This document shows positions 1 to 64,000 of a stretch of DNA of 64,000 nucleotides, piece by piece (position 1 is the stretch's first letter; every line of letters begins with the position of its first letter). A program made the translations under genes and the position numbers. The notes under the pieces were generated by a model. The model was not told the DNA's origin. It did not search any database and saw only the letters and a program-made list of their open reading frames with translations. The stretch comes from Euglena gracilis. Its lineage: Eukaryota. The stretch is from contig CP154954.1 of assembly GCA_039621445.1 (NCBI GenBank), positions 13,386,716 to 13,450,715 on the forward strand, written 5' to 3'.

Positions 1-982
1 ATCTAAGCTCATAGACGTTGTAGTTGTTTGCCTTTTCAAATGCAATGGTGTTATCTTAATCAAAAACAGCATTTTGTTCAATTAACAAAATGCTTGCATT
101 TTGTGCCGCCCATCAGAAGCAAGGTTTCCATCCTTTCTCCTCCATCCTCAAGCGAAAAGATCCTTGTTCATTCCGGGTTGCGAACCTGCCCTCTACCCAA
201 CAGAAATTTATCACAACTGTGGGCATAATAAAACGACCTAAAAATTTCATCCATACAGACCACCGTTTGTCAGCTGCACCCGGCGCACACAAAAACAAGA
301 GACTAAACACGGGGGGGCTTCACATATTTTCATAAAGATGTTCATTTCTTGGAGCCAGTGTTGTCAGGATTTCGAAAACATACAAAGGGTTCAGAAAAAA
401 ATGATATTTCTCAGGGCAGGGAATTATTAAGTCAGGGTAGGGGGGAGTCGCACCCTTCCCCTGTACAAAGAACTGGGGCTTTAAAAAAAAAGCCCAAAAA
501 ATCTTGCCTTCGCACACTTTTTTTTTATAAAAGAATTGCACCTAATATCCGAAATCTTTGCCCACACCTTGCAAAAAATTACCCCAACGTGTCAAATAAT
601 ATTTTGCCCAGCGCCTTCAAAAACAATTGCCCAAAGGTTCTCAAAAAATTTTCTCACTGCGTCCCACAAATGTGCACTTTGCAAAATTTGTACTCCGTCT
701 TTTTTATTTTTGCTCGATGAAAAAAATGGTTTACATTGCACCAATGGAAAAAGATCCACTGCGGTTGAAGTTTCGGGACGGAGACAAATATTTTTTGGGA
801 TAAGGTGCAAACGTTTTTGAGATAAAATGCAAACTAATTGGTGGCATGTGCAAACTTTTTTGGCAAAAAGTGCAAGCAAAATTAACCGGAAGTGCAAAAA
901 TATATGGTGTGAAGTGTAAAAAAAATGCGCAGTGGTTAAAAAAAAAAATATTTACATATAATATGTTTACATGCGTGTGCTT

Positions 983-1600
983 GTATGTATGTATGTATGT
1001 ATGTATGTATGTATGTATGTATGTATGTATGTATGTATGTATGTATGTATGTATGTATGTATGTATGTATGTATGTATGTATGTATGTATGTATGTATGT
1101 ATGTATGTATGTATGTATGTATGTATGTATGTATGTATGTATGTATGTATGTATGTATTGTATGTGTTGTATGTATGTATGTAAGTATGTATGTATGTAT
1201 GTATTGTATGTATTGTATGTATTGTATGGTAGTATGTATGTATGTATGTATGTATGTATGTATGTATGTATGTATGTATGTATGTATGTATGTATGTATG
1301 TATGTATGTATGTATGTATGTATGTATGTATGTATGTATGTATGTATGTATGTATGTATGCATGCATGCATGCATGTATGTATGTATGTATGTACATACA
1401 TATATACATACATATTTATACATACACATATTACAAATATACATATATACATATACAACATATACATACATACATATATGCATATATACATGTATACATA
1501 TATATATACATATATACATATATACATATATACATATATACACATACATATATACATATACATATATACATATACACATATATACATATATATGTATATA
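983..1600. repeat. (TATG)n microsatellite followed by degenerate (TA/TACA)n
   Basis: Directly visible tandem repeat. Confidence 0.98.
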
Positions 1601-4600
1601 ATTTGGGTTCTCCAAATCTGAAGGGAGTGGTCTAAACACACCCCACCCTCTCCCCCGAGTGGGTAGTCTGGACGCCCCTCCCCTTGCATGATCACAAAAA
1701 AAATTCTGGAGGATAACATCATCACAAAGCAAAATCAGGTGGATAACATCTCCAATTTAATCTCAATATCATAAACATTTTTGATGACCATTTTCCACTG
1801 CAGAACCCCAGGTTTAAATTAGCGTTGGTTTTTGAACAGAGGGATCAGACCCCCCCCCCGGCAGGGCAGAACGGAAAGGCCTGGTGGGGGGGTCGACCCC
1901 CCACCCAGGAGGTGGGGGGGGGGGGGCGGTCGATCCCCCCCACCCACCACAGCATTTTCACCAATTTCGGGAAAACGGGGATTTTGGCCGGAAAATTGAA
2001 TTGAAATTGAAATTGAAATTTTTTTTGGAAAATGAACCCAAAACACATGATTTTTTGATGGAAACCCAGATTTTTTTCAGAAAAAATCTCAAAATTTTCA
2101 GGGTTAAGAATTGATCGTTTTTAGGAGGGGGGTGAAAAAAAAACCGAAGGTCAAAAAAAGTGGACCAAATTTTGGTACAGTCAAATTTTACTGAGATTTT
2201 TTCTCCTTTAATTTTTTTCGATTTTCCATGGCATTTTTTTTAACTTCAAAAAACCTCTCGAAATAAAAAATTTTGAGAAAATGTCGAATTTTTGGAAGGT
2301 GTGAAAAAAATGGGGTTTTGAGGGGTTTTGGAGGGGGACCTCCCATGGGTCCCAAAATGGGTCAAAAAAAATTTTGGGTCAAAAATTGGTGCTCCCGGAA
2401 ATAAGGGAAGGACATAAATGATAACAAATAATAAAAATAATAATACCATGCCCCCCCAAGCTGTCATCGCCCCCCCCCCGTTCCCCTGTTCCCACCCAAA
2501 ATAGGTCAAACATGGGCAACAGTGGGTTGGAAAAGGGCTGGCCAGGGGAAAAAATTCGGGATTAAAACAGATGGATTTTTTTTGCATAGTTGGCAGTTTT
2601 TTGGACTTTTTTTGCGATCTCGTTTTTTGGCACCCGGTTTGACCCCAGCTTGGGCCCAGCTCCAGCCCGCGACCCCTATGCTATGGGGGGGGGGGGGTCA
2701 GCTAGCATCCCTTTTCCAGCCAGTCCAAATTCTCCGGCCTGTGGGCTGGGTTGTTAAAGCCCTGTTTCAGGCACCAGCTAGGCCCAGCCCAGCAGCCGGT
2801 CAGACCCACCCTCTGGGCACCCTTTTCCCAATCAGAACCTTTCTCCAGCTGGTGGGCTGGATACCCTCCCTTTTCTGGGGGCTCAATGGATACGTTCCAT
2901 TGGGCCCCGGGTGTCCCGGGGGTGGGAATAACACGGGGGGGATAAATAAATAATAAAAATGAAGTCAAAAACAGCACATTTGAAAATTTTTTAGCACATA
3001 TGAAAAAAATTATAAATTGAAAACACACAATGAAACATAACACATGGAATATAACAAAAAGAAAAAAATGCCCCTTGCAGGGAGATACGGGAAGCCCTGA
3101 GGCCGGGACACCCCCTCCTCATCAGCGAATTCTTAAGGCCATTTTTGCCCCCCGAAAGCGAAAAATACATTACCGTCCTGCCGCCCTTCGGGCGACTGGA
3201 AATAAATAATCCCCGGAATCCCCGGCTGGAAAAGGGCTGCTGGCTGGAAGAAGGCTGCAGGCTTGCAGGACCCCCCGGGGGGTCAAATTTTATTAAGCTG
3301 CGCCGTGGCCCGAAAAAAGGCCAAAGCCCAAATCCAGCTACATTGGAATTTATCAAAATCAAAACTCAATCAGAAATCGAAAAGCAATCAAATTTGAAAG
3401 CGAAAAGGTTGGTGACCTTCGTCTTAAGAAATTCCTGGCTCCCCATACATGCCACCCTGTCATATCTAGACGGGTTAAATGTCGACGAGACAAAAGTCGT
3501 GGGGGGCCGGACCACCCACCCTCCTGTGTGCACTGTGGCTGCTTTTTTGGTGCCTATTATCCTTTCTTCTGGCCTGGCGCTGTTGTTCGCCTCTGGCCCT
3601 TTTTGTCTGTGTATGTGTATGTGTATGTGTCTCTGTATGTGTCCCACCCTCCCCGGGGTCACCAAATTTAAAAACCTTTGGCTGGCATTGGGAGCAGTGC
3701 TAAACTGCCCATTGTTTGTTAAAAGAAAGAAAGCAAGCAACCAAGAAAAAAAGTATGTTTGTAAGAAAAACGATTATGTTTGCAGAAGCAAAAATAATAA
3801 GGGTCATTTCAGTCATTTGTCTTTGTTCTCCAGTGGAGGAAATACACCATGCAAAATGTAAATGACAATTCATAGAGAAAACTGAGCCATAGCACAATTA
3901 TATTATAAAACAGAAAAGCAGTCGGAAAAATATTTTAAAAAAAACGGGAAGTGGTGCCTTTTCCCCTCTGTGTGTGCTGTCAAGTGGACAATGGATATAT
4001 AATAAGCACTTCACAGGGATTAACCCCCCCCAATAGAAGAACGGGTCCACTACAAGTGCAGGGTGCAAATAAGAGCATACCCCCCGCCGCCGAAGGCAGC
4101 GGTACGCTGCAAGCGCACCCCCATTTGAATGGTATTTCTGAAAGAAATCACGCAGGTAGGCTCCAAATAGAAGCCCCCCCCCCCGCCGCCGCCGCCGGAG
4201 CCGCAGTTCACTAAGCGCACCTGCGCTTCTATTGGAGGGGGTTAATTTGTTGTGAAACATCAAAATCCTTTCGCATCTTCATCCATCAATAACTCTCTGA
4301 GCACTTTTTCTTTGCTTTTCCAACAATTTTTTTGTTTGATGAGAGTTATGTTGTCATGGTTTGATAGCGACATTAGACAAATCCGACATTAGGCTGGTCG
4401 ACATATGCAAAGGGAAATAACCTCCTCTGCACAACAAGACAATTCAATAAAAACATTGGAGAAATCACAAAAATCCATCAAATTGGGTCAGGGGAAAAGT
4501 TAAACAGAGCATTCATTGAGAAAAATGGTCCAAAAATGCAAAAAAAAAAAAATACTTGGGAGGCCTGATGAAGCGCTTTTGGGGTCGATTTTGGACCTTG

Positions 4601-6467
4601 AAAATTATGGATTCATGCGGGATTATGAAGTCAAAAAGTTTCACCCCTGTGTAATGTATAATTATAAAAGAACGCAAAATACGAGATGCAAGAATGATAA
4701 AAAATGTTGTCTGAAGCAGAAAACAACTGTTGGAAATGCTTTGCTTGGTTGGCCTTTACTTTTTCAGGTTCTGGATAATTTCGGAATATGCGGGATTGTG
4801 CGGAGGGTATTTCCTCCGCATGGATAAATGCAACCACTAACACCCACATACCACAAAGTAATGGCGGACTTGATGCCCTTCAAACTGGGACGTCAAGACA
4901 GGTGAAGAGCATTCCTGAGGATGTTATGAAAGCAGTTGTGCAATACAGCGAGAATTGTGACGTCATTTGCCACACAAAAAAGTGGATTGGAAACAAAAGG
5001 ATTGGAAATATTTTGTGGATCGCCTTGGTAACATTTGGCGACACTATGAGCGCAGCATTGTATTGTGCCCAGGAACGATGTTTATGGTTTATTGACCATG
5101 CGTCCCAGAGGCCAGTTTGGCAGTGGAGCCAGAGCCCCCGTTCATCTGTATGTCCCAGACGGTAGTTTGCGTGTAAAAGCTGGCGTCTGGGACACAATTC
5201 TTGATTTTTGGACTCCGTACCTTTTTTGAGCAAATTGATTCGGAAAAAAAATTACCCTAAAAATTTGCCAAAAAGCAGCAGAGTCGGGAAAACAAAACCC
5301 TTTTTTCAAGGGACCAGGTGTGTTGCAACAGTAAATCAAAACCTCATTGCGTGAGGTATTGCACAGGCTTGATTTTGTTTTTGAAAACTTTGAGGACCCA
5401 CTTTCGCGGTTTTCCGTCCTTTTCTGGACCATAAAACGAGGCATGACTCAGGCTGGGTGAAAAAAAATCTGGATTCATGTGAGGGTTCAAGGAAAGCGGG
5501 ACTAAACAGGAGTTGCGGGTTCAGGAGTCGGGTCATATCAAGTCTCCCAAGCCATCCAACTTGGGAGGGGGGAGTCTGGAGGTTTTTTATGGTGGTTTTC
5601 ACTCTACCCATAAAGGGATGAGGTGTCAGCGTGCCCTCACCCCCCCCCCCTGATTGGCCACCTTGGACCCCCAAATGGCAATCTGGGGGGGGGGCAATCT
5701 GGCACGGGGGCCCCCCATTTTTGACCAAAATGGCCAATTTGGGGGGGGGTGAAAAAAAAATTCCCCAGGCCGGAAGGTCAATTGGGGGAAAATGGCCAAA
5801 TTGGCACGGTAATTTTCCAAAACCGGATAGCCAATTTGGCCATTTGGGGTGCTTTACAAAACCCAAATGGCCAACCTGAGGAGGGGGGGGGCAATCTGGG
5901 GGGGGGGGGGGGCAGATGGAACAACATCAACAGGAAGAAAACAACAATGGATCAGTTCACTTTTGACATGATTTCGGTCGGGGGCTCCTGTACAACATGG
6001 TGATCCCATCCCATTTTTTTTGCATTCTTGCTTTATTTTGTGTTGTCAAATGCAATGGTAGTTTCGAAAATTTAAGGCATTAGCTTTGCGCTCTTTTTGT
6101 TTATTTACTTGCAGTGCTGTACATTGCTCACCAGCTTGCAGGGAGGGGGTCAGGGCATCGCCCAAGCCAGAGGGTTCCCCATCCCCCGGGGGTCCAAGCC
6201 AGTCTGTGCCATGCACCCCCCACACACACAGAAAAGTGGGAAGAGGGCAGGAGGCAAGAGCAGCACGGCGCAAGGGTGTAGACCTACCCTCGGGAATCAC
6301 ATCAACCACACAAGGTGAGTGTATGTCCCTACAGCACTGGAATTACACCAGAGTTGCTCACCCAGCCACGCGGAGCAACACAAGAGCACTGGTGTAAGGG
6401 GTCCCTGGCCACTCACCACCAGGCTTTTTTTTACCGACCGGGGAGGGAGGGGGTGGGTCAGTGCTAC

Positions 6468-7201
6468 CATGGTTTCCCACATATTCGTGCTAGGGACCCT
6501 CAATTCTGCTTCGTGATTATTCGTGATTATTCGTGATTATTCGAGATTATTCGTGCTACCCAAAAATCGCCCGGTTCTTCAATAAACCTGCCCAGAAACC
6601 CCAATGCACACTCCTCATCTGACTTGTGTATCACCTCCAACGGCAGAAATATCAAAAACGAAGCTTTTTTGCCACCTAGATTGCACAACAATCTTGAACA
6701 TGAAGTAAAGCAGACAGAAAGCGACGCCAATGAATGACGTTGTTGCCGAAGCGTGTGGTGTTGCACTGTGCTGTCCATGGGCAGAAAGGGTCAGATCATA
6801 TGTTGAACAGAGAAGCGCTGCTCAACATCGGAACATCATGACAGCGGCTTGACGCAATGTCTTCCACAAACTTTGGCTTGAAATCTTGCAACATCGCCCA
6901 ACCCACTAAGGCAATCACAAAAGCCAAAAATCATAAGAGTTGGGATGGCATCTGAGCAGCACACTTGTGGGCCGTCATATTTCCACCTTCCCTTTTGAGG
7001 AGGATTGCTCTTTGATTGAGGCGTCATTCTCAGAAGAAGACATTCTGCAGTGAGAACAAAAAAAACTGATCCAGGTCGTTTGTGGAAATTTGTGATTATT
7101 CGTGATTATTCGTGATTATTCGTGATTTTGGTAAATCCCCAAATTCGTGCTGGTCGTGATTATTCGTGATTATTCGTGGCACGAATTTGTGGGAAACCCT
7201 G
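6468..7201. mobile_element. Non-autonomous TIR transposon (hAT-like), 7-bp TSD
   Basis: TIR CATGGTTTCCCACATATTCGTGC / GCACGAATTTGTGGGAAACCCTG (2 mismatches); TSD GTGCTAC on both sides; subterminal GTGATTATTC tandem repeats; minus-strand remnant CSDVEQRFS (~6810-6836) resembles the hAT dimerisation motif. Confidence 0.85.
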
Positions 7202-8142
7202 GTGCTACAGGGTGCCTATCCATGGCACACCCCGGGGGTTGGGGGGGGGGGGCAGCCGGGGGTGCCAAGGGTCGGGTGGGTCCTTGCCAAAAGGATAAAG
7301 AAAATGGGATCGGGGTGCCTGCCCAACCCACCCCCAACCCACCCACAACCCACCCCGTGGGTAGGCGCCCGACTAAAAAAAAAAAAGCCTGCTCACCACA
7401 CAAACACAAATGGATTTTTGGCTTTAGCAGGTGCAAAAATGGGCCAAAAATTATCAAAGTTGGGTCAGATTTGGGCTGGCGGCATATTTTTGGCCAAATA
7501 TCGATGTTTTCAGTGATTGGCGGTTTGGGATTATTTGCCGTTGCGATTCTTTGGTATCCGGTTTGACCCCAGCTCGGGCCCATTTCCAGCCGGGGGACCC
7601 CCATGGGGTGGGGAAGGGGTGTCAACCAGCAGCCTTTTTCCAGCCAGCCAAAATTTTCCAACTTCTAAGCTGGACCCCCCCCCCGGAGGGGTCGCGAAGC
7701 GACACCTTGGGAGGGGGGCAGATCTATTTTTTAACGCTTTTGATCCCCCATTTCCAGGCAAATTTAGTCATAAACCAAGCCCCAGACGTCCTGTCCAAGG
7801 AAAGAATCCAGCCAAAAACACCCACACTCTTTTTTCCTTTCAGTTCCTTCAGTCCTTTCATTTCAGTTTTCATGATCATTCAGTTAAATCTGTGCTCCCT
7901 GGAGATGTGTAATCAGGGCTCGGCATCTATTTGTGGAATTTATCTATCTGTGGAAGTTACCAGCTTTTCAAAAATTATTCCTCAATTTCAAGAACCACAA
8001 TATGTGAGCAGCTTAAACCTGGGAAAGGAACCACTCTTTAAGTAAGTGTATTTGTCATCGAAATAGCCATCAGAGAGTATTTCAGTTGAAAACCCTTGAT
8101 TCCCTAAAAACTGTTATTGGTGAAACGTCGATGCCGCCACCC

Positions 8143-8372
8143 ATTGTAAACCCCCCAAATAACACCCCCCCCCCCCAAGAACACCCCCCAAATAACACAC
8201 CCCCCCTCGGGGGCCGATTTCGAGCGCCGAAATAACACCTCCCCCCCGTTCTCCTTTGGTTTTCCATGTAAAAATAACACCCCCCCCAAATAACACATCC
8301 CCCTCTGGGGCCACAGTTCGGGTGCCCAAATAACACACCAGGGGGGGGGGGTTATTTGGGGGGGTTTACTCA
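8143..8372. mobile_element. MITE (GTAAACCCCCCAAATAA family)
   Basis: Inverted ends GTAAACCCCCCAAATAAC / GTTATTTGGGGGGGTTTAC; related copy at ~32966-33364. Confidence 0.65.
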
Positions 8373-10037
8373 GATTTAACACTGCATGCCATTGCACCCC
8401 TGGATCTAAAGCTTCGATCAAAAGCTTTTTTCAGCGTCTTTTGACAGATGACACAGCATTCAAACATCTCTTATTTTCGATGATCTTGTGTCGGTGATCA
8501 GTTGCTTCAAAAATCAAAAGGGGTGTTCCCCCCCGCGTCCCCCAAGTTTCCAAATCACCTCCGTTAAACCCCCAACTCCCCGCGAGGTCCGAGTTATTCA
8601 GCCGCGAAGGGGTCCAAACTGGGTTGGATTGGCCCGCCGCACCCCTCTTCCGACTCTGCCATTTCACCAGGGTGAGATTTTCGGTCAAAAAATGATTTTT
8701 CCAAAATATCTCAAGAAAACGTACATTATTTCCGGAAATGTCGGTCTGCCGAAATGTACCCCTGGAGGCCCTCTATCACCCCCCGATTGCTGTTTTGGCT
8801 GCAGAGGCGGCTGTCTCGTGTTCCGGCGCGCTTTTGTGGCCCAAAACGGCCATTCTTGGGGTGCCATTTTTTTGCTCAAAAAATCGGGTTTTCCAAAAAT
8901 ATCTCGGCAATGAAGCAAAATCAAAGGAAATGTCCGGAGAGCAAAAATGAAGCCCTTGGAATGCCCTGTCTTAACTTTTCCCCCAACTATTTGTGTAGCC
9001 CCAGTTTCATATCCGGGGCCATTTTGGGCTGTTTTCAGGGTCAAAAAAAACGACGCTTCAAAAATATATGTATATATCTCTCTCGGAAATGAAGCAAAAT
9101 CAAGGAAATGTCCGGAGTCCAAAATTGAGGCCCTTAAAATGCCCTTCCTCGCAACTCCCCCCCAAATGACGGCCATTTTCGGCCAATTCTGGCCATTTTG
9201 CACCGTTTTGGCCTGTTTTGACTTGGCCGTTTTCGGCCATTTTTAGGTCAAAAAAGATCGAAAAAAAAAACGAAAAAATTTTGCCCAAAACGATGTTCTT
9301 TGGCCTCCCGGACCTGGAAAAACTGTTTTTGAACCGAAAATGAGCGTTTTTCGACTCCCCGGTGTTTTTGGCCTGAAACCTGTGGATTTTGGGTCATTTT
9401 CGGGTCAAAAAGGTTAAAAAAAAATTAATAAAAAAAATGCCCAAAACCATGTTTTTTGGGCATCACAGACCCGGGAAAAAGCTGTTTTTGAGCCCAAAAT
9501 GAGCGTTTTCCGACCCCCGGGCACCAAATTACAGGTGTGTAACTTGTAAATCATAAATAATGCGAAATTCGCAATGCTCTCTTTTCGGTAGTCCATTGCG
9601 TGCAAGTCCCATCAAGAGCTCAGCACTATTCAAAACTCAAATAGGGACGGATGGTACATGTACTCATAAAAGAATTTGGTGCAAAACCTTGTGTGCGGTT
9701 TTTAAAAAGTATTGTTAAAATCGAGGAAAACGGGGGGGACAGCATCCAAAATAAACAAATTGCCAACTGTGTATGTTTTTCATATATTATGCACTTATTA
9801 TGTGTTATTATGTATATTAAATCATATTTATCATACATTATAAATATTACATAGCACATAGTATATATATATATATAGTGTGTATATGTATATGTGTATA
9901 TATATAAATGGCAAGTGTTAAGTTCAGTACCCCCTTAGTTGCACTAAGGCTTCTTGTCTGTTTATGGCCGGCGCTAACTTCGTTAAGTTTAGTACCCCCC
10001 CCGGGGGGTACTAAACTTGACACCGGGTTTGGCACGA

Positions 10038-10116
10038 CCCTTACCCTAACCCTAACCCTAACCGTAACCCTAACCGTAACCCTAACCCGAACCCTAACCC
10101 TAACCCGAACCCTAAC
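10038..10116 (-). repeat. Interstitial telomeric repeat (CCCTAA)n with CCGTAA/CCCGAA variants
   Basis: About 13 hexamer units. Confidence 0.9.
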
Positions 10117-10705
10117 GGAGAGAGAGAGAGAGGGAGAGAGAGAGAGAGGTGAGAGAGAGAGAGGAGAATGAGATAGGAGCAGGGGAGAGAGAGAGAGGGA
10201 GGAGAGAGGGAGAAGAGATGGAGAGAGAGAGGAGAGAGCAGGAGAGAGAGAGAGAGAGAGGGGGAGAAGAGCCCTGGGGGGGGGTACTAGATCGAGAGTA
10301 TAATATATATAGAGAGAGTATATAGATCTATATAGATATATTATATCTATATCTATATATATCTATCTAGATATACTATAGAATATATATAGATAGATAT
10401 ATATATATATATATAACCTGATCATATCTATATATATATATATTCTATATATCTATATCTACACACAGATATATACCAGCCACACACAGATAACATATAT
10501 ATACAACATAGCTATGTACATAGTATGTATGTACTAGTAGTATATATATATCTATCTAGCCGTATATAGCCCGTATATATATATATGATACCTATATAGA
10601 GAGAGAAACATAGATATACACTAACATATATACATATATATATAAACACACAAATATATATACGTTATGTGTATATATACATATATATGTATGTATATTA
10701 CATAA
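10117..10705. repeat. Degenerate (GA)n then (TA)n low-complexity tract
   Basis: Directly visible. Confidence 0.9.
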
Positions 10706-12089
10706 AAATGATTATTATTTCATCTTTTTTGAACTTCTGAGTCATTTTCGCCTTAAAAATTCTCTCCCTGAAAAAGGAAAAGGTCAAATAATTGCTTTCT
10801 TTCATTTTTTCTTTGACAGTTTTGGTGTTCAAAAAAAAACTCATTAGGATTCAAAATGTGGTTTGGGTGTTTCATAATGAGGATTTTCAATGAAATTTCC
10901 CTGCTTTTTCATGTATTTGGGTGTTATTCCTCAAAAAAAAAAACACACACACGTTGTTTGCCTTTTCAAAATAAAAACAAGCATGCAACATAATTCAACA
11001 TCACCGCCACTGCAGATTGATGCAAAAAAAATGGTTCCGCATTGGGGACTAGGCGTGCCACTTGCCAAAAGCCCCTTACCCCTCGCGCAGCGGCGAGCTC
11101 CATGGCGCAACACCACATCTTCGAAAAAAGGCCAAAATTTGGCCTGCGCTCCAACGCACACCCCCCCCCAGTCCCCCCCCCCTGTCTGACTGTCAGCCAG
11201 CCGTGTTTCAAAAGAAATGTCTAGCAACCAAAACCAAAAATACTTTGGGGCCTCCACTCACGTCAAATAGGTCACTAAAAACTAAGACTAAAGCCCCCTC
11301 CCGATTGACCACGTTTCATGGCTCTCGTATGCTGTTCATTTATATTTGTAACAAAATTTTAATGCTTCTGTTCATCAAATACTGAAATACTATGGCATTT
11401 CAGATGATTTTTTGTGCTTATGTTATCCAAATTTCCCCAAAAATGCATCATTTTTCAGATTTTTTTCCCTTGCAAAGGGGGTCTCAAAGTCATTTGGACC
11501 GATCATTTTTCAGCCTTCCGCCTGCAAAGTTATTTGGGCACGCAAAGCTTTAGGGCACTGCAAAGTTATTTGGATCAATGGTTTTGGGTGCTGCCCAAGT
11601 AACTTTGCAGGAGGTCAGGGATCGGCCCACTAACTTTGCAGGGGGGCAAAGTCATTTGGGGGGGTTAAATGATCCAGTTAGGACCAAAAAGACACCCTAC
11701 GATCCAGTTGAAATGATCCAATTAACCGGGCAGTCTAGGACCCCCCCCTTTCCAAAATGAGCCATCCATTTGGTTACCAGAAAATGAGCCTGCCCCCCCC
11801 CAAAAAACCTCGAAACACTCGAAACAAAAACTAATTTGTTGTTTTAGAATCAAGTTGTCAAACAAATGACATGTTCCAAACCAACTATCCAGTTCGGCGC
11901 CCGAGCCCTCCCCCCCCCTTGAACTGGTCCATCCAGGTCGAAACGATCCAGACCCCCCTGCCTGGTTACCCTGGGGCTGGTAGTTGTCCATACAACCCAG
12001 GTTCAATTCTTTACTTTTTGTGTTTTTTTGTGTGTCATTTTTGTCCCTTTTTTTTTCATCATTTTTTCCTGATTTTTCATTTTTTTTAC

Positions 12090-12500
12090 ACCTATCGTCT
12101 GACATGTTTGCCCACAGATGGCAAATACATTTGCCAGCTCAAAAAAAAGGTCCAAAGGTCTCAAAAATTTTGGCGCCACGCCCCGAAAATGTTTTCACTT
12201 GTTCCGAAAAAATCTGTGCACTCCGTCGTTTTATTTTGCACAATGAAAAAAAAACGCTGCACTGGACAATGCGAAAAACATCCACGTCAATTGAAGTTTC
12301 AAATGGCAAATATGCAAAACACCCGATGCAAATGCAAAAATTTTCGGAGCGGAGGCAAACATTGTTGGGATAAAATGCAAACATTTTTGAGATAAAGCGC
12401 AAACAAATTGGTGGCATGTGCAAACATTTTTTTGATAAAGTGCAAAAAAAAATTGACCGAAAGTGATAAAATATGCGGTGTGAAGTGCAAAAAATTCGGT
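12090..12500 (+). repeat. Dispersed AT-rich repeat (copies at ~540-940 and ~19595-19825)
   Basis: Shared TCCAC...TTGAAGTTTC and TTTTGAGATAAA...AATTGGTGG blocks. Confidence 0.75.
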
Positions 12501-14207
12501 CATTAGGTGAGATTTTTTATTCTTCATTTTTCACTCATTTTATAATTTATTACTGTCCTCATAAATGACACCCCCGACACCTTGAAAATCCCCCCAAGGG
12601 GTGTCATTTATGTTGGGGGTCCAAAATCCTTGGGAGGTTCACCGGCGGTTGAAAAAAAAATTCCGATTCCGGAGGGGGTAGTGTCCCTTATGGGGGGGGG
12701 GGTGAAATTGTGGGGTGGGGTGCTTTCAATGCTTGCGTCCAATGCTTTAGGGGCTCATTTAGGAGGACACATGTGGGCACCTCTGGATTGCTTTGGTGAA
12801 GGTGAACGGGATTGGGATGACGGTGGAGAAAATTGGACAATTTGTCCCGTTCGCTTGGGGATGGCTCTGTGGACTGCAGGAAAACAACTGGGCAGGCCCA
12901 CAAACGACAAACATTGGCTGACCCTTGCCCCGCCCCCCAAATTGGCTAATTGGCCTCCAGGACAAGGTCACGAAAAGGGCTCAGAAAACCTGCAAAAATG
13001 TCTGTTTCGAAATTTTAATTTGCCGGACAAGAAAAGGTCATGACCAATACAACTGTGCACAAAAAAATCGACCAATTTTGCACAGGAAAATGAATTAGGG
13101 GTGTTCCCAAGCCCCCCCCCCCCTCAATTGTCTGCTTGTGCCCCCCCCCCAATCGTTGTTATGGCGTCCTTTGTGATGTGTGGTACGCATTTTTGTTGTA
13201 AGGTTTCAATTCTTTGAAATTTGCATGTGATTTGGGTTAAAATAGGGGGCGGTTGTATGGGGGAGGAAAACACTTTTCATTTTGTACAATTATTCCGAAA
13301 TGTGGCGGGAGATGTGGACGTGGACTATTTTCCCTATGACCTCCCCATTCCATGCAATACCCCTCACGCCGGGGCGCGCGCCCTCCCCCCTGCCCCCCCC
13401 CCCCGGACCCCCCCCCTTGGGGACTTCGGGTTCGGTTCGGGCGTGAACCCGGCGTCTTGGGGGACCCAAAAGAAAAAGTGCCAAAAAGTGTCCAAAAGGG
13501 TTTGTAGACATGTGGTTATCATATTTCAGTAGTTTTTGGGGGTCTTTGGCCAGAAATTGGGGTTTTTTGTGCAATAATTTCCTTTTGGCCAATTTTGGGG
13601 AATTTCTGAAATAGAATGCCATGCAGCACGGCTGAAATCTAAGGCCATCTGCTGAAAGCCCTTGAGAAGAGCTTTCGATCGATGGGCAACATGGCAGCTG
13701 AAAAGTCGAAAGCCCTTGAGAAGAGCTTTCGATGGATGGGCAACATGGCATCAGAAGTGTGGAATCTACCAATTTTGACCGGCGGCCAATTTGGACCCAA
13801 AGTCTTCCAAAACTGCCCAAAACATGGGTATTTGGGCGACATTGGCCGTGATTCCTCAGACGCCGGTTCGGGCGTGAACCCGGAGCCCCCTAGAAACGGG
13901 GGGTCAAGACCCCCCCCCCTGCTTGGTCTCCATACCGGCGTACGGTGGTGCAACAGGCCTCGGTGGCGATGGATTCTTCCAGCATCGGCCATAGTGCCGC
14001 CTGACATTGGCGGAGAAGAAACGAGGCGGGTGGCACGCATTGAAACAATTTTGAAACAAACAAACAATCTATCAGAAAAAGGTGGGGTCGCCGGTTCTGT
14101 CATAAACCGGGCGTTTGGGACAGGTTTACAACAGAACTAGTCCCCCACCTCTTTTCGAACACAGCGTTTTTGACCAACCTTCAATCAAAGGAGCCCCCCC
14201 CACTCTA

Positions 14208-14452
14208 CAGGGCAGTACGGAGGCCTGGTGGGGGGAGGTCGACCCCCCCCACCCATCACAACATTTTCACAGATGTTTTTTAACAATCCACCCGGCGCCA
14301 AAGGTGCCGGGGAAAAAAGTTTGGAGTCAAAAATTGGTGCTCCCGGAAATATGGGAGGAGGTGGTGGGGGGGGGATGGTCGACCCCCCCACCCACCCACC
14401 ATGCAGGGGGTGGGGGGTGGTCGCCCCCCCCACCCACACCCGTACTGCCCTG
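14208..14452. mobile_element. MITE with 13-bp TIR
   Basis: CAGGGCAGTACGG/CCGTACTGCCCTG; flanks CACTCTA/CCCCCTA (5/7, degenerate TSD); a related left end starts at 1862. Confidence 0.7.
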
Positions 14453-16310
14453 CCCCCTAAGATGTGGAGCATTTTTAGAACTTCAAGACCAGTGTGTCCT
14501 CAACGCCCCCCCAAAGTGGCCACCCTCCAGGCACTGTGGGCAGGGATGGGCGACCCGATTTTTCTCGTTTTTGGCGGAAAAAGAAAATTCGCAAAAAAAT
14601 GGAAATTTCGCAAAAAAGGAGAAGCGCAAAAAGGAGGTGTTTCCGATTTATTTTGTCCAGGCTGGATGGCTGACATGGCTGAAGTCTTAGGCAGCGTTAA
14701 CTTCCATCATGGGGGTTTGATACTTTTTCCCGTGGTGCATACTTTGAAAAATTTTGGCTGTGTTGAAACCTGGGCCCTCCTTCGAAAAACATGGTTTTGG
14801 GCACTCAAAAATACTCGTACAAAAATTTTCAACTTTTCAGCCCGGAAATGCACAGCCCCCACAAGGTTCAGTGGAGGGGTATGGGGGGGGGGGGGCGGGG
14901 AGGGGGGGTTGGGGGGGGGGGGGGGGATGCTGGGGGGGTGTGGCGGGCGGTGGGTAGGTTGTAGGGGGGGACAAATTGCAAATGTGTGCACCAAATTTTG
15001 CAATTGCTCAATCCCCAAAAAAAATGCATGGGTTTCAGACATATGTTGCAAAAACTGCAGCCCTTACTGGTCAAGTGTGGAGGGGTGTGGGGGTGAGGTG
15101 GCTGATTTTTTTGAAGTTTTTTTCAATGGTTTTCAAACGAGGTACCAGTTTGGGAGCCGCCATAAATCGTTATTTTTCCTTTTGGAGTTAGCCAGTTTTT
15201 GATTTTGTGATTTCATTTTTGCTCAAATTTTGAAAAAAATTCCGGTGGCCGTATATATTGCAAAAACGGAGCCCGCACCGGTCCAGTGTGGGGGGGGATG
15301 TGGGGGGGGGGAGGGTAAATGTCTGGTGTCGGCTCCAGTTTTTGCAATACCATAACCCCCCCTAAATGAGCCCCCCTTTGTCGGTTCTGGACCCTGCTTT
15401 TGCCGTTTTCACGGCCACCAATGAGGTTCCGGTGGCCTACAGCCACCGCGCGGGGGGGGGGGGGGGGGCTGCCCCACCAAACAGCAGCAACCCTGCCCCC
15501 TTCCATCATTACCAACCCCCCCACACCCCCACACCCCCAAACACACAGTTTTATGCTTGAAAAACCGTTGAAAAAACGTTTAAAAATCTTTCTGGAAAAA
15601 TTTCAATATCAAAGCAAAAATGAAATCGCAAAATCAAAACTAAGGTGTGCAAGAGAGTGTGAGAGAGAGAGTGAGAGAGAGATAAAGGAGAGAGATGAGA
15701 GTTTCACACAAAATGGAAGATTTTTCGATTGTCACAAAAATTTCGGAAACCGTTGAAAAATCGATCCTACGCGCCGGCTGGGACAGGGGAAAACACCTGG
15801 GTGAAAAAACAGGCGTTGACCTGAGCCCACCAACCCCTGGAGAAAGCGCAGGCCCCACCCCGGAAACGCCACCCCCCTGCTGTCGGTGGTTATCCACGAC
15901 AGCAAGGAGCCCTCCGGGCCCACCGAGGACCCCTCCGGGCCCTCGGCCCACCGGGACTCGGCGGTCGCGGAGGTGGAGATAGGGGGTGGCACCGGTGAAC
16001 AGGGGGTCTTATATGGGGGGTCGCTAAGCTCTTATCTCTTTAGAGTAAGAGCGAAGCTTACCACCGGGGTTGGAGACCCCCCCTGACCCCCCCGCCCCCC
16101 CGCCCCCCCCCCTGAGTAGGCAAGGAGTCCAGCGGAATGTCGTTGTGACCAAATTTCCGGGTGCCCAAAATGAATGGCCTATAGGCTAGGAGATGGTCCC
16201 AAGTTTCTAACGCACCCCCATAATAGCTCTAACTCCCCGCCAGTCCAGAGATATGCCCCGCAAAAAAAGTTGTGTATCGTTGTTTTTTTTAGGGAAATTG
16301 CAGGTCTTTT

Positions 16311-16991
16311 TGGGGTCAAAAAATCGAAAAATTCAAAATATCTCGAAAACGCTGCGGAGTTGAGGAAAAGTAATGGGGACCTCATTTCACATCTTTGGAA
16401 CGCCCTATCGATCGGTATGCGTGCTTTGGGCCAACTCCTTGCCTAGCCCGAGATACGGCCGTTTTGTGGTTTTGAGCCAGTTTTGCCAGTTTTGGCCATT
16501 TCGGGCCCGTTCAGGGCCCAAAACTGTAAATGGGCCGTATCTCGAGCTAGACGAGCAGTTGGGACCCAAACCAGGGGGTCAATCATGCGGTTTAGGGAGG
16601 GGTTTTGACCGTTCTTGGGGGTTCCCGGGGCGTGGTTGTGCGATTTTGGGCCAGTTTTGGTTGTGTGATTTTCGGCCAGTTTTGGGTATTCGGGGACCCC
16701 TGCGGGGGTTCGAGGGCGGCCAGGCTGGGGTCAAAAAATCGAAAAATTCAAAATATCTCGAAAACGCTGCGGAGTTGAGGAAAGGTAATGGGGACCTCAT
16801 TTCACATCTTTGGAACGCCCTATCGATCGGTATGCGCGGTTTGGGCCAACTCCTCGCCGAGCCCGAGATACGGCCGTTTTGTGGTTTTGGGCCAGTTTTG
16901 CCAGTTCTGGCCATTTCGGGCCATTTCGGGGCCCGAAACCGTAAATTGGCTGTATCTCAGGCCAGACGAGGAGTTGGGACCCAAACCAGGG
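16311..16991 (+). repeat. Direct duplication of ~265 bp at 415-bp spacing; part of a dispersed repeat family also seen at ~8560-9525 and ~29000-29650
   Basis: TGGGGTCAAAAAATCGAAAAATTCAAAATATCTCG at 16311 and 16726; shared AAAATATCTC / GGCCGTATCTCG / GAAATGTCCGGAG motifs in the other copies. Confidence 0.8.
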
Positions 16992-17155
16992 AGGTGGGAT
17001 TCAACTGGGTGGGGTATGTGGCCGGCAAGTATCTATTTACAAGTTCCCAGAGGGATGAAGTTTTGCAACAACTGGAGAATGAAGAACTGACGCCAGAAAA
17101 TAGTACTGCCGTGGCTGCCATTTGGGCTCCCACCTCAATCTTTCGATCCATGGCA

Positions 17156-17888
17156 CAGGGTTGGGCAATTAACCGTTATTATTGGGGTCAAGCGATTAAC
17201 CATGGTTAACTGGGGGTCAACAAGCGATTAACCAATTTTCGATTAACTGTGCTTTCCCCTCGATTAATTTCGATTAACCGCCACAAAAAAATTCAAAGTT
17301 TCCCTTCCCTTGAGTAGTGTTGTTGAGTAATGCTGCAACTTTTCTGCCTCCTCAAAATCCTCAAAATGCGTCAAGACGCTTTCACCCAAACGACAAGCCT
17401 CATGCATTGGAGGTATGTTTTACAAATCTTCCATCAAACGTTGAAGTGAGTGCGCAGCGCAACGCACTTGAAAAATCTATAAAAATAATTGGTAGCACGT
17501 GCCTTGCCACAGATGCCCTAATGGAAAATGTGTTCATGATCACAAATTTCAGGGCAAGCATTTGGCGGGCTGAACACGTTTTTAAACAGCCAGCAAAATC
17601 AATGATTTCCTGCGACAATTCTTTCCTTGAAAAAGAGAAATGAAAACTTAAAATAATTTTGCACAAAGAACCTTCCAAACGGCCCATGTGGCACACAACT
17701 TTTCCCTTTCGGTCAACACCGGCTCAATGGGTGGCACAAACTTCAAAAAAAAAGTCGATTAACCGGGGGGGGCACAAGCGATTAACCGTTTTTCGATTAA
17801 CCATGGTTAATTGTCCCCCCCACAAACGATCGATTAACTGGGGGGGTCACAAGCGATTAACCGTTTTTCGATTAACCATCCAACCCTG
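17156..17888. mobile_element. Non-autonomous TIR transposon (CAGGGTTGG family), 7-bp TSD, inserted in the Helitron fragment
   Basis: TIR CAGGGTTGG/CCAACCCTG; TSD CATGGCA; subterminal CGATTAACC repeats; ends shared with 23977-24681. Confidence 0.88.
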
Positions 17889-18709
17889 CATGGCATTAAC
17901 AACACATTTCAAAAGGACGGCATAATCTTCCTTCGCTTGCATTCACCCAGGACATGACGCAAGACTGATAAAACCCCACCCAATTTCAGAGGGTTCTTTG
18001 TACAATATCCCACGACATAATTTGCCAATGCCAGCACCCCTCCTAGAGTTTGCGCATTTGAGGTACAAGATAGGACAAAAGATACAAGTTTGATGCAATC
18101 GACGACGCGGCCATCACATTTGTGTGGTCGCTTCGTTTCCCATACCACCAAGTGGCTATCTACTGTGAGATCCTGTGCAATATTTGCCATATGTTCCAAT
18201 GGAATCTCCTGTAAATCACCACCGTCCACCGGTTTCCATTTTACACGCAACAAAAAGGTGGGGCCTTGTTTCGGCTAAGTGGGACCCACACGCACGCGGC
18301 AGTTGCGAACAATGGATTAATGTGCTTCAGCACGACAAGCCATTTTATCAACTTATCCCAATTGACAGTGAAAATTCATTCGATTTTGGCCCTGCTGCGT
18401 CCAGTTGCCAAGACTTGATCCCATTGGGCTTTGCCCCCAAAAATAAAACTTTGGTTTCTTTCAACCGAGCCACATTTGGAAGAACCAAAATGGTTTGTTC
18501 CAACCCTTCATGGGGAAAAGAGATTGTGTTTCCCTTGATGCCCCAGCCCACGCCATGACCACCCCCTATGGCCACCAGTTTCACTATTGTGATGCAGGTC
18601 CGGACAGGGGCAATGAGGCGTTCCTCCGGCGCTGTCAATTCAGGCAACCCTGACCTTATGCCAAAATGTTTTCCCTAGCAACAGATCGTGGTGGTCGAAT
18701 TGGGCTTGG

Positions 18710-18889
18710 CCCAATACCCCCCCCCCCCATATTGTCCCCCATATTGTCCCTCGGCCCGGCCGACGGGGGGTTTTTTTGGCTCGGCCAATGAAATTCCTTT
18801 GGTACCCCCATATTGTCCCCCCCCCATATTGTCCATTTAGGGTCCCAGTGGGAAGGTGGTTGGGACAATAAGGGGGGGGGGGTAAGTGA
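18710..18889. mobile_element. MITE interrupting the Helitron fragment
   Basis: Inverted ends TACCCCCCCCCCCCATATTGTCCC / GGGACAATAAGGGGGGGGGGGTA; the Helitron-like peptide resumes on both sides. Confidence 0.65.
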
Positions 18890-20772
18890 TTTTCTGGCAA
18901 TGTTTGCAAACATGCACATCTTCGGCTTCAGGGACACCATGCAACCAATCGAAATTCACCCCGTGTTGTGCAATGCAAAGGTGGCAATGGTACTGGGGGG
19001 GAGGGATTTTGGCCAACCACTCTTGTTCGACATCATTCAATTGCAGCACGTGCAAAGAATCAAGTGGAACGGGTTTCATTTCAATGAAATCTTCAACACC
19101 ACACACTTGACAAATATTTATGTTGTCAAAGACACCAACTTCCTTCCCATTCTTTCGGCATGCATCCCATAAATTTGCCATTGTAAATCCCTGGCATTAC
19201 ATCTCTAGTTTGCCCGCTCTTTTTCCTGCTAAGGCAGAATTAGGGGACAGAAAGACAGAAGCACAGTGTTGCACCGCAAAAAAAAGTTGTAAAAATGAAA
19301 AGCTCCCCCGAGGGGGGGGGGGCTTGGACATAGGAGGGGATGGACCCTCCCCCCGTTCACTTTGGGAACTGAACTGCCCCCGTGAAGGCGGGGGGTCCAG
19401 TGGCAAGAGGGGTAAGCAAGAGGGGGGGGGGCCAGACTCCCCCAATAAATGGATCATCCAGATTGTTCGACCAGGATTGACCACTTGGGGGGGGGGTTTG
19501 GAGGCCGAACTGGATGCCAAACCTGGACAAAATTTCTGCAACTAGATCGGGTCCTCAAGATGCCGATTTGGTGATTTTTTGGAGTCTTACTACGCACTAA
19601 TGGAAAAAAGATCCACTCCATTGAAGTTTCAAAGGGCAACTGTGCAAAAAACCCAATCCGAATGCAAAAATTGTCAGAACAAAGGCAAATAATTTAGGAT
19701 AAAGTGCAAACACTTTTGAGATAAAATACAAACAAATTGGTGGTATTTGCAAACGTTTTTAAAATAAAGTGCAAAAAAAAACTGACTAGATGTGGAAAAA
19801 TGTATGGTGTGGAATGCGGAAAGTCGGTTGTTTGGTGTAGGAGCTCCTGGCAATTTTTTTCGGACTACAAGATTCTAAAACATCAAATTATTCAGCATTG
19901 CGGTGAAAGAAATACTGAAATATTTCACCTGAAATATTTCATGAAAATTTCAGGAATGTATTTCCCCTTGGTGAAACATGGACCCTTCCTAGTTAGCCAA
20001 GTTAGCCACCCAAAATATGCCAAAAAAAAAACAGTTTTGGGCTGTTTGGGGACCCCATTTTGACCCCCCGGGCCCCTGGAGACCAGGTAATAGCAAGCTC
20101 AAAGGAGTTCACAGAATCCACTCCAAAGAAGGAATTTGCGGACATTCCCACCCCTATTTGACTGGATTTTGAATGGATTTTAATGGGACATGCACGCAAT
20201 GGAAGGCCGAAAAGTCTAGCATTGCAAATTTCGCGTAATTTAAGCTTTTGGACCGCGTCAAGGATGGCCCTCCCACCCAGCCAGCACTGCCACATTTTGG
20301 TGACAGAGGCAGCCCAACCAGACACCACTGCCAGTTTGACTTGAAACATTGCCCCCCCCCCAGCCAGCACTGCCATATTTTGGGGGACACCACGGGCAGC
20401 CATAGTGGACATTTTTTTTGTTTTTTTTTAAAAAAACAAAATAATGTTTTTTTTGTTTTATGTTTGTTGTAATAATGTTTGTTTTTTTTAAAAAAAAACA
20501 TTGTTAGAATTAAAAAAAAACAACGTCAAAAAAAAAACAGCCCAGCCCACTATGCGGGCAGCCCAGGAAGAAACCATGAACACACCTTGGCCTGCAACAT
20601 ACAGATATGCGCCAAATTCTGTGGAACACTAAAACTCGCGCTCCCTTTTTCCGAGGGGTTTTATTAAATCAATTAAACCCCTTGGGCATGGCAGAGCCGC
20701 GAAATAAAACCCCGCGTAATAATCCCCCCGCAAATTTTGTACCGTTGGTGTTTCCTTGTGCTCTTTTTTCTA

Positions 20773-21044
20773 CAGATAACGTGACCCCCCCCCATATTTG
20801 GCCGCCCTCCGGGCGGCCCGGACCCCCCTTCTGGCCAATTAGGGGGGGGGACAATTAGGGGGGGTTACCCCTAACCCCCCCCCCTAATTGGCCACCTGGG
20901 CCCCGTCCTTCATAGTCGCGAACCCCCGAAAAACACCCGAACAAAGGCATTTTCCCTTGAAATGAGTACCCCCCCCCTAATTGGCCACCTGGGCTCTGGC
21001 CAATTGGGGGGGGGGACAAATAAGGGGGGGGTCACGTTACATTG
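20773..21044. mobile_element. MITE with ~20-bp TIR
   Basis: TAACGTGACCCCCCC / GGGGGGGTCACGTTA; internal CTAATTGGCCA repeats. Confidence 0.7.
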
Positions 21045-21871
21045 GTGTCGGTGCTTATGGGAATATCCAAGTTTTCTGGTCTTCATCATCGCACGCCAAG
21101 CAACTTTCTTTTTGATGAGGTGTGCCTGTTGGGAAAGTTATGAGCTCACTACCCCTTTGCAGTCTCAACGTGGCTATCGATATTCCTGGCAACAAGAGGT
21201 CGCAGCGACCTGCGCAAAACGGCTGTGCGTGTTTCAGTTTTGTTTTTTCCCCCTCCCCCAACCCCCCAAACTGCAAAGTATCTCACAGTGGACAGTAAAA
21301 AAGCCTGTCGTCAGCACCGAAGTTGTTCCAAAAATAGTTTACATTTTTGAACAGTTTTTGCCCAATTCCCCCCCCCCCCCGGCCTCCGTGTGGACTCGCC
21401 CTGAAAACGGCACTGGTGTGGACTATTGACGCGGACATTGTCATCGACCGTGCCAACGGGGTTGAACAACCTGCCGGGGGTCCGTCGGCCGAGGACGTGG
21501 ACGCTCTGATGCAGGACTCCGGCATCTGCCTTGTGGTTGATCCCGTTCTGAGCGAAGATAAAGACATGGCGCACGTCAGGCTCCGGGTCTGAGTCCAACG
21601 CCAGCAACCAGGAGAAGGAAGATGAGGCTGTGGCCAGAGCCCTGCAGGAGGCTCTTACAGCTGGTCGTCGAGTCCTTCTGGATCGTCGTTCAGGGGTGTT
21701 TTCCTGTTTTGGGTCCCCCCCAACCTGTTTCCCGTCTGTCCCCGGGGAGTTCCACCCACAGCCTGGCAGTAAAACGAGGCCGAATTGGCCTTTTTTTGGG
21801 GTGGTTTTCAGGGTTTTCCAATTTACCAGTGCAGCTGCCAGCCAAGGTTCGCAAAGTCCTGGGCAAACTTG

Positions 21872-22438
21872 TAGTTAGTGCGCCGCCGCGGCGCTCATGC
21901 CGCGGTGCAAAAAAAATTTCCGCGGTGGTCGCGGCACACAGAAACATTTTGCCGCGGCTGTCGCGGCACAAGCAAAATTTATTGCCGCGGTGGTCGCGGC
22001 GCAAGCGGAAAATTTTTCCGCGGTGGTTGCGGCACAAAAAAATTTTCTGCCCGGAGCTCAAGAACGTATTGGCAGCAACACAACTCCAAAAAAACAACTA
22101 AATTGATAGATGGTGAAAGCTGATCTGTGAAAACAAACAAGAACACTTGCGCAAAAGTTCACTCCCTGCTGCCAAATAACCTTCTCAGCCATGGTCGAGA
22201 AAGTATCAAAGAGGCCAGGCAAGGGATGGGACCGAATTTAAAAAAAACAATTGCCGCGGCGGTCGCGGCACAAACTTCAAATCAAAAGTTTCCGCGGCGG
22301 TCGCGGCGCACACATAAACCTGTGCCGCGGCATTCGCGGCGCACAGAAAAATTTTTGCCGCGGCGCTGCCGGTTACAAAAAAAATTTTTCCGCGGTGGTC
22401 GCGGCGCACGGAAACAATTTTTCCGGTCGCACTAACCC
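21872..22438. mobile_element. TIR element with two subterminal arrays of ~33-35 bp GCCGCGGTGGTCGCGGC units
   Basis: GTTAGTGCG/CGCACTAAC inverted ends; arrays at ~21885-22050 and ~22250-22420. Confidence 0.6.
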
Positions 22439-23913
22439 CAAGTATGGTCCTGGGGGGGACCGACCAATTTTTGCTCCAACCAGCAACCAACCCCCCAGGG
22501 TCCTTCAGTAAAATATGTGGCATCTTGCCCCTGTTCCTGGGGCCTGGCGAGGGCCAAGCGACTTTGCACAACAGCATCCGCATCGTCTAACTCTTGAGCC
22601 GGGAGTATCCTTTGCACTCCTCCCTGGCAGTCTGCCACGTGGCCGTCTGCATTTTTTGTGTGGTTTCAGTTTCTTCCCCCACCCCCCGCCAAAAGGGAGC
22701 ATGTTTTTTTTCCATTCACTTCGCCAACTGGGGGGCCGAGTGTGGGTGGGAACCCCCCCCCCCGGAGGGGTTGGGCCAGAGATTTTTGAAAAGTTTCGGG
22801 CCGTGGGGGGCCTCCCCCCGGGGGGGGGGGGGGGGTTGGGCCAGGTTGGGTACCTGAGTTTTCAGCGCCAAGCGCTCGGAAATTATTTCGGCCCAAAATT
22901 TCCTTAAAACCCCTACCAACACTTCTTTCGAGTTTTGTTGTTTCGTGTTCAAACAGAACCGAAAGAATGCGTCATACGTGTGGACATTTCGGGTGAACCG
23001 CACATTCAGGACGCCACATTGGCATTTGTGCACTTTGTTTATCAACCCTTTTTTTTTGGTAATGATTGTCGCCTTGGTTTTCATGGACCAACTACTCAGT
23101 TCGGTTTGGACAAAAATGTTATCCCCCACAAGTTAAACCCAGCAGGACTGGTCCGATGGCTTGAAAGAAACCCTCCCCCCCAAAAAAACTTGCACTTGCC
23201 CCTGTTTCAACCTGTCACGTTCGGCAGAGGCCACTAACTCAAGACAAAGAAGGGGTCGTGTAGGGTGCCCATCTTGCCTTTGTGTGCTGCGAAAGTGAGG
23301 TCCCTCCGTCCCTGGTCACGGTTTTCCTGAGAATGCTAGTTCTTTGGCAATATCCCGCCGGGAGATTCGAAAAAAAACTAAAGCCAGGCCACCGCGCGGA
23401 ATTAATCCCTCGGACGGGGCGAGCCCGCGGATTAAGACACTTCGGTTTAAATCCCCACGATGTTAGTTGCACGCGATGTTTGGCGCACTCCTGTAGGCTC
23501 CGAGTTTTGGCCTGGGGGGGAAGTGGGGGTCGACCATGGTCGGCCCACGGTCGTCCCGGTCGCCTCGGTCGCCCTCGGTCGCCCTCGGTCGTGGGGGGGT
23601 CGACCGAGAAGGTTGTGGGGTCGACCGAGAAGGTTGTTGGGGTCGACCGAGGGCGACCATGGTCGACCCCCACCCCACAACCGAACCCCCTCCCACTTAG
23701 GGTTGTGCCTGGACTGGAAAAATAAAATATTTTTCAATTCAATTGAAAAATTTCATGAAAAATTTCAAAATATGAAAAATATTTTGAAAAATATGAAGAC
23801 GCGGTTCCCAATTTAGGAAGGTGGTCCTCATTTTTGCTCCCGAGCCGTAAATGAAATCCCAGTGTCCACGCATGCCTTTGCGAAATGAATTTGACCAATC
23901 CCTGGGGGTGGCT

Positions 23914-25864
23914 CAGGGTTGCATATAGGTATAGGTTCAGCAAAAGACCTATACCTATATGTCGACAACCTATACCCAGGGTTGGGCAATTAACCGTTAT
24001 TATTGGGGTCAAGCGATTAACCATGGTTAACTGGGGGTCAACAAGCGATTAACCAAATTTCGATTAACTGTGCCTTTCCCTCGATTAATTTCGATTAACC
24101 GCCACAAAAAAAAATTTCAAAGTGTCCCTGCCCTTGAGTAGTGTTGTACACCTTGCCAAATTGGTTCCTGAAAACATCATCCCCAAACCAGAGCTTAGAC
24201 TATCATTCATTGGATGGATCATGAGCCAAACAAACCAAAAAAAATGAAAACCACACGGATCCGTTGCCTCAGATAGCCAAGTTGGCGTAAATTCATTCTA
24301 ACAAACATGAGCGCATCAACGGAGCAATCACTAAGGCGATTGCGCATCACTGGGGTCACAGCTTCATTTATCTGATGATAATCACCACCCCTCCTCCGAA
24401 GGGTGTTGCAGTTGAAAATTGCCTCTTTTCCAAAAGGCAAATTCAATTACCCACACAACGAGGTCCATCCCCCACTTGGTGTCTAAGTCCCCAAAGGGTA
24501 GAGAAATGTTCCCAAACCCAAGACATCTTTGATTTCTGCAAAAAGGTCGATTAACTGGGGGGGCCACAAGCAATTAACCGTTTTTCGATTAACCATGGTT
24601 GATTGTCCCCCCCACAAACGATCGATTAACTGGGGGGGGTCACAAGCGATTAACCGTTTTTCGATTAACCATCCAACCCTGCTATACCTATACCTATACC
24701 AAAACGTCACTGACATGTCTCCAAAAAAATCCCCACCCCATCTCAAAACCTTCGCACCAAGGAAAGAGCAAAAGGAAGTGAAAATGATGGCTCTTCTTCC
24801 TTGTGATCGGATCACCGACACAAACGACTGATTCTTGTGTCAGAAGTGCCAAAACTGTGAGACAACATCGGCAGAAAGATGGTGAAAATAAAAATGGCAA
24901 ATTCAGCCAATTCTTGGACAACGGGTAGTTTGCCTTGCCAATACAAATTTGGGTCACGGTAAAAATATTATCATCACAAAAGGGGTTCATTCCGAGAGTG
25001 TGATCTTGGGGGACAAGTCCGTTCTCCATAGAAATTCCAGCCTAAAAGAGAGTTTGGACTTTTTTTTGCAAACAGGATTTGCACCCCAAATACAAATTCA
25101 ACTGGCTTCAAAAACTCAGATTCAAAACACGTTTGGCCTCAGTCAAACGATCAGAAGGCCACAAGGAAACATCTCGATTGTCTGCATCTGCACTCTTTGG
25201 TTTTTTCAAACTACCACCCCACCAACGCCCTGAAAACCCCCTAGGGGGTGTCATTTATGGGGGGGTGTCACTTATGTGGGGTCCCCAAAAAAGCAAGGCA
25301 AACCCTTGGGCAAGTCATCGTCTGAAAAAAAAATCCAACCTGGGAAGGGGTAGTGTCACTTATGGGGGGGGTGTTTTCCGGGGTGGTCACTTTTGCAAAA
25401 AGCATTCTTCAAACCGGCGATGCTCTCCCTCCTTTTTGTTACGCAGCCTTTCTTTTGGGTTTGACACCGGCTTCTTTTGAGAAATAAGTGGGCGCATGGG
25501 CGAATTTGCCGTGGGAAAACGGGCTGAAAAAAAATTGTATTGATTTTTCCAACACTTTTTCCCATGAAAATTGCCGTCCCGACCCGAAAATTGGCCAAAA
25601 AAGCAACTTTTTTCACATTTTTCGGCTTGGAGGAAGACATAATCTCTTCGGAATGGAAGACATGAAGCTGCAAAGAAGGTTGGGTGAAAAAGCATCCAAC
25701 AAAAACACGGGCAAACAATTCCTTGCAATGTCGTTCATATTTCCCCCAAAAAATGTTTTTGGTCACGACATAAAGGAGATATAGGAGATATAGGAGGTGG
25801 AAAAACCTATACCTATACCTATACCTATATCTCCTACATCCCTATATTCCTATATGCAACCCTG
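23914..25864. mobile_element. TIR element with 7-bp TSD (middle of nest)
   Basis: Perfect 16-bp TIR CAGGGTTGCATATAGG/CCTATATGCAACCCTG; TSD GGTGGCT; subterminal CCTATA repeats. Confidence 0.9.
23977..24681 (-). mobile_element. TIR element with 7-bp TSD carrying a hAT dimerisation-domain remnant (inner element of nest)
   Basis: TIR CAGGGTTGG/CCAACCCTG; TSD CTATACC; minus-strand VTPVMRNRLSDCSVDALMFVRMN (~24290-24360) matches the hAT C-terminal R-N-R-L...L-M-F...N pattern. Confidence 0.88.
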
Positions 25865-26293
25865 GGTGGCTTCTAAAATGCCTTTTGTGCGGGTTAAATT
25901 TCATTCTGCTCACGGGCAACGGCTCAAAATTGAAATATGGCACCCTTGCGACTCGAATCACCCAACGCGGGTTGGTCAAATTCATTTCCCAAAGGCATGC
26001 GGGATTTCCTTTACGGCTCAAGAGCGAGGAATGATCATAAATCTAGTGACGACGTAGAAGGATGCCGTAGCTCCCCATGTGAACCTTGTGACTCCCATGT
26101 GACCCCCTTGTGACCCCCCTTTGTGACCTCGTGTAAGAATATCTGCAAATGAATAACACTTGAGACCCTTGGGCCATCAAACGCCAGTGCAAAACCCGCA
26201 TGTGACAGAAATTCTTCAATTATGGGGGTGCCCCCCCCCCCCCGGTTCCAAACTTTGGATCACATTCCAATTTGGGTGGGGTCGTTGGGTCAC

Positions 26294-26330
<37 letters not shown>

Positions 26331-27190
26331 GTCCCGAACCACCCCCTATGCAGTATGCAGGACAAATTGGAGAATGGGCCAAAAATGGGCATTTTGGCAA
26401 GGTTTAAGGTTTGGAGGGTTCCATAAAAATTTTGGAAGAAAAGCTTCCCAGACTTGAATTGTCTTGTGTCGGACCCTTCTTTCAGCTCCCAACATGCATG
26501 TAAAGGGGAATGATATTTTTCAAATTTGAAAAATAAAAATATATATTTTTCAATTTTTCAATTGAAATTTTTCAATGAAAAAATTCATTTATTTTTCAGG
26601 CACAACCCTACTCCCACTGTTGCAAGGTTGGTCGCCCTCGGTCGACCCCCACTCCATAACCGCCAATGTCCGCGGGCCCCAAAAATGAAAAAAAAATGTT
26701 TTCTACCTGTATTGGGGGGCAAATCCCCTTTGTTGTTCAACTGTCCGAGGGCCCCAAAATAACAAAATACCTTGTGTTGCCCACCCGTTTTGGGGTGCAA
26801 ATCCCCTTTGTTGTTGAACTTGTCCGAGGGCCCCGAAATAACAAAATCCCTTGTGTTTCCAAGCCATTTTGGGGGCTAATCCATTTTGTTGCTCAACTGT
26901 TTGACTCCCTTCTATGTTGGCAACATACTCCGGGGTTAAGTCGTTTTTGTGGCTCACTTTGGCATAGGCGGGGGGGGCTCCGCCCCCCCCGCACCCCCCC
27001 CTCAAATAACAAAATCCCTTCTATGTTGGCAATATACTTGGAGGGCTAAGTCCTTTTGTGCAAAATTTGACTTATATTGACTTATATACAACGGATAGAG
27101 GTGTTCTTTTGCCAAAAGTGGCCCAAAATGGACATTTTCCCCCAATTTTTTTGCATATTCACCCCCGATTGGGGGGTTCTGGGGCTCCCG

Positions 27191-27496
27191 GATCTGGCCC
27201 GGGGGGGGGGGGGTTGTGGGCCGACCCTAGGGTCGGCCCACGGTCGCCAAAGGTCGCCAAAGGTCGCTATGGGTATTTCCTACTCAGCCTTTTTTGCCAT
27301 GTAGCGGCGTAGGCAACTGTTCCAGGGCCCTAAAATAACAAAATCCCTTGTGTGTGCAACTCCTTTTGTGTGTAAGTTGCGCTAATTTGCCGTGGAGCGC
27401 ATTTTTTGACATCGACCCACCCACGACCTTTGGCGACCCTGGCGACCTTTGGCGACCCTAGGGTCGGCCCACAACCCCCCCCCCCCAGGCCAGATC
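27191..27496. mobile_element. MITE with long (~45 bp) TIRs
   Basis: GATCTGGCC-polyG-TTGTGGGCCGACCCTAGGGTCG and its reverse complement at ~27453-27496. Confidence 0.7.
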
Positions 27497-30188
27497 TACC
27501 CCCCGGGTTCTGGAGCCATTTGGGTGGGTTTTGACTGGTTTTGGGGTGATTTGGACAAAATTTTTTCTCAGGGGGGGGGCTTAAATGTCGGCGAAACTGG
27601 CCCGTAACTACATTAGAGTGGGTGGTCGGCCGACTAGTTGGCCGACCACCCAGGACCCCCCCCCCCCCCTGTCTCGCCGACTAGCTGCCGACCAGGCCTA
27701 GTCGGCCGACCAATTGGGTGGTCGGCCGACTAGTCGGCCGACCACCCAGGACCCCCCCCCCCCCAGTCTACCGTTTGCCACTGGGGGTCCCGTTGGACGG
27801 TCCATTAGCCAATTAGGGGGGGGGTCAGGCTTATTGGCCATTGGCCGGGGTAACCCGCCCCCTAATTGTCCCCGGTCCGAAGGAGCCCGGCCATTAGCCA
27901 AATAGGGGGGGGGGGTGAGGGTAGCCAATGTTTTCACTTTAAACACTTAGCAAAGGCAGGAAGCAGCTTCAATCACTCCCCTTGGCACACCATGCGGAAT
28001 TGAGCCAGGGTTGACGTTTTGTTTTGTTTTGTTTTTTTTAAAAAAAGAACAAGAAATATGTTTTTTTTAAAGAAAAAACACACAAAAAACATGTTTTTTT
28101 TTGGAAAAGCAAAAATTAACCTTTTTCCTTGTGAAATGGCCATTTTTTGAGGAAAAAGTTCAGGTCATTTTTTTGGTCATCAAAAAGTGACGTTTTTTTA
28201 GTTTATCGAGACCGTTCATCCGAATGCTTTTGATGGCACGTGTGAAAGCCAGCACCCTTTACGGACTACGAAGCTGCAAAAATAAAAAAAGACCCTTTTT
28301 CAAGAAAAAAAAACATTTCAAAAAAAAATTCCCCCAAATCCTCCATGAGGTTGTTTTTTTTTTTTTGAAAAACAAACAAAAAAATTTCTTAGGGGGTGCT
28401 GCTATACCAATTGGAATATTTCCCCCTTCCACGCAGGCCCAAACAAGGGGGGGGGGATATTCCACCGGTTTTCCATTTCAGGGTCTTTTGACACACCTGT
28501 GAAGCCCTCAAAAATGGCCACAAACCGCTCCCGGTGCAGGATTGGAGCTAAGCATGCAAAAGGGCAGAAGTACTGTATGCATTCGGCTGGGCCCCCCAAT
28601 AGTTACTGCAAAGGCCCGGCATGGCCTGCCAGAGGAAAAGCGGACGAGGTAAGGAAAAGAATGCCAGGAGGGCAGGCAGCCAGAAGAATGGAGGGCTCTG
28701 GAATGGAAAGGAAAGGGTAGGAAGGCCACGGAAAGAAGCAAGGAAAACGGCCCGGCTACCACGGCAGGAAGAAAGGAATCACGGCACGTAGAAAGGAGAC
28801 AGGATTAGGAGGCACAAAGAGGGCCAGGCCCGGAAGGAAGGTGGAAAGGCGGACCGGTCACGGCGGCCCGAACGGCCAGGCGGCAGGAAGGCACAGGGCC
28901 CGCGGCCGGCGGCCCCGACGGCCCGGCGGCCCGGCCCATCCGGCGGCCCGGCCCATCCGGCGGCGCGGCCCAGCCGGCGGCCCAAAACGGGGCGCCGGCG
29001 GGTCGAAAAACGCTCATTTTCGGCTCGAAAACAGTTTTTCTCAGTCGGGAGGCCAAAAAACATCGTTTTGGGCAAAAAATTTTTTCGATTTTTTTCGAAG
29101 TCGAACAGTGGAAAAAGTGTACAAAAATGCCCTAAAATGGCCTAAATTGGCCGAAAAACGGCCGTATCTCGGGCCAGGCGGGGAGTTGTGGGGAAACCAA
29201 AATCCCAGTAGATAGAGCGTTCCAAGGGCTTCAATTTAGGTCTCCGGACATTTCCTTTGATTTTCCATCATTTTCGAGAAATTTTGAAAACATTGATTTT
29301 TTGACCCCCACCCCCCGAAAACGGCTGAGTCGAACAGTGGGAAAAGTGTACAAAACGGCCATCCAGGCCGAAAACGGCCGTATCTCGGGCTGGGCGGGGA
29401 GTTGAGGAGAAATCAAAATACCGGTAGATGGGGCGTTCCAAAGGCTTCAAATTAGGTCTCCGGACATTTCCTTTGATTTGGCTTCATTTTGGAGATATTT
29501 TGAAAATTGACATTTTTTGGCCGAAATGGCAGAGTCCAAAGGAGGGGGCTTATTCAGGGGGGGGGGGGCGGGCCAATCCTACCCAGTTTGGACCCCTTCG
29601 CGCGTGAATAACTCGGGCCTGGCGGGGAGTTGGGGGTCAAACCCAGGTGATTCGGAAACTAGGAATCCAGTCGCTCGCGACCGAAGAAAAAGAAATCCGG
29701 GAACCGGGCCGGGATCATGGTGATAATCCGTCCGTTCTCCAGGTGGCCCCGACCCAGGGGGGGGGGGCGGGGGGAGGGGGGGGGGGGAGGGGGGTGTTTC
29801 GCCAGGGGTAAGCTTCGCTCTTACCCATGAAGGGATAAGAGCTCAGCGACCCCCCCCTATGACCCCCCCCCTGCGACCCGCACCACCCCCTTAAAAAAAA
29901 CATGTTTTTTTGTTGCAAAAAAAACAAACCGTTTTTTTTTTCGTCTGTCTCGGGGGGGGTTGGAAGTGGGGGGGAGTGGGGGGTCCCAGGAGGGGGGGGT
30001 TGGAACTGTACAGGGGGGGAGGGGGGGGTCCCAAGGTTTGACCAAGTGTACTGCCTTGTCTCCATACACACTCAACCCCACTGCATGGTGGCACGTCGAC
30101 CCACGATGCAGATTGCATGCAGCAACCCCGGAAGGGACCATAAAACGCGAAACATGTGTTCCAAATGCTGGTTGAAAATCATCGCTTT

Positions 30189-31340
30189 TCAACGCTGTCT
30201 CCGATAAGGAGCCTTGACATCAAATGGGTTTGCGCTATTAATGTGCATTGCAAAGCACTTGCTGACATTTGGAGACATTGTCTGCTGCCCGTTTTCCTCC
30301 ACCCTGGAGAAAATTTTCAATAGTACGTTCACCAACTGTGGTTCCACCTGCTCGCATTCTTTCAAACCCTCATTGCTGTGCCTCTGCATGGCCTCATGAA
30401 CATTGTGAAGGGTGTCGTGAAAATGCTGAATTTTCACGGAATTCCTTATTTCTTGCATTGCACTTCTTTCTGCCAAAGCATTGAAACGTATGTCGAGTGG
30501 GTGCGGCATGCCCCATTTCTTTTGGTTTCTATTTCTAATTATGGCTGAAAGAACGGAATTTTTTTGTGCAACCGCTGTTAGGCTTTTCAACCTTTGAACA
30601 TAGGCAAAGCGTGCACAATCTAAATATGGTGCATCTTTTTTGCCTGCACACTCCTCCCATTGGCAGAAATCATCCCATGCTATTTTGGGTGGATTTTCAA
30701 AACTCCACGGAACTATGAAGGCCATCACGTATTGTGCCCAATTTTTTTGGACACGCGATGGTCCATCCCCTCCCGGCCACTTGGGCAACTTTTTCCCCGA
30801 CAAGACTGGGCATTGGAATTGATTTCCCATTTTTTGTACCCATGTTCCAGCCAACAGATGCATATCATGCAAATGAAATGTTGTTCCTTTTGGACACCCT
30901 TCGGGTGGTTCACCATCAACGCTAACATTATTGGCGGCACTTTGTAACGAAAAATGGGCAGTGTACTCCAACGCACTTATGTTTTCCAATTCACCTCCCC
31001 GTAAAGCATAATTGTCCGCTGCAGGGATACTCCCGATGATTGATTTTCCTTCGTGCACAAGAGAAACCAGTTCCGTTGCACCTCCCTTTTCCACAAAAGG
31101 GTCATCCAAATTGTCCATCCGACGCGAATGCATTAGGGTGGTAGTTGCATCCAACGTTCTCTTGTCCTTCCCATTTCCCTGTTGTCCAGCCAAATCTGGT
31201 TGTCCAACTTTTTGTTGTAAACATTCATTTGCTAGATCGTCGTTGGACTCTCCATCGCCATGTTCGCAAATGAAGACGAAATTTCGTGTTCAAAAACGAG
31301 TTCAAAGAACAAGGACGCGGTCAGTTGCACTGCACACTTA
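30189..31340 (-). mobile_element. Helitron-type RepHel fragment (region between Rep and helicase)
   Basis: The 334-aa open frame has DNYALRGGELENISALEY, HLLAGTWVQ...CPVLSGKKLP and AQYVMAFIVPW, resembling the Y-x-x-R...L-E, P-V-L-x-G and L-F-x-P-W motifs of Helitron proteins. Stops occur upstream; no helicase motifs are seen. Confidence 0.7.
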
Positions 31341-32621
31341 GGCGGAGAGGGGTGATTGCCATGTGATGTTGATGGGGATGCCCAAAGTGATGACGAGGAT
31401 GACTTTGACGAGGAATTCAAGGATGACAGTGACGATGATGAGGATGAGAGTGAACAGGAGGAATCGGAGATAAATATTCCAAAAATAAAATGACGGAGAG
31501 CAAATTTTTCGGAACAAGTGCAAATATTTTTGAGACAGTGGAAAATTTTTGGAGACTTTTGGGCAATTTTTTTTTGAGGGCGCTGGGCAAAATTTTTATA
31601 AATAAATTGTATTTTTTGAGTTTTTGCTTTTTTTTGCATTTTTGCTCTTTTTTTTTCAGTTTTCAGCACTTTTTGCACTTTTTCATTGCTTTGCATTGCA
31701 TACCATGCCCCCCCCCACCCGAGCTGTCCCCCCCCAAGCTATTCCCATAGGGGGGACGGGAGTAGCTCGCTGTCATAGCACTTTTTACAAAGAACTTCCC
31801 AAAAAAGTGCTCAAAAATCGACGTTTTGGGACGTTTTCCAAAATCACTTTTTGGCAAAAGTGCTTGAAATTGACCATTTTTTGCGACCAGCCAAAAAAGT
31901 TGCCAAAAATGCCCCTTTTCGGGTTGCCCGAGGGTCGGGTATGGGAATAGCTCGGGGGGGGGGACCTAGGTCCCCCCCCCCCCCCGAGCTGTTCCCCCCC
32001 CGTACTGTTCCCATTGGGCCGTAAAGGGTCCCGGGGACGGGAACAGCTCGGGGGGGGGGGGGGGATGGTATTTTGGGGGGCTTGTTGTGTATCCCCTCCA
32101 GCTTGGTTCATTGGGGGGGATCACCCAACCACCTGAGCCTTCTCAAACCTCCACGGAGCCGATTTTCAGGTAACAAAATTTTCCTTTGTCGCCAAAATAA
32201 CTTTTGCTTGGGTGGTGCTGTGGTGCTTGGGGTTGTCTCCCGAATGGGTCGGAGCCGGAGCCCCTGGAGCCGAGAGGTTGAATGGGACAGTGCCAAACTC
32301 GCATCCTGGTTATTTTTTTTTGCCGGACCTGGAAAAAGTTTTTTCACCAATTACCGCACACTGGAGTGCAATTTGGATGAATGTGCCAAGCGCACACGTG
32401 GCAATTTCAGGGAAATCTCGGCCGTGGTCCAGGAGGGACGGAAGCCAGGATGGGGGGGTTGGTACACCCCTCCCCCCCCCTCTCTGAGGGGCTCGCCACG
32501 CCATCCCCCCCCCCTCCTCGCCACGCCACCCGTTACATTTTTAATCTTGCAACCATGGTACCCCCCCCTCCGAGACCCCCTCGCCACGCCATTTACCCCC
32601 CCCCTATTCGGACCCCCTCGC

Positions 32622-33894
32622 CAAGGTTGGGTTTTGTTTTTGTATTTTTGGGGGGGTCCCAAAATCGGCCCAAAAATTTTGGGGGGGTACCCAAAAATCA
32701 AATTTTTGGGTCTCCATTGACGATGAGAGAAAACCATGGGAAACAATGGTCGACATCCGCAAAGTCACGAAGGGGCTGTCGCTCAGAGTTGTCCTGAACA
32801 CTCCCCGCCTGCTTGAAACACGTTCTGGCGGTTAACTTTTCAGTGGTCAGACCATCCCCCACCCAGTTAGTCCAGTTAGTTTTGTTAGTACAATTTTGGA
32901 TCCTGAAATTTTTTGGGGCCACAAGGCTTTTCAAAATACCCCCAAATGCAATTTTCTGTTCGAGACATGTAAAACCCCCCAAATAATACCCCCCCCGGGG
33001 TAATATTTTTTTTTTTCGCCCGAAGTCCCGGCCCGAGGGGGGGGGTATTATTTCCCAAAAATTTTCGAAAATTTTCGAAGTTCCGTAGGAGCAAAAATAG
33101 TGCCAAAACCCCCCTTTGGGATCATTTTTTTTGTACTTTCTCATGAAATTTAGCATTTCTTGGAGACCAGATAATCCAGAAAAATCGATTTTTTTTTCGT
33201 AATTTATTGTCAGAGATTGTGATTTTTACCTACATTTTCAGGTCAAAAATCCGGGCTTTCGGCCCGAAACCGGGGGAGGGGGGTATTATTTTGGTGGCCG
33301 AAGTCGTACCCCGAGGGGGGGGTATTATTTGGAGGGGGATTATTTGGGGGGAGGGTTTACAATGATCACACCCCTGCCCCTCCCCAATCAGAGGCCACAA
33401 TTCTGGAGGGCATGATTTTCCCTCCGAAAATAACAGTCTGGATTCCAACGGTCACCCCTTATCAGAATCCACAATTTTGTTGTACCATCCCCCCCCGGTG
33501 TATAAACACTGGCCTTGTATAAGCACTGCCTCCCCCCCCGGTGCGCTTCCATCCTTTTGGACGTGTTGGACAGGAATCCTGCTTTGCACGCGGGGTCGGT
33601 GGTTCGATCCCGGCTGCAGCCCCAGGGATTACCCGGGGTGGGTCCAGCCGGACTCCCCCGGAGGGCCCAGAGGGGGGTGAGATATACTTTTTGGCGCCGC
33701 AGGCGCAGAAAATTTTGAAAAAAATGGCTTTTCTTGGCCAAAATCGGCCTTTTTAGGTAGTTAGGGGTTAGGGGTAAATTTTTTCAAAGAGGGGGTCCCA
33801 AAAATACAAATTTTTTGGGACCCCCTTTTTTGGGGGGGGGTACCCAAAAAACAAAATTTTGGGGGGGGGACCCAAAACCCAAAACCCAACCTTG
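32622..33894. mobile_element. TIR element with 7-bp TSD containing a nested MITE
   Basis: TIR CAAGGTTGGGTTTTG/CAAAACCCAACCTTG; TSD CCCTCGC. Confidence 0.88.
32966..33364. mobile_element. MITE nested in the 32622-33894 element
   Basis: Inverted ends TGTAAAACCCCCCAAATAAT / ATTATTTGGGGGGAGGGTTTACA. Confidence 0.65.
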
Positions 33895-34990
33895 CCCTCG
33901 CCATGGCGTACCAACCCCCCCATGGCAAGCCAAATGTTACCAGTTTTGAGGTTCAGTTTGGGGCTCAGGCAGGCGTAAACTTGCGCTTCTCTCTTTCTCG
34001 TTCTCTCTGCCTTTTGCAGCTTTTCTCTCCCAACGATGCATTTGAGAGTTTCGTTTACATTTGTTTTAACGCTTGCGGCCGGCTGGGGTTTGAAAATAAA
34101 ACTGCCTCAAAAAGAAAAGAAGCAGTCCTTGGAAGCACATTTATGCCAAAAGCCAAAAAGGGGAGCCAACAAGGTGTAAAAGGGATAACAATATCTCTTT
34201 CTTTTGATGTAAATGTGGGGGCTGCATTGTTTTTCAGGTTGAATTTCCCATAATTTCTAATGGCCTGGTATCCAAACCTGTTCCTAAAACTCCAACCCCT
34301 GATTCAACCATTTTTGGTGTGACGTTAAAATAATCTGAAAGCACTTCCTTTTTTTGCAGTACAAACAGACAAAGTACAGAACAAACAAACATGTTTTGTT
34401 TGTATTCTTCACAACATCCATTGGACATGCCTCACTCATACAGTTGCAATTGCCCCCAAATCACAGTTTGGTGAAAACAGTGGCGGCATAACCCAGGCAG
34501 TGGAAGTTTCAGTGCAGGGTGGAGAACACAACGGACTGGCAATCCAGTGGCTTGGCAGTACAGTGACAATCCAGTATGGTAGCAGTGGGAGTGCAACTTT
34601 TTTTCAATTATTCATTAAAACAAAAACACCGTTATTGTGAATTGAAATGAAAAGCGTTTTTGGCTTCCTAGTTCGTCTTCACACTCATGCTGTCCCGTCA
34701 AAGATAGGAAAGGAAAGGTCTCCCCCCTTAGTTCTTAGTCTTAGTCTTTAGTCCAAAGAGGACACAAATTGTTTGGTTTCAGCAAATCTATTCAGAAGGG
34801 GAAAATACACAAGGCAATGCATTTTAGGTCCACATTGAGGGGAAACGGGCTGGCCCAGCAGCCCAACTGCAAAGAAACATCGGACACTTTTTCAGATTTG
34901 GGGAGTTGGATCCAATGTATCTAACCGGTATAAAATGAACTCTGGAACGGTTCAAGAATCGAGGGGTGGTACCTTTGCCGGCCTGGAACC

Positions 34991-35127
34991 CTTGTGTTAT
35001 CGTTGGTGCCGGCCATCGTCATATGGGTGGTGTTCATGGATCTAATGACGTCGTCCGTGGACCTGCTGCGCAGCACCACCCACGACTCGATGGACGTCAT
35101 GGCACAAAATATTCAGCAGTTGCTGAT
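34991..35127 (+). CDS. Adenylate cyclase exon 1 (TM1; true start lies upstream, unresolved)
   Basis: LVLSLVPAIVIWVVFMDLMTSSVDLLRSTTHDSMDVMAQNIQQLL; followed by GTC-CAGGTT, which pairs with AACCTG-TTGGT at 35610-35620. Confidence 0.75.
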
Positions 35128-38100
35128 GTCCAGGTTGAGGTCTTTGCAACTTTTGGTGCATGGCTTGATCCCCCCGCGGGGGGGGGGGGGTTGGTTTGTA
35201 CTCTGGAGCAGAGGTTTACCCCTTTTTTTGGTGTTTAATTTGCCAAATGATGGAGGAAGGGAAGGAAGGGAGGAAGGGAATGAAGTGAATGCCAAAATGT
35301 CATTTTGGAGGAGGGGGGCTTTGTACCTCTTGATAACCAACCACCCAAGTTGCGGTGTTCAAGGGTGAATTTGAATTTGAACCCACAGCAGTGCGGGAAA
35401 AAAAGAACTTCCCCAAATTTTGTCCAACATTGGAGAAAGGGGGTTGAGCGAAAAGCTGGGGAACCCCCAACTCATACATTTACTTCCAACCCCTTTCCCA
35501 CCCCCTCCCCCAATGTATTTCATTCTTGAGGGTTCTGGAGGAATTTGACTGCTTGCAATCCAGATTCTGAAATGGAAATCATTCAAGGAAAAAGACAATT
35601 GGAACCTGAAACCTGTTGGTGTATCAAGCGATTGAAAAGTTTGACACCCACATCACGGAGGGCGAGAGGGAGATGATGGAGTTGGCCTTGATGATCCAGG
35701 GGAGTGGGGTGCTGAGCTTCAGTCGGGCACCTGCTACGCATATTTTTTGGTGCTCTTCTGCCTGATAGCATCAAAATTATATGCATTGTGCTATGCCTGC
35801 ATGTGTTTTTTCTACAATCTGCACACAAAAAAATTTCATGTTTTTTGATTTTTTTTGCAGTGAGGATTTTTGGACAGTTTTGTGGTCCCCACAGGTTCTC
35901 AAAGGACATTTGTGTTTCTTTTGTCAGTGCATTTTATCGACTGCTCATTTCCATGTTTTGTGCCACCACTGTCTGTCAAGGCGTTGGACTCTCCATTGAG
36001 GCCACAGGGGCCTGGCTACGACCTCCACCCCTCCCGCTTCGATATCCCAAAGCAAGGATTGGCCACGTCTGCCCCAAAGACTCTCAATTTTTTGAAATAT
36101 TTTTGAATGGATTCCCCTTTGGCGTTGCTTTTTTTATGCTTGGTGGAATTCTTTTTTTATTTTTGAAACAAATGGTTGTCTCTTTCCATCCCATGAACGA
36201 AACCATGCCCTTATCTGATAAGATCAGATTACGCTTTAAATGGCTCAGAATAAAAAAAATCCCACCTAAATTAATTGGGCAATCAGCAGGGGGGGGGGGG
36301 CGCACGTTTTTTGAGGGTTTTTTTTTGGAATAAAAAAAAACAGGGCCAGTTTCCTCAGGGCTCAGGGCCAGTTTCCCCCCCAGGATCTTGTCCTGGGGGA
36401 TCTTCGGGGAACAATGCTCAAATGCAAAATCCCTAGAAGGAGTCTCAAAAAAGGGAAAAAAAAGGCTCAAACATATAATGATGTTATTTCAAGACTAGGG
36501 GGTCCGGGTGGCAGTACCCCCCCCCCCCCCCCGGTGGTGGGGCCGAAGGCACCCGGAACTCCATGGCGAGTGAGTCCTGGGGGGGGGGGTCCTGTGGTGG
36601 TTCTGTGGGGGTATTGGGTGTTCTTTTTCCCAGAGATTTTTTAATTTTTTTCTGGAAAAACAATGGAAGTTTCTTCTTTTTGGTGCCGATCTTCCCCCAA
36701 CTAAAATTTATTGTCAATTTATTGTCAATTTTTTGCATTTTTTTGGTTAAGAAATTGCACGTGTGAATGTTTTTGTGCAAAATGAAAAATTTGCCCTGAT
36801 GGAGCCAAATTGTTTTGTCCTCCTCAGCAGAAAGTGCACATTCTGAAGGATTCTACATTCAGTTTGCTTTTTTTGGCCTTTTTTTTTCTGTGTTTATGCC
36901 CCCGCCAAGAGAGGCCATTTTTTGGTGCCAGGTGGTCTGACATTGGGGCGGGGGGAGGGGCGACACTGTCCTGTCTGCTGTCTTCTGCCTTTGCCGGGAC
37001 GTCCCCAAATTGAAAAAGGAGAGGGTCAAACGCATGCCTTTAGACACATTTTCCCCGACGTTTTTGGAATCGACGATGCTCCTTTTTTTCTTTGTGCACC
37101 AGCACCTTCGACGTTGGGGGCATGGGTGCCGGCAGCTCCCTTCCACAGCCAACCTTTCACCACAATGCAGGCCCATCCCTACTTCTCGCAGGCAGCCGTG
37201 TTGGGCAGTTATTTTGACCCGACAAACGCTCAGGGGCGACACACCGCATGGCTTAGCAGGCCCTGCTCTCCCAGGGGACCCCATCCAGCCAGTAGCCTTG
37301 ATCCCCAGCCATGGACCTCCCCCCACCAATGAGTGAGTTTGTAAGTCTTGCCGCCCAAAAGGCCATTGAAGCACTGCACATACTTCAACTTGAAAGCGCC
37401 AAAATGGGCAGAAATGAACAAAAATGGGCTCAAAATCGGGCTGCCTTGCCCATTTCCTCGTTTCCCCCCCAGTTTTTCCGTTCCGGCCGCATTCTTGTAT
37501 AATTGGTGCTGATTTTCCCTCTAATTTTTAGGTCCAGTTCGATCCCAGTTCAGGCTGTGGTACGAGGGGTTCAGCTGGTCTTTTTCCAGATCCACCATTG
37601 GGACATGTTTGACTTGTAAGATTTTTTCATCCCATTTTAAAGACAAGAATTATGGGAGATGAAAATTATGGGAAACCGCCTTGATGATTTCCAGATACTT
37701 TTTCCCATAATTTTGTCCACTCAACCTTTCCTAACCCCCCCCCCCCGAATAGAAGCCCCCCCCCCCTGAAAAGTGCCCCCCCCCCCCCCGAATAGAAGAC
37801 CCCCCCCTCGGTTTTCGACCAAAATTCCGAATAGTGCCCCCCTCCGAATAGTAGCCCGCTCCCCGTGGGTTTGGGGGGGGGAGTGGGGGGCGTGGGGGGC
37901 GTGGGGGGAGTGGGGAGTGGGGGGTGTGGGGGTAAATGTCTAGTATGGGCTCCAGTTTTTGCAATAACTTTAAATGAGGGTTGGGTGAGTTTACGTTTAA
38001 TGATCCATCCACAAGAGTAACATTTGCAGCAAATTTGACATGGTTTGGAAAGTAGACCCACAAAGAAATTTCTTCGATAATGCTTGGACCCCCTGATTTT

Positions 38101-39545
38101 CGACCACTTTTCTGAATAGTCCCCCCCCCCCGAATAGAAGCCCCCCCCCCCTCGGTTTTCGACCAACGTTCCGAATAGTAAACCCCCCCTCCCTAATAGA
38201 AGCACGGATGCGCTTATAGCGGACTGCCATTTCTGGCGGCGGGGGGTGCGCTTCTATTTGGACCCTACCTGCGCGATTTTTGTTGCTTTCCTTTAGAAAT
38301 CCCATCAAAATGGGGGGTGCGCTTGTAGTGGACCGCCCTCTTCGACGGTGGGGGGTGCGCTTTTATTTGGACCCTGCGCTTGTAGCGGCCCCGCGCTTCT
38401 ATTAGGGGGGGGGTTAGCCCCCGGGGGCTTCTATTCAGGGCTTTTGGTGCTTTGCTGGAGGAGTATTATTGTCGATTTTTTGGGGGTTATTTTGAAAAAT
38501 CACGATAAACACCACCAGAACTCCATGTTGACCATATTTGGAAATTTGTTTTGCGTTGAAATTTGTGTTTTTTTTAGAAAAGAAAAATGATGTGATGTAA
38601 TTTCATTCAAAATTACACCACATCTGAAAAATTTTCCCTGAAAAATTTGAATTTTCCCACAATATCTTCCTTTAATTTTTTGTCTCCGTAATTTTTTTGT
38701 CCACACTCTAACGGGAGAGGAGAAGGAGAGGAGGTCATTTCCATTGATCCGCTTAACACCCATGTGACCCCTCGGGGGTGGGTCCTCAAGAGTGGGTGGG
38801 TTCGGCTGCTGGACCCCCCCCCCCCCCCGGGCTGGGGGGCAGACTTTGGCCCAGCCTGGCTTTTGGGTGGGGGGGTTGTGGGTAGGGGTGGGTGGGTGGG
38901 TGGGTTTTCGGAAAAAGTGGGTGGGTGGATTTAGGGCCGGGGAAATGTGTGGGACTATTAAGTGAATTTTTGGCCACGTCATGCAGGTGTGAGATGTAGC
39001 AAAATGCACCGAACCAATGCAGACATGCACGATCACCGTCGTTGGACTGCATTGCCACCGTCTTTGGCTTCATTTTAAATTTGACTGTTGTTGCTTCCAG
39101 GAGAATTAACGCTCTTTGAAGTTTTTCTTTTTCCTACTTCAGAAAGGAATGGTCATTTCCAATACTGGGGTGCTAGTGATGTGTGTGGGCATGCAATGGC
39201 TTGCGATGGTTTGTGCTTCAGATTCTCTGCGGGGACGTTGGCAAGAAATGTTTTCGCTTGAAGCGAAGGATCCTTGTGGTTCAAATCTGGTTCCCATGCT
39301 GCCTCTGTCACCACGACCTTCACCCCCATATTTTGGGTGACATGGGTGGCGTTCCTCATTGATGTCCTCAAGCAGAGCTTCGGCACCCGCACGCTGTATG
39401 TCAGCCAACTCGCCATGGCACCGAACGAGAAGGTGACGACGATGGGCTGGGTCCTTCCTTGTGGCTCAGTTTTTTTTTCTTTTGGCTTGTGCTAAAAGTC
39501 ACTGGAATTCACACAAAATACACACATGGAAGACACCAACACACT

Positions 39546-39598
<53 letters not shown>

Positions 39599-42500
39599 TG
39601 TGTGTGTGTGTGTGTGACATGTGTCATGTTGGGTGCCGCAAGTGCATTTTTCTGTACCGGTGTGAATGAAAACACAGATGGACACCCCACCCCAATAAAT
39701 GATGTGTTGTATTTTTGAGTGGACAAATTTCTTTGTCGAAATTCACATCATTTATTCTGCCTGTTCAGGCTGTTGTGAAAGCGTAGAGTATGGGTAGTGA
39801 GTAAGGGTTGCTTGCACATAATCCCTATAGTTCATTTGGGGTCATCAAGAAACCTTGACTCAACTTCTTCAATTTTTCACCTCACCTGAAATTTTCACTC
39901 CCGCCTCCTTTGTGCCAGTTATTGTGAGAATTGCCTGGTGGTGGTGGTGGTGGTGGGGTATGTCTGGAAGGGATTAGTATTGCTTTTCCTCTTTTCAAAC
40001 TGAGAAAGCGCTCGCCTTTTTTTGATACAATCATTATTTGAAGGGAGAAATGACCCACCGAGCTAACATTTCCGCAGTCAACCAGTTGACGGCAAAGCCA
40101 GTGTATCTGCTGCAGAGTCAGACGGCACCTTCCCAAGTTTTCGACAGGCCCCCACCCTGGAAAATGAACGATCTATGAATTCTGAATGGCCTGCAACAGT
40201 GTTTCATTTCATCAAATGCTGAAACCTCCAGGGCAAGGTTTGAGTCGATCGGTTGACAGTAGGGGTGGATTTAGTAAGAGAAATAATAATAATGTTTTTT
40301 TTCTGACTCAGACAGAATTTTTCATACCCCTCCCCCTCCCCCAACGACCACCCTATTTTACTGACCACACCCCAGTTCGGGGTTGCAGGTCAGGGGGTGC
40401 CAACCCCCCCCCCTGGTCGGGGGTTGTTGGCGACCAAGGGAAAATTGGGGTTTTTGGCGCCGGGTCGTACCCCCCCCCCGAGGGTTGCAGTTCAGGGGTG
40501 CGTATGACCCCCCCCACTTATCGGGTGGAACCTCGTCGGTGGACAAGGGGGGCTAGGAGAGTAAATGGCACAAACGTTTTTTTTTTGGATGCGTTGAAGG
40601 ACCATCCAGCCAGCAGCCTTCATCCCCAGCCATAGACCTCCCCCATCAATGAGCTGTTAAGTCCTGCCGCCCGAAGGACCATTGAATGTCAGGGAAGCTC
40701 GTTCAAGTTCGAGCCCATTTTTCGTTCATTTCTGCCCATTTTTCGGCCGCCTCGACCCGAAGAATCTGTGGTGCAGAGCGTTGCTCAGAAAATTTGCCCC
40801 CCCCCCACCCGAGGGGGTCCAGCCAGCCAGCCAGCAGCCTCTACAGCCAGCAGCCTTTTTTCCAGCCCCGGAACCCCCTCCCCCCCATCAACAAGTTATA
40901 TTCATGGACGGTAACAAATTTCTCGATTTCGGGGGTGCCAAAAATGGGCAAAAATGTCAAATATGGGTCGGATTTGGGCTGACCAGGGCGAATTTGGGGT
41001 CAATTCGATTTTTTTTCTGCATAATTGGCAGTTTTTTTTGGACATTTTTGCAATTTCGATTTTTTTTTTGATTCCCAGTCGATCCCCAGATTGGGGCTGG
41101 CTCCACCCCAGGACCCTGTGGGGGGGGGGAGGGGGGTCAGCCATGCAGTTTTTTTTCTCTCCAGCCCGAATTCTCCAGCCTCTTGGAACCTCCTGGGGGG
41201 GGGGGGTCCTTAAGAAACGCCCTTGTTCCCTGTCCTATTTTTTTGCATACATTCTTGTAAACTTGGTGCTGTTTTTTTTTTAATGAAGTCAACCCCCCCC
41301 CCAATATAAAGCCCCCCTCCCCCGGCTTTACATTTGGACAGGATTTCAAGGCCCCCAGGGGGGGCTTTGTATTTGGGGGTGGAAATCAAACTTTTTTTGG
41401 TGGCCTCTATGACCTTCGGCGGCCTCAATTGTGGCCAAATACCACTTTTATGCCAAATTTTTGTTGTGTACCTCCTATTTCCCCCCAAAATGGGCAATTA
41501 TTGTCCAAAATGGAGCATTTTTGGTGAGAAAAGAGTTTTATCCACCCAATAGTTTTCTACTGTTTCCTGAATGACACCATCGGCTGGCTCCACCGGCTTT
41601 ATATTTAGGCGGCAAGACAATCGCGAGATAGTTTGCCTGCCTAATAAAATTTTATCTTGCATCCGCGTGATTCTGTTGGCATAGCCCACCAACTCTCGAT
41701 ATGATGGAGTTCCTCCTCCTTACATGCCAACTTGCCCGGCCTTTGGTCTTTTGCAAATGACCGCCAAAATTGTTAAAATGTTAAAGCCCCCAAAAGGTTG
41801 CCCCCCTGGCCTAACTTTCAATCATGGCCCGGGCCAAGCGCCAGGGGGTAGGTAGGTATATTTCACTGGGGGTAGTGGATTTGTGGGTCTGTGTTAACCC
41901 ACAAATATTTTCCTGACTGTTCCCTTGACAGCAACTGTATAGAAGGCAGAAGACATGCCCGTGCTCTCTGAAGAAAGTCGAGTTGTGCCTCACTTCCAGG
42001 AAGTGGAAAACTTGCATGAACAATTCAGACACGCCACTTTCTGAATATGATTTGCACCATAAAATAGGCAGCCAGCCATAATTCCTCAGACATTGCATTA
42101 CCTCAACAAACCCACCTTCATTTTGAGGTTTACACACCTTTCTAAACTGTGCATGGCCACTCAACACTGTTGGCAAGGGAGACTGTGGGAAGGTCCTGTC
42201 TGGGTTCAGGTCCATCAACTGCCAAACCAATGAAAGCTCGGGGAAAGACAATGAATGGCAGTGCAACGACATGGTTCAGGAAGAGGGGCATGCAATGAGG
42301 AAGAGGGGCGTGCAAGGGTAGCATGAAGAGGCGATTGGAGGGTTACACGTGGTTGCCACAAGTGTTCCATATGGGACTCAAGAAGATCCCTGTAATGATG
42401 CGTGATTTCGGTAATGCTGCAGAAGAGCCGCCCTCGGTCACCAGAACAACTTTGGGCTAGTTTTCCTGTGAATGTTTTTGGTGGCATTTTTTTTGAGTTT

Positions 42501-44922
42501 AATTTTTACTTTTATTCAATTTATTTCAATTGTAATTTTGATTTTCTGGCATCCCCCCTGGTTTTCCATGGCGCAGGCCTCCCCCCAATCTGGCGAAGTG
42601 GGACGACGGCTGGCTGGGCTCCATGATGTTCAACCGCTACACGGGGCAGGTGGAGCTGTCCATCCGGCAGAGCGCAGGGACTCTCTGGCGGCCAGCCGGA
42701 TGCCCCCTCCCCACCGGCTCATTGGGCTGGCAGGCCATTTGCTGAAAGGGATCCAGAAACATGGTTTTGATGATGCTCAAAGTTTCAAGGTTCTGAACAT
42801 CTGTGTAAAAGGGAAGGTCCAGACCATCAGGGTTCCGTTTTTTTCCCTTGGCTTTTTCAAGCCTTGTGTACCAGGCCAAATTGCTTGCCAGAATTGCTTG
42901 AACAGGTGTTCGAGCAATTCTGAACTGGGTTCAGATGAACAGAACGGGATTTCTGGAACCATCAGATTGGGGGGTGGTGTCAAGCAGCCACAGCATTTTC
43001 CCAACCGACACCAATTGTTGCAGCCCGTGGACCCCGGAATTGGCTTTTCATGGGCAGTGTAAGCGAAGTCCCCAGCAAGCGAATCTCTGGCCCCACCTCG
43101 CTGCCCAGAACGGGACGTGGGTCCAGCTGTACATCAGTATGGGGGCATCGACCATCAGCGACGAGCTGCGGAGCCAGCTGGAGGGGTTCCCGGATGTTCA
43201 AGTGCCACCCAAAACTGCTGTGAGTTGGTTTGTCCTGCAGTTTTCTGTGCATTTGTTGTGCAGACACTTGTTCGATGGATGGATGGTTGGGAATGATAAT
43301 TGTGTGATGACTGTGTCCGACATTTTTTCTTAAATTGATGAACCTTCTATGTTTTGTGTTTCTTTGAGCTTTAAGGTTGTCCCCCTGACGGACAAATGTT
43401 ATATATTTTTTGTGCATCTCACCGAAAGATAGCACTTTTGCAAAGTTGTGTATTATTGCCACATCAAACACACAGCCTCAGTTCTCATTATCTGATGCAT
43501 TAAATCATATTGATGTGTGGCTGCAGTTTACAATAGCTTATTGCTTCTCATGGTCAGAAATCACTTTCTGTTTTCGAATTGGTGATGCAGGCTGGGTGCG
43601 CTTGTAAGAGACCGGCTGGTGCTCTTCTTCCGCCAGCCCCACGGTTATATGATAGCACCCAGTGGTACTCTGACCCTTCCTTTATCAGTTTATCCCTGTT
43701 TATCCCAGAACTGTGCAAATTATTCACAAAATTCTGAAATTGCAGTTTAATTGGGTTTGTTTGTTTTGTGTATGTTTTATGTGTGTTTGTCTTCTTCACT
43801 CTGAACCTACAACGTTTTTAATTGCATTTCCTTTCACCTCTTCATTTCTCACCTTTCCCTCAACGTTCCATCTTCGATGGCCCCACAACCCCAAACCCAA
43901 TTCGTCCCCCAGAGTCGTTCCATGCCCCAGGGTTAGCTTACAAAAAGGGTGTCATGGGTTTAAGCGAGGAGCCCCCTTTGTAGAGGGTGAGGGTCCCTCC
44001 CTCCTGGGTGGGGGGTGGGTTCGGACCCCCCCCCCCCCGACTTGCGAAGGGGGAGTCTGGACCGACCAGGGGACCCGACGATCCGCAATGGTCAATTTTT
44101 TTTTGCCTCCAACAGTTAACACCAAAATTTTTAACAATTTTGACAATTTCAACAAGTTTTTGTCCAGAAAGTGCCAAAATTGCATTTTGGGTCGATTTGG
44201 GAGGTAAAAAAAAACTTTGGCTTCATTTTGGCCAAGCCGCTGTTTCGGTTTTCTGAACCCCCCCCTCCCACCAAACCCTGTCTGCCCTTGCTTCCGCATT
44301 CCTGCGGTGGCCGACTACCCACCTCGGCACACCGCTGTCCTCGGCCTCGCTTCCGCATTCCTGCGGTGGCCGACGACCCACCGCGGCACACCGCTGTCCG
44401 CGGCCTCGCACGGGAAGTACTTCAGCCACAGCGACGTGGACCGACGCTACATCAACCCGCTGGTGAACCCCACCAACGTCAGCGCGTACCGCCTCTGGTC
44501 CAGGCTGGGTCTTGAATCCGCAGCTTGTGAGCAGCATCTCTTGCATTTGCCATCGAAGGCGGTTGAAATTCAGCCTGACCTTGACATGCCTTCAGAGCAA
44601 CGACGCACTCATCTTTCAGGCCTGCCAACAACTGTATGGCACTTACCAGTCCGGGGAGGTCCTTTCTAACTGAAGGGACAGAACAGGAGACAGTGTATTG
44701 AACAGTTGTTTACAGGTGCTGGTTTGGGCTGGCCGAGTTTTGGGTTTGACGATGGGTATCGTTTGTCATCTTTTTGCACGGCGACACTTTGAGACACACC
44801 AAAGGCCCTTTTAAAACCAGAGGGACTTGTGGTGCCAATGACCACTTTAAAACACCTCTACAGGTTTGGTTTTGCCATATACATACATACATACATACAT
44901 ACATACAGACAGACAGGCAGGC

Positions 44923-44959
<37 letters not shown>

Positions 44960-47900
44960 TACATACATAATGTATCATAAGGCATTATGTCCGTTTCCTC
45001 CAGTGAACCTCCTGAAGTGGCTCTTTGCCAAATCTCTGGGAAGTTGCCATTTGAAGGTCTGAGTTTGGGCCTGTTGACAGGTTCCCTCTGTTGTGGCTGA
45101 CTGAGCAAACGCCACCACGAAGTGTCTTGATGTGGTGGAATGATGCGCAAATCAAGCGGATCTGACGTGACAGTTGCCAACCGCTGACCATGGCAGGAGG
45201 GAAATCACAAACCTCAAAACATTTTATTTTTATTTAAATAGATTTTTTACCATATACAATAAATTTTGCTAACTGTAATATAATTATCATAAATATACAT
45301 AATTTTTTAAATATATAATAAAATTTCTGCACACAAGTTTTCGTCGTGATGCCTCCTGCATGGTTTTTGGATGGACATGAGAAGAAGAAGCCGCGCTGTG
45401 GGAACCGGATGGGGCCCTCCCTGGCCCCCAGTCGTGGACCGCCATCCCTGCGATGAACCAGGAGATGGTGCTGAGCGCCCAGCGGTACTGGGTGGCCACT
45501 GGCTACAGCACCGGAGCTCGGGGGCGGCGCTGGAGGAGAGACCGGATTGCTTGTTGGTTTTTTTTGCCTGTGAATGGTTTTGAAAGCTGGTGTGATGGCT
45601 GCCCACGTGGATGTTGTCTGCTGGGCTTTTCTCCACCAATGGACTTATCACAAAGGTATCCAATGAATAATAATTTGAAGAATAAGTTGTGTCGTATGCA
45701 GTGGTCATTGGTCATCATTTGGCACTTTTGAGAAACGCTATTTAGCCTGTTGTAGGCGTCTGGCGCCTGTTGTGTGTGTGTTTTACGAGGGGCCCTGCTC
45801 TTTCCCACCACCCCCTCTGTGCCTCCGACCTGCCGAATGGCACCCAAGTGTTAATCCTCCAAAATACACTGCCAGCGAAGGGGAATGGTGGATTTGCCAC
45901 GCAGCCACATCGCCTGGCCACGAACAGTGCGGACCATCCCCGGCCCGGCCCCAGCCTGCTGTGTACGGTGCTAATGCTGAAGAACCGGGCGGCGGTGATG
46001 GGCAGCATCGACGCCAGCAACGCGCATGTGGACCAGCGGGTGGCCGACAAGAAGGGGGTCACGGCCGGGGTTGGCTGCTCTCGCTGTTGAGGCACGGCCC
46101 ATCGTCAACATTTAACTGATGAAAATGTTGATACATTATGATGATGTGCAGATCTATGCATGTACGTATGTGGCCAATGAGCACCGAATGAGCACCACTG
46201 AACGCCAGCTGTTTTTTTTTTTTATGAAGGGGTTCCCTCCGACATCGGTGTGTCTCGCACATGCACACATACAATGAGTGTATCATCATTGTGTGTTTTA
46301 TTATCACATATTTGTCTGTTTGCAAAGGCTGTCCCCATGTCACATTTTATGCAACGATCATACCTTGCACAGTTGCTTGTCTTCATGCCAAACTTCCGGT
46401 GAAGGAACCTCCACATCTACGCCCCGCCTGTGTTCGTCATACTGGGGGTGGTCAGCGCCATCGCCGTCCTGCTGCCGCTGAGCGTGGGCTTGTGGATGGC
46501 CTCACGGCTCTACACCCTTGCAAGAGGGGTCAGGGCCCTGCCCCTGTCTGGGCCTGTGTGGCTCTCCTCCTCTCAGCAATTCGGGGCACGAGCGACCAAA
46601 GAAAAAGAACAACACATAATTAAATGCAACATCGAGGGTCTGCTCTTTGTCCCCCTGAGTCAGATCCAGGGTGCCAGGGAGCGTTAGTTTCATGCGGGGA
46701 GAGCCCCCCCCCCCCCTCTGGGCTGGGGGTTCTTGAGGGGGGTCAGACCCCCAAGAACCGAGAAATTTTCTTCCCCTTCAAAGCACCGGGGAAAGGATTT
46801 TCACGTATTGCTGATTTTTCGAAATGAACCCGAAAACACGATTTTTGGCTTTTTGAGCCCCCTCCCCCAATTGTCCCGGCGCTTCGTGGCTTTTTGCTTT
46901 TCGCAGGAGGGGGGCCTGACCCCCCCTCCACCCTCATTTGGTGCCTTGGACAAGACTGTGTGGGAATCCCTGGGACCCTTTGGGTGTTGCGGGGCCACCC
47001 GGGCATTGGTTTTTTAAGGCAAAATTTTTATGGCATTATAGGGCATTCTTTAAGGCTTTTTGAGGCTTTTTAAGGCACTATTCTCCAGGGGAGTCCAAGG
47101 GCTGTCCGGGCATCAGAAAAGTTTTTTTTTTTGATTTTGCATGTGGTCCAATTAATTTTTTTTTTTGCATTTTGGTTAATAAACAACGTTTGGGCAATGC
47201 CAAAATCATTTTTCTTTCCAGAGCTGACCTGCGTTTGCTGAGGTTTTTTGGCTTTTTCTTTGCTCGGTCGGAGAATTTTCTGCCAGCCCGAATTTGTTGA
47301 ATTTTTTGGCATTTTGAGGCATTTTAGCCAAAAAAAATTCAAGGCTCATTTTCAGGCATTTAAGGTTTTTTAAAAAAATGCCTTGCAAATAAAAAAAATG
47401 CCACCCCATCTCATATCTCCAAGGCGCTGATTTCTCTGTGCCTTCGGGGCCAAAGAAGTTTTTCTTGCAAACTGCCAGGGTGGGAAGGGGGTAGATCCCC
47501 CCATCAGACCTTCTTGTACAGCCCTGTCCAAAGCTTTCTTTCTTGGGTGTGCTCTTTTTCTTGCAAAGTCAAAAGTGTCCAGATCATCAGACTTCTTCCA
47601 GTTTGATTTCTGTTTTCATTCCATGATTTTCATCAACTTGAAATCAGACCGCTGCGGACAAGGCCCTGCCTCCGATGGACCGCATCGCCCAGCTGCAGTT
47701 CACCACCACAGCCACGAAGCCCACTGTGTTCCGGGAACTTCACCGCTTCCAGACCTCCTTCACCCAGATGGAGCGCGGCCTGCAGGGCAGGCTTCTTTTC
47801 AATGAAAAAAAAGTGGTCACCTCCCCTCCCAGGTGGGTGATACCAGAAGAAAACTGTTGTGGGGAGATTCTGGACCAAGTTTTGCCCAGGATTTTTTTAC

Positions 47901-50900
47901 GGCAGATTCAAGAAAAGCCCAATTTCCTCCAGTGAACCTGCGAAATTTTCTTTGGCATTTTGCACGGTTCCTTGGAATGTTCCAAGTCACCTGTTCAAAA
48001 GGTGTATTGATCATTCAGCATGTGATTTTTTAACGTTCAAATCCAAACTTTTTGAATTTTGGATTTGGAGAAACCAATTTTTGGGTTTGGTGTGGAATTT
48101 CCCTGAAGAATGGCTTTGTGAGATTTTCTTCATCCAGAAATTTCCTGGCCGTTTTAAGGGGGCGTCCAGGATTTTCCCCGCATTTTGAGGATTCCCCACA
48201 AAAAATTTTCCATCTGCAATTGTTGCTGATCAGATCCCGCCATTTCAAGGACATTTTGTCCCTCTCCCTTGGATGTCACGTTGGGTCAACTGACTTTTTC
48301 TGTTGGAAAGTCCACTGGGAGGCCTCCACGGCAAGTTGTTACTCACCCTCCCTTCCTAAAAATGAAATGAACCCCCTTATAGCACCAAAAAACCCTGCCT
48401 CCTGGGGGGTCAAAATACCCCCCCCCCCACTCCGCCTGTCCATACTGGGGGGCTGGGCGACCGTTGCCAATTGTCCAACGAACAAGGGGCGTCCAGACTG
48501 TGTAGATTGTCTCCTTTCACAGCAAATGGATGATTATTTCCTCGTCCAATGACCGGGCTTGTCCAAGAAATCCCCCCCTGGTCAGATGCGACCTGTGATG
48601 TTTGTCCCTAAGTAATGGAGGAATTGTGGTTTAATTTCGCTTTTTTTTGTATTTGCAAGTTTCAGAGAAGCTTTTTTTTTGCAGCCTGTTGGAAAAACCA
48701 TAAACTGGCTGAAATGCCAAAATGACCCCCCCCAAAAAATGGCCAATGCCCCCGCAATGGCTCCCAAAATGATTCAAATTGGTGTACCCCCTGTCTGCTG
48801 ACCACCCCGTCAGGCTTTTTGTCAGGCTGTATGACATCGAAATCTCATTCCTGCCTTCCTGCTGATGGAAGATGTCACAGGGTTGAATAATACATTTCAG
48901 GGGAACGTGGCAGATGACACCCAATCATATGTCTATCCAGCAAAAGATCATGTCAGGGAAAGGTCCCAATGGGGATAAATCCCCTATACATCGACACCTC
49001 CTGGTCGGAGGATGAAGGTTGCAGGTGGTTTTGAATATTGGGTTTTTTTTTGGCACCTAACCCCCCCCCAAAATAAGACCCGGGTCTTATTTTTGGGTCC
49101 GTTGCTGGAAACCTCCAGGGGGGGGGTCTTATTTTTGGGGGGGTTCTTATTTTTGGATTTTTTCTTGACCGACCCGGGACGAAAAAAACATCATTTTTCA
49201 GGTTCCCAAAAACACTAAAAATTTTCCTTCGGCGCTTCGCGCCATGTGTAAATTTGTGTAAGTGGACATTTAGCATGTTTTTTGCACTTCAAGAATCTGA
49301 AATTTTTTGAAATTTCATCATTTTTGTGTGTGAAATTTGGGTTTTTGGCAATTTCTCAGGGAAAATTTTCACCGTCCCCGGCGCTTCGCGCCGTCAGGGG
49401 GGGGGGGTCTTATTTTTGGGGGGGGTCTTATTTTGGGGGGGGGTCTTATTTTTGGGGGGGGGGTTTAGTCGTGCAACCACTCCCTGGTCGGGGGTTGTTG
49501 GAACCTGGTCAATGGGGAGGGGGCTGGTAAAGTGAGGTTGCGACAAACAGCCGAAAGTTGCTCAAATTTGGCCAAAAAATGACCAATAATAGTCGAAATG
49601 GCCAAAAAAATGGCCGACAGTGGCCAAAAATGGCCAGAAGTGGTCAAAGGATGCCAATTGTGCAAAAAAAAAAGGGGCTAAAAACAGCCAAAATGGTCTT
49701 GATTCCCTATTTGTGGCCAACTTTTTGCCAACATGGGGTTCCCCTATTGTCTAACAACCCCCTCCACCCCCTGGTTGGAGACAAACGTTGGCTGTTTTAG
49801 CACCCCCCCCCCAGTCGGAGACGATCATTTGGTGTCATTGAATCATGAAATGGGGGGAGGTTGCGAACCCCATGCTTAATGAACGTCTAATGCTTAATGC
49901 TTAATGAACCCCATACTTAATGAACTGTCCGGACCAATCCCTCGGGGGGGGGGGGTTGGTCAGACTCAGCTTGGACCGCGTGCATAACAGCCGAAGACCC
50001 CCTCCTCCAGGGGGTTGTGGAAAAGAAGGCTGCTGTGGGCGTTTGGGAAGTTCGTGCCCCAGGCGGTGGTGAAGGTGCTGGGCAGCCCCGGCCCGTGATG
50101 TGCCAAATTGGGGCATTGCGTCTTGCACAAACCCTGATGGATCCTGAATGGCATCTGGGAAATGAGGTTTCTCTCTGGAATCCCTTTCTGGAGTGACAAA
50201 AGGGACCAGCGGAAAAAACAGCCAAATCCACCTGAGATGCCAGATTTGTCCCAGTCTCAGGATGTGACACGTCACGTGACACCCCCAAATGACATGGGGC
50301 CAACACCTGCAACCAAAAAGAAAACCTTGAAAAATTGGCTGCTTGAGCACAAGGAGAAAAACCCAGGCATCACAGCTGGGCGTCTCCGATTGCAATGCCA
50401 AGGCACTGGGGCATTTCAAACCAACCACAGCAACCGGTGACCCTTGACATGTACATCGAATGTGCGGCTTCTTTGTCGAGTCACCTCTTTTGACCGGCGG
50501 CTGATTCTGATTGCTGGCCAAATGAAAGCCAACGATGAGATGCACCCCAAGCAGGCCGCTGTTCATTGTTCCTGAGGTCTAATCTGCAATCCTAAAGGTT
50601 TCGTCTCTCATCCGGAAACCGAAGATATGGGCCGTCAGTGGTAATCCGTTTAATCATAAATTTGCGCCAAAGTGAGCCCGCTGAACTCCTGATCTGCTGA
50701 ACTTCCCCGTTTTTTTTTCATCGGCCCCCTGGCTGTGGGTTGCAGATGCCTTTGGCGTCACTGTTGAGCTGTTTGGAATCAGTTCCACCTGTGGTTGCAG
50801 CCTGCCAGAGGGGACATGGGATGGTTTTCCTGAGGTCGCAACCAAACACGTGAGTTTAAAGCCCCACCACCATGGAGATGGTGGTGGGGCAATCAGTTGC

Positions 50901-52678
50901 CTGCCACTGAAACGCTGACCATCATGTTTGCGGACATTGAGGGCTTCTCCACCATCTGTGAGAATGAGACCCCCGCCGCGCTGGTCGCCGTGTGCACGGA
51001 GTACTTCGAGGCCATGTGCAGCGCACCGAGTCTCCTGCAGACAAACCCCAGAACACCCCCCCCCCCCAACGACAGGAAGTTTTGGAAACTTTCAAACACA
51101 CACTAAGCGAAGGAAAATATGGCTCAAATCACCGAAGGTTTTCAGGAACTGGGAAATGATGTGTCTTTATGTCGGTCCTTCCTCAATGAAGAATCTTGAA
51201 AGTGGGGTATGTTCCCACCCATATGTGTTTCATTTCGGCTCTTTGGCTTTTTTGCCATTTTTCTCACATTTGGCTTGCAAAACGGCTTTTTCGCCATTTT
51301 CTCAATGGCGAAACGGCTTTTTTGCTGTTTTGCCAACGGCTAAACGGCTTTTTCGCCGTTTTGCCAACGGCGAAACGAAAAGCCATTTTGAAACAAGTCG
51401 GCTTCTGATGGGTGGGAACATACCCTCTAAAATAAGGAACGGTCTTGTTCCCAGGGAAGGTCTCAACCCCAGGGGGATGTGGGTCGTGAGAGAGCAACCC
51501 CCCCCCCCTTCGATGCGGAAGGTTCTAGGAGCCCAAAAATGGCCCAAGCTGGGACTCAAATTCCCCCCCTGGTTGTGTCCCTGCTATGAGCTAGCACCCC
51601 ACACAGCGATGTTCTAAGTTTGTTGACCTGGGGGGGGGCGCCCCCCTCCTGCTGGGGTTTAGTCGAGGGGGTATCCTCCTCTAGCGGTTCTCCTCTAATT
51701 TCGGTCTGAAAGCTTTTTGAAAACTTTTTCGACCAAATTTGACCCCCGAGCTCTCCCCCCCCCCCCGTGGGGGCCCTCTGGGTGGGTGGGTGGGTGCCGA
51801 CCTCCCCCTCCAGATCCTGAAGAACCTCTGAAAACCTTCTAGCACGAGGCACAATCTCCCCGGGGCTTGTTAAAAGGAGCCTGCTGGAACGTCCTCTGTA
51901 TGGGTCTCGGACCCCAATATTGTGGAACGAAATGGCACCATCGACAAGTTCATCGGTGACTGCATTGAAAGCCCCACGGTCGGCGGTTCGGTCAACCCCC
52001 CCCCTTCGATCCAACTGCTCCGCTTTTGACTACTCGGTTGGTGGTGTGACTCCGAGGCAAGTGGGGAAAAGGCACTTCCTGACAGTGTTTGAACATTATC
52101 GTCCAGATTTCCTTTTTTTAATAAACAATCTAATGTAATGGATATGTGCATGTATTTAGGAACATATACACACCGCATATGTATATATATATAAAATATG
52201 CACATGTACATAGGTATATGTGCATGTGTGTGTCCATATGTATTGGCAGGTGCACCTTTTGATTCCCTCCCCCTTGGGGGTATCAAAGTGCACACTTGGT
52301 TGGCCACGGATGCCCTGGGGATAATGAGGGTTAGGCTAATTATCGGCCTAATTATAGGTTAGTTTGGGCATAATGCAAGGCCTATTTTTTTTTTTAGGAT
52401 TTCGGCCTAACTGTAGCCTAAAACCCTAACCCTAACCACTCCCAAACCCCAACCCCAATTGCTTTTTATGGGATAATCTGGAACTCGCTTCCTCACATCC
52501 AAAATTATCAAATTTCCACCGTCGGAAGATCGAAGTTGGTGGAGAAAACGGCCAAAATCAAGGGGCCGGTCCCACTTGTATGACGCGGGAGGGTAAAAAA
52601 ACCCTCACCTCATACTGGTGGGACCCCCCACCAGTCGGGCCCAACTAATATGGGGTCGCCATGCATGCATGCATGTGA

Positions 52679-52709
<31 letters not shown>

Positions 52710-55700
52710 TGTATGTATGTATGTATGTATGTATGTATGTATGTATGTATGTATGTATGTATGTATGTATGTATGTATGTATGTATGTATGTATGTATGT
52801 ATGTATCTATGTATGAATGAATGTATGCATGTGTGTATATGTGTGTATGCATATCCTCACGACTGTTTGAACAAGGTTGTGCACGTGTCCTCGCTTTACA
52901 TAAATATAAATAATAATACTGTACATACTTATGTATTTGTACCAGATTCTTCTCCTCATAAACCACCCAGTCCACCACCTGTTTCTGTCGATTCCCACCC
53001 GTGGGGCTGCGCCATGGCGATGTGGAACGCGCCGGAGAGGCTGCCCGGACACGAGAGGGACGCTGTGGCCGCGTCGCTGGCGATGCAGGACGCCCAGGGC
53101 TCAGACATTACCAAGCCCCCCCCTCCCCCGGAAAAGGTCTCGTTTTGGGGACTGTCACCGGCTGACGGGTTATGTTGGACAGATGTTGCCACTAGAGGTC
53201 CTCCTGCCAAGCTGTTCTCTCGGCTTTTATGACAACGTCTGATGGGGGGGGGGTTGGCATGCATCCTTCAGTTAGACCCCACGCTCCATACATGGCAAGA
53301 TTCATGTTATTTTTTTGGTCTGTGATCCCATTGAAATTTCTTTTCTGCACCATCTGGGCGGAAATCATTTCTCTGTTGGTGAGCGAACACAAAAGAAGTA
53401 AGTTTGCACCCAGAGTTAAGCTCACCATCCAGTTTGGTTTGCACCAGAATTCCGATCCCAAATTCTCGATGGAAGTCATCATCAGGGATAGGACCAAAAA
53501 ATTATGGGTTCGAAATTCTCGAACTTTTCGTACCTTTTTTCTCAACACCGCCTCTGCCCAGTCCCATCCCCTGATTCTGAAGGGAAACTCCCCCAGATTT
53601 AAGCACCCGTTGAATAAATTTGGGTTTCAGCCGATCTGCCCAAGGGGTGGCCTAAATCTGGTGGCTGCTTCCATTTTGGGTTGAATGGATAGTCAATGGA
53701 TAGTCAATTTCAATGGTTCTTGGCAAGATATGAACCGACACCGTCCAAATCCGAAATTGGATGTGTGGCAGCCAAAACCATCCCCCCAACGGAGATGGCA
53801 TTATTGGCAGAGGGTCCCAAAAAAGAAACACACACACATGTGGAAGCTCTTGGTCCTCTTCTAAGATCAGGTCCTGCCGCTTGCGTCGTGGACCTCCACC
53901 AGTTATGGCGGTCCCGGGGGCTGCCCAGACCTCTCCTTCGCGCATGTCGGCAAAAAATGCAATTTTTTCCAAAAATATTTGCAAATTGGGGGCCTTGACC
54001 CGCACTAAGGAGAGGCCTGGGACTGCCAGTGCTGAAGTTCCGCGCGGGCATCCACACCGGCCAATGTCTCGTGGGCAACTTCGGCCAGTGCCGAGTCCAC
54101 GTATCTGTGGATACCTTTTTTTGCCCCTTCCCGGATCTCATAACATGCTTCCCTCAACAGGAGTCTGCAAATCCAGGTCAGAGGTCATTTTGGTGGTTGC
54201 TGACCCTTCCCCAGGTTGTTTCTGGTTTTCTCCCACATAACAGGTTTTCCTTGAACATTGAGAAGGCACCACAGACGGAAATTTTTCCTTCAAACATTGG
54301 TTTTTCTCAAGTTTTGATTTTTTCTGGCTCCAAATCCACCCTCTTTTCTTCATGGTTGCGAAAACACCCGGGGGGGGGTTCAATTTTTTCCCTTGAAACA
54401 CAAAAAGAGAATCCGGAGAATGAGGAACGCCCTGGAATGTTCAGAACAAAAGTTATGTTTATGACCACAGATAATGCACAAGGCGCAGCTAGAATGACGC
54501 TATCCACAGTGAATTTCGAAGCTTTGAAGGACATTTAGAAGAATTTTTCCAGAGCTCCTCATCAAATATGCCAAATTCTGAAGTTGGGAAGGTTTTTGCG
54601 GGGGCATCTGATTCGCACCTCATTGCAGAAGCCCAGGTCATGTTGCTGGCTGCAGGGGGGTGCATTTCGCATTTTTTCCTGCATTTTTTGGGGCTTTTTT
54701 TGCGCATTTCCCCCCAAATTTTCCACAAATGGGCACTTTTTTTTATTTTTTTCGACACAATTTTTTTTTGCTTTTTTTTGCCATTTTTTCGTGATTTCCC
54801 CAATTTTTCGAATCTTTGACCATTTTTGCAATTCTTTGCATTTTCTTGAGATTTTCGAATTTTTTTGAACCTGACTTTTGCTGCCGACTGGCGGGGGGGG
54901 GGGGACCTTGCCGACGTCGAAGAAAATGTGCAAAAAGAATGCACAAAAATGTGGCACTTTGTGTGCAAAACCTAGAGAAAAGGCACAAACATCAAGAAAT
55001 GTGAAAAATACCCAAAAGCGTGCAAAAATGGCACCAAATTGACAGAAATGATATTGGAATTGTGATTGACCGCCCCACCCCAACCCCCCAAATACTCCCC
55101 TCTTGCTTCAGAAGACCTCTGGCCAGGCAGGTTGGCAAGTGGAATGGGAGGAGTTATCGAAAAGAGTTGTCATCTGACAATCACAGGCAAACAAAAAAAC
55201 AAAGAGCCCCATTGTCTAGGCCCCTGGCATTTCAGTCAATTCAACAACTGTAGTAGTATCCTGCTCCGCTTGCTCTCAGGAACCCCATTTTCCTGAGCAA
55301 CCTTCCCAGGCAAAGAAGTTGTATTTCTGTCCGATATTCTGGTGCGTGCTTCTCGTCCTCTTCCCCCCATTCTCCGTTGTCCCGGGGAGGTGGGCTCGGT
55401 CGCTGGGGGCTGGCTGCAGCTACCGTGTCAGCTACACCTGCCTGGGGGACGGGGTGGGCCAGCCCCCTCCCGATTGGCATGCTGCCCATGTGGACATTGG
55501 GCCGTTGCAGTCGTTGGTCTAGTTTGCCCTTCCCCCTGGGATCTGCAGAAGCACACTCCCCGAACGACTGTTTTGCATGTTGTTGTTTTTAATGTTTCAC
55601 CCCTGTTTCAGCAGAATTGGGGGTTTGGGGGGTTTGTCTTATTTTGAAAAATTTGGCCATACTCCCCCCTGCCCCAGGGTTGGGATCCCTGAAACCTCAT

Positions 55701-56582
55701 GGGTGGTGGGAGGGTGTGTCGATCTCCTCATCCTGGTCGGGGGGGGGGGCATCACCCCTTCACCCCTTCCTTCACCCCTTCCCATCTCACAAATGCCGAT
55801 TTTGAGGCACCATTGGCACCGAAGGAATTTTGTTTGACTGCCATGGTCAGTTGGAGTCCTCCCGACCATTCTCCCCACCCCCAGGTCCCACACCCAGGGG
55901 CTGCGCACCAGGCCTTCTGAACACTGCCCCATTTTGAGTGCCTCCAAATGATTCACCAGGGGGTTGAGGTTCTTCAAGTCGTCACGGGGTGTTGACCATG
56001 GTATTGCATGCAAACCATGATCTGCAATTCAGCTCACTCACAGGGTTTCTTTGAGGGTTTTTTTTTGTGGGTGTTCGAAAATGTATTTTGTTTATTCCCA
56101 CCGTTTCTTCATTTAGCCCGTGTGACCCCACCTCTGAGGGGGTTTGAGAGTGGGTGGGTTGGGGTTGAGCTGCTGGACCCCGCCCCACTCCCTGGGGGCG
56201 GGATGCACTTTGAGTCAGCCCAACTGGGCCGGGGCTGGGTTGGCAATACATATTTCGAGGGGTTTTGGCAGATTTGGCATGGTTTTGGGCTGGATGAGTG
56301 GGTGGGTGCCCCCCCCCCCTGCAGGGGGGGAGGGGGAGGTCCGGCAACAGGTGCCCACCCCCGCCCAGGGGGCCACTGAGTGAATCCATGTTCCTACCAA
56401 GAAGCTTCTCTTGTGATGGATGGGGGGCGGGAGGGGCGCTGCCGGCCCAACCTGTCGGCGCGGCTGGAGCCGCTCAACAAGAAGTTCGGGACGTTCCTCT
56501 GCGTGTCCCACGCCACGTTCGAGGCCTGCCGGGGGGACTTCCACTTCGGCGGCTGGCGAAGGTGACGGTGCCCGGCAACGCC
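34991..56582 (+). CDS. Receptor-type class III adenylate cyclase (2 TM, large extracellular domain, HAMP-like linker, cyclase domain); 24 exons joined across 23 nonconventional introns; 5' and 3' ends incomplete
   Basis: Exons joined at stem-defined junctions give one reading frame, apart from a 1-nt slip in exon 24. It contains TIMFADIEGFS, TIDKFIGDCIMAMWNAP, FRAGIHTGQCLVGNFG and SYTCLGDGVNLSARLE (class III cyclase motifs), two hydrophobic helices (exons 1 and 14) and a HAMP-like segment. Exons: 34991-35127, 35621-35720, 36020-36066, 37140-37227, 39313-39444, 40062-40153, 42583-42671, 43095-43195, 43610-43656, 44402-44497, 44583-44647, 45430-45515, 45953-46062, 46432-46527, 47674-47784, 50038-50079, 50509-50548, 50909-51022, 51916-51966, 53014-53091, 53882-53922, 54025-54082, 55412-55456, 56449-~56582. 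Confidence 0.9.
35621..35720 (+). CDS. Adenylate cyclase exon 2
   Basis: YQAIEKFDTHITEGEREMMELALMIQGSGVLSF; next intron AGT-CGGGCACCTG...CAGGGGCCTG-GCTAC, in frame. Confidence 0.75.
36020..36066 (+). CDS. Adenylate cyclase exon 3
   Basis: DLHPSRFDIPKQGLA; the 3' boundary rests on a short stem only (GTC-TGCC...GGCA-GCTCC). Confidence 0.6.
37140..37227 (+). CDS. Adenylate cyclase exon 4
   Basis: FHSQPFTTMQAHPYFSQAAVLGSYFDPTN; next intron GCT-CAGGGGC...GCCTCTG-TCACC. Confidence 0.7.
37730..38440. mobile_element. Intronic MITE-like element (CCGAATAGAAGCCCC repeats) in intron 4
   Basis: Repeated CGAATAGAAG motifs with an inverted CTTCTATT end; related copy at ~4020-4245. Confidence 0.5.
39313..39444 (+). 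CDS. Adenylate cyclase exon 5
   Basis: TTFTPIFWVTWVAFLIDVLKQSFGTRTLYVSQLAMAPNEKVTTM; next intron stem TGGGTC/GACCCA (3' boundary +/-1). Confidence 0.75.
39545..39616. repeat. (GA)n(GT)n microsatellite in intron 5
   Basis: Directly visible. Confidence 0.95.
40062..40153 (+). CDS. Adenylate cyclase exon 6 (3' boundary approximate)
   Basis: ANISAVNQLTAKPVYLLQSQTAPSQVFDRP; open frame directly after the partner stem of intron 5. Confidence 0.6.
42583..42671 (+). CDS. Adenylate cyclase exon 7 (5' boundary approximate, within a C run)
   Basis: PNLAKWDDGWLGSMMFNRYTGQVELSIRQ, GC3-rich codons; next intron GCG-CAGGGACTC...GAATCTCTG-GCCCC. Confidence 0.7.
43095..43195 (+). CDS. Adenylate cyclase exon 8
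   Basis: LAAQNGTWVQLYISMGASTISDELRSQLEGFPD; next intron GTT-CAAGTGCCACCCA...TGGGTGCGCTTG-TAAGA. Confidence 0.8.
43610..43656 (+). CDS. Adenylate cyclase exon 9
   Basis: DRLVLFFRQPHGYMI; next intron ACC-CAGTGGT...ACCGCTG-TCCGC. Confidence 0.8.
44402..44497 (+). CDS. Adenylate cyclase exon 10
   Basis: ASHGKYFSHSDVDRRYINPLVNPTNVSAYRL; next intron (85 nt) GTC-CAGGCTG...CAGCCTG-ACCTT. Confidence 0.8.
44583..44647 (+). CDS. Adenylate cyclase exon 11
   Basis: TCLQSNDALIFQACQQLYGTY; next intron AGT-CCGGGGAGG...CCTCCCTGG-CCCCC. Confidence 0.8.
44877..44968. repeat. (TACA)n(CAGA)n microsatellite in intron 11 (copy at ~58953-59049)
   Basis: Directly visible. Confidence 0.95.
45430..45515 (+). CDS. 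Adenylate cyclase exon 12
   Basis: SWTAIPAMNQEMVLSAQRYWVATGYSTG; an alternative stem register is possible at the 3' boundary. Confidence 0.75.
45953..46062 (+). CDS. Adenylate cyclase exon 13
   Basis: SLLCTVLMLKNRAAVMGSIDASNAHVDQRVADKKGV; next intron GGC-CGGGG...CCCCG-CCTGT. Confidence 0.8.
46432..46527 (+). CDS. Adenylate cyclase exon 14 (TM2, start of HAMP-like linker)
   Basis: FVILGVVSAIAVLLPLSVGLWMASRLYTLAR; next intron GGT-CAGGGCC...GGCCCTG-CCTCC. Confidence 0.85.
47674..47784 (+). CDS. Adenylate cyclase exon 15 (HAMP-like)
   Basis: MDRIAQLQFTTTATKPTVFRELHRFQTSFTQMERGL; next intron GGG-CAGGCTTCTTTT...AAAAGAAGGCTG-CTGTG. Confidence 0.85.
49056..49468. mobile_element. Intronic MITE (AATAAGACCC family) in intron 15
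   Basis: CTAACCCCCCCCCAAAATAAGACCC inverted to GGGTCTTATTTTTGGGGGGGGGGTTTAG; copy at ~63140-63630. Confidence 0.6.
50038..50079 (+). CDS. Adenylate cyclase exon 16
   Basis: AFGKFVPQAVVKV, resembling the F-x-x-[YF]-V-P linker upstream of class III cyclases; next intron GGG-CAGCCCCGG...CCGGCGGCTG-ATTCT. Confidence 0.85.
50509..50548 (+). CDS. Adenylate cyclase exon 17
   Basis: IAGQMKANDEMHP; next intron AAG-CAGGC...GCCTG-CCACT. Confidence 0.8.
50909..51022 (+). CDS. Adenylate cyclase exon 18 (first metal-binding Asp)
   Basis: ETLTIMFADIEGFSTICENETPAALVAVCTEYFEAMCS; next intron GCA-CCGAG...CTCGG-ACCCC. Confidence 0.92.
51916..51966 (+). CDS. Adenylate cyclase exon 19 (substrate Lys, second metal Asp)
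   Basis: NIVERNGTIDKFIGDCI; next intron GAA-AGCCCCACGG...CCGTGGGGCT-GCGCC (perfect 10-bp stem). Confidence 0.92.
52680..52830. repeat. (TATG)n microsatellite in intron 19
   Basis: Directly visible. Confidence 0.95.
53014..53091 (+). CDS. Adenylate cyclase exon 20
   Basis: MAMWNAPERLPGHERDAVAASLAMQD; next intron GCC-CAGGGCT...GGTCCTG-CCGCT. Confidence 0.9.
53882..53922 (+). CDS. Adenylate cyclase exon 21
   Basis: CVVDLHQLWRSRG; next intron (102 nt) GCC-CAGACCTCTCCTT...AAGGAGAGGCCTG-GGACT. Confidence 0.85.
54025..54082 (+). CDS. Adenylate cyclase exon 22
   Basis: PVLKFRAGIHTGQCLVGNF; next intron GGC-CAGTGCCGAGTCCAC...GTGGGCTCGGTCGCTG-GGGGCT. Confidence 0.9.
55412..55456 (+). CDS. Adenylate cyclase exon 23 (substrate-specifying Thr)
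   Basis: GCSYRVSYTCLGDGV; next intron GGC-CAGCCCCCTCCCG...CGGGAGGGGCGCTG (boundary +/-1). Confidence 0.9.
56449..56582 (+). CDS. Adenylate cyclase exon 24 (transition-state Asn/Arg); apparent 1-nt frameshift near 56547
   Basis: NLSARLEPLNKKFGTFLCVSHATFEACRGDFHF, then RLAKVTVPG in another frame; followed by GCC-CAGGG, a probable next intron start. Confidence 0.85.
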
Positions 56583-57259
56583 GCCCAGGGTGCAGGGGCT
56601 TCCGGAACGCACTGGCGGACCTGCTCTTCTGCTGTCCTGCGGAGGCACCAGAACTGCATGACAGAGGAATTGTATTGAACCCCCCTGGGGTGTGCGCTTG
56701 TGCGTGGGTCAAAAGTGGCTGTTTCTGGCTGGCCATGCCCCCCCCCCCCCGGAACATCAAGGGCTGTGGAATCATGCAGGTATGGGCCGATGTGATGCCC
56801 ATGGCAAAGAAACTGTGATGAAATGGCAAAGAGAACAGAAAAAATGTAAAACCACCCAGGGGGACCCAGCCAGGACTCCAACACAACACTGATGTGTCGT
56901 GTCATTGGTCAGGCCCATGCCTCAGCCCCCCCCCCCCCGGGTCTACTTTTTGGGTCCGTCGCTGAAAAGCGCGCGGGGGGGGGGGGTAATTCTTTGGCTT
57001 GGGGGTCCACTTTTTGCTGAAAAATTCATCCAAAATCTTTTTTCCCTCGAGAGGGTCCTAAAACAGTTCTAAAAAGATTGATTTTCGACATAAAATATAA
57101 AAAAAAATGCCAATTTTGACACACAACACAGACAAAAATAAAAAAAAAATGACAGAAATCACCCATTTTGGGGAGCATTTTGGGTTTATTTTTTGGTTTT
57201 TTCCCGCCAAAACCCCAAGGGGGTCTTACTATTTGGGGGGGGTCTAGTTTTGGATTTTT

Positions 57260-57272
57260 NNNNNNNNNNNNN
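57260..57272. other. Scaffold gap (13 N)
   Basis: Run of n characters. Confidence 1.
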
Positions 57273-58998
57273 CCACAAACTGCTGTGAGTTGGTTTGTCC
57301 TGCAGTTTTCTGTGCATTTGTTGTACAGACACTTGTTCGATGGATGGATGGTTGGGAATGATAATTGTGTGATGACTGTGTCCGACATTTTTTTTCTTAA
57401 ATTGATGAACCTTCTATGTTTTGTGTTTTTGAGCTTTAAGGTTGTCCCCCTGACGGACAAATGTTATATATTTTTTGTGCATCTCACCGAAAGATAGCAC
57501 TTTTGCAAAGTTGTGTATTATTGCCACATCAAACACACAGCCTCAGTTCTCATTATCTGATGCATTAAATCATATTGATGTGTGGCTGCAGTTTACAATA
57601 GCTTATTGCTTCTCATGGTCAGAAATCACTTTCTGTTTTCGAATTGGTGATGCAGGCTGGGTGCGCTTGTAAGAGACCGGCTGGTGCTCTTCTTCCGCCA
57701 GCCCCACGGTTATATGATAGCATCCAGTGGTACTCTGACCCTTCTTTTATCAGTTTATCCCTGTTTATCCCAGAACTGTGCAAATTATTCACAAAATTCT
57801 GAAATTGCAGTTTAATTGGGTTTGTTTGTTTTGTGTATGTTTTATGTGTGTTTGTCTTCTTCACTCTGAACCTACAACGTTTTTAATTGCATTTCCTTTC
57901 ACCTCTTCATTTCTCACCTTTCCCTCAACGTTCCATCTTCGATGGCCCCACAACCCCAAACCCAATTCGTCCCCCAGAGTCGTTCCATGCCCCAGGGTTA
58001 GCTTACAAAAAGGGTGTCATGGGTTTAAGCGAGGAGCCCCCTTTGTAGAGGGTGAGGGTCCCTCCCTCCTGGGTGGGGGGTGGGTTCGGACCCCCCCCCC
58101 CCACTTGCGAAGGGGGGGTCTGGACCGACCAGGGGACCCGACGACCCGCAATGGTCAATTTTTTTTTGCCACCAACAGTTAACACCAAAATTTTTGACAA
58201 TTTTGACAATTTCAACAAGTTTTTGTCCAGAAAGTGCCAAAATTGCATTTTTGGGTCGATTTGGGAGGTTAAAAAAAACTTTGGCTTCATTTTGGCCAAG
58301 CCGCTGTTTCGGTTTTCTGAACCCCCCCCTCCACCTGCCAATCCACCAAACCCTGTCTGCCCCTTGCTTCTGCATTCCTGCGGTGGCCGACGACCCACCG
58401 CGGCACACCGCTGTCCGCGGCCTCGCTTCCGCATTCCTGCGGTGGCCGACGACCCACCGCGGCACACCGCTGTCCGCGGCCTCGCACGGGAAGTACTTCA
58501 GCCACAGCGACGTGGACCGACGCTACATCAACCCGCTGGTGAACCCCACCAACGTCAGCGCGTACCGCCTCTGGTCCAGGCTGGGTCTTGAATCCGCAGC
58601 TTGTAAGCAGCATCTCTTGCATGTGTCATCGAAGGCGGTTGAAATTCAGCCTGACCTTGACATGCCTTCAGAGCAACGACGCACTCATCTTTCAGGCCTG
58701 CCAACAACTGTATGGCACTTACCAGTCCGGGGAGGTCCTTTCTAACTGAAGGGACAGAACAGGAGACAGTGTATTGAACAGTTGTTTACAGGTGCTGGTT
58801 TGGGCTGGCCGAGTTTTGGGTTTGACGATGGGTATCGTTTGTCATCTTTTTGCACGGCGACACTTTGAGACACACCAAAGGCCCTTTTAAAACCAGAGGG
58901 ACTTGTGGTGCCAATGACCACTTTAAAACACCTCTACAGGTTTGGTTTTGCCATATACATACATACATACATACATACATACAGACAGACAGGCAGGC

Positions 58999-59039
<41 letters not shown>

Positions 59040-62000
59040 TACATACATAATGTATCATAAGGCATTATGTCCGTTTCCTCCAGTGAACCTCCTGAAGTGG
59101 CTCTTTGCCAAATCTCTGGGAAGTTGCCATTTGAAGGTCTGAGTTTGGGCCTGTTGACAGGTTCCCTCTGTTGTGGCTGACTGAGCAAACGCCACCACGA
59201 AGTGTCTTGATGTGGTGGAATGATGCGCAAATCAAGCGGATCTGACGTGACAGTTGCCAACCGCTGACCATGGCAGGAGGGAAATCACAAACCTCAAAAC
59301 ATTTTATTTAATTTATTTAAATAGATTTTTTACCATATACAATAAATTTTGCTAACTGTAATATAATTATCATAAATATACATAATTTTTTAAATATATA
59401 ATAAAATTTCTGCACACAAGTTTTCGTCGTGATGCCTCCTGCATGGTTTTTGGATGGACATGAGAAGAAGAAGCCGCGCTGTGGGAACCGGATGGGGCCC
59501 TCCCTGGCCCCCAGTCGTGGACCGCCATCCCTGCGATGAACCAGGAGATGGTGCTGAGCGCCCAGCGGTACTGGGTGGCCACTGGCTACAGCACCGGAGC
59601 TCGGGGCGGCGCTGGAGGAGAGACCGGATTGCTTGTTGGTTTTTTTTGCCTGTGAATGGTTTTGAAAGCTGGTGTGATGGCTGCCCACGTGGATGTTGTC
59701 TGCTGGGCTTTTCTCCACCAATGGACTTATCACAAAGGTATCCAATGAATAATAATTTGAAGAATAAGTTGTGTCGTATGCAGTGGTCATTGGTCATCAT
59801 TTGGCACTTTTGAGAAACGCTATTTAGCCTGTTGTAGGCGTCTGGCGCCTGTTGTGTGTGTGTTTTACGAGGGGCCCTGCTCTTTCCCACCACCCCCTCT
59901 GTGCCTCCGACCTGCCGAATGGCACCCAAGTGTTAATCCTCCAAAATACACTGCCAGCGAAGGGGAATGGTGGATTTGCCACGCAGCCACATCGCCTGGC
60001 CACGAAAAAACAGTGCGGACCATCCCCGGCCCGGCCCCAGCCTGCTGTGTACGGTGCTAATGCTGAAGAACCGGGCGGCGGTGATGGGCAGCATCGACGC
60101 CAGCAACGCGCATGTGGACCAGCGGGTGGCCGACAAGAAGGGGGTCACGGCCGGGGTTGGCTGCTCTCGCTGTTGAGGCACGGCCCATCGTCAACATTTA
60201 ACTGATGAAAATGTTGATACATTATGATGATGTGCAGATCTATGCATGTACGTATGTGGCCAATGAGCACCGAATGAGCACCACTGAACGCCAGCTGTTT
60301 TTATTTTTTTGATGAAGGGGTTCCCTCCGACATCGGTGTGTCTCGCACATGCACACATACAATGAGTGTATCATCATTGTGTGTTTTATTATCACATATT
60401 TGTCTGTTTGCAAAGGCTGTCCCCATGTCACATTTTATGCAACGATCATACCTTGCACAGTTGCTTGTCTTCATGCCAAACTTCCGGTGAAGGAACCTCC
60501 ACATCTACGCCCCGCCTGTGTTCGTCATACTGGGGGTGGTCAGCGCCATCGCCGTCCTGCTGCCGCTGAGCGTGGGCTTGTGGATGGCCTCACGGCTCTA
60601 CACCCTTGCAAGAGGGGTCAGGGCCCTGCCCCTGTCTGGGCCTGTGTGGCTCTCCTCCTCTCAGCAATTCGGGGCACGAGCGACCAAAGAAAAAGAACAA
60701 CACATAATTAAATGCAACATCGAGGGTCTGCTCTTTGTCCCCCTGAGTCAGATCCAGGGTGCCAGGGAGCGTTAGTTTCATGCGGGGAGAGCCCCCCCCC
60801 CCTCTGGGCTGGGGGTTCTTGAGGGGGGTCAGACCCCCAAGAACCGAGAAATTTTCTTCCCCTTCAAAGCACCGGGGAAAGGATTTTCACGTATTGCTGA
60901 TTTTTCGAAATGAACCCGAAAACACGATTTTTGGCTTTTTGAGCCCCCTCCCCCAATTGTCCCGGCGCTTCGTGGCTTTTTGCTTTTCGCAGGAGGGGGG
61001 CCTGACCCCCCCTCCACCCTCATTTGGTGCCTTGGACAAGACTGTGTGGGAATCCCTGGGACCCTTTGGGTGTTGCGGGGCCACCCGGGCATTGGTTTTT
61101 TAAGGCAAAATTTTTATGGCATTATAGGGCATTCTTTAAGGCTTTTTGAGGCTTTTTAAGGCACTATTCTCCAGGGGAGTCCAAGGGCTGTCCGGGCATC
61201 AGAAAAGTTTTTTTTTTGATTTTGCATGTGGTCCAATTAATTTTTTTTTTGCATTTTGGTTAATAAACAACGTTTGGGCAATGCCAAAATCATTTTTCTT
61301 TCCAGAGCTGACCTGCGTTTGCTGAGGTTTTTTGGCTTTTTCTTTGCTCGGTCGGAGAATTTTCTGCCAGCCCGAATTTGTTGAATTTTTTGGCATTTTG
61401 AGGCATTTTAGCCAAAAAAAATTCAAGGCTCATTTTCAGGCATTTAAGGTTTTTTAAAAAAATGCCTTGCAAATAAAAAAAATGCCACCCCATCTCATAT
61501 CTCCAAGGCGCTGATTTCTCTGTGCCTTCGGGGCCAAAGAAGTTTTTCTTGCAAACTGCCAGGGTGGGAAGGGGGTAGATCCCCCCATCAGACCTTCTTG
61601 TACAGCCCTGTCCAAAGCTTTCTTTCTTGGGTGTGCTCTTTTTCTTGCAAAGTCAAAAGTGTCCAGATCATCAGACTTCTTCCAGTTTGATTTCTGTTTT
61701 CATTCCATGATTTTCATCAACTTGAAATCAGACCGCTGCGGACAAGGCCCTGCCTCCGATGGACCGCATCGCCCAGCTGCAGTTCACCACCACAGCCACG
61801 AAGCCCACTGTGTTCCGGGAACTTCACCGCTTCCAGACCTCCTTCACCCAGATGGAGCGCGGCCTGCAGGGCAGGCTTCTTTTCAATGAAAAAAAAGTGG
61901 TCACCTCCCCTCCCAGGTGGGTGATACCAGAAGAAAACTGTTGTGGGGAGATTCTGGACCAAGTTTTGCCCAGGATTTTTTTACGGCAGATTCAAGAAAA

Positions 62001-64000
62001 GCCCAATTTCCTCCAGTGAACCTGCGAAATTTTCTTTGGCATTTTGCACGGTTCCTTGGAATGTTCCAAGTCACCTGTTCAAAAGGTGTATTGATCATTC
62101 AGCATGTGATTTTTTAACGTTCAAATCCAAACTTTTTGAATTTTGGATTTGGAGAAACCAATTTTTGGGTTTGGTGTGGAATTTCCCTGAAGAATGGCTT
62201 TGTGAGATTTTCTTCATCCAGAAATTTCCTGGCCGTTTTAAGGGGGCGTCCAGGATTTTCCCCGCATTTTGAGGATTCCCCACAAAAAATTTTCCATCTG
62301 CAATTGTTGCTGATCAGATCCCGCCATTTCAAGGACATTTTGTCCCTCTCCCTTGGATGTCACGTTGGGTCAACTGACTTTTTCTGTTGGAAAGTCCACT
62401 GGGAGGCCTCCACGGCAAGTTGTTACTCACCCTCCCTTCCTAAAAATGAAATGAACCCCCTTATAGCACCAAAAAACCCTGCCTCCTGGGGGGTCAAAAT
62501 ACCCCCCCCCCCACTCCGCCTGTCCATACTGGGGGGCTGGGCGACCGTTGCCAATTGTCCAACGAACAAGGGGCGTCCAGACTGTGTAGATTGTCTCCTT
62601 TCACAGCAAATGGATGATTATTTCCTCGTCCAATGACCGGGCTTGTCCAAGAAATCCCCCCCTGGTCAGATGCGACCTGTGATGTTTGTCCCTAAGTAAT
62701 GGAGGAATTGTGGTTTAATTTCGCTTTTTTTTGTATTTGCAAGTTTCAGAGAAGCTTTTTTTTTGCAGCCTGTTGGAAAAACCATAAACTGGCTGAAATG
62801 CCAAAATGACCCCCCCCAAAAAATGGCCAATGCCCCCGCAATGGCTCCCAAAATGATTCAAATTGGTGTACCCCCTGTCTGCTGACCACCCCGTCAGGCT
62901 TTTTGTCAGGCTGTATGACATCGAAATCTCATTCCTGCCTTCCTGCTGATGGAAGATGTCACAGGGTTGAATAATACATTTCAGGGGAACGTGGCAGATG
63001 ACACCCAATCATATGTCTATCCAGCAAAAGATCATGTCAGGGAAAGGTCCCAATGGGGATAAATCCCCTATACATCGACACCTCCTGGTCGGAGGATGAA
63101 GGTTGCAGGTGGTTTTGAATATTCGGTTTTTTTTTTGCACCTAACCCCCCCCCCAAAATAAGACCCGGGTCTTATTTTTGGGTCCGTTGCTGGAAACCTC
63201 CAGGGGGGGGTCTTATTTTTGGGGGGGGTCTTATTTTTGGATTTTTTCTTGACCGACCCGGGACGAAAAAAACATCATTTTTCAGGTTCCCAAAAACACT
63301 AAAAATTTTCCTTCGGCGCTTCGCGCCATGTGTAAATTTGTGTAAGTGGACATTTAGCATGTTTTTTGCACTTCATGAATCTGATTTTTTTTGAAATTTA
63401 ATCATTTTTTTGTGTGCATTTTGGGTTTTTGGCAATTTCTCAGGGAAAATTTTCACCGTCCCCGGCGCTTCGCGCCTTCAGGGGGGGGGTCTTATTTTTG
63501 GGGGGGGCGTCTTATTTGGGGGGGGTTTTAGGGGGGGGGGGGGTAAGGGGGGGAGAGCTTATTTTTGGGGGGGGGGGGGGGGGTGGGTCTGGGGTAAGAA
63601 AGCAGGGGAGGTAATGGTGGGGTTTAGGTTTAGTCGTGCAACCACTCCCTGGTTCGGGGTTGTTGGACACCTTTGGGGGGGGGGGTCAATGGGGAGGGGG
63701 CTGGTAAAGTGAGGTTGCGACAAACAGCCGAAAGTTGCTCAAATTTGGCCAAAAAATGACCAATAATAGTCGAAATGGCCAAAAAAATGGCCGACAGTGG
63801 CCAAAAATGGCCAGAAGTGGTCAAAGGATGCCAATTGTGCAAAAAAAAAAAGGGGCTAAAAACAGCCAAAATGGTCTTGATTCCCTATTTGTGGCCAACT
63901 TTTTGCCAACATGGGGTTCCCCTATTGTCTAACAACCCCCTCCACCCCCTGGTTGGAGACAAACGTTGGCTGTTTTAGCACCCCCCCCCCAGTCGGAGAC
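57273..64000 (+). repeat. Near-identical duplicate of ~43208-49822, carrying copies of adenylate cyclase exons 9-15
   Basis: Colinear match over ~6.6 kb. Exon copies at 57675-57721, 58478-58573, 58659-58723, 59513-59598, 60039-60148, 60520-60615 and 61758-61868. Differences are mostly homopolymer lengths, a few intronic SNPs and small indels. Confidence 0.95.

Follow-up and report, generated by a model that had tools for sequence, protein, structure and literature searches.

A Euglena gracilis class III adenylate cyclase gene with 24 introns that have paired ends and lack GT-AG borders

The window, i.e. the whole 64,000-nt stretch of DNA that was analyzed, carries on its forward strand a receptor-type class III adenylate/guanylate cyclase gene with at least 25 exons (Table 1). 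A protein search with one exon yielded 38 proteins at E <= 0.001, and all 37 that carried a source name were EukProt transcript entries of euglenids. The best protein of this search was the transcript-derived Euglena gracilis protein EG_transcript_6004 (656 aa), and where it aligned with the query the identity was 100%. Exact matches of this protein tiled 25 segments of the + strand between 34036 and 56523, and the joined exons agreed with it at 655 of 656 residues. The single mismatch was found at codon 586, with V in the gene and M in the protein. All exon junctions rest on this protein-level match to a protein that was predicted from a transcriptome assembly and is incomplete at its C end. 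Pfam PF00211 was detected at residues 503-639 (E 1.9e-16; 60.6 bits against a curated cut-off of 21.9), and two hydrophobic stretches are located at about residues 3-40 and 402-430. The preliminary description of this DNA had drawn a gene of 24 exons. The transcript-derived protein raised the number to 25 by an extra 5' exon, which precedes intron 1 and lies outside the range first described. An AG shortly upstream of the start codon may act as acceptor for spliced-leader trans-splicing. No Rfam family was matched in the window, Pfam returned nothing above its cut-offs in four long upstream reading frames, and a 366-aa reading frame on the reverse strand (30189-31289) had no relatives of near length.

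Table 1. Features of the cyclase locus in window positions. For introns, the motif pair, the 5' and 3' spacers and the terminal helix are given.
Feature	Position	Strand	Intron length (nt)	Motif pair	Spacers (nt)	Helix (bp)	Basis or remark
Class III adenylate/guanylate cyclase gene	34036..56582	+					joined-exon translation, Pfam
Candidate spliced-leader AG acceptor	34018..34019	+					after pyrimidine-rich tract, 16 nt before ATG
Exon 1	34036..34076	+					EG_transcript_6004 match; start ATG
Intron 1	34077..34986	+	910	CGG/CCG	3 and 6	4	
Exon 2	34987..35127	+					EG_transcript_6004 match
Intron 2	35128..35620	+	493	CAG/CTG	3 and 5	6	
Exon 3	35621..35720	+					EG_transcript_6004 match
Intron 3	35721..36019	+	299	CGG/CTG	3 and 5	5	
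Exon 4	36020..36060	+					EG_transcript_6004 match
Intron 4	36061..37133	+	1073	CAC/GTG	3 and 5	3	outside published code
Exon 5	37134..37227	+					EG_transcript_6004 match
Intron 5	37228..39312	+	2085	CAG/CTG	3 and 5	8	
Exon 6	39313..39444	+					EG_transcript_6004 match
Intron 6	39445..40064	+	620	TGG/CCA	3 and 7	6	outside published code
Exon 7	40065..40142	+					EG_transcript_6004 match
Intron 7	40143..42586	+	2444	AGG/CCT	3 and 6	5	outside published code
Exon 8	42587..42671	+					EG_transcript_6004 match
Intron 8	42672..43094	+	423	CAG/CTG	3 and 5	6	
Exon 9	43095..43195	+					EG_transcript_6004 match
Intron 9	43196..43609	+	414	CAA/TTG	3 and 5	7	outside published code
Exon 10	43610..43656	+					EG_transcript_6004 match
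Intron 10	43657..44401	+	745	CAG/CTG	3 and 5	7	
Exon 11	44402..44497	+					EG_transcript_6004 match
Intron 11	44498..44582	+	85	CAG/CTG	3 and 5	10	
Exon 12	44583..44647	+					EG_transcript_6004 match
Intron 12	44648..45429	+	782	CCG/TGG	3 and 5	9	helix with G-U pairs; outside published code
Exon 13	45430..45515	+					EG_transcript_6004 match
Intron 13	45516..45952	+	437	CGG/CCG	3 and 5	4	
Exon 14	45953..46062	+					EG_transcript_6004 match
Intron 14	46063..46431	+	369	CGG/CCG	3 and 5	6	
Exon 15	46432..46527	+					EG_transcript_6004 match; second hydrophobic stretch
Intron 15	46528..47673	+	1146	CAG/CTG	3 and 5	7	
Exon 16	47674..47784	+					EG_transcript_6004 match
Intron 16	47785..50037	+	2253	CAG/CTG	3 and 5	3	
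Exon 17	50038..50079	+					EG_transcript_6004 match
Intron 17	50080..50508	+	429	CAG/CTG	3 and 5	5	
Exon 18	50509..50548	+					EG_transcript_6004 match
Intron 18	50549..50908	+	360	CAG/CTG	3 and 5	5	
Exon 19	50909..51022	+					EG_transcript_6004 match, Pfam; cyclase domain start
Intron 19	51023..51915	+	893	CCG/CGG	3 and 5	5	outside published code
Exon 20	51916..51966	+					EG_transcript_6004 match
Intron 20	51967..53013	+	1047	AGC/GCT	3 and 5	10	perfect Watson-Crick helix; outside published code
Exon 21	53014..53091	+					EG_transcript_6004 match
Intron 21	53092..53881	+	790	CAG/CTG	3 and 5	7	
Exon 22	53882..53919	+					EG_transcript_6004 match; codon 586 V
Intron 22	53920..54021	+	102				11 protein-compatible boundaries
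Exon 23	54022..54082	+					EG_transcript_6004 match
Intron 23	54083..55411	+	1329	CAG/CTG	3 and 6	5	
Exon 24	55412..55456	+					EG_transcript_6004 match
Intron 24	55457..56448	+	992	CAG/CTG	3 and 7	4	
Exon 25	56449..56582	+					EG_transcript_6004 match to 56523, then paralogue match
Probable start of a 25th nonconventional intron	56583..57259	+					N3 then CAG 56586-56588; paralogue alignment and sequence
Assembly gap	57260..57272	.					13 N; sequence
Second copy of 43209-49822	57273..64000	+					98.9% identical over 6266 aligned bases

The introns measured 85-2444 nt, which agrees with the earlier estimate of 85 to about 2400 nt. They interrupt conserved cyclase motifs where this had been claimed: intron 20 separates DKFIGDCI from MAMWNAP, intron 23 separates VGNFG from CSY, and intron 24 separates GDGV from NLSAR. 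All donor/acceptor pairs were enumerated for every intron. GT/GC-AG or AT-AC ends were possible in 0/24 introns at any protein-compatible boundary, in line with the claim that no intron is GT-AG. Because the reading frame dictates how long each intron is, other placements would require an error in the protein. That these are ordinary spliceosomal GT-AG, GC-AG or AT-AC introns with misplaced borders is next to inconceivable: several start with GT or GC at the chosen border (e.g. introns 2, 9 and 11) and sliding gives some freedom in placement, but no protein-reproducing pair in any of the 24 joins GT or GC to AG, or AT to AC, in one and the same placement. At the protein level, 22 of the 24 boundaries can be slid by at least one base, and we therefore infer single-base border positions rather than read them. 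Introns 6 and 8 have a single protein-compatible boundary each, and intron 12 has eight. The placements used are those that fit the helix described below, so that the apparent regularity is inflated; the permutation controls had equal freedom. With boundaries chosen in this way, the first intron base was a purine in 24/24 introns and the last a pyrimidine in 20/24, as the preliminary description had noticed for most of them, and the downstream exon started with a purine in 23/24 cases. The only pyrimidine, a T, follows intron 21.

We analyzed the pairing between the intron ends. Helices that begin at +4 and -6 and span 3 bp or more were found in 19/24 introns, or 19/23 within the range first described, which reproduces the rule that the cuts lie 3 nt before the 5' arm and 5 nt after the 3' arm. 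The arrangement N3-CAG...CTG-N5 was again counted in 11 introns. The +4/-6 register had been called fixed. This holds for the 19 introns; in introns 6, 7, 23 and 24, plus intron 1 outside that range, the 3' spacer has to be 6 or 7 nt long. As a control, the 3' ends were permuted among the introns, a comparison with shuffled ends that had been proposed at the outset. In 5000 permutations the number of introns with such a helix averaged 7.8 with a maximum of 16, against the 19 observed, and the summed helix length was 118 versus a permuted mean of 46 and maximum of 76. Duplexes between the first 25 and the last 25 nt of the introns had an energy of -21.6 kcal/mol, compared to -15.4 for mismatched pairs. 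In the register matrix +4/-6 stands out, followed by the inward +5/-7. With a constant 5' spacer of 3 nt and a 3' spacer ranging from 5 to 7 nt, a helix of at least 3 bp was present in all 24 introns (permuted mean 14.3, maximum 21; 3000 permutations), and one of at least 5 bp in 19/24 (permuted mean 4.2). Of the 3' spacers, 19 measured 5 nt, three 6 nt and two 7 nt. The paired positions covary across the introns: +4 and +6 each show four pair types, and +5 shows A-T, G-C, C-G and G-T. The terminal helices presumably form in vivo. Introns 10-16 exist in two copies (see below), and their first and last 20 nt differ by one substitution and one 1-nt deletion, too few to test compensation.

These properties are those of euglenid nonconventional introns (Milanowski et al. 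2014, PMC3935182; Milanowski et al. 2016, PMC4770533; Gao et al. 2024, PMC11170887; Nomura et al. 2025, PMC12501133). They likewise lack GT/C-AG borders, and their inverted repeats pair from +4 and -6. Common to both are CAG/CTG as the commonest motif with CGG/CCG and CGG/CTG as variants, a 5' spacer of 3 nt, a 3' spacer of 5-6 nt, borders made slidable by short direct repeats, and lengths from tens to thousands of nucleotides. A purine at the intron start, a pyrimidine at the intron end and a purine at the start of the next exon have also been described (PMC3935182). The interpretation of the 24 introns as euglenid nonconventional introns is thus supported. No difference in kind was found, the particular feature being a gene whose 24 introns all belong to this class. 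The phenomenon is not new, as the CAG/CTG pairing of +4..+6 with -8..-6, purine and pyrimidine ends, flanking direct repeats and RNA circles are all published. The earlier assignment to a euglenid gene is upheld by the agreement with EG_transcript_6004, the introns without GT/GC-AG ends and the pairing of these ends in the published register. The locus is very probably a nuclear E. gracilis gene for a membrane-bound class III adenylate cyclase, belonging to a large paralogue family, in which all introns are nonconventional.

A code for such introns, 5'-N3CDG-/-CH'GN5-6|R, was defined genetically in 2025 by genome editing (PMC12501133). According to that paper, splicing in vivo depends on the motif and the spacers, and a 7-nt spacer lowered splicing in the assay. 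Here, 16/24 introns fit N3-CDG/CH'G-N5-6, and 15 of those also have the purine. The other eight break the published letter code, yet they are absent from the transcript-derived protein; five of them keep the 3/5 spacers with other pairs. Two introns need a 3' spacer of 7 nt. The eight misses are compatible with membership of the introns, since the code was found in 61.2% of nonconventional introns (PMC12501133). The strict 5' and looser 3' spacer mirrors the insertion and deletion tests reported there. The five introns with 3/5 spacing and other pairs and the two with the 7-nt spacer are natural test cases for the code.

Nonconventional introns make up 57% of 28,337 E. gracilis introns (PMC11170887) and 71.8% of introns in E. 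agilis (PMC12501133). If intron types were independent, a gene in which all introns are nonconventional would have a probability of 1.4e-6 at the 57% share and 3.5e-4 at the 71.8% share. This is a hint of clustering of intron types by gene, or of a burst of intron gain in the expanded cyclase family. Conventional U2-type Euglena introns interrupt coding sequence of the same genome in a similar length range, but they have GT/C-AG ends and a C-rich pyrimidine tract (PMC11170887), and such ends are possible in none of the introns studied here. The locus offers a worked example of 24 nonconventional introns in one gene without a conventional one, and genes like this will escape standard gene finders.

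The 3' end of the gene was examined by comparison with paralogues. Relative to them, exon 25 lacks one base between 56547 and 56548 and so runs into a stop codon at 56563-56565. The match to the paralogues continues in the shifted frame to about 56582, and there a 25th nonconventional intron probably starts. The 3' end of this intron is not in the assembled sequence. After the assembly gap follows a second copy that comprises a portion of intron 9, exons 10-16 with the introns between them and most of intron 16, and runs off the window end. The locus may be a pseudogene or a misassembled copy, with the matching transcript derived from a near-identical paralogue or allele; the exon-intron structure would still be real, but no whole protein would be expressed from this copy. 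This would accommodate the missing base with the stop 16 nt later, the one residue that differs from the transcript-derived protein, the 13-N gap followed by a 98.9% copy, and the fact that EG_transcript_6004 stops short of the frameshift. We consider it rather improbable, since the identity of 655/656 extends over 25 exons and similarity to the next paralogues is much lower outside the cyclase core. Moreover, the two copies have no differences in 621 exon bases versus 176 differing columns in the introns, and a single-base indel is a common assembly error. The locus as assembled may nevertheless not encode the full protein.

We propose that a short inverted repeat near both ends of each intron pairs in the RNA and thereby juxtaposes the splice sites. 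Cleavage by an activity blind to GT-AG would follow, 3 nt ahead of the 5' arm of the helix and 5 nt (in some introns 6 or 7) past its 3' arm, and the flanking exons would be joined. Observed here are the junctions through the transcript-derived protein, the lack of conventional ends, and the pairing with its register. In bulge-helix-bulge introns, cleavage is by the tRNA splicing endonuclease and ligation by an RtcB-type ligase. As with euglenid nonconventional introns, their cut sites are set by RNA structure rather than by sequence and they are released as circles, but they need a second helix, and none above chance was present here. One candidate for it, pairing between the final 6 bases of an exon and the initial 6 of the following one, gave 58 pairs versus 59.9 expected (p 0.70) and was rejected. 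Pairing within the intron spacers was at expectation in the 24 introns.

Nonconventional introns have been reported to leave as RNA circles, after the conventional introns (work cited in PMC12501133 and PMC11282704). The same two papers agree with the earlier statement that the excision machinery is uncharacterised. It is conceivable that a (specialised) spliceosome removes these introns by two transesterifications, the helix merely replacing recognition by U1/U2AF, and that no endonuclease-ligase pathway is involved. The sequence is compatible with spliceosomal removal of helix-ended introns. According to PMC11170887, noncanonical introns elsewhere are removed with or without the spliceosome and experiment is needed, and PMC11282704 allows both routes. 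On the other side, PMC12501133 argues for trans factors distinct from the typical spliceosome, and the circles reported in PMC11282704 have full-length ends and no lariat form. Neither a pyrimidine tract nor an AG was found at the 3' ends of the 24 introns. None of these points is decisive, and we rate removal by a spliceosome as a serious possibility, albeit one with the smaller share of our belief.

A miniature-transposon origin of nonconventional introns is a long-standing idea. hAT-type miniature inverted-repeat elements have an 8-bp target duplication and YARNG-type ends. Elements of similar form were found in the window. Two non-genic elements at 6420-7391 and 23698-26610 have perfect inverted ends starting with CAGG or TAGGG and perfect 8-bp duplications, and a third is flanked by a direct repeat of 7 nt. 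The core of intron 22 (53926-54019) has 13-nt inverted ends starting with CAG, of which 12/13 positions are complementary, and it is flanked by an 8-nt direct repeat with 7/8 identity. An alternative placement of this intron, 53923-54024, gives CAG/CTG with spacers 3 and 5. Intron 22 and the three non-genic elements resemble hAT-type elements in having inverted ends that start with CAGG, CATGG/CAGGG or TAGGG. For E. agilis, a newly gained intron with an 8-nt repeat has been described (PMC4770533). Nonconventional introns might accordingly be hAT-like inverted-repeat elements together with one copy of the 8-bp target duplication. The 3 + 5 spacer bases would then be the parts of one 8-nt duplication, so that excision at the RNA level would restore the pre-insertion sequence exactly.

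We regard this origin as unlikely. Across the 24 introns, identity between 8-nt flanks set by the helix was 0.344 versus 0.296 expected and thus not significant (p 0.08), and a repeat length of 8 was no better than one of 6 (z 1.52 vs 1.65). Flanks at the chosen borders (left, 5 exon and 3 intron bases; right, 5 intron and 3 exon bases) gave a weak signal, with a mean of 2.96/8 identical positions versus 2.39 (p 0.016). In an unbiased scan for direct repeats of 6-10 nt beside inverted ends, the shifted control had as many matches or more. The scan is swamped by microsatellite noise, and only individual perfect cases therefore carry weight. A transposase like that of hAT-type elements was not found in the window: Pfam matched nothing in the 2.9-kb element (10 reading frames) or in the four long frames. 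The intron ends lie outside any repeat family within the window. Still, the inverted-repeat elements with 8-bp duplications in the same 64 kb give the miniature-transposon origin a concrete, testable form. A corollary of this doubtful reading would be that the helix and its distance to the cut sites count more than the CDG/CH'G letters, because eight of 24 evidently removed introns break the letter code.

Repeats within the introns were analyzed separately. A blastn comparison of the 24 introns with the window revealed none at the intron ends and internal interspersed repeats in introns 5, 7 and 16. Intron 20 contains a (TATG)n array, and the 3' end of intron 10 lies inside a 59-nt tandem duplication.

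An exon-sized stretch (50894-51037, + strand) was used as a query against a large protein collection and matched 38 proteins at E <= 0.001. All 38 contained the cyclase domain PF00211, and the 37 matches with a named source were all EukProt euglenid transcript entries. The top match, EG_transcript_6004 (P0001, 656 aa), was 100% identical across the aligned part of the query. Judged from these matches, the window comes from the nuclear genome of Euglena gracilis. In this species, class III nucleotidyl cyclases with trans-membrane segments form a family described as greatly expanded (Ebenezer et al. 2019, PMC6366073), and the gene belongs to it. Pfam placed the catalytic domain at residues 503-639 of P0001, and the two strongly hydrophobic stretches lie at residues ~3-40 and ~402-430.

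P0001 was fully tiled by 25 exact-match segments in the three + frames, from 34036 to 56523. For each pair of neighbouring exons, all donor and acceptor placements reproducing P0001 were enumerated. Re-translation of the chosen model gave 655/656 identical residues, the sole mismatch being residue 586 (V in the model, M in P0001). Exons were 38-141 nt long with 59.5% G+C and introns 85-2444 nt with 48.1%, in agreement with the intron span of 85 to ~2400 nt in the preliminary description. The 24 exons given there correspond to exons 2-25, but one further 5' exon was found, bringing the total to 25. A pyrimidine-rich tract (33982-34019) closes with AG at 34018-34019, 16 nt 5' of the start codon. 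This AG is a plausible candidate acceptor for spliced-leader trans-splicing; it would be the gene's sole acceptor of conventional appearance.

When every protein-compatible placement was considered, GT or GC with AG, or AT with AC, was possible in 0/24 introns, and the claim that no intron is GT-AG was upheld. A helix was defined as contiguous pairs (G-U allowed) inside cuts that leave 3 nt ahead of the 5' arm and 5 nt behind the 3' arm. At this spacing, helices of 3 bp or more were present in 19/24 introns and helices of 5 bp or more in 15/24. The earlier reading, in which the 3/5 cutting rule applied to 19 of 23 introns and 11 introns read N3-CAG...CTG-N5, was reproduced almost exactly, with helices of at least 3 bp in exactly 19 of those 23 and 11 such motifs counted. 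In a matrix of all registers, the +4/-6 start, in which the helix begins at intron base 4 and closes at the sixth base from the end, was prominent, followed by the inward +5/-7. With the 5' spacer held at 3 nt and the 3' spacer at 5-7 nt, all 24 introns formed at least 3 bp. The register proposed as fixed therefore stands for the 19 introns with a 5-nt 3' spacer, but five do not fit it: introns 1, 7 and 23 need 6 nt there, and introns 6 and 24 need 7 nt. Paired motifs co-varied across introns (CAG/CTG, CGG/CCG, CGG/CTG, CAC/GTG, CAA/TTG, CCG/CGG, AGC/GCT), and such joint variation is the pattern that structural constraint predicts. At boundaries picked to fit the helix, a purine opened 24/24 introns and 23/24 following exons and a pyrimidine closed 20/24 introns, as the earlier claim of purine starts and pyrimidine ends had it. 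Boundaries can slide in 22/24 introns at the protein level and the helix-fitting placement was picked; thus these single-base statements are partly shaped by choice. Only introns 6 and 8 had unique boundaries. Intron 8 combined CAG/CTG with 3/5 spacers; in intron 6 the spacers were 3 and 7 nt.

As a control, each 5' end was given a 3' end from a different intron, leaving the sliding freedom unchanged. In 5000 permutations, the number of introns with at least 3 bp averaged 7.8 and never exceeded 16, compared with 19 observed. Summed helix length was 118 in the true pairs, versus a permuted mean of 46 and maximum of 76. This control is conservative, because CAG/CTG is common to many introns and foreign ends also pair; 30% of mismatched pairs attained 3 bp. 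Duplex energy over the first and last 25 nt, proposed earlier as a check, averaged -21.6 kcal/mol in true pairs, versus -15.4 kcal/mol over the 552 mismatched pairs. In a second control, 3' spacers of 5, 6 or 7 nt were allowed while the 5' spacer stayed at 3 nt. Here, 24/24 introns reached at least 3 bp (permuted mean 14.3, maximum 21; 3000 permutations) and 19 at least 5 bp (permuted mean 4.2). The observation is confirmed as real, at a level well above chance.

The interpretation as euglenid nonconventional introns is right, and every feature of them is already in print; the phenomenon is known in detail. Milanowski et al. 2014 (PMC3935182) reported conserved pairing with CA/TG at +4,+5 and -7,-6, a purine opening the intron and the next exon and a pyrimidine closing the intron and the upstream exon. 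For E. gracilis, Gao et al. 2024 (PMC11170887) gave CCAGG at +3..+7 and CCTG at -9..-6, and classed 16,151/28,337 introns (57%) as nonconventional. Nomura et al. 2025 (PMC12501133) found 71.8% in E. agilis, with a comparable share in E. gracilis. Their knock-in mutagenesis showed that splicing requires the CAG/CTG motif, the pairing behind it and a purine at the start of the next exon. Their code, 5'-N3CDG-/-CH'GN5-6|R, was matched by 61.2% of nonconventional introns genome-wide, close to the 16/24 introns found here (15 of the 16 also with the purine). In their insertion and deletion tests the 5' spacer was strictly 3 nt and the 5-nt 3' spacer tolerated one added base, in agreement with the strict 5' and looser 3' spacing here. 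RT-PCR for tubA intron circles has already been performed, as cited in the same paper. A review (PMC11282704) describes these introns as removed later than the conventional ones, by unknown machinery, and as released in circular form with full-length ends.

All 24 introns were of the nonconventional type. If types were independent, the chance of this would be 1.4e-6 (at 57%) or 3.5e-4 (at 71.8%), and the set is slightly unusual. Eight of the 24 lay outside the letter code. Introns 4, 9, 12, 19 and 20 kept the 3/5 spacing with other base pairs, intron 20 with a perfect 10-bp helix, and introns 6, 7 and 24 had a 3' spacer longer than 5 nt. Since all eight are missing from the transcript-derived protein, correctly spaced pairing may count more than the motif letters. 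Against this, second-position swaps in the literature point to some constraint on the sequence. The residual value of the finding lies in these natural introns outside the code and in the transposon lead.

Most likely, the inverted repeat near the intron ends, whose register was established in this gene together with the junctions and the lack of conventional ends, would fold in the pre-mRNA. A factor would recognise the helix base and cut on the 5' strand at 3 nt upstream of it, and on the 3' strand at 5-7 nt downstream. Exon joining and release of the intron as a circle would follow. The need for motif and spacer elements and the circular product are taken from the literature (PMC12501133, PMC11282704). 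Pairing outside the cut sites into an additional helix, of the kind seen in tRNA-type bulge-helix-bulge introns, was unsupported (58 exon-exon pairs vs 59.9 expected).

The window also holds three inverted-repeat elements comparable with intron 22 (see table). Such inverted ends with an 8-bp duplication are reminiscent of hAT-type elements. Ten reading frames (98-161 aa) of the 2913-nt element had no Pfam match, and it thus appears to be non-autonomous. In intron 22 (102 nt), the 13-nt inverted ends start with CAG (12/13 complementary) and are flanked by an 8-nt direct repeat (7/8 identical). The spacers likewise sum to 3 + 5 = 8 nt, and if an element were excised along with 3 nt from one duplicate and 5 nt from its partner, the original sequence would be restored. 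A possible origin of nonconventional introns from hAT-like elements is a lead. A miniature-transposon hypothesis was proposed in PMC3935182, and Milanowski et al. 2016 (PMC4770533) reported that an 8-nt repeat occurs at an intron newly gained in E. agilis. Against the hAT-like origin, the 8-nt repeat was not significant over the 24 introns jointly (p 0.08; p 0.016 when the flanks were defined differently), no repeat family was formed by the intron ends within the window, and no transposase domain was found by Pfam in the window reading frames scanned. In the literature checked, hAT was not linked to Euglena either: the word is absent from PMC11282704 and PMC11252322, and none of a limited set of further papers mentioned Euglena, which is not proof of absence.

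Features of the window and their coordinates
Feature	Position	Strand	Description
Exon 1	34036-34076	+	holds ATG; upstream of the preliminary model
Intron 1		+	910 nt, between exons 1 and 2; outside the preliminary model
972-nt element	6420-7391		13-nt perfect inverted ends starting CAGG; perfect 8-bp flanking duplication
Nested 734-nt element	6468-7201		ends match at 21/~23 positions; 7-bp flanking repeat
2913-nt element	23698-26610		14-nt perfect inverted ends starting TAGGG; perfect 8-bp flanking duplication
Microsatellite (GA)25	39546-39596		within intron 6
Microsatellite (ACAG)22	44881-44967		within intron 12
Microsatellite (TATG)43	52680-52849		within intron 20
TATG/CATA-rich block	731-1756		near window start; resembles the intronic microsatellites
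Interspersed repeat pair	37281-37434 / 40602-40742
Interspersed repeat pair	38185-38416 / 4021-4241
Interspersed repeat pair	40918-41183 / 7414-7666
Predicted tRNA-Ser	22755-22829	+	anticodon TGA; ARAGORN
Open frame	30189-31289	-	366 aa, stop to stop; ordinary composition
Assembly gap	57260-57272		13 N
Second copy of 43209-49822	57273-64000		exons 10-16 and their introns; reaches window end

Introns 5 and 7 share, with each other and with non-genic DNA of the window, interspersed repeats of 35-270 nt (67-94% identical), many of which have long C or G runs. A tandem repeat at 44286-44409 (59-nt unit x 2.1, 93% matches) extends across the acceptor end of intron 10 into the start of exon 11. As the unit is duplicated, the acceptor-side motif of intron 10 is present twice and could provide an alternative 3' splice site. 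The 366-aa frame matched no Pfam family, and the protein collection contained no relative close to it in length. At gathering thresholds, Rfam gave no match anywhere in the window, the predicted tRNA-Ser included.

At the 3' end, the alignment with paralogues extends beyond the end of P0001 at 56523. Exon 25 has one base fewer than the paralogues, between 56547 and 56548, which creates a stop codon at 56563-56565; read in the shifted frame, the match runs on to ~56582. An N3-CAG at ~56582 suggests a candidate start of a 25th intron. The remaining C-terminal region of the paralogues (~150 aa) was not found within the window. For the second copy that follows the assembly gap, a real tandem duplication, the alternative haplotype and a scaffolding error are all candidate explanations. 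The copy was 98.9% identical over 6266 bases, and all 176 differences (38 substitutions and 138 indel columns) lay in introns, with 0 in 621 exon bases.

Follow-up and report, generated by a model that had tools for sequence, protein, structure and literature searches.

A cyclase gene with 24 introns

The window, by which we mean the whole 64,000-nt stretch of Euglena gracilis DNA analysed here (GCA_039621445.1 CP154954.1:13386716-13450715), contains a class III adenylyl/guanylyl cyclase gene on the + strand at 34036-56523, with 25 exons and 24 introns. The gene model was produced by mapping a transcript-derived protein, P0001, exon by exon onto the window. P0001 (EG_transcript_6004 in EukProt naming, 656 aa) showed 100% identity to the query exon, differed from the gene model at 1 residue and matched Pfam PF00211 at residues 503-639 (E 1.9e-16). 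The C end of P0001 is incomplete and the gene may therefore extend past 56523. The exons measured 40-141 nt with a GC content of 0.595 and the introns 85-2444 nt (20,520 nt in total) with a GC content of 0.481. P0001 demands that introns 1-24 are all removed from the mRNA. The introns had been described as holding kilobases of inserted repeats; almost no dispersed repeats were found inside them within the window, and only microsatellites and the deep RNA-contig coverage within introns 5 and 16 fit that description. Rfam at gathering thresholds returned 0 matches in the window.

RNA evidence was taken from putative RNA contigs of three studies and one raw RNA-seq run over the stretch 34901-52679, which ended before a repeat at 52680-52806, so that read-level coverage stopped short of the 3' end of intron 20 and of introns 21-24. 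Contigs and raw reads together placed at least 9 RNA joints at model introns (introns 2-10). For introns 11-13 the agreement with the model was indirect and came from the piece arithmetic of one RNA contig (X2 record 8). Among the RNA joints listed none lay at the model position of intron 1 or introns 14-24, and the exact junctions of these introns were therefore given by the protein model and a partly chosen register. The cyclase family of this gene is large and paralogous transcripts were present in the RNA contigs. Joints 50080>50915, 51018/51021/51022>51934-51937 and 46020>47718 were not counted as splicing or exon skipping at the locus, because foreign letters lay between the two sides or because they fitted paralogous cyclase-family transcripts.

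The intron ends pair on a ruler

By their ends the 24 introns are not conventional spliceosomal introns. GT/GC-AG ends were found in 0/24 introns in any protein-compatible register and AT..AC ends were likewise found in none. Stems of at least 3 bp on the ruler were present in 24/24 introns when the 3' spacer was allowed to be 5-7 nt. The preliminary description had proposed a ruler of 3+5 nt, and this was borne out, with the helix starting at +4 and the 3' spacer measuring 5 nt in 19/24 introns, 6 nt in 3/24 and 7 nt in 2/24; the ruler is already published. Exact pairing of +4,+5,+6 with -8,-7,-6 was seen in 19/24 introns. The core triplets were CAG/CTG in 13/24 and complementary variants in the other 11. 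Registers were selected for pairing and not for border bases, and the border bases were as follows: intron position +1 was a purine in 24/24, intron position -1 a pyrimidine in 21/24, the upstream exon ended in a pyrimidine in 17/24, and the downstream exon started with a purine in 23/24 and had C as its third base in 14/24. The side rules for border bases seen here are those listed in the available text of Milanowski 2016 (PMC4770533).

Introns 2-10, all on the + strand like the rest, had RNA joints among those listed. Intron 2 (35128..35620; CAG/CTG, 6-bp stem) was slidable by 3 at joint 35126>35620 (both=3), and intron 3 (35721..36019; CGG/CTG with one G-U, 5-bp stem) corresponded to joint 35719>36019 (both=1). 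Intron 4 (36061..37133; CAC/GTG, 3-bp stem) was not slidable, and its joint 36060>37134 (both=0) was supported by 3 contig sets and 6 raw reads. Intron 5 (37228..39312; CAG/CTG, 8-bp stem) had joint 37226>39312. Intron 6 (39445..40064), also not slidable, paired TGGGTC with GACCCA over 6 bp and had a 7-nt 3' spacer at joint 39444>40065 (both=0). Joint 40141>42586 (both=1) supported intron 7 (40143..42586; AGG/CCT, 3' spacer 6, 5-bp stem), and 42671>43095 (both=0) supported the non-slidable intron 8 (42672..43094; CAG/CTG, 6-bp stem). Intron 9 (43196..43609; CAA/TTG, 7-bp stem) and intron 10 (43657..44401; CAG/CTG, 7-bp stem) had joints 43195>43610 and 43654>44400 (both=2), respectively.

Intron 11 (44498..44582; 85 nt, CAG/CTG, 10-bp stem) was placed by the protein model, and the 63 nt between pieces of X2 record 8 fit the next exon. 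Contig pieces at 44400-44497 and 45428-45515 flank intron 12 (44648..45429; CCG/TGG with one G-U, 9-bp stem), which has up to 7 nucleotide-equivalent registers (44646-45433). Intron 13 (45516..45952; CGG/CCG, 4-bp stem) came from the model, and a piece of X2 record 8 ends at 45515.

Intron 1 (34077..34986; CGG/CCG, 3' spacer 6, 4-bp stem) lay beyond the read-covered region and was defined at the protein level only. Introns 14 (46063..46431; CGG/CCG, 6-bp stem), 15 (46528..47673; CAG/CTG, 7-bp stem), 17 (50080..50508; CAG/CTG, 5-bp stem) and 18 (50549..50908; CAG/CTG, 5-bp stem) followed the protein model, as did intron 16 (47785..50037; CAG/CTG, a 3-bp stem only), where loose RNA ends were seen at 50038. 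Near intron 15 the RNA also has a joint 46476>47674, alternative or paralogous. The junction of intron 19 (51023..51915; CCG/CGG, 5-bp stem) was taken from P0001 because the RNA contigs there were mostly paralogue-derived. In intron 20 (51967..53013; protein model) AGC/GCT lies at the base of a 10-bp stem that is Watson-Crick at 10/10 positions. Loose RNA ends at 51965/51966 continue into the exon that follows intron 20. The protein model also gave intron 21 (53092..53881; CAG/CTG, 7-bp stem), the sole intron with a pyrimidine (T) at the downstream exon start, intron 22 (53923..54024; CAG/CTG, 3-bp stem), which has 11 protein-compatible registers, and intron 23 (54083..55411; CAG/CTG, 3' spacer 6, 5-bp stem). 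Intron 24 (55457..56448; CAG/CTG, 4-bp stem) was defined at the protein level only, with spacers of 3+7, or 4+6 in another register. The 3-bp stems of introns 4, 16 and 22 were not all individually significant.

Minimum free energy folding of full introns placed the same helix at the base of the structure. Intron 9 was closed by its terminal stem and intron 20 (1047 nt) by its 10-bp stem, each with 3 and 5 nt left free. The fold of intron 11 was closed by the same terminal stem but had extra pairs outside it.

End pairing exceeds chance

Several introns were slidable and their register had been chosen by an earlier reader, and the null was therefore given equal register freedom. It comprised all protein-compatible registers, 3' spacers of 5-7 nt and pseudo-3' ends sampled along the gene in 7-nt steps. 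Chance, or an artefact of picking among slidable registers, would account for the stems if registers picked to display pairing, with up to 11 protein-compatible registers in one intron, had created them, and single-intron p values were often weak (introns 13, 16 and 22 gave 0.19, 0.44 and 0.67, respectively). Even with equal register and spacer freedom in the null, the Fisher-combined p was 7.6e-15 for the 24 introns and 1.4e-8 for the 11 non-CAG introns. For the seven intron pairs named in the preliminary description (introns 3, 9, 12, 13, 14, 19 and 20), which lie and pair as it said, the joint Fisher p was 8.7e-7. Cognate arms formed a mean stem of 5.83 bp on the ruler compared to 2.70 bp for non-cognate arms, with mean duplex energies of -19.8 and -13.0 kcal/mol (permutation p <= 1e-5 for both), and register-blind pairing gave 6.0 bp cognate versus 4.3 bp non-cognate (p <= 1e-5). 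The introns with non-slidable RNA joints (introns 4, 6 and 8) paired all the same. We rejected chance and register choice as the source of the stems and give them a negligible probability; the pairing of the intron ends is genuine and greatly exceeds what chance would give.

Intron-specific addresses are not supported

It had been claimed that the best partner of every 5' arm is the 3' arm of the same intron, and that the stems serve as an intron-specific address code by which each 5' end finds its own 3' end, so that the short exons (40-141 nt here) are not skipped. The first of these claims held on average, as the means above demonstrate, and the stems run past the triplet with intron-specific sequence. 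Taken intron by intron it held only in part. The cognate arm was the strictly best partner on the ruler in only 7/24 introns (best or tied in 12/24, bettered in 12/24). In the all-versus-all duplex energy matrix it was best in 9/24 rows and not best in 15/24, and in the register-blind comparison it was strictly best in 5/24 and best or tied in 9/24. Incidental exon skipping in CTG mutants, reported in the main text of Nomura 2025 (PMC12501133), is in line with an address function. Against it, the CAG/CTG core is common to 13/24 introns, and a 5' arm paired with the 3' arm of the next intron by at least 3 bp on the ruler in 14/23 pairs, which is not depleted compared to permuted intron order (mean 13.0, P(<=14) = 0.87). 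Such skip stems were at least equal to the weaker cognate stem in 8/23 cases, and across all downstream skip combinations 170/276 paired by at least 3 bp. The address code against exon skipping was thus not supported, and we regard it as unlikely. A search of the literature on nonconventional introns and exon skipping did not find this proposal.

Helix, ruler and published code underspecify the splice sites

Watson-Crick 5-bp stems on the 3/5 ruler occurred 88,094 times in the pre-mRNA (intron length 50-2500) versus 8 true introns that have a stem of this kind. Applying the published triplet rule with a purine exon start still left 1,468 matches, of which 6 were true. Decoys vastly outnumber true sites, and pairing is therefore necessary yet cannot alone define the sites. 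These counts show that the splice sites are underdetermined by helix and ruler, even once the published code is added.

The code set out in the main text of Nomura 2025 (PMC12501133) is 5'-N3CDG-/-CH'GN5-6|R. By genomic knock-in that study demonstrated that pairing and spacers of 3 nt and 5-6 nt are required, and that the natural variants CGG-CCG and CGG-CTG are used. Any single substitution in CAG or CTG abolished splicing, and among second-position swaps that kept complementarity CTG-CAG alone was spliced, from which its authors infer sequence constraints besides pairing. Fully synthetic 50-bp introns made to the rule were spliced, and the code fits 61.2% of nonconventional introns genome-wide in E. 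agilis. The preliminary description had held that pairing, and not sequence, defines the sites. In this gene complementarity at +4..+6 / -8..-6 was indeed constant and the CAG/CTG letters were not, but the claim was overstated, given the effect of these triplet substitutions and the abundance of decoy stems.

The code fitted 15/24 introns here (62.5%). The agreement extends to the 3-nt 5' spacer, the 5-6-nt 3' spacer, the triplets CAG/CTG, CGG/CCG and CGG/CTG, and the purine exon start. The nine misfits were CAC/GTG, TGG/CCA with a spacer of 7, AGG/CCT, CAA/TTG, CCG/TGG, CCG/CGG, AGC/GCT, one T exon start and one spacer of 7; they are exceptions to the main-text code, and the supplements of Nomura and Milanowski may already list such triplets. 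AGC/GCT, AGG/CCT, TGG/CCA, CAA/TTG and CAC/GTG differ from it at triplet position 1 or 3, intron 4 (CAC/GTG) doing so at position 3. CCG/CGG and CCG/TGG have C at position 2, where the 'D' of the rule (not C) is broken by intron 19, and the 7-nt 3' spacer and the T exon start differ as well. Stem length did not differ between code-fitting and misfit introns (means about 5.6 versus 6.2 bp). One possible reading of the misfits, which we offer tentatively and with more doubt than confidence, is that the machinery reads the position of the helix and not its bases, that the published sequence constraints are context-dependent, and that a further determinant separates true sites from decoys. If helix position is what is read, the thousands of unused ruler stems would call for such a further, undescribed determinant.

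Origin of the complementary ends

A MITE origin of these introns is a published hypothesis. Under it the complementary ends would be relic terminal inverted repeats of MITE-like transposons, and the triplets would reflect the source elements and not compensatory evolution. At most junctions there were short direct repeats, seen as slides of 1-6 nt, such as target-site duplications would leave. The introns compared here are non-homologous, and no actual compensatory substitution event was observed. A second copy at 57273-64000 differed from the gene in its introns only (185 differences, versus 0 in exons), and when we looked there for compensatory changes none of the 185 was informative for a stem. 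Speaking against relic repeats, the main text of Nomura 2025 (PMC12501133) reports that helix, triplet and spacers are needed and that rule-built synthetic introns are spliced, the available text of Milanowski 2016 (PMC4770533) describes numerous compensatory changes when homologous introns are compared between E. agilis strains, and neither the initial nor the final 25 nt of the 24 introns had BLAST-level similarity elsewhere in the window. MITE descent is compatible with the explanation we prefer as an account of origin; as the sole account of the paired ends it fails, and we consider it very unlikely.

Nonconventional introns and related systems

The 24 introns that divide this adenylyl cyclase gene are almost certainly nonconventional (non-spliceosomal-type) introns of the usual Euglena gracilis kind. 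The anatomy, the RNA joints and the statistics were established here, and the need for helix, triplet and spacers comes from the work of others. In the proposed mechanism the two intron ends form a short helix that starts at +4 on the 5' side and leaves usually 5 nt, and in fewer introns 6 or 7, on the 3' side, followed by the purine that opens the next exon. This helix would draw both junctions together, and a putative machinery would cut 3 nt upstream and 5-6 nt downstream of it and then join the exons. The cutter may be an endonuclease/ligase-like 'molecular ruler'; to our knowledge, no enzyme that cuts nonconventional introns is known. The intron would be released as a circle, following the literature, and work cited in Nomura 2025 (PMC12501133) describes this circular excision as not depending on U1 pairing.

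The end-pairing rule, its covariation and the ruler are already in print and mutagenesis-tested, and this gene therefore adds little to the field on those points. Reading the bare sequence was enough to bring out a splicing rule that is genuine and unusual. The gene is a compact natural panel of 24 nonconventional introns, 9 of them outside the published code, that could widen the code, and the decoy count indicates that true nonconventional sites need marking beyond helix, ruler and published code.

As far as the available texts go, nothing essential differs from the euglenid nonconventional introns of Milanowski 2014 (PMC3935182), Milanowski 2016 (PMC4770533) and Gao 2024 (PMC11170887). They share the lack of GT/C-AG borders, the +4,+5,+6 / -8,-7,-6 pairing, a purine at the intron start and downstream exon start, a pyrimidine at the intron end and, often, slidable junctions. 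CAG/CTG is the majority but not the only triplet pair in both sets (13/24 here versus 33/55 in PMC4770533). An adenylyl cyclase gene in which 24/24 introns are nonconventional is not among the genes treated in the available text of the cited euglenid work. Guminska 2018 described a conformation unlike that of tRNA or self-splicing introns, and Milanowski 2014, in the text available, names bulge-helix-bulge splicing and IRE1-dependent HAC1/XBP1 splicing as analogies. In the introns described here, as in bulge-helix-bulge archaeal/tRNA introns and IRE1 splicing of HAC1/XBP1, the cut sites are set by distance from a helix and not by a conserved sequence at the junction. Bulge-helix-bulge introns have two 3-nt bulges with a 4-bp helix between them. 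The Euglena geometry departs from that of those protein-catalysed systems in having a single terminal helix whose base is flanked by unpaired strands of 3 nt and 5 nt. The noncanonical introns of diplonemids, a sister lineage in Euglenozoa, are likewise non-GT-AG in the available account (PMC12621601).

Gene model and RNA support of the intron junctions

The 44-residue translation of the exon at 39313-39444 was used as a query and matched the transcript-derived protein EG_transcript_6004 (EukProt; 656 aa, referred to as P0001) with 100% identity over the exon. By this label the host is a euglenid, Euglena gracilis. A Pfam scan of P0001 placed PF00211, the adenylate/guanylate cyclase domain, between residues 503 and 639 with an E value of 1.9e-16. 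Using tblastn and spliced exact alignment, P0001 was placed on the window as 25 exons on the + strand (34036-56523). Exon lengths ranged from 40 to 141 nt with a GC of 0.595, and the 24 introns ranged from 85 to 2444 nt, summing to 20,520 nt with a GC of 0.481. The sole residue mismatch over the 656 aa was a methionine in the transcript versus GTG (valine) at 53888-53890, probably reflecting variation between strains or alleles.

For the junctions in the region 34901-52679, contigs (presumed RNA) were taken from three runs, each of a different study, and raw reads from one RNA-seq run. Among the joints listed, those of introns 2-10 agreed exactly with the model on the + strand in RNA contigs and reads, with a slide ambiguity of 0-3 nt (35126>35620, 35719>36019, 36060>37134, 37226>39312, 39444>40065, 40141>42586, 42671>43095, 43195>43610 and 43654>44400). 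One contig (X2 record 8) contained the pieces 44400-44497 and 45428-45515 separated by 63 unplaced letters, the size of the intervening exon. In the conserved catalytic part the contigs were mostly paralogue-derived, with depths in the thousands and foreign letters between joint sides, and the junctions of introns 14-24 therefore rest on P0001. RNA contig depths in the thousands and letters diverging between joints at 50038-51966 show that these catalytic-domain exons are part of a large, highly expressed paralogous cyclase family; the exon boundaries at 50038, 50080, 51022 and 51934-51966 are common to the cyclase paralogues. One further joint, 46476>47674, was detected in RNA contigs from two runs as well as in 4 raw reads. 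Its donor lies 51 nt upstream of the model donor, in frame with the loss of 17 residues, and its 5' triplet GAG pairs incompletely with CTG. This joint is either an alternative site or the product of paralogue reads.

Intron ends pair at fixed distances from the borders

A preliminary description of the window had proposed that the triplet at intron positions +4 to +6 pairs with the one at -8 to -6, leaving spacers of 3 and 5 nt outside the helix, and had named seven introns in which both triplets depart together from CAG and CTG or pair through G-U. We inspected the ends of every intron in each compatible register and all seven pairs were recovered on the + strand: CAA/TTG in a 7-bp stem in intron 9 (43196-43609), CGG/CCG in introns 13 (45516-45952, 4 bp) and 14 (46063-46431, 6 bp), CCG/CGG in intron 19 (51023-51915, 5 bp), AGC/GCT with 10/10 Watson-Crick pairs in intron 20 (51967-53013) and, with G-U, CGG/CTG in intron 3 (35721-36019, 5 bp) and CCG/TGG in intron 12 (44648-45429, 9 bp). 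CAG/CTG was used by 13/24 introns and other triplets by 11/24, all 11 of them complementary (CGG/CCG in three introns, then CGG/CTG, CAC/GTG, TGG/CCA, AGG/CCT, CAA/TTG, CCG/TGG, CCG/CGG and AGC/GCT once each). GT/GC-AG ends were found in 0/24 introns in any register. The 5' spacer was 3 nt and the 3' spacer 5 nt (19 introns), 6 nt (3) or 7 nt (2). The 7-nt spacers belong to 39445-40064, which is non-slidable and RNA-confirmed, and to 55457-56448; in the published assay a spacer extended by 2 nt resulted in weak splicing (Nomura et al. 2025, PMC12501133). When the entire 414-nt intron 9 and 1047-nt intron 20 were folded, both MFE structures closed with exactly this terminal stem, with 3 and 5 nt unpaired, and the fold of the 85-nt intron 11 closed with its terminal stem plus extra pairs outside it. 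The border bases were a purine at intron +1 in 24/24 and a pyrimidine at intron -1 in 21/24, and on the exon side a purine as first downstream base in 23/24, a pyrimidine at the upstream end in 17/24 and C as third exon base in 14/24.

As many introns are slidable, pairing could arise merely from the freedom to choose a register. The null was given equal freedom, using all protein-compatible registers, 3' spacers of 5-7 nt and pseudo-3' ends sampled along the gene at 7-nt steps. The p values combined by Fisher's method were 7.6e-15 for the 24 introns, 1.4e-8 for the 11 non-CAG introns and 8.7e-7 for the seven named ones, which excludes chance as the source of the paired ends and confirms them as a real observation. 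An all-against-all matrix of intron ends, proposed as a check in the preliminary description, gave a mean stem of 5.83 bp for cognate versus 2.70 bp for non-cognate pairs and duplex energies of -19.8 versus -13.0 kcal/mol, and 0/100,000 permutations reached the observed cognate mean (p <= 1e-5). The register-blind matrix gave 6.0 versus 4.3 bp (p <= 1e-5).

Pairing is necessary and does not by itself specify the partner or the site

Although cognate ends paired better on average, the cognate arm was the unique best partner on the ruler in only 7/24 introns and best or tied in 12/24, and by duplex energy it was best in 9/24 rows. The statement that each 5' arm pairs best with its own 3' arm holds strictly on the ruler for 4/7 named introns (9, 12, 19 and 20) but not for introns 3, 13 and 14. 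The stems had further been suggested to act as address codes against exon skipping. Pairing of the 5' arm of one intron with the 3' arm of the next reached at least 3 bp on the ruler in 14/23 cases, with no depletion relative to permutations of the intron order (13.0 cases on average; P(<=14) 0.87), and in 8/23 the skip stem equalled or exceeded the weaker cognate stem in length. These data speak against an address code as a sufficient mechanism; longer stems may well still help. Literature searches on nonconventional introns turned up no address-code proposal.

The claim that pairing, not sequence, defines the splice sites goes beyond the evidence, as decoy stems far outnumber true introns. 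At intron lengths of 50-2500 nt, the pre-mRNA contained 88,094 perfect stems of 5 bp placed on the 3/5 ruler, 8 of them true introns. When triplets also had to follow the published rule (CDG/CH'G) and the exon had to begin with a purine, 1,468 matches were left with 6 true, both counts being inflated by microsatellites. Ruler pairing is therefore necessary and cannot be the site-defining feature. In published second-position swaps that kept complementarity only CTG-CAG was still spliced, and it is inferred there that the sequence is constrained by more than pairing (Nomura et al. 2025, PMC12501133).

A second copy and repeats

The triplet comparison is one between non-homologous introns, and compensatory substitution events were not observed within the window. 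A copy of the 6.6 kb segment 43209-49822 (introns 9-16 with exons) lies 14,064 nt further downstream, at 57273-64000, with 98.9% identity, beginning directly after a 13-N scaffold gap (57260-57272). The two copies differ at 0 exon and 185 intron positions (gap columns counted), and none of the differences between them was stem-informative. Recent tandem duplication could account for the second copy, as could scaffolding that joined in an allele or haplotig. Summed RNA-contig word depth in introns 5 and 16 (37866-38458 and 48540-50318) was about 120-900, far exceeding the adjacent exons, suggesting dispersed repeats, either transcribed or abundant at other places in the genome; these stretches had no further copies within the window. 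Long tetranucleotide microsatellites of the (TGTA)n and (ACAG)n types occur at 940-1630, 44870-44970 and 52650-52830, two of them inside introns 12 and 20. Rfam returned no family at gathering score on either strand of 1-64000.

Relation to known euglenid introns

Together these data confirm the observation and partly support its interpretation, and the phenomenon is already known: these are euglenid nonconventional introns, and the main point of the preliminary description is in print. Positions +4,+5 and -7,-6 were reported as the most conserved and complementary (Milanowski et al. 2014, PMC3935182), +5,+6 and -8,-7 were paired in 55/55 introns with CAG/CTG in 33/55 (Milanowski et al. 2016, PMC4770533), and terminal pairing was shown for thousands of E. 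gracilis introns (Gao et al. 2024, PMC11170887). In genomic knock-ins every single CAG or CTG substitution abolished splicing, a 5' spacer of 3 nt was required, the 3' spacer had its optimum at 5 nt with 6 tolerated, a purine was favoured at the exon start and helix beyond the triplet was required; natural CGG-CCG and CGG-CTG introns were spliced, as were fully synthetic rule-based introns (Nomura et al. 2025, PMC12501133). Origin of the inverted ends from MITE transposons, a published idea, is compatible with all our findings, but as the sole explanation it is contradicted by this mutagenesis.

The published code, N3-CDG...CH'G-N5-6 followed by R, was broken by 9/24 introns. As these keep a complementary triplet on the ruler, and four (4, 6, 7 and 9) have RNA joints among those listed, the code appears to allow more than its formula states at each of the three triplet positions. 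The side rules on border bases listed for the introns of Milanowski et al. 2016 (PMC4770533) also apply to the cyclase-gene introns, and the 15/24 introns (62.5%) that follow the code are near the share of 61.2% reported for E. agilis (Nomura et al. 2025, PMC12501133).

Follow-up and report, generated by a model that had tools for sequence, protein, structure and literature searches.

An intron of a Euglena gracilis adenylate cyclase gene that resembles a short transposon with inverted repeats and a single 8-base target duplication

The adenylate cyclase gene and its introns

The 64-kb stretch of Euglena gracilis DNA analyzed here (the window) carries a class III (NCIII) adenylate cyclase gene in which every intron is nonconventional (Table 1). 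The gene corresponds to P0001 (eukprot EG_transcript_6004; 656 aa), a transcript-derived protein of E. gracilis that maps onto the window as 25 exact peptide blocks, the exception being residues 584-586 with a single V/M difference. At no boundary compatible with P0001 does any of the 24 introns have GT/GC-AG borders, and 17 of the 23 introns scored have borders that can slide by 1-6 nt. A Y|R bias at the junctions, claimed in the original prediction, is real and was present in 18, 23, 21 and 21 of the 24 introns at the four junction positions. Family-level similarity among the 24 introns was not detected; self-BLAST of the window returned only internal dispersed repeats.

Neighbouring junctions of the gene were confirmed by RNA from three runs (reads on 52860-64000). 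Most RNA reads in this region were 90-95% alike and so derive from paralogs. Relative to the paralogs, the locus shows a 1-nt frame problem near 56547, and a 97.5% duplicate segment (43212-49822 and 57277-64000) comes after an N gap. Comparison of the two copies of this segment, which does not include intron 22, revealed no intron presence/absence difference, only small and simple-repeat indels.

Table 1 Coordinates of the adenylate cyclase gene, intron 22 and inverted-repeat elements in the window (TIR, terminal inverted repeat; TSD, target-site duplication)
Feature	Position	Strand	Details
972-bp TIR element, CAGGC(T)n...(A)nGCCTG	6420..7391	.	Subterminal repeats; perfect 8-bp TSD (ctcaccac); CAG...CTG-ended
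CAGGGTTGGGCAAT family element	17156..17888	.	Perfect 7-bp TSD (catggca)
154-bp MITE-like element CATAGTGG...CCACTATG	20401..20554	.	Perfect 8-bp TSD (cgggcagc)
TIR element TAGGGTTG...	23698..26610	.	Perfect 8-bp TSD (ctcccact); two elements nested inside
Two elements nested in 23698..26610	23914-25864 and 23977-24681		CAGGGTTG ends, 7-bp TSDs
CAAGGTTGGGTTTTGT TIR (14/14) element	32622..33894	.	Perfect 7-bp TSD (ccctcgc); just upstream of exon 1
Class III (NCIII) adenylate cyclase gene	34036..56523	+	25 exons, 24 introns, all nonconventional; counterpart P0001
Exon 22	53882..53922	+	C V V D L H Q L W R S R G L-; exact to P0001 residues 587-598, plus CV(V/M)
Left 8-mer GGGCTGCC, putative left TSD	53918..53925	+	5 exon nt + 3 intron nt
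Nonconventional intron 22 of 24, 102 nt	53923..54024	+	GCC + CAG-stem ... stem-CTG + GGACT; absent from P0001
Left arm CAGACCTCTCCTT	53926..53938	+	TIR-like; 5' half of splicing stem
Right arm AAGGAGAGGCCTG	54007..54019	+	TIR-like; 3' half of splicing stem
Right 8-mer GGACTGCC, putative right TSD	54020..54027	+	5 intron nt + 3 exon nt
Exon 23	54025..54082	+	PVLKFRAGIHTGQCLVGNF; exact to P0001; 3' junction 54082>55412 in 13 RNA reads, 3 runs

Anatomy of intron 22

The original prediction had singled out a 102-nt intron with a 13-bp inverted repeat carrying one mismatch and flanks identical at 7/8 positions, and both its coordinates and the 12/13 match of its arms were reproduced here. The core (53926-54019) measures 94 bp and has CAG...CTG ends, and its 13-nt arms are directly adjoined by the flanking 8-mers GGGCTGCC and GGACTGCC, whose sole difference, at 53920, falls on the third base of a Gly codon. 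A repeat search extended the inverted repeat to 25 nt at 80% (53924-53948 / 53997-54021). The stem also pairs CC/GG beyond CAG/CTG, a detail absent from the original prediction, and thereby reaches 2 bp into the putative TSD. The 12/13 arm exceeds the contiguous helices of 3-7 bp found in most other introns of the gene. RNA folding pairs both ends of the intron (MFE -44.3 kcal/mol, z -1.7), but this energy is unexceptional, as 12 of 200 shuffled sequences folded equally well. The 68-nt interior of the core is 56% A+T, in a window of ~48% G+C, which is a weak criterion for a MITE.

Deleting 53923-54024 joins GGGCT to GCC, recreating the left 8-mer and keeping the frame (...LHQLWRSRGL|PVLKFRAGIHTG), so the proposal that loss of 3 + 5 nt removes exactly one 8-mer and restores the target holds. 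P0001 has the exact spliced peptide WRSRGL|PVLKFRAGIHTG, and the window matches it on both sides of the site. Because P0001 reads across the junction and is exact to the window, 53923-54024 is, judged from the transcript-derived protein, a real intron that is absent from the mature message. Eleven cut positions are compatible with the protein, none of which yields GT/GC...AG; six of them (d=53920-53925) are nucleotide-equivalent, a sliding that arises because CTGCC is repeated. With the cut chosen within this slidable range, the intron reads GCC|CAG...CTG|GGACT, with CAG at +4..+6 and CTG at -8..-6, the junctions are CT|GC and CT|GC, and the next exon begins with G, a purine.

Euglenid nonconventional introns have been described previously (Milanowski et al. 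2014, PMC3935182; 2016, PMC4770533), and the splicing code of E. agilis and E. gracilis was set experimentally as CAG at +4..+6, CTG at -8..-6, a stem and a purine at the exon start (PMC12501133). Intron 22 shares with these introns its non-GT/AG borders, CAG/CTG pair, extended stem, 3/5-nt spacers, Y|R junctions, exon-start purine and borders made slidable by direct repeats, and is a genuine, typical euglenid nonconventional intron. It differs from others in being short (102 nt), in its long near-perfect arm (12/13) and in flanks that match over the full 8-nt register (7/8); otherwise there is no essential difference. As a class, such introns leave as circular RNA, later than conventional introns.

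Inverted-repeat elements in the window and copies of intron 22

According to a 2013 statement in PMC3935182, transposable elements were at that time still to be identified in euglenids. In the window, an exact-seed 10-mer inverted-repeat scan and a loose motif scan produced mostly noise, and we kept only elements with perfect TSDs, four with duplications of 7 bp (CAGGG/CAAGG ends) and three with duplications of 8 bp. TIR elements with CAGGG, CAAGG and TAGGG ends exist in the window, as the original prediction had said. Its further remark that CAG-ended elements have 7-bp TSDs and that the TAGGG element alone has 8 was contradicted by the CAG-ended element at 6420-7391. TSDs of the commonest TIR family in the window (4 elements) are 7 bp long, and a 7-nt geometry occurs in 0/24 introns. 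Within the element at 17156..17888, the 5' 170 nt are 95% identical to 23977-24147.

Elements of the hAT superfamily such as Ac/Ds generate 8-bp TSDs and have CAGGG/TAGGG termini, and Ds is said to have been described as a de novo intron in maize by Giroux et al. in 1994. An 8-bp duplication, putative at intron 22 (7/8), and short TIRs starting with YAG would be hAT-like, and the TAGGGTTG and CAGGGTTG elements of the window resemble the Ac termini. On the other side of this comparison, the CAGGG/CAAGG elements have 7-bp TSDs, the arm of intron 22 starts with CAGAC, which does not resemble the YARGGTTG ends of elements in the window, and neither a hAT transposase nor any other Pfam family was matched among the 7 long ORFs scanned. 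A 366-aa ORF (30189-31289, minus strand) had no homologs among longer proteins.

Self-BLAST recovered no second copy of the core or arms of intron 22 in the 64-kb window, where chance matches did not exceed 15 nt. A metagenome scan with a pattern demanding both arms gave 0 matches. In a relative, contig depth over the right half of intron 22 was 4.4 and not raised; this speaks at most faintly against a high copy number in that relative.

Flanking identity and the origin of intron 22

To place the 7/8 match in context, in-register identity of the flanking 8-mers was scored for all 24 introns, with non-cognate left/right pairs (n=552) as the control; since these introns come from a single gene, they form a small sample that is not independent of local composition. 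Identity reached 71/192 (37%) against 57.9 expected (p=0.018), the strong junction consensus (18-23 of 24) having raised the expectation to 30% (57.9/192). An earlier manual tally of 64/160 (40%) over 20 introns, described as mildly above chance, is in line with this count and with the 60/152 (39%) obtained for the 19 introns with a good stem, and the 5/8 matches reported for the introns starting at 35128, 44648 and 47785 were reproduced. When intron 22 was left out, identity stood at 64/184 against 54.9 expected (p=0.068), and at 40/112 against 33.6 (p=0.13) for helix-defined k=8 introns. The six non-junction positions gave 52/144 against 38.8 expected (p=0.005), or 47/138 against 36.8 (p=0.02) without intron 22, and the two junction positions were at expectation (19/48 vs 19.1). 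Among 25 shifts the true register ranked top, and it remained first without intron 22 (64 against a maximum of 63); observed-minus-expected identity summed to +13 over the 8 positions inside and to about -2 over 25 positions outside. The intron nucleotides lying outside the helix numbered 8 in 15 of the 24 introns and 7 in none. A 7/8 match occurred in 1 of the 552 non-cognate pairs, corresponding to ~0.2% per intron and about 4-7% for the best of 24; intron 22 provides one such case. Together, the window tests give modest support for reading the flanks as TSDs, and the gene-wide excess is only marginal once intron 22 is removed.

Intron 22 is taken out by the stem-guided pathway of euglenids, in which the CAG...CTG-capped inverted repeat folds and the hairpin brings both junctions together. 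The cuts leave 3 nt of intron ahead of CAG and 5 nt behind CTG, with the next exon starting with a purine (G). Removal by this pathway and the 3/5 cut either have been demonstrated or follow from the published splicing code. As to how the intron arose, we propose that a 94-bp non-autonomous TIR element may have inserted into the exon at GGGCTGCC, a step to which we give roughly even chances or somewhat better. Such an element would be a MITE of a family making 8-bp target-site duplications, possibly hAT-like. By excising the stem-bounded core together with 3 + 5 = 8 flanking nucleotides, the machinery would remove the element plus exactly one TSD copy, and for this reason the insertion could have been spliced precisely from the start. 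One TSD copy may later have changed at a neutral site (G/A at the Gly third position or its intronic twin). A transposable-element origin of intron 22 is plausible, and we lean slightly towards it. The proposed route from MITE to intron retains in its favour the anatomy, the 3 + 5 = 8 arithmetic, the TIR/TSD elements of the window and the identity excess (p=0.018); against it stand the single core copy in the window, the 7-bp TSDs of the commonest family, the reach of the stem 2 bp into the putative TSD, the unexceptional fold energy and the CAGAC start of the arm.

This leaning has to be weighed against the possibility that intron 22 is a nonconventional intron of the ordinary kind that never had a transposon in its past, its stem being kept by selection for splicing and its 7/8 flanks having matched by chance, a match made easier by the G+C-rich flanks, by the Y|R consensus and by a context preferred for insertion or cutting. 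Stem and 3/5 spacers are functional requirements in the splicing code of PMC12501133, and as the stem is needed for splicing, a good inverted repeat alone is no evidence of a TIR. A strong junction consensus lifts expected identity to 30%, the excess without intron 22 misses the 0.05 level (p=0.068 and 0.13), intron 22 was picked as the best of about 20, and no further copy of it lies in the window. Chance is nevertheless an awkward account of a 7/8 match seen in a single one of 552 non-cognate pairs, of the residual excess at non-junction positions without intron 22 (p=0.02), of a true register that comes first of 25 shifts even then, and of a 12/13 arm in a gene where most other introns have contiguous helices of 3-7 bp. 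We consider an ordinary origin possible but on the doubtful side. Gain by another route that leaves short direct repeats, for example repair of a staggered double-strand break that brings in filler DNA, or return of an excised intron circle to the DNA by reverse transcription, with the stem acquired or already present, seems unlikely to us. The frequency of such repeats fits it: in PMC12501133, 84.4% of E. agilis introns, conventional ones included, have flanking short direct repeats, which means that junction repeats do not single out introns with TIRs, and slidable borders (by 1-6 nt) are found here in 17 of 23 scored introns. Nonconventional introns also leave as circles, according to PMC11282704. 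Yet neither variant predicts a repeat of exactly 8 nt abutting the inverted repeat on both sides, as is present at intron 22, and a re-inserted circle would bring its 3 + 5 spacer nucleotides along without duplicating the target.

Far less probable still is that 53923-54024 is no intron at all, and that it stems from faulty assembly or from an insertion found only in a pseudogene copy or in an allele that is not expressed. Such a view could draw on the frame problem of 1 nt near 56547 relative to the paralogs, on the 97.5% duplicate behind the N gap, on RNA reads that mostly come from paralogs (90-95% alike) and on the joint of intron 22, which was not among the 15 of 73 joints listed for the reads on 52860-64000. 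It is opposed by P0001, which is exact to 25 exon blocks apart from one residue and does not contain the 102 nt, and by the neighbouring junctions seen in RNA from three runs.

An origin of intron 22 from a MITE is not new in outline. Passages of PMC3935182, PMC11282704 (Fig. 3D) and PMC12501133 present CAG/CTG as TIRs and the junction repeats as 'TSD-like', and as far as these passages go, they do so without equating 3 + 5 with one TSD length, naming a superfamily or pointing to an actual element. Our proposal is the same, with the addition of an 8-nt register test and of actual TIR/TSD elements (7- and 8-bp TSDs) that end in CAG.../TAG... and lie in the window itself. In the literature searched, we found neither the arithmetic 3 + 5 = 8 = one TSD nor a paper that treats hAT elements, target site duplication and introns together in Euglena; the E. 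agilis supplement (SI Fig. S3, sliding-distance distribution) may hold a relevant distribution. Intron 22, which looks like a short transposon with inverted repeats and a single 8-base target duplication, supports, without proving, the published idea of origin.

Insertions of this type have parallels in the introners of other protists, where a DNA transposon enters an exon and is later cut from the RNA together with one copy of its TSD, so that the message is restored, as proposed here. Huff et al. reportedly described introners in Micromonas and Aureococcus in 2016. Introners of other protists come in many near-identical copies and are mostly spliceosomal, whereas intron 22 has one copy in the window and belongs to the stem-guided pathway of euglenids. 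The introner elements of Amoebophrya have TIRs and 3-5-nt TSDs, as stated in PMC11282704.

More tentatively, the 3/5-nt cutting rule itself may be matched to the 8-bp TSD of a CAG...CTG-ended (hAT-like) family. On this view, exon insertions whose TSD has a purine at position 6 would be 'born spliceable' and removed as the element plus exactly one TSD, the machinery would be in effect an RNA-level transposon-excision system, and intron 22 would be young, with its TSD still visible. We hold this wider reading to be possible rather than probable; if true, born-spliceable insertions would explain the co-dominance of nonconventional introns in Euglena genomes. The matter bears on where euglenid nonconventional introns come from and on what their splicing machinery is; since 2014 the proposal of a MITE origin has recurred with neither a concrete element nor a quantitative test attached. 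Treating the 3 + 5 nt spacers as one 8-bp TSD makes sharp predictions for existing data, such as the E. gracilis assemblies and a set of 649,158 introns from E. agilis, namely an identity plateau exactly 8 nt wide adjoining CAG/CTG, a stronger plateau in lineage-specific introns, and intron families with intergenic copies bearing 8-bp TSDs. If the prediction fails, the TSD reading of junction repeats can be dropped. The window supplies a candidate young intron together with real TIR/TSD elements of the needed type.

Borders and fold of intron 22

The observation that the 102-nt intron at 53923-54024 (number 22 of 24 in its gene) is an inverted repeat flanked by two 8-mers matching at seven of eight positions was confirmed. 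Twelve of the 13 arm positions are paired, and a repeat search gave a longer inverted repeat of 25 nt (80%; 53924-53948 / 53997-54021), taking in two pairs, CC/GG, beyond CAG/CTG. The peptide LHQLWRSRGLPVLKFRAGIHTG is present across the junction in P0001, a transcript-derived E. gracilis class III adenylate cyclase (EG_transcript_6004), and the 102 nt are therefore missing from the mRNA. Eleven cut positions were compatible with P0001, and six of these (last exon base 53920-53925) are nucleotide-equivalent because CTGCC is repeated. The cut named in the original prediction, 53923-54024, is among these six; it reads GCC + CAG...CTG + GGACT and is followed by an exon beginning with G. This geometry equals the published euglenid nonconventional consensus, with CAG at +4 to +6 and CTG at -8 to -6 (PMC11282704), and intron 22 is an ordinary representative of the nonconventional introns already known. 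In published spacer assays, the 3-nt donor spacer tolerated no change of length, the 5-nt acceptor spacer allowed +1 and, poorly, -1, and exons beginning with a purine were favored (PMC12501133). In the predicted RNA fold the intron ends pair with each other (-44.3 kcal/mol), at an energy unexceptional for the composition (z -1.7; 12 of 200 shuffles were equally good).

Components of intron 22 and TIR elements of the window
Feature	Positions	Sequence or ends	TSD
Left 8-mer, intron 22	53918-53925	GGGCTGCC	
Left arm, intron 22	53926-53938	CAGACCTCTCCTT	
Right arm, intron 22	54007-54019	AAGGAGAGGCCTG	
Right 8-mer, intron 22	54020-54027	GGACTGCC	
TIR element, 972 bp	6420-7391	CAGGC(T)n...(A)nGCCTG, subterminal repeats	8 bp, ctcaccac
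TIR element	17156-17888	CAGGGTTGGGCAAT...	7 bp
TIR element, 154 bp	20401-20554	CATAGTGG	8 bp
TIR element, two 7-bp-TSD elements nested inside	23698-26610	TAGGGTTG	8 bp
TIR element	23914-25864	CAGGGTTGCATATAGG	7 bp
TIR element	23977-24681	CAGGGTTGGGCAAT...	7 bp
TIR element, 1273 bp	32622-33894	CAAGGTTGGG, perfect 14-nt TIR	7 bp

Flank identity across the cyclase introns

The 3/5 geometry of each intron was picked by stem pairing, flank identity not being used, and as a control each left 8-mer was compared with right 8-mers taken from the remaining introns, which keeps position-specific composition and includes the Y|R bias (18, 23, 21 and 21 of 24 introns at the four junction positions). In-register identity was 71/192 over all 24 introns versus 57.9 expected (p=0.018), and 64/184 versus 54.9 without intron 22 (p=0.068). 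The 19 introns with good stems gave 60/152 versus 45.9 expected (p=0.008), or 53/144 versus 42.6 for the 18 left without intron 22 (p=0.034). The earlier tally over 20 introns was 64/160, and the three introns previously scored at 5/8 gave the same scores on recount. For the 15 introns in which the helix boundary objectively leaves eight nucleotides outside, identity was 47/120 versus 36.9 expected (p=0.033), and 40/112 versus 33.6 once intron 22 was removed (p=0.13).

The two junction positions showed no excess (19/48 versus 19.1 expected), and the excess was held by the six non-junction positions (52/144 versus 38.8, p=0.005; without intron 22, 47/138 versus 36.8, p=0.02). When the right 8-mer was shifted by -12 to +12 nt, the true register ranked top of 25 (71; mean 52, sd 7, maximum 65), though barely so without intron 22 (64 versus a maximum of 63). 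Observed minus expected identity summed to about +13 over the eight positions and about -2 over 25 positions outside. A match of at least 7/8 occurred in one of 552 non-cognate pairs. Overall, flank identity across the 24 introns is a weak but correctly placed signal and intron 22 is a clear outlier, all data coming from one gene.

TIR elements and a possible MITE-like origin

Elements were kept when inverted repeats at the two ends were accompanied by a perfect duplication. In a scan for inverted-repeat pairs, seeded with exact 8-nt matches, perfect flanks of 7 bp occurred six times and of 8 bp three times, the offset controls giving 0.5 and 0.75, respectively. The original prediction described these elements correctly in general, but not in denying an 8-bp TSD to any CAG-ended element, as 6420-7391 is one. 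If a CAG...CTG element with an 8-bp TSD came to lie in an exon, the 3/5 rule would excise it exactly and restore the target. At position 6 of its TSD the 6420-7391 element carries C, a base that was unfavourable at the exon start in the published assay (PMC12501133). The element at 23698-26610 shows three-deep nesting, TAGGGTTG (8-bp TSD) around CAGGGTTGC (7 bp) around CAGGGTTGG (7 bp), showing that related families, with TSDs of two lengths, have been active repeatedly. The first coding exon (34036) begins ~140 bp downstream of the 32622-33894 element.

A MITE-like derivation of nonconventional introns was first proposed in 2013/14 (PMC3935182) and restated in 2024 (PMC11282704) and 2025 (PMC12501133), so the outline of the hypothesis is already published. 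The 2024 review applies the term TIR to the CAG/CTG stems and 'TSD-like' to the junction repeats (PMC11282704), and junction direct repeats are reported for 84.4% of E. agilis introns (PMC12501133). A full-text literature search, with the E. agilis supplements (sliding-distance distribution) outside its coverage, found no work tying Euglena introns to hAT elements or an 8-bp TSD, and the arithmetic by which 3 + 5 nt equal one 8-bp TSD may therefore be new to the literature.

The anatomy of intron 22 is the expected remnant of an 8-bp-TSD MITE insertion, and we slightly favor such an origin for this intron. A direct link to the elements of the window is opposed by several results: none of the 24 cyclase introns has seven outside nucleotides, the arm CAGAC... 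is unlike the TIR families of the window, and no transposase was found, the seven ORFs scanned having no Pfam match of any kind. The core of intron 22 (53926-54019) had no second copy in the 64-kb window, and a metagenome scan for both arms gave no match. That the 3/5 rule in general mirrors an 8-bp TSD appears rather doubtful. Together, the 8-nt register and the TIR elements of the window make the MITE-origin hypothesis sharply testable. A 366-aa open frame at 30189-31289 (minus strand) matched no Pfam family, and a homolog search among longer proteins found none; it may represent an orphan gene or the decayed ORF of an element.

Host gene, duplicated segment and RNA reads

The window is euglenid nuclear DNA. 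The 42-aa translation of one exon (50897-51022) matched 29 class III cyclases; the majority belong to the E. gracilis transcriptome set of EukProt (EG_transcript_N names also occur in PMC6366073). The best match, P0001 (656 aa), maps to the plus strand at 34036-56523 and was placed as exact peptide blocks for all residues but 584-586, where the window has V and P0001 has M. For neighboring blocks, all donor/acceptor combinations yielding the P0001 peptide were enumerated; this gave 25 exons and 24 introns, with the borders of intron 21 placed manually on account of the V/M difference. Among all P0001-compatible cuts, GT/GC-AG borders were found for none of the 24 introns, which is notable because 28% of E. 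agilis introns are conventional (PMC12501133), if the E. gracilis fraction is similar. P0001 ends in ...SHATFE just upstream of a frame difference at 56545-56565, where the window reads GGWRR-stop after ...DFHF and ~10 paralogous transcripts continue in the -1 frame as RRLAKVTVPGK; this apparent 1-nt deletion may mark a pseudogene allele or an assembly error.

Segments 43212-49822 and 57277-64000 are near-identical over 6.7 kb spanning exons 10-16 (97.5% identity, 38 mismatches plus small indels), and no intron gain or loss was seen between them. The second begins 5 nt past a 13-N gap (57260-57272); the duplicate arose either in assembly, as a haplotig or by duplication during scaffolding, or as a tandem copy of very recent date. 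Long (ATAC/ATGT)n-type microsatellites at 980-1600, 10300-10700 and 52660-52850 are common to distant sites of the window.

Reads from three RNA runs, aligned over 52860-64000 only, supported junctions 54082>55412 (13 reads), 55455>56448 (13 reads) and 55456>56449 (15 reads). The joint of intron 22 was absent among the 15 joints listed, 58 further joints lying outside that list. More than half of the aligned reads showed 90-95% likeness and therefore come from paralogs of this large family; the evidence for splicing of intron 22 is thus the transcript-derived protein rather than reads. Two joins, 53033>55412 and 54088>55412, occur in contigs of run X18, from a relative and with a guessed DNA label. 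They leave out 2.4 and 1.3 kb, and their short sides measure 22-28 nt; processed copies, a gene structured differently in the relative, or spurious joining may account for them. For intron 15 in copy B, RNA reads connected donors 60564 and 60615, which are 51 nt apart, to one acceptor at 61758 (13 reads each), reflecting either alternative nonconventional 5' sites or paralog reads.
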